From: a virus
Taxonomy: Duplodnaviria > Caudoviricetes
Virus record (IMG/VR): IMGVR_UViG_3300038673_000984
Coordinates: 1 to 46,271 of that record
Length of the DNA stretch: 46,271 nucleotides
Reading direction: 5' to 3' (one strand)
Part shown: positions 1 through 46,271 of the stretch, in pieces
How positions within the stretch are numbered: position 1 is the stretch's first letter
Layout of the letters: the number at the start of each line of letters is the position of its first letter
Notes under the pieces: generated by a model
Told to the model about the DNA's origin: nothing
The model's database searches: none
What the model saw: only the letters and a program-made list of their open reading frames with translations
Program-made: the position numbers and the translations under genes

Positions 1-840
1 TTAATTTTTTGGAAGAACTTTATTTCTCAAGAGCGCAAAATTTTCTTCGGTACTTACAATATAATAGTCCTTCAATTTCCAGGGCGGCGAAGTAAGGAAG
101 TTTTCCGCATCCACCTTATCCATCACTTTACCGGAACGGAAGTTACGCATTTCCATACCGGCCATTCTCACGATCGGCCACGCCCCTGCAATATCCCAAA
201 GATGCGATTGGTCAATGGACCCGCATCCACGTCCGATCAAAGGCCAGCATAAATTAACGGTAGCGCAGCCGGTCGCCATTATCCGGCAGTCACTGTAATC
301 CCAGTTGAAACGTTTGAATAACATGTCGGAAATAAGGAACAAAGAACGGCTGGTTATTTTATGATCGACCCGCCCTATTTTCGCTTTTTCAGGAGCGGCC
401 GCAAAAGGCCGTTTTACGTAAAAAGAATTATCGCCGTCGCAATAGAACAATTCATCCTGTCCGGGAAAATAAACGATACCAAGCCAGGGGCGGTATTCCT
501 TGATCAGGCCGATCGAGACCCCGTATAAAGGAATCTGATTTGCATAAAGCCTTGTTCCGTCGATTGGGTCGACCGACCAGATATAAGTTTTATTGTCCAG
601 AAATTCTTTATTCAGATACTCCCCTCTCCGGGGATCTTCTTCCTCGATCAGGACATGCCCGGGAGAAGAAATGAACCCGGACAAATGCTCATGCGCCAGG
701 TCGGATATCTTTTTATCGGCTAAAGTTATTACCGAATGGTCGGCCTTCAAGTCAGGATCGCTGTTCTTGATCAGATCTTCAGCTATCTGTCCTGCTTTCC
801 GGCAAAAATCGAACATTGTCTCGAGAAATCGGTCTTTCAT
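1..840 (-). CDS. Inositol monophosphatase family protein (host)
   Basis: EEED and VDPIDGT metal-binding motifs, WDIAGA motif; likely start MKDRF at 840. Confidence 0.9.
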   Translation of the reverse strand: MKDRFLETMFDFCRKAGQIAEDLIKNSDPDLKADHSVITLADKKISDLAHEHLSGFISSPGHVLIEEEDPRRGEYLNKEFLDNKTYIWSVDPIDGTRLYANQIPLYGVSIGLIKEYRPWLGIVYFPGQDELFYCDGDNSFYVKRPFAAAPEKAKIGRVDHKITSRSLFLISDMLFKRFNWDYSDCRIMATGCATVNLCWPLIGRGCGSIDQSHLWDIAGAWPIVRMAGMEMRNFRSGKVMDKVDAENFLTSPPWKLKDYYIVSTEENFALLRNKVLPKN

Positions 841-943
841 AGGCGGAAAAAAATAAAGATGAAAAATCAAAATTGTTACCAGAGCAAATGCCTTAACTTA
901 AGGTAAACGTATTATATATAAAAATAAGTATTTAACAACCCAT

Positions 944-977
944 AAAAAAGGCCTTTCAAAATGAATTGAAAAGGCCC
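944..977 (-). terminator. Intrinsic terminator downstream of 1016..1387
   Basis: GGCCTTTCAA...TTGAAAAGGCC hairpin preceded on + by an A-run (U-tract on -). Confidence 0.55.
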
Positions 978-1015
978 TGATGTTTATCTCCCTCTCGCCT
1001 TCGGCAAGTTTTATC

Positions 1016-1387
1016 CTAATCTCTCAAGAACACACCTTCCAGCAGAACGCCGCCCTGATAAAGGACCTCCACCTTTGCTCCTTTGTCCACATCAGGAACA
1101 CGCGAGCCTTGATCGCTCTCAAATACCTTTTTAAAAAAATCCGTCTGTGCCAACAACACGTCGCACAACACTTCCCCGTTGATCACGATGGTCAAGGTCG
1201 AGTTTTCAGGGAGCTTAAGACGTTTAAACTCCACTTCCATTTTCTTGGTTCCATCGCGATAGGACTTCACCTCGATCTCCCCAAAAGTCCGCTTGGGTTT
1301 CCATCCAAACAATTTGCTGAAAAAACCAGGCTCGGCCTCTCCCCAAAGATTCGCCTCAAACTCAGAAGCCACAACTTTTACCCGCAT
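1016..1387 (-). CDS. Hypothetical protein (host)
   Basis: 123-aa ORF, AAGGA upstream of ATG, followed by terminator-like hairpin. Confidence 0.7.
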   Translation of the reverse strand: MRVKVVASEFEANLWGEAEPGFFSKLFGWKPKRTFGEIEVKSYRDGTKKMEVEFKRLKLPENSTLTIVINGEVLCDVLLAQTDFFKKVFESDQGSRVPDVDKGAKVEVLYQGGVLLEGVFLRD

Positions 1388-1533
1388 GCTTTTATCCTTT
1401 ATTTAATAGCAGGGATATTCTCTACGCCGCTTTGCGGCGGCTGCGAGGACAAGGAATCTCCCGCTCGCCTTTCGGCTCGGGGACTTCGGAACCCATGCCT
1501 CCGGCATAGGTTCTCTTGACTGTCTCATGAGAA

Positions 1534-1578
1534 TAGATATAAAAAAGGCCGCTATAAAAGCGTCCTTTTTTATATCTA
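1534..1578 (-). terminator. Terminator hairpin 3' of tRNA-Arg
   Basis: TAGATATAAAAAAGG...CCTTTTTTATATCTA long inverted repeat abutting the tRNA 3' end. Confidence 0.7.
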
Positions 1579-1650
1579 CGTCCCTAGCAGGAATCGAACC
1601 TGCATCTTAAGCTCCGGAGGCTTACACTCTATCCATTGAGCTATAGGGAC
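1579..1650 (-). tRNA. tRNA-Arg(CCG), no encoded CCA; probable integration target
   Basis: Reverse complement GTCCCTA...AGCCT-CCG-GAGCTT...GGTTCGATTCC...TAGGGACG folds as a complete cloverleaf. Confidence 0.95.
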
Positions 1651-1760
1651 GAATTACGTCGGATAGTATTTATTTTAATGCTTTATCGTCGGAATACTGC
1701 TTCTTTTTACGTTTCATTATTTATCATTTATTGTCATTGTTTTTCAGTACTTATCGGATT

Positions 1761-1781
1761 TTTAGGCACAATTTAGGCACA
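1761..1781 (+). repeat. Tandem TTTAGGCACA x2, left copy; putative integrase arm-type sites
   Basis: TTTAGGCACAATTTAGGCACA, identical to 46224..46244. Confidence 0.8.
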
Positions 1782-1869
1782 TTCACTAATTGCAAAACAG
1801 TATTTAATAATGAAAATAAATCAAAAGCCGGATAACAATATCATACACATGAAAAAGCTTCAACACCTT

Positions 1870-3618
1870 TTATAAATCATTGGTAAATTCTGCGGAATAA
1901 AGCCGTAAATTTCGTGATCCGATATAATCGGTCCCGCTACCAGAATTATTATAAACGTATAATTGTATTTTATCTCCGACCGCCCATCCACTTATATCCT
2001 CACTGTATGTTGTATATGTATTAGGACACCCGGGTGTAGCTGTCCTCTGTGTTCCAACAGCTAAACCATTCCGATATAATCGCAAGGCACCTCCGTCATC
2101 CCCGCTAAAACATCCATCAAATTTAATTCTTAATGTGCCGCTTTTTTCATTTATAGTTATTTCTTTAACTTTAACCCAAGCACCTCTAGTCGTTTGAGCG
2201 CTGGTCACAGTATCGTTAGTATGTATTAAATTATCTCCTGCGGTATATTGCGGCAAAACAATCCCAGCCACAATATCATCTACATACTTCTTATTCGCTG
2301 TTTGATAATCGCTTGTCGGAGCGCTTGACGGCGAAACCGGAAATGAACTGAATGTTTTAACCCCGGCGATGGTTTGATCACCTGTCTTTGCTACAGCACC
2401 GGCTCCGTCAACAGTGACGAATTCGATCGCAGTCGCCCCGGAATTAACACGCGGCAATTTAGTCGCCTGGCCGGCATAACTTGACGGCGTATCAGTTAAA
2501 CCCAAGAATGTCTGTGATATCGCGCCCAACTCTAACGCACTGCCGGAGGAATTAACCTTCACGTACTGATTAGCGGTATAGCTTGACGGCGTATCTGTGA
2601 GCCCTAAAAAGGTAGTAGCTCCCAGTTTAATGAACGGCCGCACATCTGCAAGGATATACCCCTGAGTCGCGTCTGTATCCTTATCTTCATAATCCAGGAC
2701 CGCTGTCATAGCCGGTTTAAGATAAACCTCTGCGATCGGCACAACATCGGCAGAAACACTCGCCCAGGGCGCCGTTGGAGAACTAGCTTCAGATCCGGTG
2801 ATAAAAGATACTGTTCCGCTTGAATGAGCGACTAAAATATCGATCCTCGGGTTCGATCCAGGAGCGACTAAAGTCGGCGCGGCTTGCGCGTCAACCAATA
2901 ACGGCTGAGATCCCAGATAAACCTGCTTATAATAATCGCCCAGATTGGTACCCCTGACCGCAACCGTCATACCTACCGTAGCTTTAAGAGTATCGAAATA
3001 ATACGTTTTAGAAGCAGTCAATTCCCGGTACCCGTAAGCTGTTATATCCGATAGATCCGCGGCCGTGCCGTTATTACCATCCGGAGAAGTGAGATCGATC
3101 TCATCCTGCTGCCAGGTATCCGCGCTCGCGTTCGATGTTATGTCCCAGTAACTTTGATTGCCGGAACTGTCTTCGACATAAAACTGAAAAGTATCAGCCG
3201 CCTGGCTTGACCTCTCCCAAAGCTTAATTTTTTGATACGCGCTTAAATTAACGACAAAAGATCTTTCAAAGCTCCGGTTGGCCGTGGCATCCGTAACTGC
3301 TTTTAATGAAAAGCTGCCCTCCTGAACAAGTGTACCGCTTACGGATTGCGATGTGATCGTAACGCCGGTGCCGACATACTGCGCCTGGGCCGACGCATTA
3401 CTCGACCATTCCATTTGGTCTAAAATGAATTTTGCTGAAGGTTTTAACGGACCAATATCGTTCTGATCGATCCCGCGCAAAGTGGACCGGAAATCCACTA
3501 CTGAAAGAACATCACGCGGGAAATTATGGTCATACTTATACCGGACCTCATCCGCGGATAAGTTTTGAGCGAACATCAACGCCGCCAACAGCAGCGTCAT
3601 TCTTAAATAAGCTTTCAT
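1870..3618 (-). CDS. Tail fibre / receptor-binding-like protein with N-terminal signal peptide
   Basis: Last gene of tail module; TFLGLTDTPSSY x2, GDQTIAGVKTF and ANKKYVD fibre motifs; N-terminus MKAYLRMTLLLAALMFAQNLSA/DE. Confidence 0.75.
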   Translation of the reverse strand: MKAYLRMTLLLAALMFAQNLSADEVRYKYDHNFPRDVLSVVDFRSTLRGIDQNDIGPLKPSAKFILDQMEWSSNASAQAQYVGTGVTITSQSVSGTLVQEGSFSLKAVTDATANRSFERSFVVNLSAYQKIKLWERSSQAADTFQFYVEDSSGNQSYWDITSNASADTWQQDEIDLTSPDGNNGTAADLSDITAYGYRELTASKTYYFDTLKATVGMTVAVRGTNLGDYYKQVYLGSQPLLVDAQAAPTLVAPGSNPRIDILVAHSSGTVSFITGSEASSPTAPWASVSADVVPIAEVYLKPAMTAVLDYEDKDTDATQGYILADVRPFIKLGATTFLGLTDTPSSYTANQYVKVNSSGSALELGAISQTFLGLTDTPSSYAGQATKLPRVNSGATAIEFVTVDGAGAVAKTGDQTIAGVKTFSSFPVSPSSAPTSDYQTANKKYVDDIVAGIVLPQYTAGDNLIHTNDTVTSAQTTRGAWVKVKEITINEKSGTLRIKFDGCFSGDDGGALRLYRNGLAVGTQRTATPGCPNTYTTYSEDISGWAVGDKIQLYVYNNSGSGTDYIGSRNLRLYSAEFTNDL

Positions 3619-3955
3619 TTTTCAATACCTCCGTTTTTACCTCTTCGACTGTTTTTATAGTTCCGTCCGGTCTGGACGTTTCAAACACCTGGCCGGCTAC
3701 GATAAGTCTTTGCCCGGCCGGATTATTTATGATCTTTTTAGGCGTACTATTGCCGATAAATACTTCTTTCGGATAATGGTTCCCGGATCCGGTCCGGATG
3801 ATCTCATTATCCATTACTGCCCGGGTAATTGTATGAACCTTACCGGCGGGATCTATATATTTGCCTTTATGTATATAGTCTAAATTCGGCAGCTGTATCG
3901 TTTGCACATCCGACATTTCAACCATTTGTTTAAGTTCCGCGCAGTATCCTTTCAT
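3548..3955 (-). CDS. Hypothetical tail-region protein
   Basis: 135-aa ORF coupled (ATGA) to the tail tip gene. Confidence 0.6.
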   Translation of the reverse strand: MKGYCAELKQMVEMSDVQTIQLPNLDYIHKGKYIDPAGKVHTITRAVMDNEIIRTGSGNHYPKEVFIGNSTPKKIINNPAGQRLIVAGQVFETSRPDGTIKTVEEVKTEVLKNESLFKNDAAVGGVDVRSKLIRG

Positions 3956-6900
3956 GCTCCGACCACCTCCCCGCTTACTTCAGCTGTTCCGATATAAGAA
4001 GCACTCACCGGATCCCATACCTTGACCACCATTTCGCTTGTAGTGATCGAAACAAGATGCGGCACACCTAACACGCCATTCGTCACAGTTAAGCCCCGTA
4101 CACGCGGAATCTGCGTAAAATCATCCCTTAAAAGTATGGTAGTGCCACCTGCAGCTATCGATACATCCCGGAATGGAAACTGCTTTGCCGTGGGGGCAGT
4201 GACGTAGGTCCTCTCAGCGTAGAAATAAACTTGTTGAGTTGTATCAGTAGTTGAAAGCACGAATTTGCGTTTTATATACCTTGCGCGGTATGTCTTATCC
4301 AGATCTATAGGAGAGAATGCCGTAAAACTCGTTCCGTCTTCACTGGTGCTTATTTCAACCGAAAGAGACCCTCCAGCTGCATTTTGAATTAACGGTGACA
4401 CCAACAATGTAAATTCGAAGATCACGCCTAAGTCGATCGGGTGAACCTCTTCGATCTCTCCGGTTGCCTCCACAAGCTGCGCGCCGAAATCTAAACCGTC
4501 CCAGTTCTGGCCTTCGACATCCTGCCAGGTGTTTTGAGTTTTCAGCACAAAAACATCCCGGGTATAATTTGGATCGTATAAATTAAGTTGTATCCGATCG
4601 ACATTCGTGAGCTTATATTCCCGATTCTGGGCCCAGAGATCCAATGTCATCGCGAAGTCGCCTTCAGGCGGCGGTACGACAGTTAATGTGTCAGATGCCG
4701 GCAGAGCGCTATAATTTCCGGATGTATCGATAGCCTTGCAAAGAAAAGTAAGTTCGCCGATCGCGCCTACTGTAATTTCTGTCTGAGTTGAGTCTACCAG
4801 CTCAGCAACAACCGTAGCCGAATCCCAGTCAACACCTTGCCGCCACTGATACCGCGCAAGATCTCCGTCCGGGATCGGATTAGATACACGGAGTACAAGT
4901 TTATTCCCTTTTTGGTAAACATCGATCGAACTTATATTGCTAGGCGGGGCAGCTTTACCCTGGATGATTATCGATGATTGAGGACTGCCGGCGGGTAAAT
5001 TTGCAGCCCCACTCTGAGCAACACTAACAACGGCTATAGTGTATGTGACACCGGTCTGAATGCCGTCTTTAATAGTGAAATGCGCATCTGAAGTTTCCCC
5101 GGCAAATTCCCAACTTAAACCAGCATTGTCTGATATATATATCTTGGCTGATTTGTACGGATTAAGGTAGTAAGAAGGCGCAACAGGCTTAGTGAAATAA
5201 ACTTCGATTGTGTTAAAGATAGTCCCGTCGTTTGCCTTTAAAACCATTTCTGATAAAGCTAGATTAGTAACAGAAGGAATTGTGCGGGTAAGAACTGAAT
5301 AATTTACTTCCGGAAGGCTGGGAGCAGAATAGTCGTAGACTAAAGGATCCATTTCTGAAGCCGTGATCTCTACATCAAGATCAGTATCCATCTTAAAGCC
5401 TGATACTCTAAGTTTTTTATAATGGATCTGGTCCTCACCGAAAGCATACTTATCGTATGCTGCCGGAGCAGAAGCGAAAGCCGTATCGACCGTGATAGTA
5501 TCTGTAGTCCCGGGCGTATTCGTGACAGAACGCTCGACGATTAAATCAGTTCCGGCAAATTGGACCAGTAATTTATAAGTTTTTCCAGCCTCTATTGTCA
5601 CTTCCTGATCTAACTTAATTGACATCGTACTGCTGCCGGTCTTGATCCTCCCACTGAACCCGATTCCCGGAGTATCATGACTAAGCCCGATAACGTCTCC
5701 CGGCATACAGGCGATACCATCGATCCCGGCTTTAAATGTGAAGATCTCATCGATCCTTTGCGCGACATTTAACGCCCTACGGCCGGCACGCAACACGTAA
5801 GAGATCCCTGTAGTGTATAGCCGAACAGAAGTCCTCCTCAAAGGATCTCCGCGTTGTAACGCCTCATCATCCATTATCGACACTGTCTCAAGGTTGTAGT
5901 AATTGTCCTTATTCGCAAACTGCACATCGATGCAGTTGAATTTTTCGCGCAATGATTTCCATGTTTGCTTAAGAGATCCCTGATAAGTATTTCCCATACC
6001 GAACATCTGCACCGGATCTTCATCCTCATCGATCTTTATCCTAACCGTGTCCTGATTATAAAAAATAAACGCGTCAAAGGCAGCGGCCAGCTGAGTGAGT
6101 ATGTCCAAAGCAGAATCCTGGCTGTCCAATTGCGCATCGATCCTATAAAGCTTCTCATAACCGCCATTACCATCCGCCATCTTTTGCTCGCAAACCTGAC
6201 TCATATACAAATACTCCGCCGTGTTTATATTGGACGTATCGATAAAATCACCTATACCAAAACGATTATTTGTCAAAAGATCTTTAACAACCCAAATCGG
6301 ATTCGCGCAAAACTGTTCAGTATAAGTAACACCATCCCATGAAAGAACCGTGTCGTCACTTAATAAACGATAGGCTGACACGTCAGGATCATAGTAGTAA
6401 TCCTCCCAATCTACTGGAGTAGCACCGTTTAATATAAGCGGCGCGGATATCTTCCTTCCCTCTACAACGCAATAAAATGAAGGCCGGTTTCCGTCTAACT
6501 GATCAGTAGCCAAAGCCTGGATCCCAACTAAAGCAAGATTAGGATAAGAAAGCTCTTCTGACTGTATCTCATCAAGGATGTAAAAATTAAGCGTTCCGTA
6601 TGTTTGATTAGATTCATTAGGATCATCGGAAGTGCGCGTGACACGGATATCATAGCGGCCGGGAGTTAGACCGGTCTTCCGGAAAGTCCTGTTGATCGCC
6701 GATTGCGATTTTGCTGTTATTGTCGTAATACCGCAATCCGTCCAGGTCCCGCTTGTCGATAACTTGTATTCGACTCGGTAACTAATACTCCAAGATTCAA
6801 GAGCGCCACTATCAGAATTTTGCCTATAAATACCAGGTATCTGAAAGGTTATTTCAAAAGTGTCAACATCATCATTTATTGTTTGCCGGACATGCGGCGT

Positions 6901-7635
6901 GTCTTTAAGAAGAGTCACATCGATCACGTACTCATTATGTAACTGTTCAAATCCGGTTATAGGCGTTTGATCGCTCGTTCCCATTCGGGTGTTTATTGTG
7001 ACATTTGTGTAATTATTCACCGAATTATTGTTAAGCATTATGCCAGATATACTCTCAATCTCACCCTGGCCAATTGAGATCAATATATTCAAATAGCTTT
7101 TTTCACCGTCATGAGAAACGTATTGATTCAAAATATTACCGGCTGCCCCAAAACGGCCATATATAACCGGAATAGCCCCGCCCACATCTGATGTCATCTG
7201 CGGCCCGGAAAATGTATAAGCTGTCGATGTTTCTCCGGTATCAGATGAAACTTTTTTCCGTGATGCCGATACAGATGAATAAATGGAGTATCCGATTGAA
7301 GCCAATGCCATTAGCGTTAAAATCGGATGAACAGTAATTGCCCATACAGCAACCGATACGATAGCTCCCCAAATAGCGCTCATTACGCCTATAACAGCCG
7401 GGATCTCTACTTTCGGTGTTACAATGATCTCATCGCCGGCTTTTACATAGGTCCTCCTTAACTCGTTATTAGGAACATGAAATCCATTTATAATAACCCG
7501 GCATTCCTTATAAGAAAAACCAGCCCGCTTAATCCAAGTCCAAGCCGTTCGCTTTTCTTTTAAAGGAATGAACTGCCTAACCTGCCGGCCGGATCTTTCA
7601 AGAATATTGGGAATATATTTAACCGTTATGTGCAT
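3952..7635 (-). CDS. Central tail tip / host-specificity protein (gpJ-like, N-terminal gpI-like region)
   Basis: 1227 aa; IPVIYG, GQGEIESI, YDIRVTR, SYPNLAL and NPIWVVKDLLTN motifs; Fn3-like C-terminal region. Confidence 0.88.
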   Translation of the reverse strand: MHITVKYIPNILERSGRQVRQFIPLKEKRTAWTWIKRAGFSYKECRVIINGFHVPNNELRRTYVKAGDEIIVTPKVEIPAVIGVMSAIWGAIVSVAVWAITVHPILTLMALASIGYSIYSSVSASRKKVSSDTGETSTAYTFSGPQMTSDVGGAIPVIYGRFGAAGNILNQYVSHDGEKSYLNILISIGQGEIESISGIMLNNNSVNNYTNVTINTRMGTSDQTPITGFEQLHNEYVIDVTLLKDTPHVRQTINDDVDTFEITFQIPGIYRQNSDSGALESWSISYRVEYKLSTSGTWTDCGITTITAKSQSAINRTFRKTGLTPGRYDIRVTRTSDDPNESNQTYGTLNFYILDEIQSEELSYPNLALVGIQALATDQLDGNRPSFYCVVEGRKISAPLILNGATPVDWEDYYYDPDVSAYRLLSDDTVLSWDGVTYTEQFCANPIWVVKDLLTNNRFGIGDFIDTSNINTAEYLYMSQVCEQKMADGNGGYEKLYRIDAQLDSQDSALDILTQLAAAFDAFIFYNQDTVRIKIDEDEDPVQMFGMGNTYQGSLKQTWKSLREKFNCIDVQFANKDNYYNLETVSIMDDEALQRGDPLRRTSVRLYTTGISYVLRAGRRALNVAQRIDEIFTFKAGIDGIACMPGDVIGLSHDTPGIGFSGRIKTGSSTMSIKLDQEVTIEAGKTYKLLVQFAGTDLIVERSVTNTPGTTDTITVDTAFASAPAAYDKYAFGEDQIHYKKLRVSGFKMDTDLDVEITASEMDPLVYDYSAPSLPEVNYSVLTRTIPSVTNLALSEMVLKANDGTIFNTIEVYFTKPVAPSYYLNPYKSAKIYISDNAGLSWEFAGETSDAHFTIKDGIQTGVTYTIAVVSVAQSGAANLPAGSPQSSIIIQGKAAPPSNISSIDVYQKGNKLVLRVSNPIPDGDLARYQWRQGVDWDSATVVAELVDSTQTEITVGAIGELTFLCKAIDTSGNYSALPASDTLTVVPPPEGDFAMTLDLWAQNREYKLTNVDRIQLNLYDPNYTRDVFVLKTQNTWQDVEGQNWDGLDFGAQLVEATGEIEEVHPIDLGVIFEFTLLVSPLIQNAAGGSLSVEISTSEDGTSFTAFSPIDLDKTYRARYIKRKFVLSTTDTTQQVYFYAERTYVTAPTAKQFPFRDVSIAAGGTTILLRDDFTQIPRVRGLTVTNGVLGVPHLVSITTSEMVVKVWDPVSASYIGTAEVSGEVVGA

Positions 7636-8050
7636 CTCTATCCTTTAAATGATAATAACCAATAACCCGGTCTCTCCATTCCGGGGACCCGATCGAACAG
7701 ATCGCCCCGCCCGCCTTACATATATGAAAAAATTTCCCGTCCCGTAAATAAAATCCGGCATGCAGCTCGTCCCCCACTTTGAACAAGATCACGTCATACA
7801 GTCCCGGCTTACTTACTTTCTTCCATCGCTTGTAATAATTTTCAATGTCGATGGCCTTTCCTGAAAACTTGCTTCCGGGCGTTCGGTTTATCTCCAGATC
7901 CCAAACATTAATTCCAAGCCGCAGCTCATACCATAATAGAATGGCACCCCAACAATTCGTTCCTTCTAAAGACCGGCCGGAATCCTTGTGCTGGATCCTT
8001 AAAAACTGCGCAAGTAATTCACTCTCTGCGGGATCTTGTTTACACAACAT
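7619..8050 (-). CDS. NlpC/P60 tail assembly protein (gpK-like)
   Basis: GTNCWG and LHAGFY Cys/His motifs; lies between L- and J-like genes; start uncertain. Confidence 0.8.
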   Translation of the reverse strand: MLCKQDPAESELLAQFLRIQHKDSGRSLEGTNCWGAILLWYELRLGINVWDLEINRTPGSKFSGKAIDIENYYKRWKKVSKPGLYDVILFKVGDELHAGFYLRDGKFFHICKAGGAICSIGSPEWRDRVIGYYHLKDRDAHNG

Positions 8051-8660
8051 AGACAGTTCCTGACGGTATTGACGGGAATCCGCCGAATCTTTGATAATTA
8101 CCAAGCTCCTTACATCTTTGCTTAGTTCTATTACAGGTAGTCTCAGTACCCGTATATCCGCAAGTTAATGGATCCTTAAATGTTTTATAGCGGCAATGAG
8201 TGCGCAGATATTTCTCGCCCGGGATCTTTCTTTCGAGGATATCCAATTTAGTAGTACAAACGAACTGCACGTCTGTGTCATCAGCTGCAGCGGTATCGAT
8301 ATAAACAGCGGCGTCAAGCTTAGCGGTTGGGGATAGCAACTGATTAGCCCAAACCAACCGGATTATGACCTTTTTCCCTCTAAGCCCGGAATAATCGTTC
8401 AGGTAAGATTGAATTAGGCGGGAAACGTTACATACCGTAATAGTGACGGTATCTATTGAACCTTGTGAATTTTCGCCAATCTCATTAAATGTTATTGGAA
8501 ATTTTAAATAAATTTCACCATCAAATACAACATCTATGTCATATCGCGCAAACCGTAAATCATTGCCGGCGCCGTCATAGTCCTCGAGAATAAAAAGTAG
8601 TATCGGCTGGTTTTCACGTTTATTTTTCTCAGATGTAAATATCGCAGTAACATCTTTCAT
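8040..8660 (-). CDS. Minor tail protein L-like
   Basis: C-terminal Cys cluster (HCRY, CGY, CNRT, C) and RFGGFPSI. Confidence 0.82.
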   Translation of the reverse strand: MKDVTAIFTSEKNKRENQPILLFILEDYDGAGNDLRFARYDIDVVFDGEIYLKFPITFNEIGENSQGSIDTVTITVCNVSRLIQSYLNDYSGLRGKKVIIRLVWANQLLSPTAKLDAAVYIDTAAADDTDVQFVCTTKLDILERKIPGEKYLRTHCRYKTFKDPLTCGYTGTETTCNRTKQRCKELGNYQRFGGFPSIPSGTVYVV

Positions 8661-8663
8661 GTA

Positions 8664-8996
8664 CTATATAACTTCCATGATTTTAAACCCGTAACTCCAG
8701 GAATTAGGGGAATCTTTTACATGCCAAAAACTACCTTTAACAAAACGGACAGTCATTTCCTCGCCGTTAATATTAATAGTAAAAGCTGTTAATCCGCCTT
8801 TTTTAGAATCAAAAAAAGCGATCACAGCATCAACCTCTGTCTTTGTACGTACCGAATATGTCGGATTGGCCTGGCGTAGTTTTCCGGATGAAACCAGACG
8901 CGCCTGATCAGCCCAGTTAGCATACTGCTTCTGCAATACGTTATAATCCGGTTCTACCTTGCACCCAAAATCATGGTTATAAAGAAAGTCTGCCAT
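8664..8996 (-). CDS. Distal tail protein (gpM-like)
   Basis: 110 aa after TMP; AFFDSKKGGLTAFT pattern, ends MEVI. Confidence 0.7.
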   Translation of the reverse strand: MADFLYNHDFGCKVEPDYNVLQKQYANWADQARLVSSGKLRQANPTYSVRTKTEVDAVIAFFDSKKGGLTAFTININGEEMTVRFVKGSFWHVKDSPNSWSYGFKIMEVI

Positions 8997-9168
8997 TCGT
9001 AACCTCTGCAGCTAATTTTGCCGCTATTTCCTTTCCGATTATTTCTTGATGATTAACAACTACTTCACTACGCATAGACACCAAAACTAGTGGAACTACT
9101 TGATCATCATTGATCATCAAATAATCACGTATACGCGGACTCTGGTCTATTACAATTACTTTATGCAT
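8977..9168 (-). CDS. Small hypothetical protein
   Basis: 63-aa ORF overlapping both neighbours and supplying the GAGG RBS of the next gene. Confidence 0.5.
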   Translation of the reverse strand: MHKVIVIDQSPRIRDYLMINDDQVVPLVLVSMRSEVVVNHQEIIGKEIAAKLAAEVTNGRLSL

Positions 9169-10654
9169 ATTTCTTCATGGATCCCCTAATAGCTCCATTA
9201 CGAGCGACATTTTCCGTAACAAGCCCGTGAATCGCTTCTTTATTTTGATATAACATCGAAACAAACGACTTCGCGTCATTCGCATAAATATAATAGTTCA
9301 CTACAGTTTCTCCGCCGCCGATCGATTTGCCTCTATTTAACTGCTCGAAGTTTGAACGCCCTAATGCAGACATACCGCGCCGGGATAAAACTCCTTCACC
9401 GGTTTGCGCTATGATCGGCACCTCATCAACTGCCAGTCCGGAATGGGCACGAATAACACCGCCTTTATGAAATGTCATCCCTAATAAGTTAAAAGCCGGA
9501 TTTATACGGCCAAGAGTTGCGCTAATAACATATTGAGCGGCTACCTGCTTTAAAGTGCTGAGTATTGCACTACCAGCTTCAGAAACAAAATCTTTAAAAC
9601 TTGTCATATTGTTGGCCAGCGAATCGGAAAGATCTCCAGCTATGCTCTTTAAGGTTTGGTTCAGAACTGATTTTTGCTGTCGGATCGCTTCCTGTCCTTT
9701 TTTAAACTCATTTACCATCTCACCGGAAGTGCCGAATTTCCTTTTAAACTCTTCAAGCGCAGCCTGGTCACGAAGCTCCATTGCAGCATAGGTCTGCCCT
9801 TGAGCTTCCAATCTATCAGCTTGCATTTTCTTGATCTGGGTCAATCGTTCACTATCCAAACTCTTTTCAAAAGCGGCCTGGTACGCTTTTACTTGCTGTT
9901 CATCCGCGCCGGCCTGACGATATAACGCAACCTCTTCGATCATTTTTTGACGCTTAAACTCAAATGCGCTCAAAGTTAATTGATCTGTTTTAGTTTTAAT
10001 TTCCGCGGTTAATTGAAGAGCCTGAATGCTATTTTGTTTAAATTCTTGAGTGCGTTCTTTTATTTGCTTATCGGTTAATTCTGTCGCCTTTTTATATGTA
10101 GCTCTTACTTCTTCTGTGGTTAATTCCCGTCCAAGACGTCTTCGCTCTTCTTGCTGAATATTGAAGGCATTACCAGAAATAGTATCGTTTCTTTTCCAGT
10201 TACCACGAGCATTGGCAATAGTGCTTTGCAATTTACTCCATTGCTTTTTAAACCAGTTACCGGACTCAGCATCTGCTAATGCCGCAGCTCTCGCACCCGG
10301 AGAGTCTAAATTAGTACCATACGCTTTTTTTGAAAGCTCCTCAGTCGATATTCCCAAACGGATCGATAACTTATCGACTTCAGATAGCTTGTCTGAAACC
10401 TCTGAAATTACTTTTGAATAACCGGCCCATACAGCTGTTCCAACAGCGACCAATCCGGTAACACGCATAAAATTGGCACGAAGATCTGTTAAAGGTTTTA
10501 ACGAGTCACGCACATTCTTATTAAACCCACCCATTTGTTTATTGGATGTACGTGTTTGAGAATCCAGTTTTTTAAACGATTTATGAATATCGTTCAGTTT
10601 ATACGTGATCTCATCTTTTAGGCGGGCGACTATTTCAAGTTCACGATCGGTCAT
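9161..10654 (-). CDS. Tape measure protein (short)
   Basis: Helical, Ala/Gln/Lys-rich; C-terminal FHKGG...DEVPIIAQTGEGVL; follows the chaperone pair. Confidence 0.85.
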   Translation of the reverse strand: MTDRELEIVARLKDEITYKLNDIHKSFKKLDSQTRTSNKQMGGFNKNVRDSLKPLTDLRANFMRVTGLVAVGTAVWAGYSKVISEVSDKLSEVDKLSIRLGISTEELSKKAYGTNLDSPGARAAALADAESGNWFKKQWSKLQSTIANARGNWKRNDTISGNAFNIQQEERRRLGRELTTEEVRATYKKATELTDKQIKERTQEFKQNSIQALQLTAEIKTKTDQLTLSAFEFKRQKMIEEVALYRQAGADEQQVKAYQAAFEKSLDSERLTQIKKMQADRLEAQGQTYAAMELRDQAALEEFKRKFGTSGEMVNEFKKGQEAIRQQKSVLNQTLKSIAGDLSDSLANNMTSFKDFVSEAGSAILSTLKQVAAQYVISATLGRINPAFNLLGMTFHKGGVIRAHSGLAVDEVPIIAQTGEGVLSRRGMSALGRSNFEQLNRGKSIGGGETVVNYYIYANDAKSFVSMLYQNKEAIHGLVTENVARNGAIRGSMKKYA

Positions 10655-10968
10655 TTTTGATTAGCCTTTTTCTGGATCTGCTCTGCTTTTTCAGTTTCGA
10701 TCAGAGCAATTTCTTTATTGATACAACTAAAGACTTGAAGCAATTTAGCGGATTGATTCTGCCATCCCCCGGGAGAAGGATAATGCCCTTTACTTTCATA
10801 AAAATCATGGGCAGTGATATAAGCAAAGCTTTGTTTAGTTATTTTCTCGAGAATACAACCTTTAATAGCTTCACCAGAGATACCCTCATCGAACTGCCAT
10901 AATCTGTTTTTACATTTTTCCGGGCATTTACTGTGATCGAATCTTGATCTCAGGCAATCCGGCTTCAT
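10651..10968 (-). CDS. Tail assembly chaperone gpT-like part (-1 frame of gpG)
   Basis: Frame is open from the slippery site at 11001-11007; GHYPSPGGWQNQS motif. Confidence 0.75.
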   Translation of the reverse strand: MKPDCLRSRFDHSKCPEKCKNRLWQFDEGISGEAIKGCILEKITKQSFAYITAHDFYESKGHYPSPGGWQNQSAKLLQVFSCINKEIALIETEKAEQIQKKANQK

Positions 10969-10997
10969 TTCTGAATAATAAAGCCAGACTGCCAGTT

Positions 10998-11402
10998 TTA
11001 GTTTTTTGCTTCGGTCTCGCTTAATTTGTTGTGTTTATCAATAGCATTTGCCAATTCAAACATCAGATCTAAGTCGATTACGTTTAATACTTTGTCTGCG
11101 ACTCCCGAATACTTTTCTTGTCCGATATACGAATCTTCGAACTCTATTTTTATCGGCGCATTAGTGACAGGATCTATAAGATTCTCAAGTGATTTAAGGC
11201 CAAATTTAACTTTTAACCTCGCCCTGCGGTTGTAATCAATACGGGAAGACATATTATCTTCGAGCACCATTGTTATATCTTCGATATGCCCGTTTAAAAA
11301 CGAATCCAAAACCCCTAATTGGAAAACAGTAGGGTTATTTTTATCAGGATCGTTCGGCGATCTATATAAAAACACTTCGTTCACATTTATTGCTTTAAAC
11401 AT
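10998..11402 (-). CDS. Tail assembly chaperone gpG-like
   Basis: Between tube and TMP; ends LSETEAKN with A-AAA-AAC heptamer. Confidence 0.8.
   Translation of the reverse strand: MFKAINVNEVFLYRSPNDPDKNNPTVFQLGVLDSFLNGHIEDITMVLEDNMSSRIDYNRRARLKVKFGLKSLENLIDPVTNAPIKIEFEDSYIGQEKYSGVADKVLNVIDLDLMFELANAIDKHNKLSETEAKN
11001..11007 (-). other. Programmed -1 frameshift site A AAA AAC
   Basis: X XXY YYZ heptamer directly before TAA; -1 frame reads LKLAVWLYYSE into the ATG at 10968. Confidence 0.8.
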
Positions 11403-11444
11403 ACTTCCTCCGATTTATAAGATTAAAACTACTATTTGACTCTT

Positions 11445-12596
11445 TTACAAACAGAGCAAAGCCCAGGAGTCATTTTTAGTGGTCAATGATCCGTTTAGCT
11501 GAAAATCTGCCTGGACGATAGCAAGTCCGTCCCTGCTCCCCGGTTTAATATTGGTGTATTGCATTTTAGGAGCATAGAACTCAAATTTATTGCCGGCTAC
11601 GGTCCCCCAAGGTATCCTTAATTCCATTTGCGTCATATCTTCGAGCTTTGTATAAAAATCATGCTCCGATACGGCAACTAAAAGCGGATCCATAGTTCCG
11701 GTAACTTTCCGGTTTGTTATCTGGAAAGATTTGATTCCTCTAGCGGAACCGGGATCATCAACATCTTTTAAAGTTGCCTCAGCGTTTATTTCGATCGTTG
11801 AGAACTTTGGAGTGAATGAATCGACATAAACCGGACTATTCATCAATTTTGGATAAGTAGGGACCGACAAACCAGTGCCGGTGGTAAAAAGAGCTTGATC
11901 AGCAACCCCATCAAATACACCGGAAAATTCAAGAGCAGCCATAACCCTGCGGCCGGTGGGGAAGGTCAGCTTCCATTTACCGCGTGCGCCGCGCAATTTT
12001 TTCAGATGCTCATGGTTATTTGCGGATAAAGACATTGACGGTACCGAATCAACAATAGGTTCATAAACAAACCCTGCCGCAGTTGCGACGGAAGAAGTTG
12101 TCGCGGTCGCGCCTGACGTTCCTCCGGTCAGAACTTCACCTGATTGAAAGGTACCGGAGAGAACAACGGCATAAAGAATGGTCGTTCCGGTAGTTGTTTT
12201 CTTTATGACACGGCCGGTTGCGTTAGAAGTTCCACCGGTAACGGTTTCCCCATGTTGAAATGGTCCGCCTGTGATAGCCCCGATCGTCAAAGAAGACAAA
12301 ACACTTTCGCCTGCGCCGCACGCGCGGAAATATTTACCGAATTTTGGTTGCGTGGCTACAGATCCAGATCCATAACAACCGAAGTTAAGTGCCAATGATC
12401 CGGGTATTTTACCTATCAACAAAGGAAGTGAATCAAAGCTGTCCCTTGCGGGATTGGACTCCTCCGTATCGGGCGCTATTTCAACTTCCGGATTTTCCGC
12501 CAGAAGATCCACATCTCCCGCGTCTAATGTTTCTGCTACACCTTCGCTGGCTTCTATGGCACCGGCCACCTGGCGTATTTCGGCTAATTTCGTCAT
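11445..12596 (-). CDS. Major tail tube protein with inserted repeat domain
   Basis: 383 aa; ITNRKVTGTMDP and GTVAGNKFEFYAPK tube motifs; no sheath gene in the window. Confidence 0.8.
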   Translation of the reverse strand: MTKLAEIRQVAGAIEASEGVAETLDAGDVDLLAENPEVEIAPDTEESNPARDSFDSLPLLIGKIPGSLALNFGCYGSGSVATQPKFGKYFRACGAGESVLSSLTIGAITGGPFQHGETVTGGTSNATGRVIKKTTTGTTILYAVVLSGTFQSGEVLTGGTSGATATTSSVATAAGFVYEPIVDSVPSMSLSANNHEHLKKLRGARGKWKLTFPTGRRVMAALEFSGVFDGVADQALFTTGTGLSVPTYPKLMNSPVYVDSFTPKFSTIEINAEATLKDVDDPGSARGIKSFQITNRKVTGTMDPLLVAVSEHDFYTKLEDMTQMELRIPWGTVAGNKFEFYAPKMQYTNIKPGSRDGLAIVQADFQLNGSLTTKNDSWALLCL

Positions 12597-12605
12597 TTAG
12601 TCCTC

Positions 12606-13073
12606 CTATGTTTGAGAGTATGGATCAAATCTGTTGTGGGAATAGTTAATCCCGATAGTTATCGCTATTACAGACGAGCCCTGACCTTCTACCGCTCCGT
12701 ATGGAACGCTTCCTTGCCAAAGAGTATTATCAGCGTAACCTCCACGAGTGATATCAACCATTAAAGCTTTTTCAACATCACCAACCAGGCTGGAAAAATA
12801 TTCATCGATCGTTTTCGTGTCTGTTGGTGTTCGTCTTGTCCAGATATCTATTACCACTGTAAGATCGCAATCAGTAAGCGGATGAACAGCTCGTTTTTTA
12901 TCTTCCGGACCGGCGCCCATGACGATAAATGGAACATCTTTCATATTTTCCGGATTAACATCATTTAACCGATAAACGTTTTGAATGGTATTTTCATACC
13001 CGTTATCAACTGTAATTCCTTCCAGCGTAGACTTGATATTCTTTAATATGAGTTCACGAATTGTATCGGGCAT
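12606..13073 (-). CDS. Tail terminator-like protein
   Basis: Synteny; TIRELIL...TRGGYA pattern. Confidence 0.65.
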   Translation of the reverse strand: MPDTIRELILKNIKSTLEGITVDNGYENTIQNVYRLNDVNPENMKDVPFIVMGAGPEDKKRAVHPLTDCDLTVVIDIWTRRTPTDTKTIDEYFSSLVGDVEKALMVDITRGGYADNTLWQGSVPYGAVEGQGSSVIAITIGINYSHNRFDPYSQT

Positions 13074-13074
13074 T

Positions 13075-13737
13075 TTATGACCTCAAAGCTTCATCCATTG
13101 CTTTAAGCATGATCTCGTATCTTCTGTCCTTATGCGCCACCCATGTACCGTAAAAACCAAGTCTAGGCTTAACATCAATACTATGTACTAACTTAAATAA
13201 CCGCTCCGGCTTCATACCCTCGCGCTTTTTACCGAAAAATGCTTTTCCGTTTTTTTGTTTGAACAAAACAAGATTATTAGCATCCACAATCGACTGAAAT
13301 GATCCTTTGACCGCCAGCATTTCTTTTGCTTTCCGGTTTACTGGTATCGGCATTCCTTTTTCACTTTTTATAGTTCCGCCTCGCTCAAGCATTCCTGCCA
13401 CGCGCGATGTAGTCCACATTTCAACCTTCATCTTTAAAGGATCTTCGGCCGCATCAGCGATCTTCGTAGTTGTTTGATATTGTGTCCCGCCAACACGTAC
13501 GGTTACGCGCATGTCATTAATAACAAATACCCGCCTGAATCTATGAAAAAGTCCGCCATGCGTTGAATTAACCCCCGGCCGGCCTCGCAACCGGGTTTTA
13601 TAAAATTCCTTATAAAAACTCCGCGTCGCATGGTCCATACCGTCGGCCATTTTCATGCGATAATTCTTTGAAAATCTCTTTATACCGGCCTGAACCTGCG
13701 GAAAATTTCCTGTAAATAAAAGTTCGCCTTCTTCCAT
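13075..13737 (-). CDS. Tail completion / neck protein (gpZ / HK97-gp10-like)
   Basis: Basic 220-aa protein; ERGGTIK, MPIP, LFKLVHSIDVKPR; synteny. Confidence 0.6.
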   Translation of the reverse strand: MEEGELLFTGNFPQVQAGIKRFSKNYRMKMADGMDHATRSFYKEFYKTRLRGRPGVNSTHGGLFHRFRRVFVINDMRVTVRVGGTQYQTTTKIADAAEDPLKMKVEMWTTSRVAGMLERGGTIKSEKGMPIPVNRKAKEMLAVKGSFQSIVDANNLVLFKQKNGKAFFGKKREGMKPERLFKLVHSIDVKPRLGFYGTWVAHKDRRYEIMLKAMDEALRS

Positions 13738-13738
13738 T

Positions 13739-14080
13739 TTATTTCTGCAGCAGTAAATGCCACATCCCTTCGTCCTGGCTTAAAATATCGATCACAAGAT
13801 ATTCAACATCCGGACCGCCGATAGTTTCCGGGATAAACAATCTATCCTGGCCTTTAATGACACTCGCCATGCCGAGATCTTCGCTATTCGGAATTGATAC
13901 TTCCATCTGCCCGACCAAAGTACGGCCGGAATCTTCATTTGCCGGAGAGATCCTTTGACGATTTACCATGACAGATACAGCCTTGGATATCCCAGACTGC
14001 ACATAAGTGCCTTCCTCGCCGAACTCATTAAGATTAGATATAGCGGCCATATCTCTGGCCATCTGATCCTTAAAAGACAT
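13739..14080 (-). CDS. Head-tail joining protein (gpFII-like)
   Basis: MSFKDQMARD...NLNEFGE N-terminus; follows the capsid gene. Confidence 0.7.
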   Translation of the reverse strand: MSFKDQMARDMAAISNLNEFGEEGTYVQSGISKAVSVMVNRQRISPANEDSGRTLVGQMEVSIPNSEDLGMASVIKGQDRLFIPETIGGPDVEYLVIDILSQDEGMWHLLLQK

Positions 14081-14084
14081 CGTT

Positions 14085-14121
14085 TAAAATATCCGGAGAG
14101 CGTTGCAGCGCCCTCCGGATA
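14085..14121 (-). terminator. Hairpin/terminator after the major capsid gene
   Basis: TATCCGGAGGGCGCT-GCAA-CGCTCTCCGGATA-TTTT on the minus strand. Confidence 0.65.
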
Positions 14122-14143
14122 CCCTTGCATCTGCCGGTTAGAA

Positions 14144-15097
14144 TTAGCGGACTTTTAAAAGATGACCGAAGTAAGCGTCAACTGCGACTTCATCAACATG
14201 CTGACGTACACGGAAAACTTCAGAACGAACATTCTCTTCCCGATATGATTCAACGGTTTGATTTTCAGGGCTGTCACCTTTCCAGAGAACAGTACGGCCA
14301 ACAGCCGGAGCCAACAAATCGTTGTCTTCAGGTATGTAGGCAATTAATGAATAGGTAGGACTCCACACTTCAGCTCCAACAAAAGCTTTTCCTTCTTTTG
14401 CAGAATTGTATATGGCCATACCTACGATCACCTTTTGCACACCGAGAATAGCCGAAAGCATGCCTTTGATGACTGCTTCTGTTTTATCCTTGGTGCTGCC
14501 AATAGCGGCTTTTATAGCAGTGTTCTCGAGCAAATAATCAAGATTGGATTTACTCATTACAACGGCGTTTGGTTCTACGCCTGTATTCTGACGTACTTTT
14601 TCTCTTGCTGCTCTGACCTGACCGATAACATCGCTGGCCGCTGCGGTCCATGGCGCAGCAGAAACATCGGTATACAGACTTGCTCCGGTGAAAGTTGTTG
14701 TGCTAAAAGCTGCCGCTGCGATGCGGACTTCTTGCGACATAAGAAGTTTATCGCCGACCGTCTTCACCGTAACAAACTCTGCGTCAAAATCGGTTTTATA
14801 CAGGTTTCTTTGTGAGTCATCCAAAGGACCTTCCAAACCATGCTCTTCACAAGCAAAGGGAATATCCTTGGTATCAAACCCATCCCGGCTATACTTCGAA
14901 CCTGCAGCGCGTTTTGTAGTAACAACGCGAGTTGTACTTTCTCTTGTGATCGCAGGGAAAACACCGGATTGTTTTTCTGAAGGGATTAAGGGGAAAACCT
15001 TTAACCCAACAAACCTATTTTGATCAGCAACATACTCCATAAAGGCCCGGCCAAGTTCTACACGCGGCGTGGCTCTCACATCAGTTCTTCCAATCAT
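14144..15097 (-). CDS. Major capsid protein (lambda gpE-like)
   Basis: 317 aa, strong AAGGAGG RBS, follows protease and decoration genes. Confidence 0.85.
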   Translation of the reverse strand: MIGRTDVRATPRVELGRAFMEYVADQNRFVGLKVFPLIPSEKQSGVFPAITRESTTRVVTTKRAAGSKYSRDGFDTKDIPFACEEHGLEGPLDDSQRNLYKTDFDAEFVTVKTVGDKLLMSQEVRIAAAAFSTTTFTGASLYTDVSAAPWTAAASDVIGQVRAAREKVRQNTGVEPNAVVMSKSNLDYLLENTAIKAAIGSTKDKTEAVIKGMLSAILGVQKVIVGMAIYNSAKEGKAFVGAEVWSPTYSLIAYIPEDNDLLAPAVGRTVLWKGDSPENQTVESYREENVRSEVFRVRQHVDEVAVDAYFGHLLKVR

Positions 15098-15169
15098 TTA
15101 TTCCTCCTTGTTAAAACCCATTTAAAATGTTTAACGTACAAATTTACTTTCCACCTACGAAACCATTCA

Positions 15170-15901
15170 TTAAGCAACAGGAATGGCGAGAATGAACAAC
15201 TCTATATCAGCTGATGCGGCGGACGATTCAACGGTTATATCTGCACCGGAAGCGACTTCCTGTTGGGCCTCCACAAGACTTGCAGCGCGTACTATCGCAT
15301 CTACCGTTACACCTTTAGCAAGAACAGCGGTTGATATGGATGTCCCTGCGTTTTTAACAGTAATGTTTGCAGCCGTATTATCGATCGCTTTGATCCACCA
15401 ATCGATAATGCGGAGTTTACGAGTAGTCGTGGCAACTGCTATCGGAGTGGGAACTGCATCGAAATTACACACCTTCCGGATCAATATCGGTAGAACCCCT
15501 TTATTTGCCTCCTCGGTTACAACCATATTTGCACCAATCGCTCCAGCTGCACCGTTGTTCTGTAAACATTCGATAATATCACCGTCAGCGGTAGCAGCTT
15601 CTAAGGCTATGCCTTGAGCTGTACCATTTACAGCGTCGTCGATCTTTCCATCCGCGGCCCCGTAAATAACTGCATTTAACGCAACCGGTCCTGCTGCTAC
15701 CATTTTGTAACTTTGGACTGATGTGCGTAATTCAACGGCAACCTGATCACCGCTGGCAACTTTTTCCAGAGTGATACCAATAAATTCTTCACCTGCACCC
15801 GCATAAATTACGGTAAAAGATGCGGATAACTTTACGCGGCGAAAAGCTTCAAGAGCTGCTCCGGCGGTAAATGTCATTGGACTCTTAGATACTTTACTCA
15901 T
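15170..15901 (-). CDS. Head decoration / capsid cement protein (DUF2190-like) with C-terminal extension
   Basis: GIALEAATADGDIIE motif; about 125 extra C-terminal residues. Confidence 0.75.
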   Translation of the reverse strand: MSKVSKSPMTFTAGAALEAFRRVKLSASFTVIYAGAGEEFIGITLEKVASGDQVAVELRTSVQSYKMVAAGPVALNAVIYGAADGKIDDAVNGTAQGIALEAATADGDIIECLQNNGAAGAIGANMVVTEEANKGVLPILIRKVCNFDAVPTPIAVATTTRKLRIIDWWIKAIDNTAANITVKNAGTSISTAVLAKGVTVDAIVRAASLVEAQQEVASGADITVESSAASADIELFILAIPVA

Positions 15902-15951
15902 TGCAATGCCTCCTTTAAACTTTGGTTAAAATACATATTTTTCACGACTAT

Positions 15952-16401
15952 TTACTTGCCTAAACTACGTTTTGGAGAAACAGCGCGCATAGCATCAGCA
16001 AAGCTGCATTTATGCTCTTTTTGGTAATCCTCGGCTTTGGTGACGAGATCATCTTTTGTTTGATGCTCTGCATCAGGTCCGGGGACTTTATTACCGTTCT
16101 GGGCTACATCATCCAGCCGTTTCTTACGCATACCGGCTAAAGATGCATCGAGCGTTTTGCCCTGTTCGATCGCTTCTTCGGTTAAAGCTTCCATGCCCAT
16201 ACCTTTAAACTCGGTATTGGCAGCTTTAACGATCGCGGCAGCACGTTCGCGTTCTTCTTTAACGCCTGCTGTTTTCCCCTCTGCCATTCCGGCAGCTTTT
16301 CCCTCTTCGACACCTGCGGCTTTACCTTCAGCAATCAATGTATTGCAAAGGTCAGGCCGGCCGACGCGCAGCTGATCTATTGAAAGATCTTTCAAATCCA
16401 T
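15952..16401 (-). CDS. Nested scaffold protein (Nu3-like), in-frame internal start
   Basis: AGGAGGGG RBS before in-frame ATG (MDLKDL); EGKAAG repeats, ERER motif. Confidence 0.65.
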   Translation of the reverse strand: MDLKDLSIDQLRVGRPDLCNTLIAEGKAAGVEEGKAAGMAEGKTAGVKEERERAAAIVKAANTEFKGMGMEALTEEAIEQGKTLDASLAGMRKKRLDDVAQNGNKVPGPDAEHQTKDDLVTKAEDYQKEHKCSFADAMRAVSPKRSLGK

Positions 16402-17337
16402 GGTATTCCCCTCCTGTTTTGAGTTATCCGCAGTTTCTTGCGGTTTTTTAGATATGTTTTGTATGTCAACGTCTTCTTTACCTTCGACGGATACTCGGAT
16501 TTTTTTATTCTGATTTGCTCCAGCGGAGATCGCCGATTCGATCTCATCTATGCCATCAATAAGCCCGGCATCAAGTGCCTGCCTACCTATATGAACCCGG
16601 CCGTCTGCTAATTTCTTGGCCTCATCAATTGAAATTCCCTGATTCTTTGCGACAGCCTCAATAAATAGCTCATAGTAAGTGTTAACTTCTGTCTGGACTA
16701 TCGCCCGGTCTTCAGCTGAAAAGTAACGATCAGGATGTCCTGTAGCTTTAAACGATCCGGCCCGGACTACATCCGTTCTTATTCCGTCGTTGTGATTCTG
16801 GACTGTGTAATCACTTATTACAGCAAATACACCTATAGAACCGACTTCGGTCGCTTTGGTAGCGTAGATCTTGTCAGCTGCTGATCCTATCCAATACGCA
16901 GCCGAGCACATCTGCCCGCTTGCGTACGCATGGATCGGTTTTCTACCGCGTGAGCTGTAAATAAATTCAGCCAGTTCAGGTGTTCCATCAACACTGCCGC
17001 CGGGACTGTCTATATCGAGCAAGATCTGCTTAACATTGGGATCCTCTAAAGCTTCCTTCATTTGGTTCCTGATCCCTTGAGTGGAAGCTCCTCCACAAAG
17101 CATCTTGAACCACGTCATACGTTTTGAAATAATACCGTATATCGGAATGATCGCGCTCCCGTCGACAACTTCATAAGAAGCATCTTCTTTTTTGTTATCA
17201 CCGATCCGGGCCTGTATATCTTCGATCGAAAGCTTTTCGCCGCGCAAATGACGATCAACGATCTCTTTCATTACTAAGAGAGTTGTTTCATTAACCGCCC
17301 AGGGCCGGGCGAAAAAAGCCTCACTTATTCTTTTCAT
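15952..17337 (-). CDS. S49 head maturation protease fused to scaffold (gpC-like)
   Basis: LDIDSPGG, CSAAYWIGS and VGSIGV motifs. Confidence 0.92.
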   Translation of the reverse strand: MKRISEAFFARPWAVNETTLLVMKEIVDRHLRGEKLSIEDIQARIGDNKKEDASYEVVDGSAIIPIYGIISKRMTWFKMLCGGASTQGIRNQMKEALEDPNVKQILLDIDSPGGSVDGTPELAEFIYSSRGRKPIHAYASGQMCSAAYWIGSAADKIYATKATEVGSIGVFAVISDYTVQNHNDGIRTDVVRAGSFKATGHPDRYFSAEDRAIVQTEVNTYYELFIEAVAKNQGISIDEAKKLADGRVHIGRQALDAGLIDGIDEIESAISAGANQNKKIRVSVEGKEDVDIQNISKKPQETADNSKQEGNTMDLKDLSIDQLRVGRPDLCNTLIAEGKAAGVEEGKAAGMAEGKTAGVKEERERAAAIVKAANTEFKGMGMEALTEEAIEQGKTLDASLAGMRKKRLDDVAQNGNKVPGPDAEHQTKDDLVTKAEDYQKEHKCSFADAMRAVSPKRSLGK

Positions 17338-18976
17338 CTTCTTTGTCCTCCTGCCCGGGATCTTTGCCGTTGTCCGGGTTATTCTCTTTTTCTTTATTTG
17401 GAAAAGATTTATTCACGGCCGGCTTTGTACCGGAGAGTTTTATCCCGTACTTCTCTTCGAGCTCTTTCTTTTTCTTCTCTTCTTTGGCTCTCTGTTCCAA
17501 TATTTCTTCCCAATCATCGCCTTTACCTGCGAGCTCGTCGGACATAGTGGTTAAATTATTATCGATCGCGGTAACGGAAGCATTGGCTTCTTTCTCCGGA
17601 TCTACCCATTTCCAGCCAGGCGCTATCCATCGTGCTTTTATGTATTCGGACCGGTTAGAATAAAAATCCAATATTGGCAATTCACCCATTAAATAAGCCT
17701 CTTCCAGCAATAAAGACCAAATAGGCATACATAAATTACGGATAACAAAGTCCTGTTGTTTCCCAAAAAACCGGTAAGCTTCGATCAAAGCGGCACGCAT
17801 ATTCGAGTAATTCGATTTCGAAAAATCCTTTGCCACTATTTCATAAGGAAGGCCAACACCTGCAGCTGCTTCACGCAAGATCACTTCCATGAATAAGCCA
17901 AAAGTTCCTCCCGGCCGGTTTGGATTAAAAGCGACGATATCTTCACCCGGAAGTAAACGCTTAACGATCCCTGGACTTAATGTTTCCGCGCGTTTTGTAG
18001 TGTCACCGGTTACGGTATTCGGATTAAAGGTATTTGAAAAAGGAACCTCTTTTTTTATAAATACAGCGAAACAAGCGGCAACCCGGGCGGCCACCATTTC
18101 CGATTCCATATAGTCAGCCCGATCTTTAAAAATATTAAGGACCGGTGAGAAGAAAGGCTCACCCCGGCTCTGTCCAGCTCTCTTGACGTGATATAAATGA
18201 TAGATATTCGGATCGCCTAGATCGTTATATGCCGGATAAATGACAAAATTATCCGGGTTATTGCTGGATGAAAATGCGGAGTAGTTATAATCACCCGGAT
18301 GAGTTTTACGGATGTAATATTCGATCGCTTCGCCATAATCGCCTATTTTTATCCCGGATCTCACTGTTTTATCAGCTGTCATTCCGTTCGGAGTGCATAA
18401 CCGGTCTGACTCAACCACCTGTAACGCTAAAGAATAACGACGGCGCCGCTTAGAGTTCTTAACTCTTAAAGGAATAATGATCGATTCACCATTAATGAAC
18501 CTTTGACGCTCTTCCAGTTCTTCGATCTCATAAAAGTTCTGACGATTACCGGCATCCGCGGCAGGAACCCATTCTTTCCAAACCTTTTCTATCTGCTTGG
18601 TTAATTCAAACGCATATTCTTCGCTTATTTTCAGCTCATCTTTATCGATATTACTCTGCGGACGGATCCCGGACCCAATAACATTAGTGACGATCGTCTC
18701 AACAGCTCCGCTCGCAATACCGTCATTGCGCACCAGATCACGGCTTCTTTCCCGCAATTTTGGGAGATCACTTAACAGGTCATAATCAGCCGAACCTCCA
18801 CCAGGCAGCCAATTACCACGCAACCGGCCGCCTTGCGCGCCCCGGTAAGATCCGGTCATCTGTTTAATTGCCCAACGTGCGGCCTGACGCTTTGCTGCTG
18901 CAGCCGGAGAAAAAACAGCGATCGCGTCATCGATCCGGTCGCCTAAAGTTTTCTTATATCCGTTTTGGTTTGCCAT
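17321..18976 (-). CDS. Portal protein, lambda family
   Basis: LRERSRDLVRN, GQSRGEP, NYSNMRAAL and WVDPEKE motifs. Confidence 0.95.
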   Translation of the reverse strand: MANQNGYKKTLGDRIDDAIAVFSPAAAAKRQAARWAIKQMTGSYRGAQGGRLRGNWLPGGGSADYDLLSDLPKLRERSRDLVRNDGIASGAVETIVTNVIGSGIRPQSNIDKDELKISEEYAFELTKQIEKVWKEWVPAADAGNRQNFYEIEELEERQRFINGESIIIPLRVKNSKRRRRYSLALQVVESDRLCTPNGMTADKTVRSGIKIGDYGEAIEYYIRKTHPGDYNYSAFSSSNNPDNFVIYPAYNDLGDPNIYHLYHVKRAGQSRGEPFFSPVLNIFKDRADYMESEMVAARVAACFAVFIKKEVPFSNTFNPNTVTGDTTKRAETLSPGIVKRLLPGEDIVAFNPNRPGGTFGLFMEVILREAAAGVGLPYEIVAKDFSKSNYSNMRAALIEAYRFFGKQQDFVIRNLCMPIWSLLLEEAYLMGELPILDFYSNRSEYIKARWIAPGWKWVDPEKEANASVTAIDNNLTTMSDELAGKGDDWEEILEQRAKEEKKKKELEEKYGIKLSGTKPAVNKSFPNKEKENNPDNGKDPGQEDKEDEKNK

Positions 18977-18977
18977 T

Positions 18978-19469
18978 TTATGCATTCTCGAATTCCGCGT
19001 ATGTACGCGTTATGCCAGAAGAACAGGCTAGTTTTTTTGTGTAATACATCTCTAAACTTTGAAGCTCTGAAAGTGACATATACTGAATATTCCGGCCGTT
19101 AATGCTGTAAGACTGGATCGCTTCATTATTTATCTTGGCGTATATCGCTTTCTGGATCAGGTCCAGCATCTCCTGGACTGTAGGAACGGCCGAAGGCATT
19201 GAACTTGTAGAGATAGCACTTACCGCCCGGAATTCCTGCTGATATTTAACATCGAGCGTGGAATTGGTTACCTCCACGATATAAACTTCACCGACTACAG
19301 CCGGCGTAAAAGTTACTTTCCAGCTGATACCGCCGACAAACGTCGGAACCCCAAAAGCGAATATAGAACCGTCACTACCCTTGCGGATCTCATAAGTGAT
19401 CGTATCTGTCGATTTCGACTCGGGTACCGGGATGATCGCGAAGAATGATTGATTGACGGTTATGTTCAT
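18978..19469 (-). CDS. gpW-like head completion protein with extra N-terminal beta domain
   Basis: C-terminal QSYSINGRNIQYMSLSEL; directly upstream of portal. Confidence 0.7.
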   Translation of the reverse strand: MNITVNQSFFAIIPVPESKSTDTITYEIRKGSDGSIFAFGVPTFVGGISWKVTFTPAVVGEVYIVEVTNSTLDVKYQQEFRAVSAISTSSMPSAVPTVQEMLDLIQKAIYAKINNEAIQSYSINGRNIQYMSLSELQSLEMYYTKKLACSSGITRTYAEFENA

Positions 19470-19741
19470 GCAGCAACCTCAACTTTAGCCTTTCCACGGT
19501 AAACATTAGTTACTGTGATATCCAATCTCGCGTCTGTTACCGAAACGATATATATTTCGCCGACCACTGTAGGCGTGAACGTTACTTTCCAGCTGATACC
19601 TCCGATAAATACCGGAAGGCCGCTCTGAATAACTTCGCCGTTACTGCCTTTTCGGATCGTGTACCACATCTCGTCGGATAATAACGATTCATTAACTGCG
19701 AATACGGCGATAAATGGATGGTTTACTTTTATGTCTTCCAT
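19466..19741 (-). CDS. Stand-alone paralogue of the gpW N-terminal beta domain
   Basis: Shares IRKGS.G and GGISWKVTFTP.VVGE.YIV with 18978..19469; ATG 19741 with GAGG RBS. Confidence 0.75.
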   Translation of the reverse strand: MEDIKVNHPFIAVFAVNESLLSDEMWYTIRKGSNGEVIQSGLPVFIGGISWKVTFTPTVVGEIYIVSVTDARLDITVTNVYRGKAKVEVAA

Positions 19742-19758
19742 AACCTCTACAAATAAAA

Positions 19759-19902
19759 AAAGCGGCAATCGAGTGATTGGGCACCCAATTGCCGCATGTG
19801 TTTGAATTCAGGCCGCGAACCCGAATTTTTTATTATTGTATTTTCATATTACGATACGTTAATACCGAAAGTAAAGAAAACGCTTCAACACAGTTGAAAA
19901 TA
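19759..19902 (-). promoter_or_regulatory. Late promoter/leader unit, copy A (operator, promoter, hairpin, terminator)
   Basis: TTCAAC-N3-GTTGAA at 19884-19898; TTTACT-18-TAATAT; 14-bp stem plus U-tract; near-identical to 25640..25783. Confidence 0.75.
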
Positions 19903-19904
19903 TT

Positions 19905-20453
19905 TTAAACTCCAGCCCAAACTCCCATTAATTCCATCCGCTCAGACTTTTGATACGCCTCATCCAGCTCAACCGGATTTGGCCTTTTCCCGGTCAAATC
20001 AGGAATTATCACGCTGGCATATTTACCGGTACGTTCGCTGCAATACGCCCGCCAGGGATTATTTATCCAGCGCAAGCCGGTAGCTTGTCCAATAATACCG
20101 GGAAAATCATAGAACCGCTTAAACCAGGACGCATTCAGGTCAACATCAACACAGTTCAAAATTAATTTTTTTTCGAACGGCTTTATATCTTTACACCGCC
20201 AAAACTTTAAAATAACACCCTTACGGACATAACTATCCAGCGGGATCTCCTTATATAGAAGATTTTGCGACGCAAAATAACCGGCTCTGCGCATGATCAT
20301 GGAATGGTTTAAGTTTCCGCCAGTGCGTTCCCGTATGCCGAAGCCGACTATCCCGCGGATATCACAAACACTTACAAAAACCGGACAGTCTTCGTCTTTG
20401 ATCAAATAAGGATCGATATACTTTGCAGCTGCTGCTACAGATGTAATTTCCAT
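19905..20453 (-). CDS. Permuted papain-like (YiiX/YebB, NlpC/P60 superfamily) amidase
   Basis: Early His (LNHSMI), YDF motif, late AYCSE Cys. Confidence 0.75.
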   Translation of the reverse strand: MEITSVAAAAKYIDPYLIKDEDCPVFVSVCDIRGIVGFGIRERTGGNLNHSMIMRRAGYFASQNLLYKEIPLDSYVRKGVILKFWRCKDIKPFEKKLILNCVDVDLNASWFKRFYDFPGIIGQATGLRWINNPWRAYCSERTGKYASVIIPDLTGKRPNPVELDEAYQKSERMELMGVWAGV

Positions 20454-20626
20454 TATTTGAATGCCTCCAGTTTGGTTACAGCGTTATAAACGATCTCCCC
20501 GTCACCGGTTGCGTAAGGGCTTTTAATATCTTTGCCATTTAAATATATGTTGGTCGTGCGAGTAATGCTGCAACCGGCTACGATCAAACATAAAATAAAA
20601 ATGCTTTTATACGACAGATTCGACAT
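20453..20626 (-). CDS. 57-aa lipoprotein (absent from ORF track)
   Basis: GGAGG RBS; MSNLSYKSILFLCLIVAG/CSITR lipobox; TAATG coupling to the next gene. Confidence 0.75.
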   Translation of the reverse strand: MSNLSYKSIFILCLIVAGCSITRTTNIYLNGKDIKSPYATGDGEIVYNAVTKLEAFK

Positions 20627-20801
20627 TTTTCGTATCCTCCTCTAAGGGGATCTTTAATATCACCGCGTCATATTCATCGATGATCCTGCGATATTTTTCC
20701 GCCGAATCCTGAAGGGTTAATATCGCCCGTTGTATCGTTCCATACTGCTGAGCGGCCAGATGACGCAATTGACTGATCAATTCCCATTCGGCTTTCGTCA
20801 T
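20607..20801 (-). CDS. Small hypothetical protein
   Basis: 64-aa helical ORF within the operon. Confidence 0.55.
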   Translation of the reverse strand: MTKAEWELISQLRHLAAQQYGTIQRAILTLQDSAEKYRRIIDEYDAVILKIPLEEDTKNVESVV

Positions 20802-20815
20802 AACCGCCCCCGGTT

Positions 20816-21208
20816 CTAGTTACGGTTTGCGTTAGCGATTTTAGCCAGTTCCTGCATCATAAACGTTTTCAGATCATCGATTTTTATCTCCAAATGGCCT
20901 ATTTTTTTATTAAAATTTTCAACTGCACTGGCCGTATTTTTATGAAGAACATCACACATTTCTTTCCTGACAAAATTCGATTCAAACAGCGTTTTATACT
21001 CATCGAATCTGGAATAAATGCGCGATATTTTATGATCGACCTCGTCTTTGTGTTTTTTTAATGCCTCGTCAAGCTTTTCCGATATTTTCTCCTCATGCTT
21101 ACCAAGCTTGTAAGATATTCGCGCTACGGCGGCAATGATCCCAGCTAAATAGAACAGTATTGATAGTCCAATCTTTACCCATTCGTAATTTACATGCTGA
21201 GTTTCCAT
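20816..21208 (-). CDS. Single-TM plus coiled-coil protein, holin/inner-spanin-like
   Basis: IGLSILFYLAGIIAAVA TM followed by a charged coiled coil. Confidence 0.55.
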   Translation of the reverse strand: METQHVNYEWVKIGLSILFYLAGIIAAVARISYKLGKHEEKISEKLDEALKKHKDEVDHKISRIYSRFDEYKTLFESNFVRKEMCDVLHKNTASAVENFNKKIGHLEIKIDDLKTFMMQELAKIANANRN

Positions 21209-21222
21209 GCCACCCCCTTACA

Positions 21223-24153
21223 TTAACGATGTATGCGTATCATTGATTCTATACCGGTATATACTCCGGATTCTTTGTCGCCGTCTGTCGCGTCATTAAC
21301 ACCGGATAAGATATTGCCGGCAGTTCCGGCCGCGTATGATCCGGGAAGTTCTACGGACCAGGGATCACCGGCCGCGGATGCGGCATTAAGCTTGTTACCG
21401 GTTGTTCCTGATGTTAAATGGCCGCTGATCGGCTCATCCCAAACAGCATCGGCGATCTCTAAAGAAGTGGCGCAGCTGGACCCGCCAACCGCTGATATTT
21501 GTCCGTCAAGGTAATATCCGAATGTGCCAGCAGTTGAATGCCCGGATTGAGCCTCATCCCAAATAGCATCGATCCCGGCCGCGCTTAACACATAGCCGGT
21601 CTTATCCCACGTGGTTAAATTGGTCACGGTCCCGATTGTTACTGCAGACTGATCAGCTGCCAGACTATAACCCGTTTTATCATTATTTGTCGTAACGGTA
21701 ACGCCGGCCGTCACGCTTGCGCATGACCCAACCACGTTGCCGCCAACATTGCCAGTAACAGATGCAACCGCACCGCCGGCATAAGTTGACCTGGTTGATA
21801 TAGCAGCGTCAAGATTGGGCGCTTCGCTTGATGTAATGGCATTTGCCGCAATTGCTCCGGCATCTATGGCATTGTCAGCAATTTCGCTTGCGCCGATCGC
21901 GTTCGCCGCGATCGATGCAGCTGTGATCGTGTCAGTGCCCAATGCCGTTATAGTGCCGCCGGTAACTGTCCTGGCTGCAACCGCCCAAACGTCAGCTGCG
22001 GAGTGAGTGCTAAACCCTGTGGCTTTGTATTGTGAAGGATTATCCAGATCGGCTTGTATTGTGGATAAAGAAGCAGGTAATGTTGTGCCTGTGTCTTCTA
22101 AAATTGCTGCAATACTTGTGTTATCTGGAGCAGTATAACTTGCCGATGCTAAACGTGACGATATAGACGCATTAAGGTTGGAACCTAAAATATAACCGGC
22201 TGTTCCGGCTCCATACGCACCAGGAAGCGCGGTGCTCCATGGATCTGCAGCTGCCCCCCAGTTACCAATAATATATCCCGCAGATCCTACAGTATAAGAT
22301 CCTGGAACTTGCGTTGACCATGGATCTCCAGCCGCACCTGCGTTTTTTAAATAAGTTCCAGCATACCCAGCTGTTGAATATGCTGAAATATCTTTATTCC
22401 AAATACTCGATATTCCCGATGAGCTTAACTCATACCCCGTCTTATCATTATTCGTTGTTATAGTCACACCATTCGTGACATTAATTGTTGTCCCAATTGT
22501 TACACCTGATTGATCAGCTTCTAAACTAAATCCGGTTTTATCTGATACCGTCCCAGCCGTAACTGCTCCCCCGGCTGTAATCGCTAAGCTTGAGAAGTTT
22601 GTCGGAAAAGCTTGAGAAAGAGAATAACCAGTTTTATCGTTATTTGTCGTAACGGTAACGCCGTTTGTGACGTTGGTTACGGTCCCGATCGTAGTACCAT
22701 TAATATCAATGGTTGTGCTGTCTTCATCTAAGGCAGTTAAAGTGCGAGTCGCTGATGTCCATACGTCAGCGGCAGAATGGCTGGACCGGCTTGAGATCGA
22801 AGCGTTCAGATTATTTCCGATAATATAACCGGCCGTTCCTGCGCCGTATGCTCCCGGCAAAGCTGTGGACCACGGATCCCCCGCGCTGCCTGCGCCTACA
22901 AGGTAAGTTCCTGCATATCCTGCGGTCACATACCCAGAAATGTCTTTATTCCAGATTGAAGTGATCGCCGCGGATGAAATGCCAAAATCAGCTTTATCGG
23001 TAAGGCTGCGAGTTGCCACCGCCCAAACATCTGCGGCTGAATGTGTGCTGAACCCTGTGGCCTTGTATTGGTCCGGATTATCAAGGTCAGCCTGTGCCGT
23101 TGCCAGTGCCGCGGCCGTTGCCAGCCCGGAAACATCTGCTTTAAAATCACTAGCCACTGCTTGCATGCCAATAACAATATCCTCAACCGATGGAGCAATT
23201 ACGCTACTAACCGTAGCGTCGAGATTATCCTCGATCAGCAATCCATAAGAACCGAAAACATTATTTTCTGATGTTGAGTATCCCCAAACAAATGAAGCTA
23301 GGACTCCAGATGCTGTCGGATTTAACGTATCAATCAAATCCATTTGGTCCCCGGCCTGCGCCGCTGTTTTGGCTGCATCATAAGCTGTAGTTAAAGTCAT
23401 AGCGTCACCCGTGGCGGCCGGTGAAACTGGCAAATTATCGGTCTTAGCCTGAATAGCATTAACAGTTGTATTAATAGTACCGGCTAACGCATAAGCATCA
23501 CCGCTTTGGGCGTTATGAGTGCCAGCTGCCAGTGTCCCAATTATCCGGTCTTGCAAGGTATCAAGAATACTTGCGCCATTTTCTTCCATTTCTGTCTGGA
23601 TCTCAGCAACTGTAGGAACTGCTTCAATAGCAGTTTTAAGCGAACTATTGCCGTATGTGCCGTTATTAACGATCGCATAAGCATCGCCGGTCTGCGCTGT
23701 ATGCCCGGTTAAGGCGGCAACCTCATCAACTTTGCCGCTTGTCACATTGATCGCCCCGCCGTCGTCTGTTGTTGCAAGGTTGAGCGGATCTCCGACAAGT
23801 GTACGGATTAAAAGCGTCTGCGGTATTGCTCCTGTCGTTGATGATTTGACTTGCACGATAACATAATCAGCGTTCATTTCGCTTTGAGTAAGTGATAAAT
23901 AATATTGCCCATTAGAGCCTATCTCCGTTGCTTCATTAGTACAATCAGTGAACCCATCCGGAGCCGCCCCATCAGAAAAAGCGTCAATCTCCGAATCAAG
24001 CCCGGCCGCCCCCGTGATCAATGTGCCGTCGTTCTTCATGATCGGGAACGAAACATGCGTTGCCACATTTTTTTGACGTACGAGTTCGGCGGCTTGTGCC
24101 GTCATCGATGCCAGAAGAAAAAAGGCCGCCATCAATGAAATGAATTTTTTCAT
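21223..24153 (-). CDS. 976-aa Ala/Gly/Thr-rich repetitive protein with Sec signal peptide
   Basis: MKKFISLMAAFFLLASMTAQA/AE; repeated DPWS, DKTG and HSAADVW units. Confidence 0.85.
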   Translation of the reverse strand: MKKFISLMAAFFLLASMTAQAAELVRQKNVATHVSFPIMKNDGTLITGAAGLDSEIDAFSDGAAPDGFTDCTNEATEIGSNGQYYLSLTQSEMNADYVIVQVKSSTTGAIPQTLLIRTLVGDPLNLATTDDGGAINVTSGKVDEVAALTGHTAQTGDAYAIVNNGTYGNSSLKTAIEAVPTVAEIQTEMEENGASILDTLQDRIIGTLAAGTHNAQSGDAYALAGTINTTVNAIQAKTDNLPVSPAATGDAMTLTTAYDAAKTAAQAGDQMDLIDTLNPTASGVLASFVWGYSTSENNVFGSYGLLIEDNLDATVSSVIAPSVEDIVIGMQAVASDFKADVSGLATAAALATAQADLDNPDQYKATGFSTHSAADVWAVATRSLTDKADFGISSAAITSIWNKDISGYVTAGYAGTYLVGAGSAGDPWSTALPGAYGAGTAGYIIGNNLNASISSRSSHSAADVWTSATRTLTALDEDSTTIDINGTTIGTVTNVTNGVTVTTNNDKTGYSLSQAFPTNFSSLAITAGGAVTAGTVSDKTGFSLEADQSGVTIGTTINVTNGVTITTNNDKTGYELSSSGISSIWNKDISAYSTAGYAGTYLKNAGAAGDPWSTQVPGSYTVGSAGYIIGNWGAAADPWSTALPGAYGAGTAGYILGSNLNASISSRLASASYTAPDNTSIAAILEDTGTTLPASLSTIQADLDNPSQYKATGFSTHSAADVWAVAARTVTGGTITALGTDTITAASIAANAIGASEIADNAIDAGAIAANAITSSEAPNLDAAISTRSTYAGGAVASVTGNVGGNVVGSCASVTAGVTVTTNNDKTGYSLAADQSAVTIGTVTNLTTWDKTGYVLSAAGIDAIWDEAQSGHSTAGTFGYYLDGQISAVGGSSCATSLEIADAVWDEPISGHLTSGTTGNKLNAASAAGDPWSVELPGSYAAGTAGNILSGVNDATDGDKESGVYTGIESMIRIHR

Positions 24154-25622
24154 TAAAACACCCCCACGTTAATGCCTACATTGATTGAGTTGAAAGGAAA
24201 ATAGTTAGTATCACCACTGTCGCTGACGGTTACTTCTAAGTAAGGGTCTGTGGTTGTCCCGGAATATTCGGATGATCTAATCGATACCGTGTTCGTTGAC
24301 GTTATTGGCGTCACATTTTCGATATCTAATCCTGTTCGCATACCAAATTTAGAGAACCCTGTTTTAGATATCCAAGTTAATCCAGTAGAATTCAAATTTA
24401 TTTGGTAATACTGACTTGTAGTGTGATCACTCTCATTAAGCCGCGCTCCTTCGGATGGTGAATTTAATTCACCGCAAGTATCAAAATCTTTGGTAGAGAG
24501 TGTCGTTGTGGATGCTTGAGTTGTTTGAACGAAAGCTATATAATTAGATGTGACTTCATCAAAAAATCTGTTACTTATTATATAAAGATTCAGTGATGCA
24601 CTTTCTATAGTAGCAGCATCATCAATACCAGAAGTATCTATTGGTAGAAAAACTCTACGAATATAATAATTCGTAGTGACTTTTACTGTATTTACATCAA
24701 AGGATGTACTTGTATAATCTGCAGTACTACCTGTAGTCGCCCCCCTGACGGTTGTCCAAGAAGCATTTACATTCTGAACAAACCCATCACCAGCACCTTC
24801 GTAATAACTTGTAGGGTGATCTGTATATAATGGATAAACTGCTTTTTGTAGAACTTCCGGAGTAATTATTTTTCTTAAATAAGTTCTGCCATCTTTTACA
24901 TACAAAATAATATCAACGGATTCATTGAGTTCACTGCTATCCCAAACACGGGCATCCCTAAAATAACTCTCCTTTTTTTCAGGTCCTATTTTTAAAATTT
25001 TTCCTTTAAATTCAAGTTGACTTGTTTTGGTCCACACCTGATTCTCTATACTTTTAACTAATTCTTTATTTGCTTTATCTCGAGGCAAATCCATTTCAAA
25101 ATCAAAAAATAATTCTTTAGTGGTGTCTGTTGGTTTTTTATTAATAACGATTACTTTTTTTAACCCTGCCCAATAAGCATACACTTTTAAATCAATACCT
25201 TTACCAAACGCATCTTTGTATAAAACAAAGTTGCCATCATCTGCGTTGTTATGCATTTCACCTTTAACGTGCGCGCAAACAGGTTTTGCTCTAATGGTAT
25301 GATTTGCCCCCTCGTAATTGTTATAAAACTCAAACCAATCGTCAGCATATTGAGGAATTTTAGGCAAATAAGATGCTTTTGATAATTTCCATTTTTTATC
25401 TACAGCATCTAACTCCAATCTTGTATCTATCTTTTCAAAAGCTCCGGTTTTTGGATCTTTATAATTTACGTGAGCAGTATGAATGACATACTTTTTCTTT
25501 CCGTTTCCAATATCAAAAGCATTTTGGTTATATGTTCTTTTGTTTAAAATTTCTTGTTGGGCAAAGCAAACCCCATCGATATGCACAAAGAAAAAAAATA
25601 ATGCTAAGATGATTTTACGCAT
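24153..25622 (-). CDS. Secreted protein with DNRLRE-like C-terminal domain
   Basis: MRKIILALFFFFVHIDGVCFA/QQ; RRVFLPIDTS..IESASLNLY..SSEYSGTTTDPYLEVT; ATG 25622 with GGAGG. Confidence 0.75.
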   Translation of the reverse strand: MRKIILALFFFFVHIDGVCFAQQEILNKRTYNQNAFDIGNGKKKYVIHTAHVNYKDPKTGAFEKIDTRLELDAVDKKWKLSKASYLPKIPQYADDWFEFYNNYEGANHTIRAKPVCAHVKGEMHNNADDGNFVLYKDAFGKGIDLKVYAYWAGLKKVIVINKKPTDTTKELFFDFEMDLPRDKANKELVKSIENQVWTKTSQLEFKGKILKIGPEKKESYFRDARVWDSSELNESVDIILYVKDGRTYLRKIITPEVLQKAVYPLYTDHPTSYYEGAGDGFVQNVNASWTTVRGATTGSTADYTSTSFDVNTVKVTTNYYIRRVFLPIDTSGIDDAATIESASLNLYIISNRFFDEVTSNYIAFVQTTQASTTTLSTKDFDTCGELNSPSEGARLNESDHTTSQYYQINLNSTGLTWISKTGFSKFGMRTGLDIENVTPITSTNTVSIRSSEYSGTTTDPYLEVTVSDSGDTNYFPFNSINVGINVGVF

Positions 25623-25639
25623 TAAGGACCTCCATAAAT

Positions 25640-25783
25640 AAAGCGGCAATCGAGTGATTGGGCACCCAATTGCCGCATGTGTTTGATCCAGGCCGCGTAC
25701 CTGAATTTTTACGTTATTGTATTTTTATATTACGCCAGCTTATTACTGTAAGTAAAGAAAACGCTTCAACAGGGTTGAAAATA
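25640..25783 (-). promoter_or_regulatory. Late promoter/leader unit, copy B
   Basis: TTCAAC-AGG-GTTGAA at 25765-25779; same -35/-10 boxes and terminator stem as copy A. Confidence 0.75.
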
Positions 25784-26062
25784 GTTTTCGGGAAGCTCTT
25801 CCAATAGCCCGAATTTGCGTTTACAGGCCAGGCAGCGGCAGTAGGAATACTTTCCCCGGTGATCCTGGCTGGATCCGTAAACTTTGAATTTTATGCTATG
25901 ACAGTATGGACAGCTGTCCATTTTACGGCTTATGGTCTTTCTGAGGTAAGTTTCAGTAGGTGAGGGGATTGTTTTAACCTGGTCCGGCGGTTGTTCCGGC
26001 TGATCAATGGGCTCACGGTCGCGGCCGATCCAGTTGTCTTGTTTATTTAACCATTTTCCCAT
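25766..26062 (-). CDS. Zinc-ribbon protein, Ogr/Delta-like putative late regulator
   Basis: CPYC-x-YCRCLACKRKF; ATG 26062 overlaps the terL stop (TAATG). Confidence 0.55.
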   Translation of the reverse strand: MGKWLNKQDNWIGRDREPIDQPEQPPDQVKTIPSPTETYLRKTISRKMDSCPYCHSIKFKVYGSSQDHRGKYSYCRCLACKRKFGLLEELPENYFQPC

Positions 26063-27981
26063 TAACGGCTTATCCAATTTGACCGGTCGCCGATCCATGA
26101 TCCGGGCTGATGCTCTTGTTTTTCTTCTTGCTGTGCCGGGGTTGCCGGTGATGTCGGCCTGACGAGCAGATTAAGGTAAAGCATTTGCGCGGCGGCTATC
26201 TGTAAATATTCGCAGTCCCAATAATCTACGCGAGCCGATGCAGATACGGGTTGCCATGTTTCCGACTTTATTTTGCCGGTCTTAGCGTCGCGTATCGGCG
26301 TTTTTTTCTCATTCACCATTTGGTTTAAATAAGATTGTGATGGATCTTTATGTATATGCCATTGATTTTTAGCGCTTTCCTGGGCATGGATAAAATTATG
26401 CAACCGGTCTTTAAAGAAGTTACTGTCTACGTGCCAAAGATCTATTCCTCCGGGGATTGGTTTTCCGGTATCGGGGAATTTATCGATCTTTCTTACGACG
26501 AACATCTGACCATGAAGGGTTTCCCGCCCTTTTATGGCCCGGCATCGATCGGGGTGCTTGTGGCAAAAGTCGTATACTTCTGCTGTTCGATGGCCGCCGC
26601 TGTCTATCAATACCAGGCGTACGTGCATTGTAGACCCGTCTGCTTTTCGATATCCTGTATTGAGCACGATCAGTTCTATATCCTCCCACGTGCCGTAAAT
26701 ATGCTCTTCTTTTATAAGCCATGATTCCATGTCATACCCCCAAGCGCGGATCGTGAGATAATAGCTGTCATTATCTTGCGTGTCGATCGTGGCAAGGAGC
26801 ACCAGGGCGCCATCGGGGACAACTTCGCGTTCATAATCGGTGCAGCGCTTTTTGATGGCTTCTGTTTTGGTTTCTTTGGTGCGCTCTTCCCATACTTCGG
26901 CAAGCCAGGAGTTGATAAAGTTCATGAGTTTTGGCGGATCATTGCAAACTTCGAACCATTTGGCAATGATGTCGGAAAAGGTGAGCCAGGGCGAATATAG
27001 AGCGTTAAGCCAGAAGCCGGCGCGGTCGGTTATAGGGATCTCTCCGTGAATGACTCCTTCTTTATCGATCGTGCATCCTTTAGGGACCCATTTGCCTTTT
27101 AAAAGCATTTCATGTTTATGCCTGTCCAGGATCTTTTCGCCGCATTCTTCGCATTCGTACCAGGCCAGCTTTAGCATGCGGATTTTGTCGGAGTCGCGTT
27201 CGCCTTCGGGGACTTTTATTTGTTTTTTAAGCAAGACCTGGTGATGGCCGCAATGCGGGCAGGGAACATAGAATTTACGCTGGTCGGTCTTTTCATAGGC
27301 TTTATGGATGTAGCCTTCTTTGGTGGTGGGCGTTGATACGTCTACCGCCTTGCAGATGTCTTTAAAAGTTCGAAGGCGCTCGTTTGAGAGCTCAACCGGA
27401 TCGGCTTCTTTTCCGGAAAACCGGGGCCATTTGTCGAGCTCGTCACGTAACATATAACGTACGGCGCGGGACGACAGGCGCGCGGGGCTTCCGGCCCAAA
27501 GGATGTGCAGTCGCATGCGGTCTAACCGGATCCCGCGCTTGTTCATGTCGTCTTTATTAGATGATAGTTTTTTGATCAGGTCGTCAGCCAGGTTAAACAT
27601 AGGCTGTATACGTTCAACGCAGAACTCTTTGACTGTATCTTCGTCAGGACCTATCCAGGCGGCCGGTCCGGGATCTTCATCTGCGGCCCACCCCAACATA
27701 TTGAGCATGCTTTCGGTCTTGCCGACTTGCGTGCTGAACATCATGACGATCTGGCGGATATTGGGATCGCTGAAGGCGTCCATAGGGCCCTGCAGGTATG
27801 GCGTGAACGATGTCTGCCATTGGCCGCTCATGGCAGAGCTTTCAGGCAAAATGCGCTTCGTGTCAGCCCATTGAGTGACGGTGCTTTTTTCCTCTACTTC
27901 AAACTCTTTCCATAAAGATTTTTTAAGATCTTTAACAATCCGGTCGAATTCAAAATCTAGTTCAGCAACTGCGTCAGGCAT
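26062..27981 (-). CDS. Terminase large subunit, GpA family
   Basis: STQVGKTE Walker A, RDELD Walker B, STPT, VPCPHCG, IDSGG. Confidence 0.95.
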   Translation of the reverse strand: MPDAVAELDFEFDRIVKDLKKSLWKEFEVEEKSTVTQWADTKRILPESSAMSGQWQTSFTPYLQGPMDAFSDPNIRQIVMMFSTQVGKTESMLNMLGWAADEDPGPAAWIGPDEDTVKEFCVERIQPMFNLADDLIKKLSSNKDDMNKRGIRLDRMRLHILWAGSPARLSSRAVRYMLRDELDKWPRFSGKEADPVELSNERLRTFKDICKAVDVSTPTTKEGYIHKAYEKTDQRKFYVPCPHCGHHQVLLKKQIKVPEGERDSDKIRMLKLAWYECEECGEKILDRHKHEMLLKGKWVPKGCTIDKEGVIHGEIPITDRAGFWLNALYSPWLTFSDIIAKWFEVCNDPPKLMNFINSWLAEVWEERTKETKTEAIKKRCTDYEREVVPDGALVLLATIDTQDNDSYYLTIRAWGYDMESWLIKEEHIYGTWEDIELIVLNTGYRKADGSTMHVRLVLIDSGGHRTAEVYDFCHKHPDRCRAIKGRETLHGQMFVVRKIDKFPDTGKPIPGGIDLWHVDSNFFKDRLHNFIHAQESAKNQWHIHKDPSQSYLNQMVNEKKTPIRDAKTGKIKSETWQPVSASARVDYWDCEYLQIAAAQMLYLNLLVRPTSPATPAQQEEKQEHQPGSWIGDRSNWISR

Positions 27982-28580
27982 TAAAATTTACCTTTTGCAA
28001 ATTCGGTTAATATCGCATTTATTTGAGTTTCCATTGTATGCCGTATCTCAACAGTTGTTAATCCTTCCAGCTGCGGCGCCAGCTGCCTTGGCATTCCCAG
28101 GATCTTTTTTTTAAATGCACGAACCAAACTCTTCAATGTTTCTTCCGCGGCCGCGCGTGGAATCACTTCCTCCATTGCTTTCTTAAGATCGATCTCAGCC
28201 AGCTTTGCTTTATATTCCCGGTATTTATTCTCCCAATTTTCAGCGATCGCTTCTGCTGACTTTTTACTTTTTGCCCCTGGCTTTCTTAAAAACTTCCATG
28301 CCTGGATCTCTTTAATGTCATACTTGCCGTTCTTCATCACGGGCATACCATCACGGACCCAATTTTGCACAGTCCGCACAGATACGCCGAAAACATGCGC
28401 TACTTGATCTTGATTGTCTACCGTGCCAGGATTAGGTTGTCCATTCTCATAATCGACAAGCTCCTTAATCTCTGATTTTGTCGGCGCTTCCCCTTTGTGT
28501 AATTTTTCGAGTATTTTTACATGCCGTCTTTTTCGGGCCATTTCAACAATATTGGGTTTTTGTGGTTTATCATTATTCAT
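27981..28580 (-). CDS. Terminase small subunit (Nu1-like)
   Basis: VAHVFGVSVRTVQNWVRDGMP winged HTH plus coiled coil; coupled to terL. Confidence 0.88.
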   Translation of the reverse strand: MNNDKPQKPNIVEMARKRRHVKILEKLHKGEAPTKSEIKELVDYENGQPNPGTVDNQDQVAHVFGVSVRTVQNWVRDGMPVMKNGKYDIKEIQAWKFLRKPGAKSKKSAEAIAENWENKYREYKAKLAEIDLKKAMEEVIPRAAAEETLKSLVRAFKKKILGMPRQLAPQLEGLTTVEIRHTMETQINAILTEFAKGKF

Positions 28581-28836
28581 GGCATACTATGGGCAGGTTG
28601 TTCCCGCGGTCGAAAAAAGCACCATGTTATGCCATGGATGTGGGTGCCGGTTTGAGTTCCAGCTCAGCCGGCTCCCCGATCGCAATAATTTATTTTATAT
28701 ATTTACCAGAGTTGGCCGCAGCCATGATTCGCAGCGCCGCATTCTTCACAAGTTTTCTTACAGATCCCGTTCGGATTGCGGATCTCGTCCTTATTGGTAT
28801 CCGCTTTATCTTCCGGACAGGCTTTCTTAGGTTGCT

Positions 28837-29220
28837 TTAACTTTTTATCCAATCTTCACCGTTCCAGATCTTGTTAAACTTCTCTCTCATTACGAAAGCA
28901 AGCCAGAGCTGTTCCATTGTTTTAAAAATATGTCTATTATAAAAAGCTGCGCTATTTATCTTTTTATAAAAAATGTCGCCAAAATGCATGCAAGCTGTTA
29001 ATAAGCCGTGAGCAGATACATGGGCTTTATACCATATCATATCCTGCAGCTGATCCTGCCGGGGAAGCCAGATACATTCTTTCTTAGGATTTCCAGAAAT
29101 AAAAAGACAATAATCGCTTTTAAAGTTTTTAATATGGTAATAATCTCCAAACAATAACCAATTTCTTTGTATCTCCACCGCCTTTTCACACATCTTTATA
29201 TATTCTTTTGAAATATCCAT
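28837..29220 (-). CDS. Conserved-looking phage hypothetical protein
   Basis: WLPRQDQLQ and MEQLWLAFVM motifs; AAGGA RBS. Confidence 0.7.
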   Translation of the reverse strand: MDISKEYIKMCEKAVEIQRNWLLFGDYYHIKNFKSDYCLFISGNPKKECIWLPRQDQLQDMIWYKAHVSAHGLLTACMHFGDIFYKKINSAAFYNRHIFKTMEQLWLAFVMREKFNKIWNGEDWIKS

Positions 29221-29240
29221 CTTATTCCTTTCAATACACT

Positions 29241-29345
29241 GTTCTAGCCGGCAGGTTGTATCCGAGCCAGATCCGACACCAAGCGGTGACTACGGGGCTT
29301 ATGACACTCGGCATTATTGATATAGCACGCCTTACCGGCTAAAAC
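29241..29345 (-). ncRNA. Candidate structured intergenic RNA
   Basis: Closing stem GTTTTAGCCGGTAAGG / CCTGCCGGCTAGAAC with inner CCGAG/CTCGG helix. Confidence 0.4.
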
Positions 29346-29354
29346 TGTTATTTG

Positions 29355-29522
29355 CTACCACCATATATCGGTAAAACCTTCTTCAAAATAATATATAAAT
29401 GATCTCCTTACATATTTGCTGTCTGCCCAATCTTCAACTGTAGCTAATAAGGAAATCGGTATCAGCAGCAATGTAAAACAAATCCTTATAAACAACCCTA
29501 CTATCTTCTTTAAATATTTCAT
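29355..29522 (-). CDS. 55-aa membrane peptide (absent from ORF track)
   Basis: GAGGAG RBS, ATGA coupling, IVGLFIRICFTLLLIPISLLA. Confidence 0.5.
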   Translation of the reverse strand: MKYLKKIVGLFIRICFTLLLIPISLLATVEDWADSKYVRRSFIYYFEEGFTDIWW

Positions 29523-29749
29523 GACAGCTCCTCGGTTAAGCGACTAAGTCTTTTAAGTCTTTTCATTTCTCTTTTTGCTTCGGCTTTGGTAAGTTTATAT
29601 TCCTTTTCTGCTTGAGTTTGCGGTGGATCTTCCGGGTAATATTCCGGATAGCGTTTATATTCACGGTGGAAGGTGGATCCGGATGAGTATGAATTTATAA
29701 AAGTATAAGCAAATAAGGAAAACAATAATGATTTGTTTATTTTTGACAT
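29519..29749 (-). CDS. Hypothetical protein
   Basis: 76-aa ORF coupled to neighbours. Confidence 0.55.
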   Translation of the reverse strand: MSKINKSLLFSLFAYTFINSYSSGSTFHREYKRYPEYYPEDPPQTQAEKEYKLTKAEAKREMKRLKRLSRLTEELS

Positions 29750-30411
29750 GGGAATTCCTTGATCTTTGTATGGTATTGATAATTATCTTTTACCCATACT
29801 GGAAGACCTAACCGCCTGGCGTTTTGAATGATATCGTCCAGCCATTCATTTTGGGGTTTAGCGGCGCCGGCGTTGGAATCAGCACCTACTATGATCCAGT
29901 CAACAAGCGGCATATATCCATTTAACGGCTCAAGTAATGGCTCGATACTTACAAACATTTTGATCTGTTGAGCGGCTCCCCAATAGGTAAAATCAACGGA
30001 CCTTAATTCTGATACTCTACGTTGATCCTTGTATGAATTGATCGTGGTCCCTAACCAGCAGTTAGAAGTAAAGTAGAAATCTTTATAACGCTTTGGATTT
30101 TTTGTTAAGAATTGAAAGGTGTGTTCCGGATGCTGCGCGACAACCTTTAAAACCTGCAGGATCCATTCTTCCGGCACCCAGTCGCCGAATAGATCTCCGG
30201 TGCTGACTACGAATATTTTCGACGGCTTTTTAAGCGATCCGATCTCGTCCAGGCGTTTCGGATGGAAAGTCGGCGTCATACTGTATCCAAACCGTTTGGT
30301 AAGCCGGCGCACGTAACAATACGAACATCCATGCTTGCAACCCGTCACTGGGTTCCAAGTATAATCCGTCCAATCAATTTTTGCGGGTCCTTGTTTATTC
30401 AGCATGGGCAT
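29737..30411 (-). CDS. DUF5131 (Gp37/Gp68) radical-SAM-like protein
   Basis: IDWTDYTWNPVTGCKHGCSYCY, GDLF, FLTKNP, SIEPLL, DWIIVG. Confidence 0.88.
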   Translation of the reverse strand: MPMLNKQGPAKIDWTDYTWNPVTGCKHGCSYCYVRRLTKRFGYSMTPTFHPKRLDEIGSLKKPSKIFVVSTGDLFGDWVPEEWILQVLKVVAQHPEHTFQFLTKNPKRYKDFYFTSNCWLGTTINSYKDQRRVSELRSVDFTYWGAAQQIKMFVSIEPLLEPLNGYMPLVDWIIVGADSNAGAAKPQNEWLDDIIQNARRLGLPVWVKDNYQYHTKIKEFPCQK

Positions 30412-30694
30412 CTTCCTCTTTTTCTTCAACCTCTAATACATCACAATCATCAAGTTCCATGTCTGTATAATCGATCTCCTCCCGGGCTTTCTCTTCCGCT
30501 TCCTCACGGCTGTCAGCTCTTACCCTCACCGTACATGTCCCAGATACAGAAAAAGTAACTTCCCATAACTTCAGCTGCTGTTCTTCTTCCATCATCGCTT
30601 GAAACCGTTCATACTCTCTAACAACGGTAATATGCTCAATGTTGCCAAATTCTGGTTTTACTTTGCCTGTCTTTAAATCTTCAAAAGTAACCAT
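30395..30694 (-). CDS. Acidic hypothetical protein
   Basis: 99 aa; VRADSREEAEEKA motif common in small phage proteins. Confidence 0.65.
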   Translation of the reverse strand: MVTFEDLKTGKVKPEFGNIEHITVVREYERFQAMMEEEQQLKLWEVTFSVSGTCTVRVRADSREEAEEKAREEIDYTDMELDDCDVLEVEEKEEDAHAE

Positions 30695-30758
30695 ATTACC
30701 CCTTATTTATCCCTGCAGTTATTGCATTCCTCATCGGTTTGCCTGCAAGGATTTAACC

Positions 30759-31022
30759 TTATTTTCTATACCAGAAATTCCCAGGCACCTGACCATAAAT
30801 TGATTTATGTGCCACGGAAGTTCTGCGTTCGATCTGGCGTCCGTAACTGTCTTCCTTTGTAGTATCGCCAGAAACGAACACAAGATTGCAGCAGGTCAAG
30901 CCCCAAGGCGCAGTAACTAAAGCGTCGTGCTCGACTCCAACCTCGTCAACAAAGACGATGTGCTCACCAGCAAACGGGAGAGCAGTAGGTGTTTTCATCT
31001 GTTCTTCTGTCATTTTTTTCAC
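30759..31022 (-). CDS. Hypothetical protein
   Basis: 87 aa, AGGAGG RBS; NLVFVSGD..DSYGRQIER.TSV.H. Confidence 0.65.
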   Translation of the reverse strand: MKKMTEEQMKTPTALPFAGEHIVFVDEVGVEHDALVTAPWGLTCCNLVFVSGDTTKEDSYGRQIERRTSVAHKSIYGQVPGNFWYRK

Positions 31023-31031
31023 CTCCTTTCT

Positions 31032-32324
31032 TTATTTTAATAACTCAGCTTTTTTCCCAGTAAATTCTTCCCATCTGCGTACAGCGACATCACAGAACAC
31101 AGGCTCCAATTCCATAGCAAAGCACCGGCGATTCACACGCTCAGCTGCGATAATCTGCGATCCGGATCCGCTGAATGGCTCATAGCAGATGTCTCCGGGA
31201 TTTGTATGTACACGCATTGGAATAGCGAATATTTCCGTTGGTTTGACGGTTGGATGATCAAGGCCGTTATTGCGTTTCTTTCCTTCCCAATCAACTTCCC
31301 ATAGATCAGCGTAGTATTCAGGGCTTTCAGGATCGCCGGACCGTAAAATATCGATGGTCCAAACGGATCCTATCTTTTTGCGGGAAGGACGAAAGAACGG
31401 TTTACTGCCTTTGCGCCAGCCGAACAAGCAAGGCTCATGGCGCCAGGGATAAACCGAATAGGTCAATACGGTGCAAGGCTTTACCCAGATAATGCGCTGA
31501 TGCATTAAGATATTCAGTTCTTCAAATAAATCGGTAAGCAATCTAAAACGGCGATCTGCGTGCCAAATATATATAGCAGCTTTCTCATTAGCGATTGATA
31601 AGGCTGCTGTCAAAAAGCCATGGAAGAACCCCCGTGCGTCTTTTATATCCACTTCATGATAAGAGTCAGACCAATCCTTCCCGCCATTCGGCCGGTCCGC
31701 TCCGGTGTAATCAACCAAGTAAGGTGGATCAGTTGCCAGAAGCTGAGCTTTATTCCCATCCATTAATCGCGCGACATGCTCCGGATTAGTGCTATCACCG
31801 CATAGCAATCGATGATTGCCAAGGATCCACAAATCGCCTGGCTTCGTTATTGTTTCCTTAGGCGCGGCCGGGATATCATCCGGTAAAGTCTTCCCGGTAT
31901 TTTCTTCTTCATATTGCTCAAGATCTTCGCGAGCCTCGCGCAAACGCAGTTCAATATAATCCTCCGGCATTTCATTGCGTAAGCGTTCCAGGATGGGTAC
32001 CAGAGCAGCAGTAAAGTAACCGGCAATCTGCTGATTGTTCAAAGTTATAGCCAACGCCTGCTGCGCTAAATCATCAAGATCAACTACAACACAAGGAACA
32101 ACTTCGATACCATCACGCTGCAAAATATGCAACCGCTGGTGTCCGGAAATAACCTGCATGTTCCGTTTGTTTACTACGATCAAGTCAACATAACCGAAGC
32201 GCTCCAAACTTTTTTGCAAACCTTCCATTGCTTCAGATTCAATGCCGCGGGGATTTTCTTCCCAAGGCTTTAAAGACGCAATTTGCAGATTTAAAATTTC
32301 GGGTTGCGTGTTAATTTTTGCCAT
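31032..32324 (-). CDS. ParB-N fused DNA N6/N4 methyltransferase
   Basis: N-terminal NPR..SGHQR; TDPPY, HPTVKP and EPFSGSGS motifs. Confidence 0.92.
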   Translation of the reverse strand: MAKINTQPEILNLQIASLKPWEENPRGIESEAMEGLQKSLERFGYVDLIVVNKRNMQVISGHQRLHILQRDGIEVVPCVVVDLDDLAQQALAITLNNQQIAGYFTAALVPILERLRNEMPEDYIELRLREAREDLEQYEEENTGKTLPDDIPAAPKETITKPGDLWILGNHRLLCGDSTNPEHVARLMDGNKAQLLATDPPYLVDYTGADRPNGGKDWSDSYHEVDIKDARGFFHGFLTAALSIANEKAAIYIWHADRRFRLLTDLFEELNILMHQRIIWVKPCTVLTYSVYPWRHEPCLFGWRKGSKPFFRPSRKKIGSVWTIDILRSGDPESPEYYADLWEVDWEGKKRNNGLDHPTVKPTEIFAIPMRVHTNPGDICYEPFSGSGSQIIAAERVNRRCFAMELEPVFCDVAVRRWEEFTGKKAELLK

Positions 32325-32410
32325 GTTTTTTAACCATTTTCTCGTATACAAAGGTTGTTTTTGTTAATTCTTAAAATATGAACACGAAATACCAAAAAAA
32401 GATTTTTCAA

Positions 32411-32725
32411 TCACTGACCTCCCGGGCGCTTGCCGACCCGCATAGCCCCACCGGGGGTGGAAGGACCCGCGGCCCTCGCCCCTGTGGATATCCTGTTAAT
32501 ATCCTCGACGGGACGCTGAACCGGGCCGATCGCGCTGAGATCTCGCAACACCTGGTCCAACTGGCTCTGGTCTGTAGCAACTGAGCGCCAGAAGTTGCGT
32601 CGGTACTTACGGGTGAAGCCAGCTTGCACGAATGCATAGTCTAATCCTCTTAACACCACCACCGCTGAACGGATTCGATTGCGTGCTTTATGTGTTTTCC
32701 AGGCACTTATTAACTTACCGAACAT
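32411..32725 (-). CDS. Hypothetical protein overlapping cos
   Basis: GGAGG RBS before ATG 32725; basic protein. Confidence 0.55.
   Translation of the reverse strand: MFGKLISAWKTHKARNRIRSAVVVLRGLDYAFVQAGFTRKYRRNFWRSVATDQSQLDQVLRDLSAIGPVQRPVEDINRISTGARAAGPSTPGGAMRVGKRPGGQ
32421..32468 (-). other. Lambda-type cos site (cosQ plus cosN)
   Basis: GGGTCCT, 23 nt, GGTCGGCAAGCG, CCCGGG; lambda has GGGTCCT, 23 nt, GGGCGGCGACCT, CGCGGG. Confidence 0.75.
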
Positions 32726-32900
32726 GGATAAACCTCCCAATTAAGTTAAATAACTTGATATACCAAGGCGCATGAATCGCGAATAAGATACGATCACGTT
32801 TCTTCTTTGCTTTACGTAACCCATGCTGCTTCTTAGCATTTCTATTCTTGCGTGCTGCGTTACGGCTTATAAATTTCATTCATCATTCCTCTTTTACATT

Positions 32901-32988
32901 TCATACGTTTGCCTTTTGTTTTGGTAAAACGCTTATATCGAGAATCACGCGGACAATTTCACTGCTGAATTATCGGGCGTTCTTTCAT
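32901..32988 (-). pseudogene. Frameshifted remnant of an MKERPILF-type phage gene
   Basis: MKERPI then shifted frame SSEIVRVILD and early stop. Confidence 0.5.
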
Positions 32989-33387
32989 TTAATCCTTCAC
33001 TTTCCGTGCGTCTTTCCCATCGTACTCACGTTGGATATCTATTTCATAAATGCCTTTCGGCATATCAATGGGCCCATGCTCCGGATGAATAACTTTGCAG
33101 CCGGCTTCGGCTTCCAGGATCATCACGCCCTTTTTCTTCGGGTCCTCGTACAGCTTGCCGTTTATTACTTCATGCATGTGACCGGTAGTCTCGCCCTCGA
33201 TAATGATATTGTCGGTCTTGTGCCGCATATTCTTCTGCCAGCCTTTAGGAAACCGGCGTTTAGCGTCATCCTTACTTACGCCAAACATCAAAACATCACC
33301 CTGCCTATAGTTTTTAGCCTCCACAATTAACCTCCTCTTAGGTCTCTTTCTCGAATTTGATCGCTTTTCGCGGATCATCCACGCCAA
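32989..33387 (-). CDS. Conserved hypothetical protein (RQGDV / GETTGH.H / HPEH family)
   Basis: YRQGDV, EGETTGHMHEV, HPEHGPI, QREY; true start probably nearer the GAGGAGG RBS at about 33324. Confidence 0.75.
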   Translation of the reverse strand: MAWMIREKRSNSRKRPKRRLIVEAKNYRQGDVLMFGVSKDDAKRRFPKGWQKNMRHKTDNIIIEGETTGHMHEVINGKLYEDPKKKGVMILEAEAGCKVIHPEHGPIDMPKGIYEIDIQREYDGKDARKVKD

Positions 33388-34477
33388 AGGTCCATTGCCG
33401 GGCCTGTTCGCACTTATTCAACTTGGTCTTTTTCCCGCAATCCCAAACAAAGTCCGGGACACCCAGGTAATAGAATTGCTTTGTTGTCGGGCATTTAACT
33501 CTGAGAATACGAAGGCGGGATTTGTTGCTGCCGTTTCCGTCATCAACAGCGATCGGGAACTCCATCAAAAGCATGTTCCTTTTTTTATCCTCATGGATAA
33601 CAGTATTGCGGTATTCTTTAGCGATCCTCTCCGGACCGATCTTTTTAAGCAGGGCAGCGCGTAGCTGGGCGTTTTTCAACTTAAGTACTTGATCAACCTT
33701 AAGTTTCTCTGCTGGAGTTTCATATAACTTCTTACTTACCGGAATACCATCTAAGAACACACACGGACGGCCGTTAATGACCCATTCTCCAACACGCTGG
33801 TTATTCCGGTATTCTCCGCTTGTTTTCACGCGGTTACGGCTATCGTAAAATATAAACCGGCAATTGCCGTCTTTTGAGTAATCAAACTGCCTTGCCGCTG
33901 ACTCTCTATCTATTTTTTGTGAATTGTCCAGCTTGAAATAAACCTTACCGAGACAGCACCCATGCCGAATGTTTTGATAACTCTGGTATTCTTCGGAAGT
34001 CGATCTTGTTGAAAATCCTCCCGGACAACTTATAACAGCTGCAATCTTTCCATCAGGCCGCTTAACTGTAACTTCTTTATCACAATGGCGCATCTTAAAG
34101 GCCAGGCGTCGATTGCTATACCGAAATTCTTGCGCCATGAATCGGCCACGTGAATATCGGCTTATACATTTTCCGGTATCGCCAAATAAAACCTGGTCAT
34201 GACGCTCACAAATGCCATGTAACGAACGTTTTGTGTCCGGATGATACCGCAATATAACTTTCCCTCTGGCCTGCTTTAAAAAACGCCCAAGATGTTCATG
34301 TTCCTTAACCTTACCGTTATGAATTAATTTATGCCCGCATATTTTTCTGTCTTCTACGAAGATGATGTATTTTGATCCATTTTTACAGTTAACTACTACG
34401 TTACCGTCTGACTCCAAATAATGAGTTTCAATGCCGTCTGAAATGCGAAAATGGCAATAATAATATCCCGAAAACAT
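33338..34477 (-). CDS. Hypothetical protein with DUF6745-like C-terminus
   Basis: NAQLRAALLKKIG..VKCPTT..YYLGVP..ARQWTFG. Confidence 0.65.
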   Translation of the reverse strand: MFSGYYYCHFRISDGIETHYLESDGNVVVNCKNGSKYIIFVEDRKICGHKLIHNGKVKEHEHLGRFLKQARGKVILRYHPDTKRSLHGICERHDQVLFGDTGKCISRYSRGRFMAQEFRYSNRRLAFKMRHCDKEVTVKRPDGKIAAVISCPGGFSTRSTSEEYQSYQNIRHGCCLGKVYFKLDNSQKIDRESAARQFDYSKDGNCRFIFYDSRNRVKTSGEYRNNQRVGEWVINGRPCVFLDGIPVSKKLYETPAEKLKVDQVLKLKNAQLRAALLKKIGPERIAKEYRNTVIHEDKKRNMLLMEFPIAVDDGNGSNKSRLRILRVKCPTTKQFYYLGVPDFVWDCGKKTKLNKCEQARQWTFGVDDPRKAIKFEKET

Positions 34478-36189
34478 TATTTCGCCTCCTTCTTACCGAA
34501 CAATCCCGCGATCTTGCTCATTCCCTCTTCAACTGCTTTCTTGTCTTCCTTGCTTAACTTTGTCTTGGCTTTAACGATCACCTTGGCCCCGTCAGCTCCT
34601 TTAAACTCCATCTCACCACGCTTTTTCGGTGCCGGCTTTTTTGCTTCCGGGGTTTTCGTCTCATTTGAAACTGCTTTTGTCTCATCCTTAGCCGGTTTCG
34701 TCTCAACCTTCGCCTTTTGCGTTTCCATTTCGCTTTTTACCGTTGTTTCGATCTCCTTCAGGTCAATTTCATAAAGCTCACAAAAGGCCTGCATTGTTTC
34801 GCTGTACTCATGCCATCCATCCCATTCCGGCCAGGAAAGCAACTCGCATACAAAAGCCGGGTAATCAGCTTCCGGAAGCTTTTTAAAATGCGCTTCAACG
34901 GTATTTACCGCCTCATCAGCCTTAACATGCCGGCTATCGAGCGTTTGATCTATCCGCTTGGCCAACAAATTAATGGCGTTCGATTTGGCGCGCTTTACTA
35001 AAACCTCTGCAATAGTTTTCCAAAACGTCAAATGCAGATCGCCTTTAACCTTTTCGACAATCAAACCGATGGCCTTGCCTGATACCATCTTCCGGAGCTC
35101 TTTTTCGGATGCGTTGCTGTCTTCTTTTAGTTTTTCCGGATTGGGAAGAACGCCTATCTTCTGAAGGACTTTTTCAGCCTGGGATTCTTTGATAATTTCA
35201 TGTATCTTGCCTTTAGGATCAACAGACACCGCCGGCCGGACGTCCGCATCCTTTAAAACCTCGCGATACGTGCGCTTTTGCTTATCACCTCTGCATTGCT
35301 CATCCAGCGACACATAACCTCCGCCAACTTTCTCCCCAAAAGGAAAAGCATTCTTTGTCTCCACAACACGCAACCCCATTCCATTGGCTTTCTTTTGCTG
35401 CCGTTTAACGTATTCCTTGCGCTTGGTTTCAAAACAAACCGGATCAGTGCAGACGTCTGCACTCTTAATGTCCGGGAATAAAAGGTTTTGATTTCCGGTC
35501 CGCTTAGTACATGTTGAGCAGCTTCCCAAATCCGGACAAATCGTTGAATCTTTAGCGAAACCGGATCCCTTGAGGTTAAGCATGTAATCACGCTGGATAA
35601 GATCACACGCTGCGCGATAACTTAAATTTTTGATATCATTAGCCGCTTTCTTTTGCATTTCATCCGGGATACGTGCAATCAAAAGCGCTGTGGAAGGATT
35701 AACATCACCGGTATAAAACATCTTCCGGCATTCAGGTATTAGATCGCAAAGCTTCAGCCTGCCATAAACGTATGATTTGCTTTTTCCAACACGATCCGCG
35801 ATCTGATCGGCGCCATCGTATCCGTACTTTTTCATCAACTGCTCATATCCTTCAGCCTCTTCAAGGGGATGAACATCCGAACGCTGCATGTTTTCGATCA
35901 GCTGAACCTCAAGCATCGTTTTATCGTCCATTTCACGGATAGATGCCGGCACCTTTTCCAATCCAACAGTTACAGCTGCGCGATACCGGCGCTCACCGCA
36001 AACAATCTCAAAAAGATGACTACCATCCGGTAAAGGCCTCACCAACAACGGCTGCAAGATTCCTTTTTCACGGATGCTGTCTTCAAGCTCCTTCATTTCA
36101 GCGCTATCAAAAGCTTTCCGTGGATTTGTTTTACTCACCACGAGCATTTCAATGGCAATAAGCGCCATGTCCATTTTTTGTTCTGTCAT
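34477..36189 (-). CDS. ParB/RepB/Spo0J family protein with long C-terminal region
   Basis: NPRK, GILQPLLVR, GERRYRA, ENMQRSD, HTH, CSTC..C..C cluster. Confidence 0.9.
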   Translation of the reverse strand: MTEQKMDMALIAIEMLVVSKTNPRKAFDSAEMKELEDSIREKGILQPLLVRPLPDGSHLFEIVCGERRYRAAVTVGLEKVPASIREMDDKTMLEVQLIENMQRSDVHPLEEAEGYEQLMKKYGYDGADQIADRVGKSKSYVYGRLKLCDLIPECRKMFYTGDVNPSTALLIARIPDEMQKKAANDIKNLSYRAACDLIQRDYMLNLKGSGFAKDSTICPDLGSCSTCTKRTGNQNLLFPDIKSADVCTDPVCFETKRKEYVKRQQKKANGMGLRVVETKNAFPFGEKVGGGYVSLDEQCRGDKQKRTYREVLKDADVRPAVSVDPKGKIHEIIKESQAEKVLQKIGVLPNPEKLKEDSNASEKELRKMVSGKAIGLIVEKVKGDLHLTFWKTIAEVLVKRAKSNAINLLAKRIDQTLDSRHVKADEAVNTVEAHFKKLPEADYPAFVCELLSWPEWDGWHEYSETMQAFCELYEIDLKEIETTVKSEMETQKAKVETKPAKDETKAVSNETKTPEAKKPAPKKRGEMEFKGADGAKVIVKAKTKLSKEDKKAVEEGMSKIAGLFGKKEAK

Positions 36190-36221
36190 AATCCATCATC
36201 TTTCTTAAATTGCTGGTTTAA

Positions 36222-36872
36222 TTAAATTTCGTCTGATAACTCTTTCCAAAGGGCTTCGGCTTTTTTAACAAGTTCAGGCCTAATCATCTTTAAAACGCTC
36301 ATTTCAGCTTTAAACACATTGATCTCATTTAAGAATTTCTTTACTGCCTTAACATTGCGCTCTTCCTTTTCATCTTCCGGATTTTTTTTCAGCCGTTCTT
36401 TTAAAATGTCTTTTAATGTTTTCCGGACCTCTGCTGCCGGCATACCGCGATCGAATACCATCCGGCGCAATTCCATATAATCGCTTTTAGATACGCCCTC
36501 TTTAAACCTGGCTGACCGTAGAACGCTGATTGCGTCCAACTCCGGTACATTGGCTGCACTCTTTCCGGAAATAAACTCATCTTTAAGCAGCTGCGATTCA
36601 CACTGCTCAACGAAAGCGTATGTCTTAATCATCTTCATAGCCGCTGCGTTCTTCATTCCAGCGTCACCCGCAATATAATCATCAAAGCGGTTATATCCCC
36701 AATACAGGAAAGTTTTATCACGCCATATCGAATAAAGCGTCTGCGATAGCTTGAGCCATTGTGTTTTAAAATCCTTGGCGCCGGCTTGAACCCGCTCTCT
36801 CAGTTCCTGGCTTACTGGGTTATTCAGCTTTTTATGCTTGCTTGTGCGTTCTTCCTCATCGATAATTGACAT
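36222..36872 (-). CDS. Helical hypothetical protein
   Basis: 216 aa, AAGGAG RBS; W..L...L..IWRDK.F..WGY..F..Y motif. Confidence 0.75.
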   Translation of the reverse strand: MSIIDEEERTSKHKKLNNPVSQELRERVQAGAKDFKTQWLKLSQTLYSIWRDKTFLYWGYNRFDDYIAGDAGMKNAAAMKMIKTYAFVEQCESQLLKDEFISGKSAANVPELDAISVLRSARFKEGVSKSDYMELRRMVFDRGMPAAEVRKTLKDILKERLKKNPEDEKEERNVKAVKKFLNEINVFKAEMSVLKMIRPELVKKAEALWKELSDEI

Positions 36873-36884
36873 GACAAATCTCCT

Positions 36885-36983
36885 TTAATCGTTAAAAAAT
36901 ATTTTTGCTGATATATAAAATCCCAACATAAACGCCGCCAATAGAGCGATAACGACGGCAGTGATAATTAAAAAGAGTTTCAT
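36885..36983 (-). CDS. 32-aa membrane peptide
   Basis: GGAGG RBS, TGATG coupling, MKLFLIITAVVIALLAAFMLGF. Confidence 0.45.
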   Translation of the reverse strand: MKLFLIITAVVIALLAAFMLGFYISAKIFFND

Positions 36984-37342
36984 CACGCCTCCTGGATTGT
37001 TACTACGGTCTTATCATCCCCTTGATGAAAGCTGACGCTTAAACCCACGATCCATTTACTATCATCCCGTACGGTAAATGTGCGCTTGACTGCGTCATTA
37101 AAAAACTTTGTGCCAGCAATATAATTGTCAAAATCACGGCGGCGGGTGATCGAAAAATAGATATCGTAATGAATTTTTATCGGTTTTAAGAACATGACTC
37201 GATTTAACTTCAGCCATTGTTCATAAAAGAAATAATCGACTTTTTCTTTCTCTTCACTCCTGACTCTCCAGTGCATATTGAATAGCTTATTAAGCGAAAT
37301 TGGCAGCCACGGGACAGTGAATGTGATCGAATTAGGCTCCAT
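36983..37342 (-). CDS. RusA-like Holliday junction resolvase
   Basis: PISLN, RRRDFDN, KFFNDA and RDD acidic motifs. Confidence 0.75.
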   Translation of the reverse strand: MEPNSITFTVPWLPISLNKLFNMHWRVRSEEKEKVDYFFYEQWLKLNRVMFLKPIKIHYDIYFSITRRRDFDNYIAGTKFFNDAVKRTFTVRDDSKWIVGLSVSFHQGDDKTVVTIQEA

Positions 37343-37547
37343 ACTTCACCGACTCCCGTAAAATATTTCGACTTTTACAATTTTTATTGATGATATAGAT
37401 CAACCTAGTCTCTTTACATTTCAAGCAATAAAACATAAAACAAACATCACCCCGGGCATTCTCACTTTTTAAAATGATCACACCGTGTCGAACGTGTATA
37501 TAACGGAATTCTTTTGATACTTTGAATATCGTTTCAATTTGCGACAT
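37332..37547 (-). CDS. Small hypothetical protein
   Basis: 71 aa with CLKC; coupled to neighbours. Confidence 0.5.
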   Translation of the reverse strand: MSQIETIFKVSKEFRYIHVRHGVIILKSENARGDVCFMFYCLKCKETRLIYIINKNCKSRNILRESVKYGA

Positions 37548-38412
37548 GGCTCACTCCTGCCTCAAGAAACTTTTGGAAGATCGATCCGATAACTACCGGA
37601 TCCTTTTTAAAATTGTCATGTTCTTTCACATTACGCGCCGCAAAATACGCTTGCGAACATCGGTATAAAGAATCTAAAAACCAACCGAAATCATTCCGGA
37701 CAATCGCTCCTCGCTCAAGGTAAGATCTTGCGACATCAATGATCACTTCATCCGGAAGCGGCTCATTCAAACCGGATCGCTTATGAAACAAATTGATCAG
37801 CTCGTAAATATTGATCCCTTGGGTAAAAACTGCTTTTAAAACCTCGCGAACCTGGGGGGAAGCTGTGGAAAAGTTTCCTTCTGGATCGGTGTTATTAAAA
37901 GACTTACTATTGGTAGGTATGGTAGGTATGGTGGGTAGGTAGGAGGATTGCTTGAGCATGCCTTTTGCATTACTTGAAGCATTGCCAGAATCACCCGGGG
38001 CATTGCCTGGAGCATTGCTTGAGCATACATCTACCTTATTTTGAGATTTGCCGGAACTTTTGTCTTTTTCCCAACGTGCCCTGGCCGCCTTTTGGGCTTT
38101 ATCTTTTAAGGCGATAATATGCCCTTCATGATCCAGCCAGTCGTGTATCTCATAATCTCCATCCTCACGCCGGACTAAAAACTCCACCTTAACCATAGCA
38201 TCGATCATATCCCCGGGTTTTCCCCACCAATCAACCAGCGATTCGATCTCATGAGTAGAGTAGCCGGTAAACCTGCCGTCTTTAGCATGGTACTTACCGC
38301 AGTAGCACCACAGCTTAATCGGCAGCATTTCTGCCCCTCTCCCTAACAGTCCGACCAGTCGTTTAGTTTTTGGGTGTCCAAAGAAATCCGGATCAAGATT
38401 GATGTATAACAA
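37534..38412 (-). CDS. Phage replication initiator-like protein
   Basis: N-terminal FFGHPK..LWCY..IHDWLDH domain, low-complexity linker containing DNA repeats, GGAGG RBS. Confidence 0.7.
   Translation of the reverse strand: MLYINLDPDFFGHPKTKRLVGLLGRGAEMLPIKLWCYCGKYHAKDGRFTGYSTHEIESLVDWWGKPGDMIDAMVKVEFLVRREDGDYEIHDWLDHEGHIIALKDKAQKAARARWEKDKSSGKSQNKVDVCSSNAPGNAPGDSGNASSNAKGMLKQSSYLPTIPTIPTNSKSFNNTDPEGNFSTASPQVREVLKAVFTQGINIYELINLFHKRSGLNEPLPDEVIIDVARSYLERGAIVRNDFGWFLDSLYRCSQAYFAARNVKEHDNFKKDPVVIGSIFQKFLEAGVSHVAN
37912..38026. repeat. Putative origin iterons inside rep
   Basis: About 4 copies of (GCA)TTRCYTG(R)AGCAT and GGTAGGTAT tandem repeats. Confidence 0.6.
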
Positions 38413-38428
38413 TGGAACCTCCGTTTAT

Positions 38429-38587
38429 TTAAAAAAACATCACGTTCACATTCATCAGGCCGCTTAAAAAGTAGAAGCAAGCTTTACTCCACTGTTTAAA
38501 AATGGCGCAGATAACCGCCGCGATGAAAAATGTCGTGCTTATTACGATTGGAAATAAATACTGAAACCAGTTAGGTAGCGTGTTCAT
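38429..38587 (-). CDS. 52-aa membrane peptide (absent from ORF track)
   Basis: TAATG coupling; two hydrophobic segments. Confidence 0.5.
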   Translation of the reverse strand: MNTLPNWFQYLFPIVISTTFFIAAVICAIFKQWSKACFYFLSGLMNVNVMFF

Positions 38588-39168
38588 TATCTTTGTAAGT
38601 TCTTTACCGTTTCCGATCCCAGGATCGTAGACCGGACATCGTTAAATATATTGAGGATTTGTATCCGCTGGCCTTCCGTCAACTTGTCAGCGAAAACACC
38701 TTTTAAATCTTTTACTGCCTCAAGCTGATTGGCAGTAAATTTGTTCTGATTCTCCCAAAGCGAAAAGAAAAACTTGATAGCGCGGATATCCGGGATCGAA
38801 GTATCGTATTTACGGGCAAGGATCTTATTCCCGCAACCTGCTCCGGATTTTGGCGATCGGGATTTTGCGGCATCATTTGCAGATTTTGATACGGTTGGTA
38901 CTGTTGTTGTCTTTTTCTCGATCTTACGTCCGAAAGTCTTTTTAAACGCGGTTGTATCAGGTTTTTTTTCGGTAGGAATGACTATATTGATAGGTGTAGC
39001 AACTACGAACTTATCCTGCTTACAATCAGAACAAACGAAGCGGACCAAAATACCAACCCGAACTTCTATGCCTTCCATTTGATATATTTGATCAAGCTTC
39101 CATAAGTGCTGGTGTTCGCCGGATGCCTGGACAGGCGATGATTCTCCATTGCTTTCCGTATTAAACAT
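38587..39168 (-). CDS. Hypothetical protein
   Basis: 193 aa, GGAGG RBS, H.W...CSDC possible Zn site. Confidence 0.65.
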   Translation of the reverse strand: MFNTESNGESSPVQASGEHQHLWKLDQIYQMEGIEVRVGILVRFVCSDCKQDKFVVATPINIVIPTEKKPDTTAFKKTFGRKIEKKTTTVPTVSKSANDAAKSRSPKSGAGCGNKILARKYDTSIPDIRAIKFFFSLWENQNKFTANQLEAVKDLKGVFADKLTEGQRIQILNIFNDVRSTILGSETVKNLQR

Positions 39169-39370
39169 TATAGCCTCCGGATTTAGGCGGTTGGATGTAA
39201 TGGAGCGCGCTTCTTAACTTCCCATCCGTTAAAACAAGATCTTCCAAACAAGATCTGCTTCCGGCTTCCTTCTCTGTCTTGTGAAGCTTATTAACATCGT
39301 CAATAAGATCACGAATCCGATTAGCGATGAGACTACGACTAAGTCTCGGACTTATACCTCGTTTAACCAT
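39161..39370 (-). CDS. Hypothetical protein
   Basis: 69 aa, AAGGAG RBS. Confidence 0.6.
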   Translation of the reverse strand: MVKRGISPRLSRSLIANRIRDLIDDVNKLHKTEKEAGSRSCLEDLVLTDGKLRSALHYIQPPKSGGYNV

Positions 39371-39444
39371 ACAAACTCCTTTTTATCGACTTACTTCTTG
39401 AACTTATTGACTTTTTTCCCGACGAAGGCAAAAAAAAATAATCG

Positions 39445-39648
39445 TTATGCTAAACCCATTTCCATTGCCACTAGTTGCTGCAATAAACAATCTCCGTCAT
39501 CCGATCGCATAATACGATCTTCAAGAAACGGGAAATATGAAATAGTAAATTGATTCCCAAATTCACATCTTGTTTCGTACATAGTTTTGAATGTCCACCT
39601 ACCAAAACAATGTTTTTCGTATGTTTTAAGCATTTCTTTTATATTCAT
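39445..39648 (-). CDS. Hypothetical protein
   Basis: GAGG RBS before ATG 39648. Confidence 0.5.
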   Translation of the reverse strand: MNIKEMLKTYEKHCFGRWTFKTMYETRCEFGNQFTISYFPFLEDRIMRSDDGDCLLQQLVAMEMGLA

Positions 39649-39661
39649 AATTAAGCATCCT

Positions 39662-40069
39662 CTAATTACCTGATAAGACCAATTGCATCTGTCCGCATTC
39701 ATCAACCTCAATCGGGAACAGTTCTTCACTGGGATAGTTTTGACTATCCTTAAACTTAGCCCAGGCGCTTTTCAGCGTGTTGTACGTCTCAAGCATGTCA
39801 AACAGTTCGCCTTTAAAAGCGCCCAGGCAAGCATCTGCTTCTTGATCATTCTCCGGAATGTAATAACCAAACGGACGCTCTTTCGCAGCTCCAATTAAAA
39901 TCCCGGATCTGCGTAGTTCACGAATTACATTGTTGATCACTCTTATGTTGACACCGTGGATTTGAGCAAGGCGATCGGCTTTTACTGCGGATTTTCGACC
40001 TCTGCAAAACGATTCCAGATATTTGATAACATCGTTCTTGATTTGGTCGGAATGATGAAGTTTAATCAT
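39662..40069 (-). CDS. Winged-HTH protein
   Basis: LAQIHGVNIRVINNVIRELRRSGILIG..GYYI. Confidence 0.7.
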   Translation of the reverse strand: MIKLHHSDQIKNDVIKYLESFCRGRKSAVKADRLAQIHGVNIRVINNVIRELRRSGILIGAAKERPFGYYIPENDQEADACLGAFKGELFDMLETYNTLKSAWAKFKDSQNYPSEELFPIEVDECGQMQLVLSGN

Positions 40070-40105
40070 ATAGTTACCTGACCCATATTCACCATCTGGA
40101 GAAAA

Positions 40106-40182
40106 TGGTTGCGGGGGCCGGATTTGAACCGGCGACCCAGAGATTATGATTCTCTTGTTCTGCCTTACTGAACTACCCCGCG
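40106..40182 (-). tRNA. Phage tRNA-Met(CAT) with encoded CCA and initiator-type acceptor stem
   Basis: CGCGGGG TA GTTC..GAAC A AGAGA ATCATAA TCTCT GGGTC GCCGG TTCAAAT CCGGC CCCCGCA ACCA. Confidence 0.92.
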
Positions 40183-40331
40183 AATTTTAGTTCTTCTGTT
40201 AAGATCAAAGGTGGTACAGAACTTACTTTTCCGTCTTTGTCGGTTTTATGCAACCAGCCGCAAGTCGGACAGCGGATCTCGTCATTCTTTTGTTCTAGAT
40301 AGATATTTTCACCGCATTCGCATTTGATCAT
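40173..40331 (-). CDS. Small Zn-ribbon protein
   Basis: CECG..CPTCG; stop lies inside the tRNA 5' end. Confidence 0.5.
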   Translation of the reverse strand: MIKCECGENIYLEQKNDEIRCPTCGWLHKTDKDGKVSSVPPLILTEELKFAG

Positions 40332-40349
40332 TTGATCTGCTTTTTTAGA

Positions 40350-40479
40350 GGCCGCCGGCAAGATTGTTTCATACTTGCATGTCGCAGCATTCGTCCCACA
40401 CCATCACGCGTGGTAATCACCAGCAGCTACTCGACTTCTAAGACTGGTAGTTTCAGCGTCTTATTTCGCCACGACGGCC
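40350..40479 (-). ncRNA. tRNA-like RNA with expanded centre
   Basis: GCCGTCG/CGGCGGC acceptor-like stem, TGGCGAAATAAGACGC D-arm-like segment, GCAAG/CTTGC T-stem. Confidence 0.55.
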
Positions 40480-40486
40480 CATTAAT

Positions 40487-40714
40487 TTATTTGTAAAGCT
40501 GATCGCAAACGTCGTTACCTCTGTTCTGCATCTTGCACCAGATCTTCTTACCGTTATTCTTCATGGTGCCGTCCTTTGCAGTCTGGATCAGACCTTTACC
40601 TACAGATCCAACAGCAACAGCAGATCCGAGCATTGCAATGCAAGAACCGACAAGCGCGAAACCGGTCAGGCCGGCCAAAAGCACAGATCCTTTGATATTG
40701 AATTTACTGAACAT
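40487..40714 (-). CDS. Small hydrophobic protein
   Basis: 75 aa, GGAGGGG RBS, Gly/Ala-rich TM segment. Confidence 0.6.
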   Translation of the reverse strand: MFSKFNIKGSVLLAGLTGFALVGSCIAMLGSAVAVGSVGKGLIQTAKDGTMKNNGKKIWCKMQNRGNDVCDQLYK

Positions 40715-40771
40715 CGTTTTCCCCTCCGGTTAAAGTTGATCTATGTAAAGCCTCACGGCGTTAATTGATAC

Positions 40772-41359
40772 TTAAACCTCTTCAAGCAGCTTGAAATAAT
40801 GTTCATCACCGATCTTGACATAATTCGTGAAATCAACCTTCGGTCCCCATTCTTTACGCAAATACTGCAGAGCTGCTTGTTTATCGCGGTAAAATTCGAA
40901 ATTCTCATGATGTGAATACTTCCAGGATTTATCGGGAATAAAACTACTGACTAACTTTTTAAGGCGGGTATAGACTGTTTTTTCGTAGGCGTTAAGATCT
41001 TTTTCTTTAGCTTTTGTATACTGCTTAGATCTTGTCCGGTAAGCTGATGAAATTCGCTTCATCGCTTTTAACATTGTTTCGCCAGGTTTCATTGCTTTGT
41101 AATAGGTGTTAAGCTTCGGCGCCCATCCTTCCGGATCTCCGGCCGACTCTCCGTATAAAATATTGGTTACCTCTTCAACTTCGGCGGGCTGGACAATTTG
41201 CGCGTGGGCTTCGATCACATTAATAAACGCGATCAGTAAAAATATCGCGATCAATCCAAGGAACAATTGCTGATAAGATACGATCACAGCCCGGTGAAAA
41301 CTTGCATCGATCCATCTACCGCGGCGCGCGTCATTAATGAACAGATGATTAACTTTCAT
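40772..41359 (-). CDS. SleB-like (Hydrolase_2) cell wall hydrolase with TM/signal anchor
   Basis: NILYGESAG catalytic-Glu motif; C-terminal KIGDEHYF; LFLGLIAIFLLIAFINVIEAHA. Confidence 0.55.
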   Translation of the reverse strand: MKVNHLFINDARRGRWIDASFHRAVIVSYQQLFLGLIAIFLLIAFINVIEAHAQIVQPAEVEEVTNILYGESAGDPEGWAPKLNTYYKAMKPGETMLKAMKRISSAYRTRSKQYTKAKEKDLNAYEKTVYTRLKKLVSSFIPDKSWKYSHHENFEFYRDKQAALQYLRKEWGPKVDFTNYVKIGDEHYFKLLEEV

Positions 41360-41362
41360 TGC

Positions 41363-41572
41363 TTATCTCCTTTTAAAGTCTGATTGATTGGCTGTCTTTG
41401 CCATTGTTTCCAAAACATTCTTAGGATCGAACATCGGATGACCGTTCGGGGTTGATTTATAAACTCTCAATCCAAAAGACCTCATCCGGTTCCAGTTCTT
41501 ATATGTCCAGCTAGGACTTTTCTTGATCATCGTCGCTAATTCGCTTAGTCCGATCAGTTGAGTTGATACCAT
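41363..41572 (-). CDS. Excisionase-like HTH protein
   Basis: IGLSELATMIKKSPSWTYK..PMFD. Confidence 0.6.
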   Translation of the reverse strand: MVSTQLIGLSELATMIKKSPSWTYKNWNRMRSFGLRVYKSTPNGHPMFDPKNVLETMAKTANQSDFKRR

Positions 41573-41982
41573 TACTTTTCCTGCCCTTCCGGAGTAGGCT
41601 TTTGATTTAATTCTTTGATAAGCCGCTTGATACCCTCTTCCTTATGTATTGCTTTTTGCCGAAATACTGAAAGCTTGATCAAAGCATCTGTGCGAGACTT
41701 ATCATCCTTCAGGTCCATTACTTCCTGAGCATGTAACCTCTGCAAAGCAGCGTGCGCGTGCTTTAATGCCTCCGCATAATCTTTGATGCTATTTGAATGA
41801 ATGTCGCTTAATAAATGACGGGTAACATCCGACCGTAGTCTGTCGTTCTCGTGATCCAGGCGTTCATTTGTATGCATAAACTCAATAACCGAATCCAAAT
41901 CCTTAACAACGTTACTCAGGAAACAAGCTATCTCCATTAATTCCTCTTCGACAACTGCCTTATCGCTCATTTGGAATGGCAT
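41572..41982 (-). CDS. Helical hypothetical protein
   Basis: 136 aa, GAGG RBS. Confidence 0.65.
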   Translation of the reverse strand: MPFQMSDKAVVEEELMEIACFLSNVVKDLDSVIEFMHTNERLDHENDRLRSDVTRHLLSDIHSNSIKDYAEALKHAHAALQRLHAQEVMDLKDDKSRTDALIKLSVFRQKAIHKEEGIKRLIKELNQKPTPEGQEK

Positions 41983-42004
41983 AAATACCTCGTATTTGTT
42001 TTTG

Positions 42005-42180
42005 TTAAAAAGCTGTCTCTCCAGCTGTCACGCCCTGAACGGTATTGCGTTTGACGTTACGCTATTAGCCCGCCGCCCTCGTCTCGCGCCATTCTCCGGC
42101 CTCTGTCGCGCGTTCCTGCGTTATGCTGTCCGTATTGGCTTACGAACTCGACTCCCGATAAGTCGGCAAACCCGGAGGAA
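42005..42180 (-). ncRNA. Candidate structured early leader RNA
   Basis: GC-rich non-coding island with AT-rich flanks, ending GTGACA-GCTG-GAGAGA-CAGC-TTTTT. Confidence 0.4.
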
Positions 42181-42278
42181 AAATTTTTTTATATGCATGT
42201 GCACAATTTGTCATATTTGTGTTACTTTTGATCATGGGTGATGTCTATTTTTTGACAATTTTGTTGTAAATTGTCATA

Positions 42279-42476
42279 TTAGTTGCTAGGATTACGCTGT
42301 GAATTTATGAGATCGAGGATCTCTTTTTTAGGAAACCGGATCATCCCTGTGCCAAGTTTGCAATACGGTATCTGATTATTTTTAACCTTCCGGTAAATGG
42401 TTCGTAAATTTACTCGGAATATATCAGCCACCTCTTGCGGCGTAAGCATCTCGGGTAATGTTTCAGTCATTTGCAT
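42279..42476 (-). CDS. HTH_17 (excisionase/Cro-like) DNA-binding protein
   Basis: MLTPQEVADIFRVNLRTIYR..IP..KLG..IRF; divergent from CI; AGGAGG RBS. Confidence 0.85.
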   Translation of the reverse strand: MQMTETLPEMLTPQEVADIFRVNLRTIYRKVKNNQIPYCKLGTGMIRFPKKEILDLINSQRNPSN

Positions 42477-42501
42477 TGCTGATCACCTCCTAAGTAATCT
42501 T

Positions 42502-42519
42502 TTAAGCATTTATGCTTAA
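42502..42519. promoter_or_regulatory. Palindromic operator TTAAGCAT-TT-ATGCTTAA
   Basis: Perfect 8-bp inverted repeat; further half-sites at 42537-42544 and 42573-42579. Confidence 0.65.
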
Positions 42520-42560
42520 TTGGTGTTCAAAAAAAATTAAGCATTGTCAACGCATGACAA

Positions 42561-42589
42561 AATATACCAAATATGCTTATTTTTGTCAA
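42561..42589 (-). promoter_or_regulatory. Early lytic sigma70 promoter
   Basis: TTGACA-17-TATATT on the minus strand with an operator half-site in the spacer. Confidence 0.75.
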
Positions 42590-42600
42590 TTATTTTTTTT

Positions 42601-43269
42601 ATGGAACTTGAATTAAGAGAAAAAATTAGTTTAGCTCGACGACAAAGAAAATTAACCCAATCAAGGTTAGCTTCATTGATTGGTATAGATATGCAGACTT
42701 ATAGCCGATGGGAGCGGGGTATAATAAAAAAAATCCCATTAGAAGCTATTGTAAAAATTGCTGAAGTTACTGGAAAACCAATCGCATACTTTCTATCTGA
42801 AATCGATGAAACAAAGCTGAAAGTACAAGAATCAACCGCTACATACAACGCCCATCCGATCGATACCGGCGGCTTGTTGCAGATCCCGGTACTCGGGATA
42901 ATTCCCGGTGGAAACATAGATCTTTTTATAGATACCCCTCCCGATTTCCTCACCTTAGATAAAAAGATCCTGGTCAATCAAAACTGTGTAGCCTTCCGGA
43001 TAAGCGGCGACTGTCTCATCGACGCCCGTATTCATGACGGGGATTATGTTCTCGTATCAAAAGATGAAAAGGTAAAGAATGGAGATATTGCGGTAGTCCG
43101 GATCGATAATGAAATAACCTGCAAGATCGTATCCTTGCTGGAAGACGGCCAATTACTGCTGGAATCAGCCAATAAAGCCAACCCATGGAAACGTGTAATT
43201 GACCCCAAAAAGAACTCAATCCGGATAATCGGCCTGGTAACTCAGGCTATAATGCAGTTTAAAAAGTAA
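42601..43269 (+). CDS. CI-like repressor (XRE HTH plus S24 peptidase domain)
   Basis: ARRQRKLTQSRLA..YSRWERG HTH; IPVLG, SGDCL, DGD, TCK. Confidence 0.92.
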   Translation: MELELREKISLARRQRKLTQSRLASLIGIDMQTYSRWERGIIKKIPLEAIVKIAEVTGKPIAYFLSEIDETKLKVQESTATYNAHPIDTGGLLQIPVLGIIPGGNIDLFIDTPPDFLTLDKKILVNQNCVAFRISGDCLIDARIHDGDYVLVSKDEKVKNGDIAVVRIDNEITCKIVSLLEDGQLLLESANKANPWKRVIDPKKNSIRIIGLVTQAIMQFKK

Positions 43270-43490
43270 AAAAGGCTAAAAACGGGCAAATTGTGCGAAA
43301 AATGATAGTTGCAAGGCGAATATGTAGTATAAATAATATGTGAATACCACCCCTGTTCCCTCATCCAAAGATAAAAAACACATATCAGTAGATCTAAAAT
43401 GTTATTTCGATAAACTCCTTGCCGACTATCATGTACCGCCGGGAGCGACAAAAAAGCTTCAAGAATATCAAAACCTTGAACTCCTCCACT

Positions 43491-43991
43491 ATGTCCACAG
43501 ACAAACCAAAAGATAACTTCCCATATAAAATGTACACAATACTGATAGTAGACGACACTAAGACAGACCTCGAGCTTATCTCCGGCATTCTGAAAAGCGA
43601 TTTTAATTGTATTGTCGCAATGGATCCAAAAGAAGCGATCGATATCGTGCAAAAAGAAAAGATCGATCTTATCATCCTGGACCAGATGCTTCCGGGAATG
43701 ACCGGCATTCACTTGCAGGAGAAACTATTGGAGATCAATTCCAATCTGCGGTTTATTATGATCACCTCCCTCGAATCTGTCCAGCTGGCCGTTAAAGCCA
43801 TAAAGAACGGCGCGATCGATTACCTCATCAAGCCGATCGAACCCTATATTCTTATTCACACCATCGAAACCGTCTTAAAACATATATACGTTATGGAAGA
43901 AAAGATCAGACTGGAAAAGCAAAATCAAAACGCGGTCGCGGAGCTGCAGAAGTATAAGAATTTATTCGGAGATCTGCCAAAAGGAGAATAA
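43491..43991 (+). CDS. Stand-alone response regulator receiver with coiled-coil tail
   Basis: ILIVDD, LDQMLPGMTG, MITS, GAIDYLIKP; start may be 43530. Confidence 0.9.
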   Translation: MSTDKPKDNFPYKMYTILIVDDTKTDLELISGILKSDFNCIVAMDPKEAIDIVQKEKIDLIILDQMLPGMTGIHLQEKLLEINSNLRFIMITSLESVQLAVKAIKNGAIDYLIKPIEPYILIHTIETVLKHIYVMEEKIRLEKQNQNAVAELQKYKNLFGDLPKGE

Positions 43992-43993
43992 CA

Positions 43994-44143
43994 ATGGCGT
44001 TAAAAATTAGAAATGAAGGATCAGATAGGTTTTTTTATATATTATTCTGCATTTTTTCTCTAGGATTCAGCTGGTGGATGAGAGTTATTATTTCCGAAGC
44101 AATACGACAAGCGTTAACCAATTCAAATGAAACCGACAAATAG
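43994..44143 (+). CDS. 49-aa membrane peptide (absent from ORF track)
   Basis: AAGGAG RBS; MALKIRNEGSDRFFYILFCIFSLGFSWWMRVIISEAIRQALTNSNETDK. Confidence 0.6.
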   Translation: MALKIRNEGSDRFFYILFCIFSLGFSWWMRVIISEAIRQALTNSNETDK

Positions 44144-44153
44144 GATGGTTACT

Positions 44154-44294
44154 ATGGCAAAACGCAATGAAAAAACCTCTTCAAAGGTGGCATCTATTGC
44201 CAGTAAAGTTCTACGGGGCGGAAACGCGACGAAAAAAGAATTAAAATCAATGGCTGCATCTGCTTTGACCCAGGCTCCTAATAAAAAGAAATAA
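44154..44294 (+). CDS. 46-aa basic micro-protein (absent from ORF track)
   Basis: MAKRNEKTSSKVASIASKVLRGGNATKKELKSMAASALTQAPNKKK. Confidence 0.65.
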   Translation: MAKRNEKTSSKVASIASKVLRGGNATKKELKSMAASALTQAPNKKK

Positions 44295-44389
44295 TCATTT
44301 TTTTGAATTATTAATATTACGATTATTACTACTTAATATTTCTCGACGACAAACGCATAAAAAATACTCATTAATTATTATTAAATATG

Positions 44390-44418
44390 TTGACGTTAAC
44401 CATATCACTCATTAAAAT
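44390..44418 (+). promoter_or_regulatory. sigma70 promoter for the NYN (and integrase) genes
   Basis: TTGACG-17-TAAAAT. Confidence 0.75.
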
Positions 44419-44426
44419 TAGACCAT

Positions 44427-44532
44427 GTTGGCTTGAAAATAAGTCAACTAAACGGTATATTTTAAATAAGAATCTATCCGGACGCCCGTAGGCGGGCACC
44501 AAGGGCATCGGCCAGTAAAATGGTCGGTGCCC
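44427..44532 (+). ncRNA. Structured 5' leader / candidate ncRNA upstream of NYN
   Basis: Hairpins at 44427-44448, 44484-44497 and 44503-44532. Confidence 0.55.
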
Positions 44533-44552
44533 AATCTATTTTAGGAGGGTTT

Positions 44553-45200
44553 ATGTGTAAAGTAGCCGTTCTGATTGATGGAGGTTTTCTACAAAGGGTT
44601 TTTACTTCTAAAAGATCTACGCCGACCCAAAAAGCATTTCCCTCTGCTGATGATGTTATAAACATCGCTAAAATGGTAATTCAACCCGGTGAAAAGCTTT
44701 TCCGGTTATATTATTATGACTGTCCCCCTTTTGAGGATACTACTAAAAATCCAATAAGTAACATTACTGTAAATCACGCCAGATCACCTAAATGCAGGGC
44801 AATTAAAATTTTTCAAGAGGAATTAGCCCAAAAAGAACATGTCGCTTTCAGAAAAGGCGACCTACGTTGCTTTGGTTGGAAATTATCTGATATCGCATTG
44901 CAAAGCATTGAACGTGGAACGCATCCAGGAACGATTAATCCAGCCGATTTAATACCAAATTTTCAACAAAAAGGCCTTGATATGAGAATTGGCTTAGATA
45001 TAGCAGTTCTCTCAACTAAAAGGATCGTTGAAAAAATCGCAATAATTACAGCCGATACTGATTTTATTCCAGCAATGAAGTACGCCAGAAAAGAAGGAAC
45101 TATTATTGCAGTTGTCGATATTGGATCGAATTTAAGAAGCGATATGAAACATCATGCTGATGAAATTATTAAGATCGATTTAACCCAATATACACCATAA
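44553..45200 (+). CDS. NYN (LabA/DUF88, PIN-like) ribonuclease
   Basis: VLIDGG, YYYD, QKGLDMRIGLDI and ADTDFIPA motifs; AGGAGG RBS before ATG 44553. Confidence 0.9.
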   Translation: MCKVAVLIDGGFLQRVFTSKRSTPTQKAFPSADDVINIAKMVIQPGEKLFRLYYYDCPPFEDTTKNPISNITVNHARSPKCRAIKIFQEELAQKEHVAFRKGDLRCFGWKLSDIALQSIERGTHPGTINPADLIPNFQQKGLDMRIGLDIAVLSTKRIVEKIAIITADTDFIPAMKYARKEGTIIAVVDIGSNLRSDMKHHADEIIKIDLTQYTP

Positions 45201-46271
45201 ATGAGCTCCATCCGAAAACGCGGTAAATATTACCACTACAAAGCCTATATTAATGGCGTTGAGCACCGGGAATCACTCCACACATCCGATCGCGCCGAAG
45301 CAAAATACTTGCAGTCCATAAAAGACCGTCAACTGCTTTCCAATAACAATCCATTTGCTTACAAGACGACACCCATCACGGCTATCCTTGACACATACCA
45401 AAAAGACCGAATCAACTACCGCTCAACCAGACATTCCCTCGATTCTTTCCGGCGAATAAACGGGTTTTTGAATCACAACAATATTAATTTTTTATCGGAA
45501 ATAACATCGATCTGCCTCACGGAATACATCAATTCAAAGATCACAGCGGAATATAGCCGATATGAAGCAAATAACATCATCAAAGACGTGAAAGCGTTCA
45601 TCAACTGGTGCGTACGGAAAAAGATCATCTTTGAAAGCCCGGTGGCCGATGTTTCTAAATTGCCAATCGAAGAATCCCCGCGGCGAGCTTATGAAGGAGA
45701 TGAATTATTGGAACTTATAGCGGCCGCCAAATCCGGCATGTCAAAAAAACAACGGGAAAAGGCAAAAAAAAGCGACTACAAACCAGAACGGCTCTACCCT
45801 TGCGTTATGACTGCGCTTTATACCGGGCTGCGCAAATCCGAACTTTTCCGGATGAAATGGGCCGACATCGATTTCGATAATGACACGATCATGGTGCCCA
45901 AAACAAAATCTAAAAAATTCAAATTGGTTCCTATTGCACGGGATCTCAAAAAAATCTTATCTCCACTGCGTTCAGATCCAGATAAGAACTGCTTTGATAT
46001 CACCAACTATACCCGGGTATTAAACCGCATCTTCAGAAATGCCGGCATTAAACATGACCGCGGCTGGCACTTCTTCCGACATACCAACGCCACCCACCTC
46101 CTACGCTCAGGAGTTGACATCAAAACAGTTGCCGGGATCCTGGGCCACTCCTCCACAAACATCACCCAAATATACGTCCACACCACAACAGAATCCATGA
46201 AAAGCGCAGTAAACAAGTTAAAATTTAGGCACAATTTAGGCACACAAAAAAAGAAAACCTCCTCGGTATAA
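45201..46271 (+). CDS. int: Tyrosine integrase
   Basis: TGLRKSE, KTK, HFFRH, LGH and QIY catalytic residues; N-terminal arm-binding domain. Confidence 0.95.
   Translation: MSSIRKRGKYYHYKAYINGVEHRESLHTSDRAEAKYLQSIKDRQLLSNNNPFAYKTTPITAILDTYQKDRINYRSTRHSLDSFRRINGFLNHNNINFLSEITSICLTEYINSKITAEYSRYEANNIIKDVKAFINWCVRKKIIFESPVADVSKLPIEESPRRAYEGDELLELIAAAKSGMSKKQREKAKKSDYKPERLYPCVMTALYTGLRKSELFRMKWADIDFDNDTIMVPKTKSKKFKLVPIARDLKKILSPLRSDPDKNCFDITNYTRVLNRIFRNAGIKHDRGWHFFRHTNATHLLRSGVDIKTVAGILGHSSTNITQIYVHTTTESMKSAVNKLKFRHNLGTQKKKTSSV
46224..46244 (+). repeat. Tandem TTTAGGCACA x2, right copy inside the int 3' end
   Basis: Identical to 1761..1781, same orientation. Confidence 0.8.

Follow-up and report, generated by a model that had tools for sequence, protein, structure and literature searches.

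Tailed phages are taken to assemble their particles entirely in the cytoplasm, and the fibres of lambda (Stf), T4 and phi29 are made there without known signal peptides. Three late-operon proteins encoded in the 46,271-nt stretch of DNA analysed here (the window; IMG/VR record IMGVR_UViG_3300038673_000984), which we call F1, F2 and F3, differ from those fibres in beginning with Sec-type leaders. The question raised by this locus is whether the three proteins are exported and, if so, whether they still become parts of the virion.

The window is a lambda-like prophage adjoining a tRNA-Arg gene; because it was obtained from contigs, its integrated and excised forms are not distinguishable. Its relatives were found mostly within Omnitrophota genomes, and the host is likely an Omnitrophota bacterium, probably in the PVC superphylum. 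The tRNA gene is the likely attachment site, and an Rfam search returned two tRNAs and nothing else.

Table. Positions of the features discussed in the text
Feature	Position	Strand	Remarks
tRNA-Arg(CCG)	1578..1654	-	carries 43-nt repeated core, 1612-1654
F1, side tail fibre, 582 aa	1870..3618	-	leader 1-22, CBM11-like domain 63-216, conserved module to ~330, then fibre repeats, BppL_N-like motif, variable tip
F1 Sec-type leader, aa 1-22	3553..3618	-	overlapped out of frame by non-conserved g135 tail
g135, small protein between gpJ and F1	3548..3955	-	without leader
gpJ, central tail tip protein	3952..7635	-	without leader
gpW-like head-tail adaptor	18978..19469	-	leaderless; extra N-terminal beta domain of ~89 aa, 19203-19469
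g100	19466..19741	-	stand-alone duplicate of the adaptor's N-terminal domain
Two-hairpin element, second copy	19753..19906	-	in front of head operon
Probable lysis-type cassette	19905..21208	-	130-aa TM and coiled-coil protein, 64-aa protein, 57-aa lipoprotein, 182-aa protein
F2, repeat fibre, 976 aa	21223..24153	-	leader 1-21, ~108-aa conserved N-domain 23767-24090, mosaic repeats, C-terminal YxGIExxIRxxR motif
F2 Sec-type leader	24091..24153	-	A-Q-A cut
F3, lectin-like, 489 aa	24153..25622	-	leader 1-21, beta-supersandwich, DNRLRE/CBM domain aa 302-465, C-terminal Gly tag 24156-24203
F3 Sec-type leader	25560..25622	-	
Two-hairpin element, first copy, ~150 nt	25634..25787	-	directly before F3 SD
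Tyrosine integrase	45201..46271	+	right end of window

Leader calls in the window

Leaders were called with our own strict n/h/c rule rather than with SignalP. The rule called 4 of the 52 window genes, including all three proteins, at a chance rate of 0.7% on random sequence of the window's composition and of 1.2, 6.5 and 2.1% on shuffled N-termini; none of 1807 internal windows was called. The F1, F2 and F3 ORFs have the N-termini given in a preliminary description of this DNA, and each begins with a basic n-region and a hydrophobic h-region followed by small residues at -3/-1, the anatomy of a Sec/SPase I substrate, with predicted cuts after residues 22, 21 and 21, respectively. The F3 leader is atypical in having His-Ile-Asp in its c-region. 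No leader was called by the same rule on the capsid, portal, tube or gpJ proteins; the preliminary description had likewise reported leaders on the three proteins and none on capsid, portal and tube, and both statements agree with our calls. The fourth gene called, which that description did not list, encodes the 57-aa lipoprotein (20453-20626).

The starts of F1 and F3 are preceded by GGAGGT and that of F2 by a weaker GGGGG. An alternative TTG start lies nine codons upstream in the F3 ORF (25649), yet the SD sequence precedes the ATG at 25622.

Two leader states among homologues

Homologues occurred in two states, beginning either with a 19-30-residue leader or with Met at the predicted cut site. 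Among the best 150 representatives of the F2 domain, 76 began at the domain, 69 carried a leader of 19-30 aa and 5 were of other kinds; a leader was found in 32/101 F1 homologues, and clear leaders in 37/99 F3 homologues. The leaderless starts appear genuine, with an SD sequence and ATG at the site and often an in-frame stop just upstream, and no leader remnant was seen at the leaderless loci L131, L228 and L231. Ala occupied position -1 in 26/26 F1 leaders and 57/61 F2 leaders, despite a median identity of 0.30-0.35 in the leader compared with 0.45-0.66 at the mature start. The leader therefore diverges faster than the mature part but keeps its anatomy, as is characteristic of Sec/SPase I substrates. 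Leader calls were rare among homologues of core virion proteins (1/264 in one count and 2/339 in a second). This retention of anatomy by diverging leaders, together with leaderless homologues that start at the predicted cut, makes export of F1, F2 and F3 a well-supported prediction from sequence.

Conservation of the leader across related phages had been proposed as a check, and the outcome was mixed: leader forms retained the anatomy, whereas about half of the homologues had no leader. The leader is thus optional, and not an obligatory step, for the three families. It has been gained or lost time and again (4, 12 and 17 changes), and leaderless F1 is also present in some Omnitrophota genomes. 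We rejected a phage-wide on/off switch, since the leader states of F1 and F2 differed within one phage in 3/5 contigs and since none of nine loci with leader-bearing F1 had a leader-bearing neighbour.

Two possible reasons for export were unsupported. Leader forms showed no gain in cysteine that would point to disulphides (F1, 0.64% in leader vs 1.03% in leaderless forms; F2, 0.24 vs 0.46%; F3, 0.82 vs 0.80%) and no consistent excess of N-sequons that would point to N-glycosylation, which leaves the benefit of export without an explanation. The suggestion that the fibres are exported and fold in the periplasm is well supported as to export, on leader anatomy and the two-state pattern; there is no sign of a need for the periplasm for disulphides or glycosylation.

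Gene slots and proposed docking

F1 follows gpJ and g135 in the relatives mapped, one small gene separating it from gpJ, and it is the sole side-fibre candidate. Its conserved N-module, fibre repeats and variable tip fit the layout of lambda-like side tail fibres, from which it departs in carrying a leader. In a second look at Foldseek hits, a monomer model of F1 matched the HFTV1 turret (Z 17.1) and CBM11 (Z 15.8), and no fold was assigned to residues 217-330; the accessible part of the HFTV1 preprint does not mention 'signal'. Relatives of g135 carry a CxxC..CxxC motif, which is partly lost in the g135 of the window.

F2 had no match in Pfam, PHROG or NCBIfam and one weak match among cultured phages, where no relative of F3 was found. 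F3 belongs to DNRLRE family NF033679 (39.3 bits; cut-off, 34), and its fold resembles chondroitin- and alginate-binding CBMs (Z 14.8 and 12.9). Of 2229 genes, 18 end in the Gly tag seen at the F3 C terminus, and every one of them lies immediately upstream of F2; the DNA of the tag varies synonymously among loci, and the tag sits on unrelated folds (LamG, beta-helix, DUF2341 and DUF7483). We newly define here a swappable lectin slot, marked by this tag and occupied in the window by F3. The partner gene upstream of F2 had a leader at 12/15 loci with leader-bearing F2 and at 0/7 leaderless loci (Fisher p 7e-4), an association that amounts to only two to three independent contrasts (sign test p 0.5); two of the three partners scored as leaderless at leader-F2 loci are called by the strict rule.

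The two-hairpin element before F3, which in a comparison with lysogenic-conversion morons proved to be the same one that heads the head operon, also precedes the F3-F2 cassette in five relatives (L167, L152, L168, L312 and L313). A promoter scan was at chance level (20 vs 25.0).

The C-terminal motif of F2 tended to occur with the extra domain of the head-tail adaptor: across 42 loci, mostly from related lambda-like phages and the source of both motif patterns, 5 had both, 35 had neither and 2 were discordant. At one discordant locus (L001), from an unrelated podovirus-like phage, the adaptor domain lies on the gene after F2 (E 3e-8). We propose that the adaptor's extra domain is a dock for the F2 tail. 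A complex prediction that paired the adaptor domain with a trimer of the F2 tail scored 0.00 (mark 0.32, with no controls folded) and is evidence neither way. A profile comparison detected no similarity between the F2 N-domain and the adaptor domain; strand patterns suggest that either may be Ig-like.

Our preferred reading, to which we assign a probability of roughly 0.6, is that F1, F2 and F3 are late-operon fibre or lectin-like proteins that are exported by Sec, stored in the periplasm and docked at lysis. Their leaders would be cut in the periplasm while heads and tails are assembled in the cytoplasm, and the exported parts would dock once the inner membrane opens. The Gly tag of F3 may bind the N-domain of F2, and the C-terminal motif of F2 the extra domain of the leaderless adaptor, forming an appendage on the neck that bears an exchangeable lectin at its tip; F1 would bind the tail tip. 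Since docking would come late, either compartment would work, and the leader could easily be gained or lost. For incorporation into the virion the support is indirect and comes from gene slot, from the adaptor-linked tail motif and from the annotation of the Cellulophaga phage proteins described below.

Site of action and compartment of assembly

The three proteins might be exported yet act off the particle, coating the infected cell or debris, masking or soaking up receptor glycans, or serving as adhesins. The CBM-like domains of F1 and F3 and the separate copy of the two-hairpin element upstream of F3-F2 are consistent with such a role, as is the precedent of the Bdellovibrio MAT fibres. According to the available part of the source, these are phage-fibre-like and surface-displayed, each having a signal peptide ahead of a beta-rich, conserved N-domain and adhesive tips that vary (PMC10769870). 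In layout F2 is comparable, with a leader followed by a conserved domain. However, MATs are chromosomal predator-surface proteins, whereas F1, F2 and F3 belong to the morphogenesis operon of a prophage; the F2 domain, present in 2 of the 401 Omnitrophota genomes sampled, was seen there only in prophages. In relatives, moreover, the F3-F2 cassette directly adjoins gpW-portal within the head operon or runs into it; F1 fills the side-fibre slot, the F2 tail tracks a leaderless neck protein, and no membrane anchor or lipobox was seen on any of the three. We therefore consider an off-particle role unlikely, and periplasmic storage followed by docking the better account.

Export might instead be leaky or slow, so that virions are built from a cytoplasmic fraction that either keeps its leader or is initiated at a second start, and what is exported plays a side role. 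Leaderless orthologues do fill the same slots, which indicates that cytoplasmic assembly works, and an ATG or GTG lies near the cut in 10/29 leader loci. But none of these 29 loci has an SD-led start there, and we rejected a second, internal start on this ground; furthermore, the residues at -3/-1 are tightly held, which indicates that cleavage is under selection. Leaky export thus seems rather improbable.

That particles pass as a whole into an enlarged periplasm ahead of release, to be completed there and to leave by a non-canonical route, is very improbable. The window has no match to classical holin or endolysin families, and the probable PVC affiliation of the host would suit this route, but leaders are absent from the core genes, transport genes were not seen, and genes for a TM protein, for a lipoprotein and for a probable amidase are grouped like a lysis cassette. 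The last of these is the 182-aa protein, which had no family match and which we take to resemble permuted NlpC/P60. The notion that the leaders are relics without function, or arise spuriously from overlapping genes or from gene calling, is suggested by the 71-nt overlap of g135 with the F1 leader. It is scarcely credible given that the overlap ranges from 4 to 86 nt among relatives, that the g135 tail is not conserved, that anatomy is kept across divergent leaders and that no gene overlaps the leaders of F2 and F3 in this way.

Comparison with known phage systems

Late docking of exported parts could have a wider reach. A widespread group of tailed phages might finish its particles in two compartments, with heads and tails made in the cytoplasm and receptor-binding appendages secreted by Sec, kept in the periplasm and attached at lysis through a chain of peptide-to-domain docks, the route being toggled for each module as a leader of about 20 codons is precisely gained or lost; we advance this generalization tentatively, at somewhat less than even odds. 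If exported fibres do join at lysis, the parts that set host range mature outside the compartment where the particle is built, and assembly is finished only as the cell lyses or afterwards. Because leader-bearing and leaderless twins occur naturally and both tags are short and portable, these ideas can be tested in E. coli and in vitro with no need to culture the host, and the Gly tag and F2 tail motif could provide a modular means of displaying lectins on particles.

We know of no leaderless twins or docking tags in Cellulophaga phage phi10:1, whose host belongs to the Bacteroidota, in that respect unlike ours. The phage nevertheless encodes comparable proteins: gp091-gp094 (KC821618.1), tailed-phage proteins that follow the tail genes, each carry a Sec-type leader by the same rule and are annotated in GenBank as 'structural protein, MS/MS'. 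No match to phi10:1 was among the matches listed in tblastn searches with F1 (25 of 27 matches), F2 and F3. The literature searched contained no discussion of the export of gp091-gp094 and no description of exported tailed-phage fibres that join virions. The claim that such an assembly step is undescribed accordingly holds for that literature, but must be qualified by the leader-bearing virion proteins already annotated in the phi10:1 record.

Inovirus proteins stay membrane-anchored while the phage is extruded, and lysis proteins are not virion parts. F1, F2 and F3 differ from both as soluble fibre proteins of a siphovirus-type phage with predicted cleavable leaders. Routing of phage proteins via Sec is itself described, in the available portions of two sources, for filamentous pIII/pVIII, SAR and secreted endolysins and spanins (PMC12989515, PMC3556154).

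In their slots after gpJ or beside head genes and in their variable, lectin-like tips, the three proteins resemble lambda Stf, the T4 and phi29 fibres, and phiCbK gp76 and gp101. For T4 and P22 it is established that fibres can attach in vitro to particles already completed. The available portion of one source mentions no signal peptide on phiCbK gp76 (PMC3556154). F1 also shares with the phiCbK tail fibre a repeat of the FLGLTDTP type.

Leaders on three late proteins

The N-termini of the side tail fibre candidate (F1), the repeat fibre (F2) and the lectin-like protein (F3) were exactly as claimed in the preliminary description, and a strict n/h/c rule called an export-type leader (an N-terminal Sec-type signal peptide) on all three. 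The rule called 4 of the 52 window genes, the fourth encoding a 57-aa lipoprotein; its chance rate was 0.7% for pooled composition, 1.2-6.5% for shuffled N-termini and 0/1807 for internal windows. The absence of leaders from core structural proteins was likewise confirmed: core virion and terminase homologues gave a single call among 264, on gpJ, where the upstream start was spurious, and 2/339 under a looser rule.

Features of the window and of related loci (L-numbers)
Feature	Sequence	Position	Strand	Remarks
F1	window	1870-3618	-	
F2	window	21223-24153	-	
F3	window	24153-25622	-	
Split F1	L082	10034-11978		leaderless module and downstream leader-bearing gene
g135	window	3548-3955	-	
Leaderless 346-aa F1	L068; L134	11039-15559; 11046-13992		next in line: a gene containing Cys, and genes whose CxxxCxxC motifs are radical-SAM-like
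Major tail protein	window	11445-12596	-	inserted beta domain (~aa 109-173) matching PHROG tail-fibre family
Decoration-like protein	window	15170-15901	-	243 aa with second domain; L159 form 119 aa
~150-nt two-hairpin element, copy 1	window	25634-25787	-	before F3, just ahead of SD
~150-nt two-hairpin element, copy 2	window	19753-19906	-	before g100, just ahead of SD
Lysis-like cassette	window	19905-21208	-	inside head region, between the element copies
Two host-like genes	window	left end		
tRNA-Arg(CCG)	window	1578-1651		
Likely attachment core	window	1612-1654		spans 5' half of tRNA-Arg
Phage tRNA-Met(CAT)	window	40106-40182	-	
Early-region protein	window	40772-41359	-	N-terminal TM helix and soluble domain
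Response-regulator receiver and NYN-domain genes	window	43419-45200	+	between repressor and integrase
Integrase	window	right end		

Leader and leaderless forms

The leader was kept in only part of the homologues: leader forms were numerous and their anatomy was kept, but many homologues began at or near the predicted cleavage site. Among homologues with the N-domain covered, F1 (n=101) had 30 leader and 71 leaderless forms (or 32 and 69 once two truncated gene calls, including that for F1 of the window itself, were relabelled), F2 (n=130) had 73 and 51, with 6 in neither class, and F3 (n=99) had 37 and 59, with 3 in neither. An index-free search returned 2640 F2-domain relatives; of the best 150, 76 started at the domain, 69 had a 19-30-residue leader and 5 were other, three of these being truncated or extended gene calls. 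Leaderless forms started at the predicted cleavage site or a few residues from it, most with an SD-led ATG at the site, and an in-frame stop frequently lay close upstream of it; no leader remnant was left in the DNA of L131, L228 or L231. A second SD-led start near the cleavage site was found at 0/29 leader loci.

The -3/-1 rule for signal peptidase cleavage is well established. Alanine occupied -1 in 26/26 F1 and 57/61 F2 leaders and -3 in 51/61 F2 leaders; leader identity was only 30-35%, versus 45-66% at the mature start. The leaders are under selection, and they are also optional and mobile. Quick mature-domain trees, with many weak branches, gave 4 leader-state changes for F1 (one gain and three losses with the midpoint root, which lay among leaderless forms), 12 for F2, of which strong branches force 5, and 17 for F3, of which 8 are forced. 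The F1 and F2 states were the same in the window and L047/L167 and unlike in L065/L150, L082/L159 and L131/L312. Cysteines were fewer in leader forms of F1 and F2 and equal in F3; no consistent sequon excess was found in leader relative to leaderless forms.

The lectin slot, F2 and the neck adaptor

The F3 model (pLDDT 91) comprised a beta-supersandwich and a DNRLRE domain, the latter above cut-off and similar to chondroitin- and alginate-binding CBMs. The slot upstream of F2 was swappable, holding F3 in the window and LamG, beta-helix, DUF2341 or DUF7483 proteins elsewhere. These unrelated partners ended with a Gly-rich tag, the pattern of which occurred in 18 of 2229 non-redundant genes of at least 150 aa, all 18 directly upstream of F2; since the pattern was derived from the partner tails themselves, its sensitivity is circular and its specificity is not. 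Third codon positions varied in the tag DNA, so the tag is conserved at the protein level. In outgroup F2 subfamilies the partner tail was of a different type, which suggests that several tag-domain pairs may exist. RxWGGVP-like outgroup tails were seen at L009, L179, L189, L191, L193, L195 and L201.

Leader-bearing neighbours occurred at 14/17 leader-F2 loci versus 6/32 leaderless-F2 loci. The immediate partner had a leader at 12/15 versus 0/7 (p 7e-4), a count that omits L160 and L001 (untagged upstream gene, 161 and 671 nt away), L150 and L181 (upstream gene absent from the data) and outgroup loci, and that holds only 2-3 independent contrasts (sign test p 0.5). Two of the three partners called leaderless at leader-F2 loci were called by the strict rule; the third (L159) had a long N-extension followed by a stretch resembling a leader.

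F2 consisted of a conserved 108-aa N-domain followed by mosaic repeats; no family match was found for it, and the nearest Atlas clusters of the N-domain were viral hypothetical proteins. The gpW-like adaptor of the window had an extra N-terminal domain, duplicated as the stand-alone gene g100, and 0/7 adaptor homologues had a leader. A C-terminal YxGIExxIRxxR motif occurred in 26/65 leader and 0/21 leaderless forms of F2, and in 8/69 and 0/76, respectively, of the best 150 F2-domain relatives. Of 42 F2 loci, 5 had both motif and adaptor domain, 35 had neither and 2 were discordant (p 4e-5); both were also present in L003, L312, L313 and L314, outside the 42-locus table. L001, podovirus-like from our reading of its gene order, had the adaptor domain on the gene after F2 (E 3e-8); L149, with different head genes, paired the adaptor domain with a variant F2 tail, and L159, L169 and L150 paired other tail types with other adaptor N-domains. 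F2, apparently exported, thus has a C-terminal tail that varies in step with a cytoplasmic component of the virion.

The hairpins of the ~150-nt element scored z -3.5 and -4.0; the element had no Rfam match and may serve as a late promoter or as a leader RNA. In five relatives, one copy followed the terminase and headed a cassette. This comprised one or two leader-bearing genes, then F2, gpW and portal, and their stops and starts abut or overlap; the F2 cassette therefore belongs to the head operon. The lysis-like cassette had no family matches; related phages had TM genes after F1 in its place.

F1 and g135

In the AlphaFold model of F1 (pLDDT 75), residues 63-216 resembled the HFTV1 turret domain (Z 17.1, rmsd 2.1, 139 aligned) and CBM11 (Z 15.8). 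C-terminal of this domain, F1 had repeats in common with the phiCbK tail fibre. A BppL_N-like motif matched below cut-off, and the tips varied among homologues (collar, Gp10_C, Gly-rich). At three loci (L082, L258, L260) F1 took the form of two genes, a leaderless 307-309-aa module and, downstream of it, one with a leader, so adjoining genes need not share leader state; this fits parts that would meet only after export.

The order gpJ, g135, F1 was found in 13 loci, those in which the small gene g135 was recognised, always ahead of F1. Its relatives had a CxxC..CxxC pattern, partly lost in the window copy; g135 presumably resembles DUF5679; it had no Pfam match. A shorter zinc-ribbon form preceded leaderless F1 in L065 and L082.

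Possible routes to the virion

In vitro, T4 and P22 particles that are already complete can still acquire their fibres. We favour, with a probability of roughly 0.6 for the whole, Sec export and cleavage, periplasmic storage and docking at lysis. Passage of F1, F2 and F3 through Sec and their cleavage are very probable; the proteins would then be stored in the periplasm, and docking when the inner membrane fails is, given export, reasonably likely. Export might be of benefit by keeping adhesive, glycan-binding components separate until the time of release, although this is a guess.

In the Cellulophaga phage phi10:1 (KC821618.1), gp091-094 are annotated in GenBank as structural, MS/MS; these and gp095 had leaders by our n/h/c rule, as did F1, F2 and F3, and 13 other phi10:1 genes tested had none. 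An off-particle role, in which the exported proteins act at the surface or as decoys, seems unlikely, and leaky export slightly more so. Completion of whole particles in the periplasm is very improbable, and we give still less credence to leaders as relics. The export leaders on these accessory virion-type proteins are real, selected and optional. Searches of an open-access library found no description of exported fibres joining tailed virions; the proposed docking chain, from lectin slot to F2 to neck, would be new and is open to test.

Prophage setting and host

The late genes were lambda-like (gpA-type terminase, portal, S49 protease, capsid E, gpL, NlpC, gpJ). The 43-nt attachment core is considered likely because the piece was repeated and also joined to the integrase end in contigs of a public run. 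Most of the F1 N-module was matched at eight genome loci, titled Omnitrophota (6), Planctomycetales (1) and Saccharibacteria (1), and the flanking inositol monophosphatase was 44-49% identical to genes in 3/151 Omnitrophota genomes; the host is therefore probably an omnitrophotan. The F2 domain occurred in 2/401 sampled Omnitrophota genomes, both times in prophages. Passages of one source report periplasmic cytochromes and an outer-membrane secretin in Omnitrophota (PMC10066038). The early-region protein had no family match; L045 and L267 had leader-bearing genes at a similar early position.

What the first reader, a model, noticed from the sequence alone, without database searches (positions are those of the whole stretch)
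40106..40182. Chimeric tRNA-Met: initiator acceptor stem, rewritten anticodon arm
Seen: C1:A72 mismatch, G2:C71, C3:G70 and A73 (formylation determinants), but the anticodon stem is AGAGA/TCTCT without the three G:C pairs, position 32 is A, and the D stem has U11:A24. Established: the 3GC pairs favour P-site/IF3 selection, and enteric VapC toxins cleave tRNA-fMet in the anticodon stem-loop. Inference: a nuclease-resistant substitute initiator tRNA (anti-defence), or a decoy.
Basis: partly seen in the sequence, partly recalled or inferred. Interest (0 to 1): 0.7.

Follow-up and report, generated by a model that had tools for sequence, protein, structure and literature searches.

The report
Phage start-tRNA with elongator arms
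A prophage carries an intact methionine tRNA that has the end of a protein-starting tRNA but the arms of an ordinary protein-extending one, a build that recurs in many phages and likely lets them keep starting proteins when a host enzyme cuts the normal start tRNA.

Summary
The tRNA is real and intact. It lies in the early operon of a lambda-like prophage whose host is likely Omnitrophota. The stem keeps the middle G30:C40 pair, the one E. coli work found essential. The arm is also not a novel rewrite: A31:U39, A32, U12:A23 and A26 are states of a widespread elongator tRNA-Met that already has G2:C71, C3:G70 and A73, so C1×A72 is the only clear initiator mark. The C1-mismatch plus A31:U39 build occurs as 73 distinct sequences in viral contigs. 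All 73 keep the 1:72 mismatch, and 214 of 219 free stem cells pair. It was not found among the initiator-type genes matched in 413 cellular genomes of three phyla. Best reading (0.45): a working initiator that escapes initiator-specific anticodon nucleases, since enteric VapC cuts A38/C39 and this tRNA has U39. Rivals are a dual initiator/elongator role, relaxed selection, and escape from DNA-level attack. Expression, charging, cleavage and the host's own initiator are untested. The scan noted other odd initiator variants before on other DNA, but no look-alike of this one.

The parts
40106..40182 (-). tRNA(CAU) gene, 77 nt with encoded CCA: C1×A72 acceptor end, elongator-type D arm and anticodon arm
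40176..40182 (-). Acceptor stem 5' strand (C1, G2, C3, G4-G7)
40110..40117 (-). Acceptor stem 3' strand with A72, plus discriminator A73
40157..40173 (-). D arm with U11:A24 and U12:A23 (initiators have A11:U24 and G12:C23)
   Evidence: PMC1635315 passages
40139..40155 (-). Anticodon arm: A29:U41, G30:C40, A31:U39, loop with A32, U33, CAU, A37, A38
42561..42589 (-). Best promoter-like match (11 of 12, extended -10), pointing into the early operon that holds the tRNA; consensus match only
   Evidence: 9 sites found, 8.8 expected by chance; this is the top match
40173..40361 (-). Upstream 62-aa Cys-rich ORF whose stop codon is tRNA nucleotides 8-10; no homologue but itself
39662..40069 (-). Downstream 135-aa HTH-like early gene (phrog_2113), starting 37 nt after the CCA
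37534..38412 (-). Replication initiation protein, same operon
42544..43269 (+). CI-like repressor (HTH plus S24 peptidase), showing a temperate phage
45201..46271 (+). Tyrosine integrase
1..870 (-). Host-side inositol monophosphatase gene, used for the host assignment

Best explanation
This prophage tRNA has the mismatched C1×A72 end of a start (initiator) tRNA on the D and anticodon arms of an elongator methionine tRNA, and it likely works as a spare initiator that host nucleases aimed at the normal initiator's anticodon arm would fail to cut. Shown: the gene, its pairs, its place in the early operon, the recurrence of the build in phages, and its absence from the cellular initiators sampled. 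Inferred steps: (1) it is transcribed with the early genes on induction and cut out of the polycistronic RNA; (2) MetRS charges it through CAU; (3) Fmt formylates it through C1×A72, G2:C71, C3:G70 and A73, probably more slowly without A11:U24; (4) the kept G30:C40 pair carries it through 30S-to-70S initiation at reduced efficiency; (5) U39 and the elongator-type stem hide it from VapC-like enzymes that must tell initiator from elongator tRNA-Met.
For: Selection on the class. A scan for initiator 5' end plus G30, A31:U39 gave 116 viral loci; 113 were parsed, giving 73 distinct sequences. At positions the pattern left free, 73 of 73 have a mismatched 1:72 (none G72), 71 have G2:C71, 72 have C3:G70, 70 have A73, and 214 of 219 cells at 27:43-29:41 pair, with all four Watson-Crick types at 27:43 and 28:42. 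In a sample that left the arm free, 93 of 97 distinct viral sequences keep G30:C40 and 12 have A31:U39. Phage bias. 0 of 201 Pseudomonadota genomes match the A31:U39 pattern, while 129 of 201 match the general one. All 38 Spirochaetota matches (38 of 121 genomes) and all 59 Chloroflexota matches (48 of 91 genomes) have G31:C39, read by eye. The exact au/GC/au form gave only 36 loci in the metagenome collection, 27 distinct. Of 26 examined, 10 have phage structural or replication neighbours, 7 have other PHROG hits, 9 have none, and none lies by rimP, nusA or a ribosomal protein gene. The class sits near locus ends in 6 of 113 cases against 36 of 120 for the G31:C39 form. Cultured phages RHph_X66, Philippe, Nican01 and RHph_Y65 carry the GGA/UCC form. 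Function. G30 is the crucial base (PMC5389676). Enteric VapC cuts A38/C39 and solely tRNA-fMet (PMC4105405, passages). T5 tRNA-Lys with anticodon stem-loop changes escapes PARIS (bioRxiv 2024.01.02.573894, passages). Three tRNA arrays (L086, L089, L447) hold a separate G1·U72 elongator beside the A31:U39 tRNA, which leaves it the initiator slot.
Against: There are no data on expression, charging, formylation or cleavage. The tRNA fails three features found in cellular initiators (A11:U24, G12:C23, G31; PMC1635315). The 3rd AU mutant grows poorly at 22 C. au/GC/au and A32 were not among the mutants tested. A32 occurs in 0 of 73 class members, so this copy is an outlier in its class. The 73 sequences are not independent events. 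Most viral initiator-type genes are G31:C39 (about 1100 estimated against 116), so the change is not needed by most phages. Three phages related through the replication protein (41-57% identity) have no tRNA at all. PMC10264068 (section 4) reports that enteric phages generally avoid encoding tRNA-fMet.
Confidence: 0.45

Rival explanations
1. Dual-function methionine tRNA. Loss of A11:U24 slows formylation, so part of the pool starts proteins and part goes to EF-Tu for internal AUG codons; one gene supplies both roles, as in mitochondria.
For: The D and anticodon arms are elongator-type. In 13 near-complete phage records of the class it is the only matched CAU tRNA in 11; the other 2 add an Ile2-like one, and none has a separate elongator. 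Formylation rate decides the route (PMC7949028, passages). A11:U24 is present in only 10 of 73 class members against 68 of 79 G31:C39 viral genes.
Against: The E. coli dual-function mutants all altered the acceptor stem, and wild-type C1×A72 tRNA could not sustain elongation (PMC6265465, passages). This tRNA has a wild-type acceptor stem, and 73 of 73 class members keep the mismatch. Three arrays carry a separate elongator.
Confidence: 0.2
2. Plain supplement under relaxed selection. The phage adds initiator supply and keeps only the essentials (CAU, 1:72 mismatch, G30:C40); other positions drift toward generic tRNA states with no anti-nuclease selection.
For: Many stem variants sustain E. coli. 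Viral initiator-type genes vary in several ways. U11:A24 also occurs in 5 of 38 Spirochaetota initiators.
Against: A31:U39 comes together with loss of A11:U24 (10 of 73 against 68 of 79). A31:U39 is the commonest change at 31:39 in the free sample. Both point to a defined build, not scatter.
Confidence: 0.15
3. Escape at the DNA level. An intact copy of the host initiator gene would be a target for the homing endonuclease of the tRNA-fMet group I intron or for integrases that use tRNA-Met genes; the different arm protects the phage DNA.
For: The window differs from five cellular initiators at 10-12 of 23 positions around the anticodon but at 0-1 of the first 9 (the extent of the enzyme's site is recalled, not looked up). 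The intron sits after U33 in L468, and its ORF matches PDB 2OST. The family has 1675 homologues across several phyla. Unchecked earlier notes report this intron in Omnitrophota. tRNA-Met genes often lie at prophage ends.
Against: No Omnitrophota name appears among the best 120 endonuclease hits. The D-arm changes at positions 11, 12 and 23 lie outside that window. An elongator-type arm explains the same differences.
Confidence: 0.1
4. Decoy, processing signal or decaying gene, with no role in translation.
For: It is squeezed between two ORFs and overlaps the upstream stop codon. Distant relatives lack it.
Against: All stems are intact and CCA is encoded. The class keeps its formylation identity. 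A decoy should mimic the host arm.
Confidence: 0.06
5. Lysidine-modified tRNA-Ile2 that reads AUA.
For: CAU anticodon with an A31:U39 stem.
Against: C3:G70 marks Met; Ile2 has G3/A3 with C70/U70 and often C4:G69 and C5:G68 (PMC1635315), none of which is present. AUA is not enriched in phage genes (18.5 per 1000 in 17 genes against 21.5 in the two host-side genes).
Confidence: 0.04

Closest known systems
Bacterial initiator tRNA-fMet (E. coli metZWV/metY type; natural variants au/GC/GC, GC/GC/gu, au/GC/gu, PMC5389676)
   Same: CAU, C1×A72, G2:C71, C3:G70, A73, G30:C40
   Different: A31:U39 where all listed natural variants keep G31; U11:A24, U12:A23, A26 and A32; phage-borne
Elongator tRNA-Met of the G1·U72 type (L594, L599 in whole genomes; L514 at a prophage end)
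   Same: Acceptor pairs 2-7, A73, A9, U12:A23, A26, G30:C40, A31:U39, A32·A38. L514 is identical in acceptor 2-7/66-71 and in the T arm.
   Different: C1×A72 instead of a paired or wobble 1:72; T stem C50:G64 and C51:G63, rare in that set (2 and 3 of 30)
Nuclease-resistant phage tRNAs (T5 tRNA-Lys against PARIS; mycobacteriophage tRNAs against VapC, PMC10264068)
   Same: Phage copy of an essential tRNA with changes at or near a known cut site in the anticodon stem-loop
   Different: Those are elongators; here the target would be the initiator. Resistance is untested here.
Dual-function tRNA-Met (mammalian mitochondria; E. coli mutants of PMC6265465)
   Same: Mixed initiator and elongator features in one gene
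   Different: Those weaken formylation at the acceptor stem; this one keeps the full acceptor identity and changes the lower arms

Membership tests
Bacterial initiator tRNA-fMet | CAU anticodon in a cloverleaf tRNA | tested here: met
Bacterial initiator tRNA-fMet | C1×A72 mismatch with G2:C71, C3:G70, A73 | tested here: met
   determinants as in PMC9976931 passage
Bacterial initiator tRNA-fMet | A11:U24 and G12:C23 in the D stem | tested here: not met
   U11:A24 and U12:A23; PMC1635315
Bacterial initiator tRNA-fMet | R29-G30-G31 / Y39-C40-Y41 | tested here: not met
   A31:U39; signature from PMC1635315
Bacterial initiator tRNA-fMet | Middle pair G30:C40, the essential one in E. coli | tested here: met
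   PMC5389676
Bacterial initiator tRNA-fMet | Formylated and used at the P site | not testable with these tools
   needs bench assays
Elongator tRNA-Met (G1·U72 type) | Paired or wobble 1:72 | tested here: not met
   C1×A72; the comparison set was selected for G1:C72 or G1·U72
Elongator tRNA-Met (G1·U72 type) | C3:G70, Y11:R24, U12:A23, A26, A31:U39, A32 | tested here: met
   U12:A23 30 of 30 and A26 26 of 30 were free positions; A31 and A32 were fixed by the search but seen independently in L594 and L599
tRNA-Ile2 (lysidine) | G3 or A3 with C70 or U70; often C4:G69 and C5:G68 | tested here: not met
   C3:G70, G4:C69, G5:C68; PMC1635315
Nuclease-resistant phage tRNA | Change at or next to a known cut site | tested here: met
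   U39 against C39 at the A38/C39 cut reported in PMC4105405; C39 is the state in the cellular initiators sampled, not in the unseen host gene
Nuclease-resistant phage tRNA | Host encodes a nuclease against this tRNA | not testable with these tools
   only the window is held as G000
Nuclease-resistant phage tRNA | Resists cleavage and rescues infection | not testable with these tools
   needs bench assays

The most novel reading that the evidence does not exclude
Many unrelated phages have built a camouflaged initiator tRNA, an elongator tRNA-Met body made formylatable by a 1:72 mismatch. It restores translation initiation after initiator-cutting host defences fire and may also serve elongation. 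Because such genes would be classed as ordinary tRNA-Met, phages would not in fact avoid tRNA-fMet; they would carry it in disguise.
Probability: 0.3. Interest if true: 0.75.

Novelty: new variant of a known kind. Interest (0 to 1): 0.52.

Why it matters
Papers on phage tRNAs treat tRNA-fMet as something phages rarely encode, and use that to dismiss VapC evasion (PMC10264068 section 4; PMC12482277 passages). A recurrent, selected class with a formylatable end and elongator arms would be easy to misclassify. It offers a direct test of whether initiator cleavage is an anti-phage defence and whether phages counter it. Cultured phages with the GGA/UCC form exist, so the class is testable now. It also gives natural variants for asking how little a tRNA needs to start translation.

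Tried and rejected
Close relatives of this prophage: the downstream HTH gene found none in viral contigs. The replication protein found 3 distant phages without tRNAs. Contigs of a related strain in run X4 flank the gene but do not cover it among the pieces listed (22 pieces not shown). So conservation in near relatives is untested. The genome scan with the host gene gave only 22-34% matches from other phyla, so no Omnitrophota genome could be searched and the host's initiator stays unseen. No RNA holder was listed. Laying four runs on an intron-bearing initiator gene gave no cover of the intron body in X1-X3 at 80% likeness and some cover in X4; a hole proves nothing. The homing endonuclease has no relative in viral contigs. 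A local pattern for intron-split genes matched 0 of 470 loci but also missed the known case L468, so it is uninformative. The idea that the tRNA protects against the prophage's own NYN RNase was dropped as a general rule: 0 of 44 class records have NYN. BLAST against cultured phages gave at best 78% over the full length. PMC5763043 and PMC3008403 are not held, so the VapC stem determinants and the endonuclease site could not be read at source. Supplements were not consulted; those of PMC10264068 and PMC12482277 may list phage CAU tRNAs of this type. No tree was built; 77 nt will not resolve whether the ancestor was an initiator or an elongator. tRNAscan-SE isotype scoring was not run, as it is not among the tools offered.

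Full report
Setting. The window is a lambda-like temperate prophage. It has tail, capsid, portal and gpA terminase genes, a replication initiator, a CI-like repressor and an integrase. Host genes and a tRNA-Arg lie at the left end. All 7 homologues of the left-end inositol monophosphatase that carry an organism name, among the best 120 listed of 253, are Candidatus Omnitrophota at 49-54% identity, so the host is likely of that phylum. The tRNA lies on the minus strand in the early run of genes between the cro-like gene and the replication gene. The best promoter-like match points into this run, but the scan found no more sites than chance (9 against 8.8).

Observation. The gene is real and matches sequencing contigs without differences in two samples of one study. 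The stated bases are correct. The phrase 'without the three G:C pairs' is not: the triplet reads au/GC/au. PMC5389676 (passages and sections 17-18) shows that G30 is the crucial base. In that work 1st AU, 3rd AU, au/GC/gu and au/gu/au mutants sustain E. coli, 3AU does not, and several variants grow poorly in the cold. au/GC/au is not in its list.

What the arm is. A scan for G30-A31-A32-U33-CAU-AA-U39-C40 in viral contigs returned 122 loci, about 320 estimated, 95 distinct. Most are a G1·U72 tRNA with G2:C71, C3:G70 and A73, often at contig ends. In two whole genomes this type is the third CAU tRNA beside the initiator and an Ile2-type gene. With C3:G70 it is the elongator tRNA-Met by the rule of PMC1635315 (passages). 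I compared 30 full-length elongators of this type with 80 G31:C39 initiator-type genes. The window has U12:A23 (30 of 30 against 5 of 80) and A26 (26 of 30 against 6 of 80), and lacks A11:U24 (0 of 30 against 72 of 80). A31:U39 and A32 were fixed by the search, so that part of the comparison is circular apart from the two genome copies. The acceptor and T arm do not discriminate: L514, an elongator next to a prophage serine recombinase, is identical there apart from 1:72, and many initiators match the acceptor too. So the molecule is an elongator-type lower half with an initiator 1:72. Which parent came first is not resolved.

A recurrent class. The C1 plus A31:U39 build gave 116 viral loci. 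113 were parsed and 3 truncated ones dropped, giving 73 distinct sequences. At free positions, 73 of 73 have a mismatched 1:72, 71 have G2:C71, 72 have C3:G70, 70 have A73, and 214 of 219 stem cells pair with varied pair types. At 29:41, 60 have G:C, 10 have A:U as in the window, and 3 have U:A. None has A32. These are sequences, not independent events. In a sample that left the arm free, 12 of 97 distinct sequences have A31:U39 (one with a UAU anticodon) and 93 keep G30:C40; one row was misparsed. Of 8 cultured-phage loci fetched, 4 carry the GGA/UCC form on an initiator-like acceptor, and one Vibrio phage tRNA has A32 on a different acceptor. 35 of 55 loci with full 2.5-kb flanks hold it as the only tRNA.

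Cellular controls. In Pseudomonadota, 129 of 201 genomes match the general pattern, and all listed matches have G31:C39, with 56 unlisted; 0 of the same 201 match the A31:U39 pattern. In Spirochaetota, 38 of 38 matches are G31:C39 and five have U11:A24. In Chloroflexota, 59 of 59 are G31:C39. In the metagenome collection the au/GC/au form gave 36 loci, 27 distinct. I scanned 101 of 108 neighbouring ORFs from 26 of them. Ten have phage hallmarks, 7 have other PHROG hits, and 9 have none; the only translation gene seen was EF-P in one locus. That rarity argues indirectly against au/GC/au being the normal initiator of a well-sampled phylum. Omnitrophota and Patescibacteria were not sampled. An earlier unchecked note says Microgenomatia cells use an initiator with only the middle pair.

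Mechanism. MetRS reads CAU, and formylation depends mainly on C1×A72 with minor help from A73, G2:C71, C3:G70 and G4:C69 (PMC9976931, passages); A11:U24 assists (PMC7949028, passages). All but the last are present, so formylation is predicted. Enteric VapC cuts between A38 and C39 and only the initiator (PMC4105405, passages). Since initiator and elongator share CAU, an elongator-type stem is a plausible way to hide; this step is inference. The T5 tRNA-Lys and PARIS case is a tested precedent for an elongator (bioRxiv 2024.01.02.573894, passages). I put this reading at 0.45. A dual role (0.2) fits the lack of a separate elongator in 13 of 13 near-complete records. It conflicts with the finding that wild-type C1×A72 tRNA cannot sustain elongation (PMC6265465, passages) and with three arrays that carry a separate elongator. 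Relaxed selection (0.15), DNA-level escape (0.1), decoy or decay (0.06) and Ile2 (0.04) follow. The DNA-level idea came from earlier notes on intron-split Omnitrophota initiator genes. I confirmed the intron type and its endonuclease in a Synechocystis genome (PMC1995217 passages) but could not tie it to this host.

Comparison and novelty. It is not a member of the canonical tRNA-fMet family, because three defining features tested are not met. It is not an elongator either, because 1:72 is mismatched. It is predicted to work like an initiator. Ten paper searches returned no description of a phage class with this build. I saw listings for most hits and passages or sections of 14 papers, among them PMC10264068 (passages and section 4), PMC12482277, PMC8522696, PMC7180214, PMC3943268 and bioRxiv 2025.06.29.662172 (passages). 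The library lacks most subscription journals, and supplements were not read. A sequence look-up among earlier findings found no look-alike. Verdict: a new variant of a known kind, real and selected as a class, with an untested but testable anti-defence role. Interest 0.52.

Noticed in passing
window 44520-45200 (+): NYN-domain (PIN-like) RNase gene next to the integrase; weak Pfam and PADLOC hits. It could be a lysogen-expressed defence gene. Not linked to the tRNA class (0 of 44 records).
   Followed up: partly
window 40173-40361 (-): 62-aa Cys-rich ORF ends inside the tRNA, so 5' processing of the tRNA would remove its stop codon. It has no homologue but itself.
   Followed up: partly
window 1761-1781 and 46224-46244: Identical 21-nt element made of a repeated 10-mer near both prophage ends, like integrase arm-type sites. 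The core attachment site was not found in the window.
   Followed up: no
window 43419-43991 (+): Stand-alone response-regulator receiver gene between the repressor and the integrase.
   Followed up: no
window 21223-25649 (-): Two large ORFs (976 and 498 aa) between terminase and portal with no Pfam, PHROG or PADLOC hit.
   Followed up: no
L336, L348, L357, L382: Viral tRNAs with an initiator-type acceptor but anticodons GAC, UAU or CAG.
   Followed up: no
L318, L337, L339, L315: A second recurrent viral initiator variant that keeps most of the stem but changes 37-38 to UC or UA, also next to the VapC cut.
   Followed up: no
L445 325-401 and 821-895: tRNA array with two different C1-mismatch CAU tRNAs.
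   Followed up: no
L614 1152-1228 and L610 1501-1577 (record G419): A prophage inserted at an elongator tRNA-Met gene also carries an internal initiator-type tRNA with C11:G24.
   Followed up: partly
L468 1502-2230: Synechocystis initiator gene split after U33 by a group I intron with an I-Ssp6803I-like ORF. Named homologues reach Nitrospiraceae, Poribacteria, Patescibacteria and NC10.
   Followed up: partly
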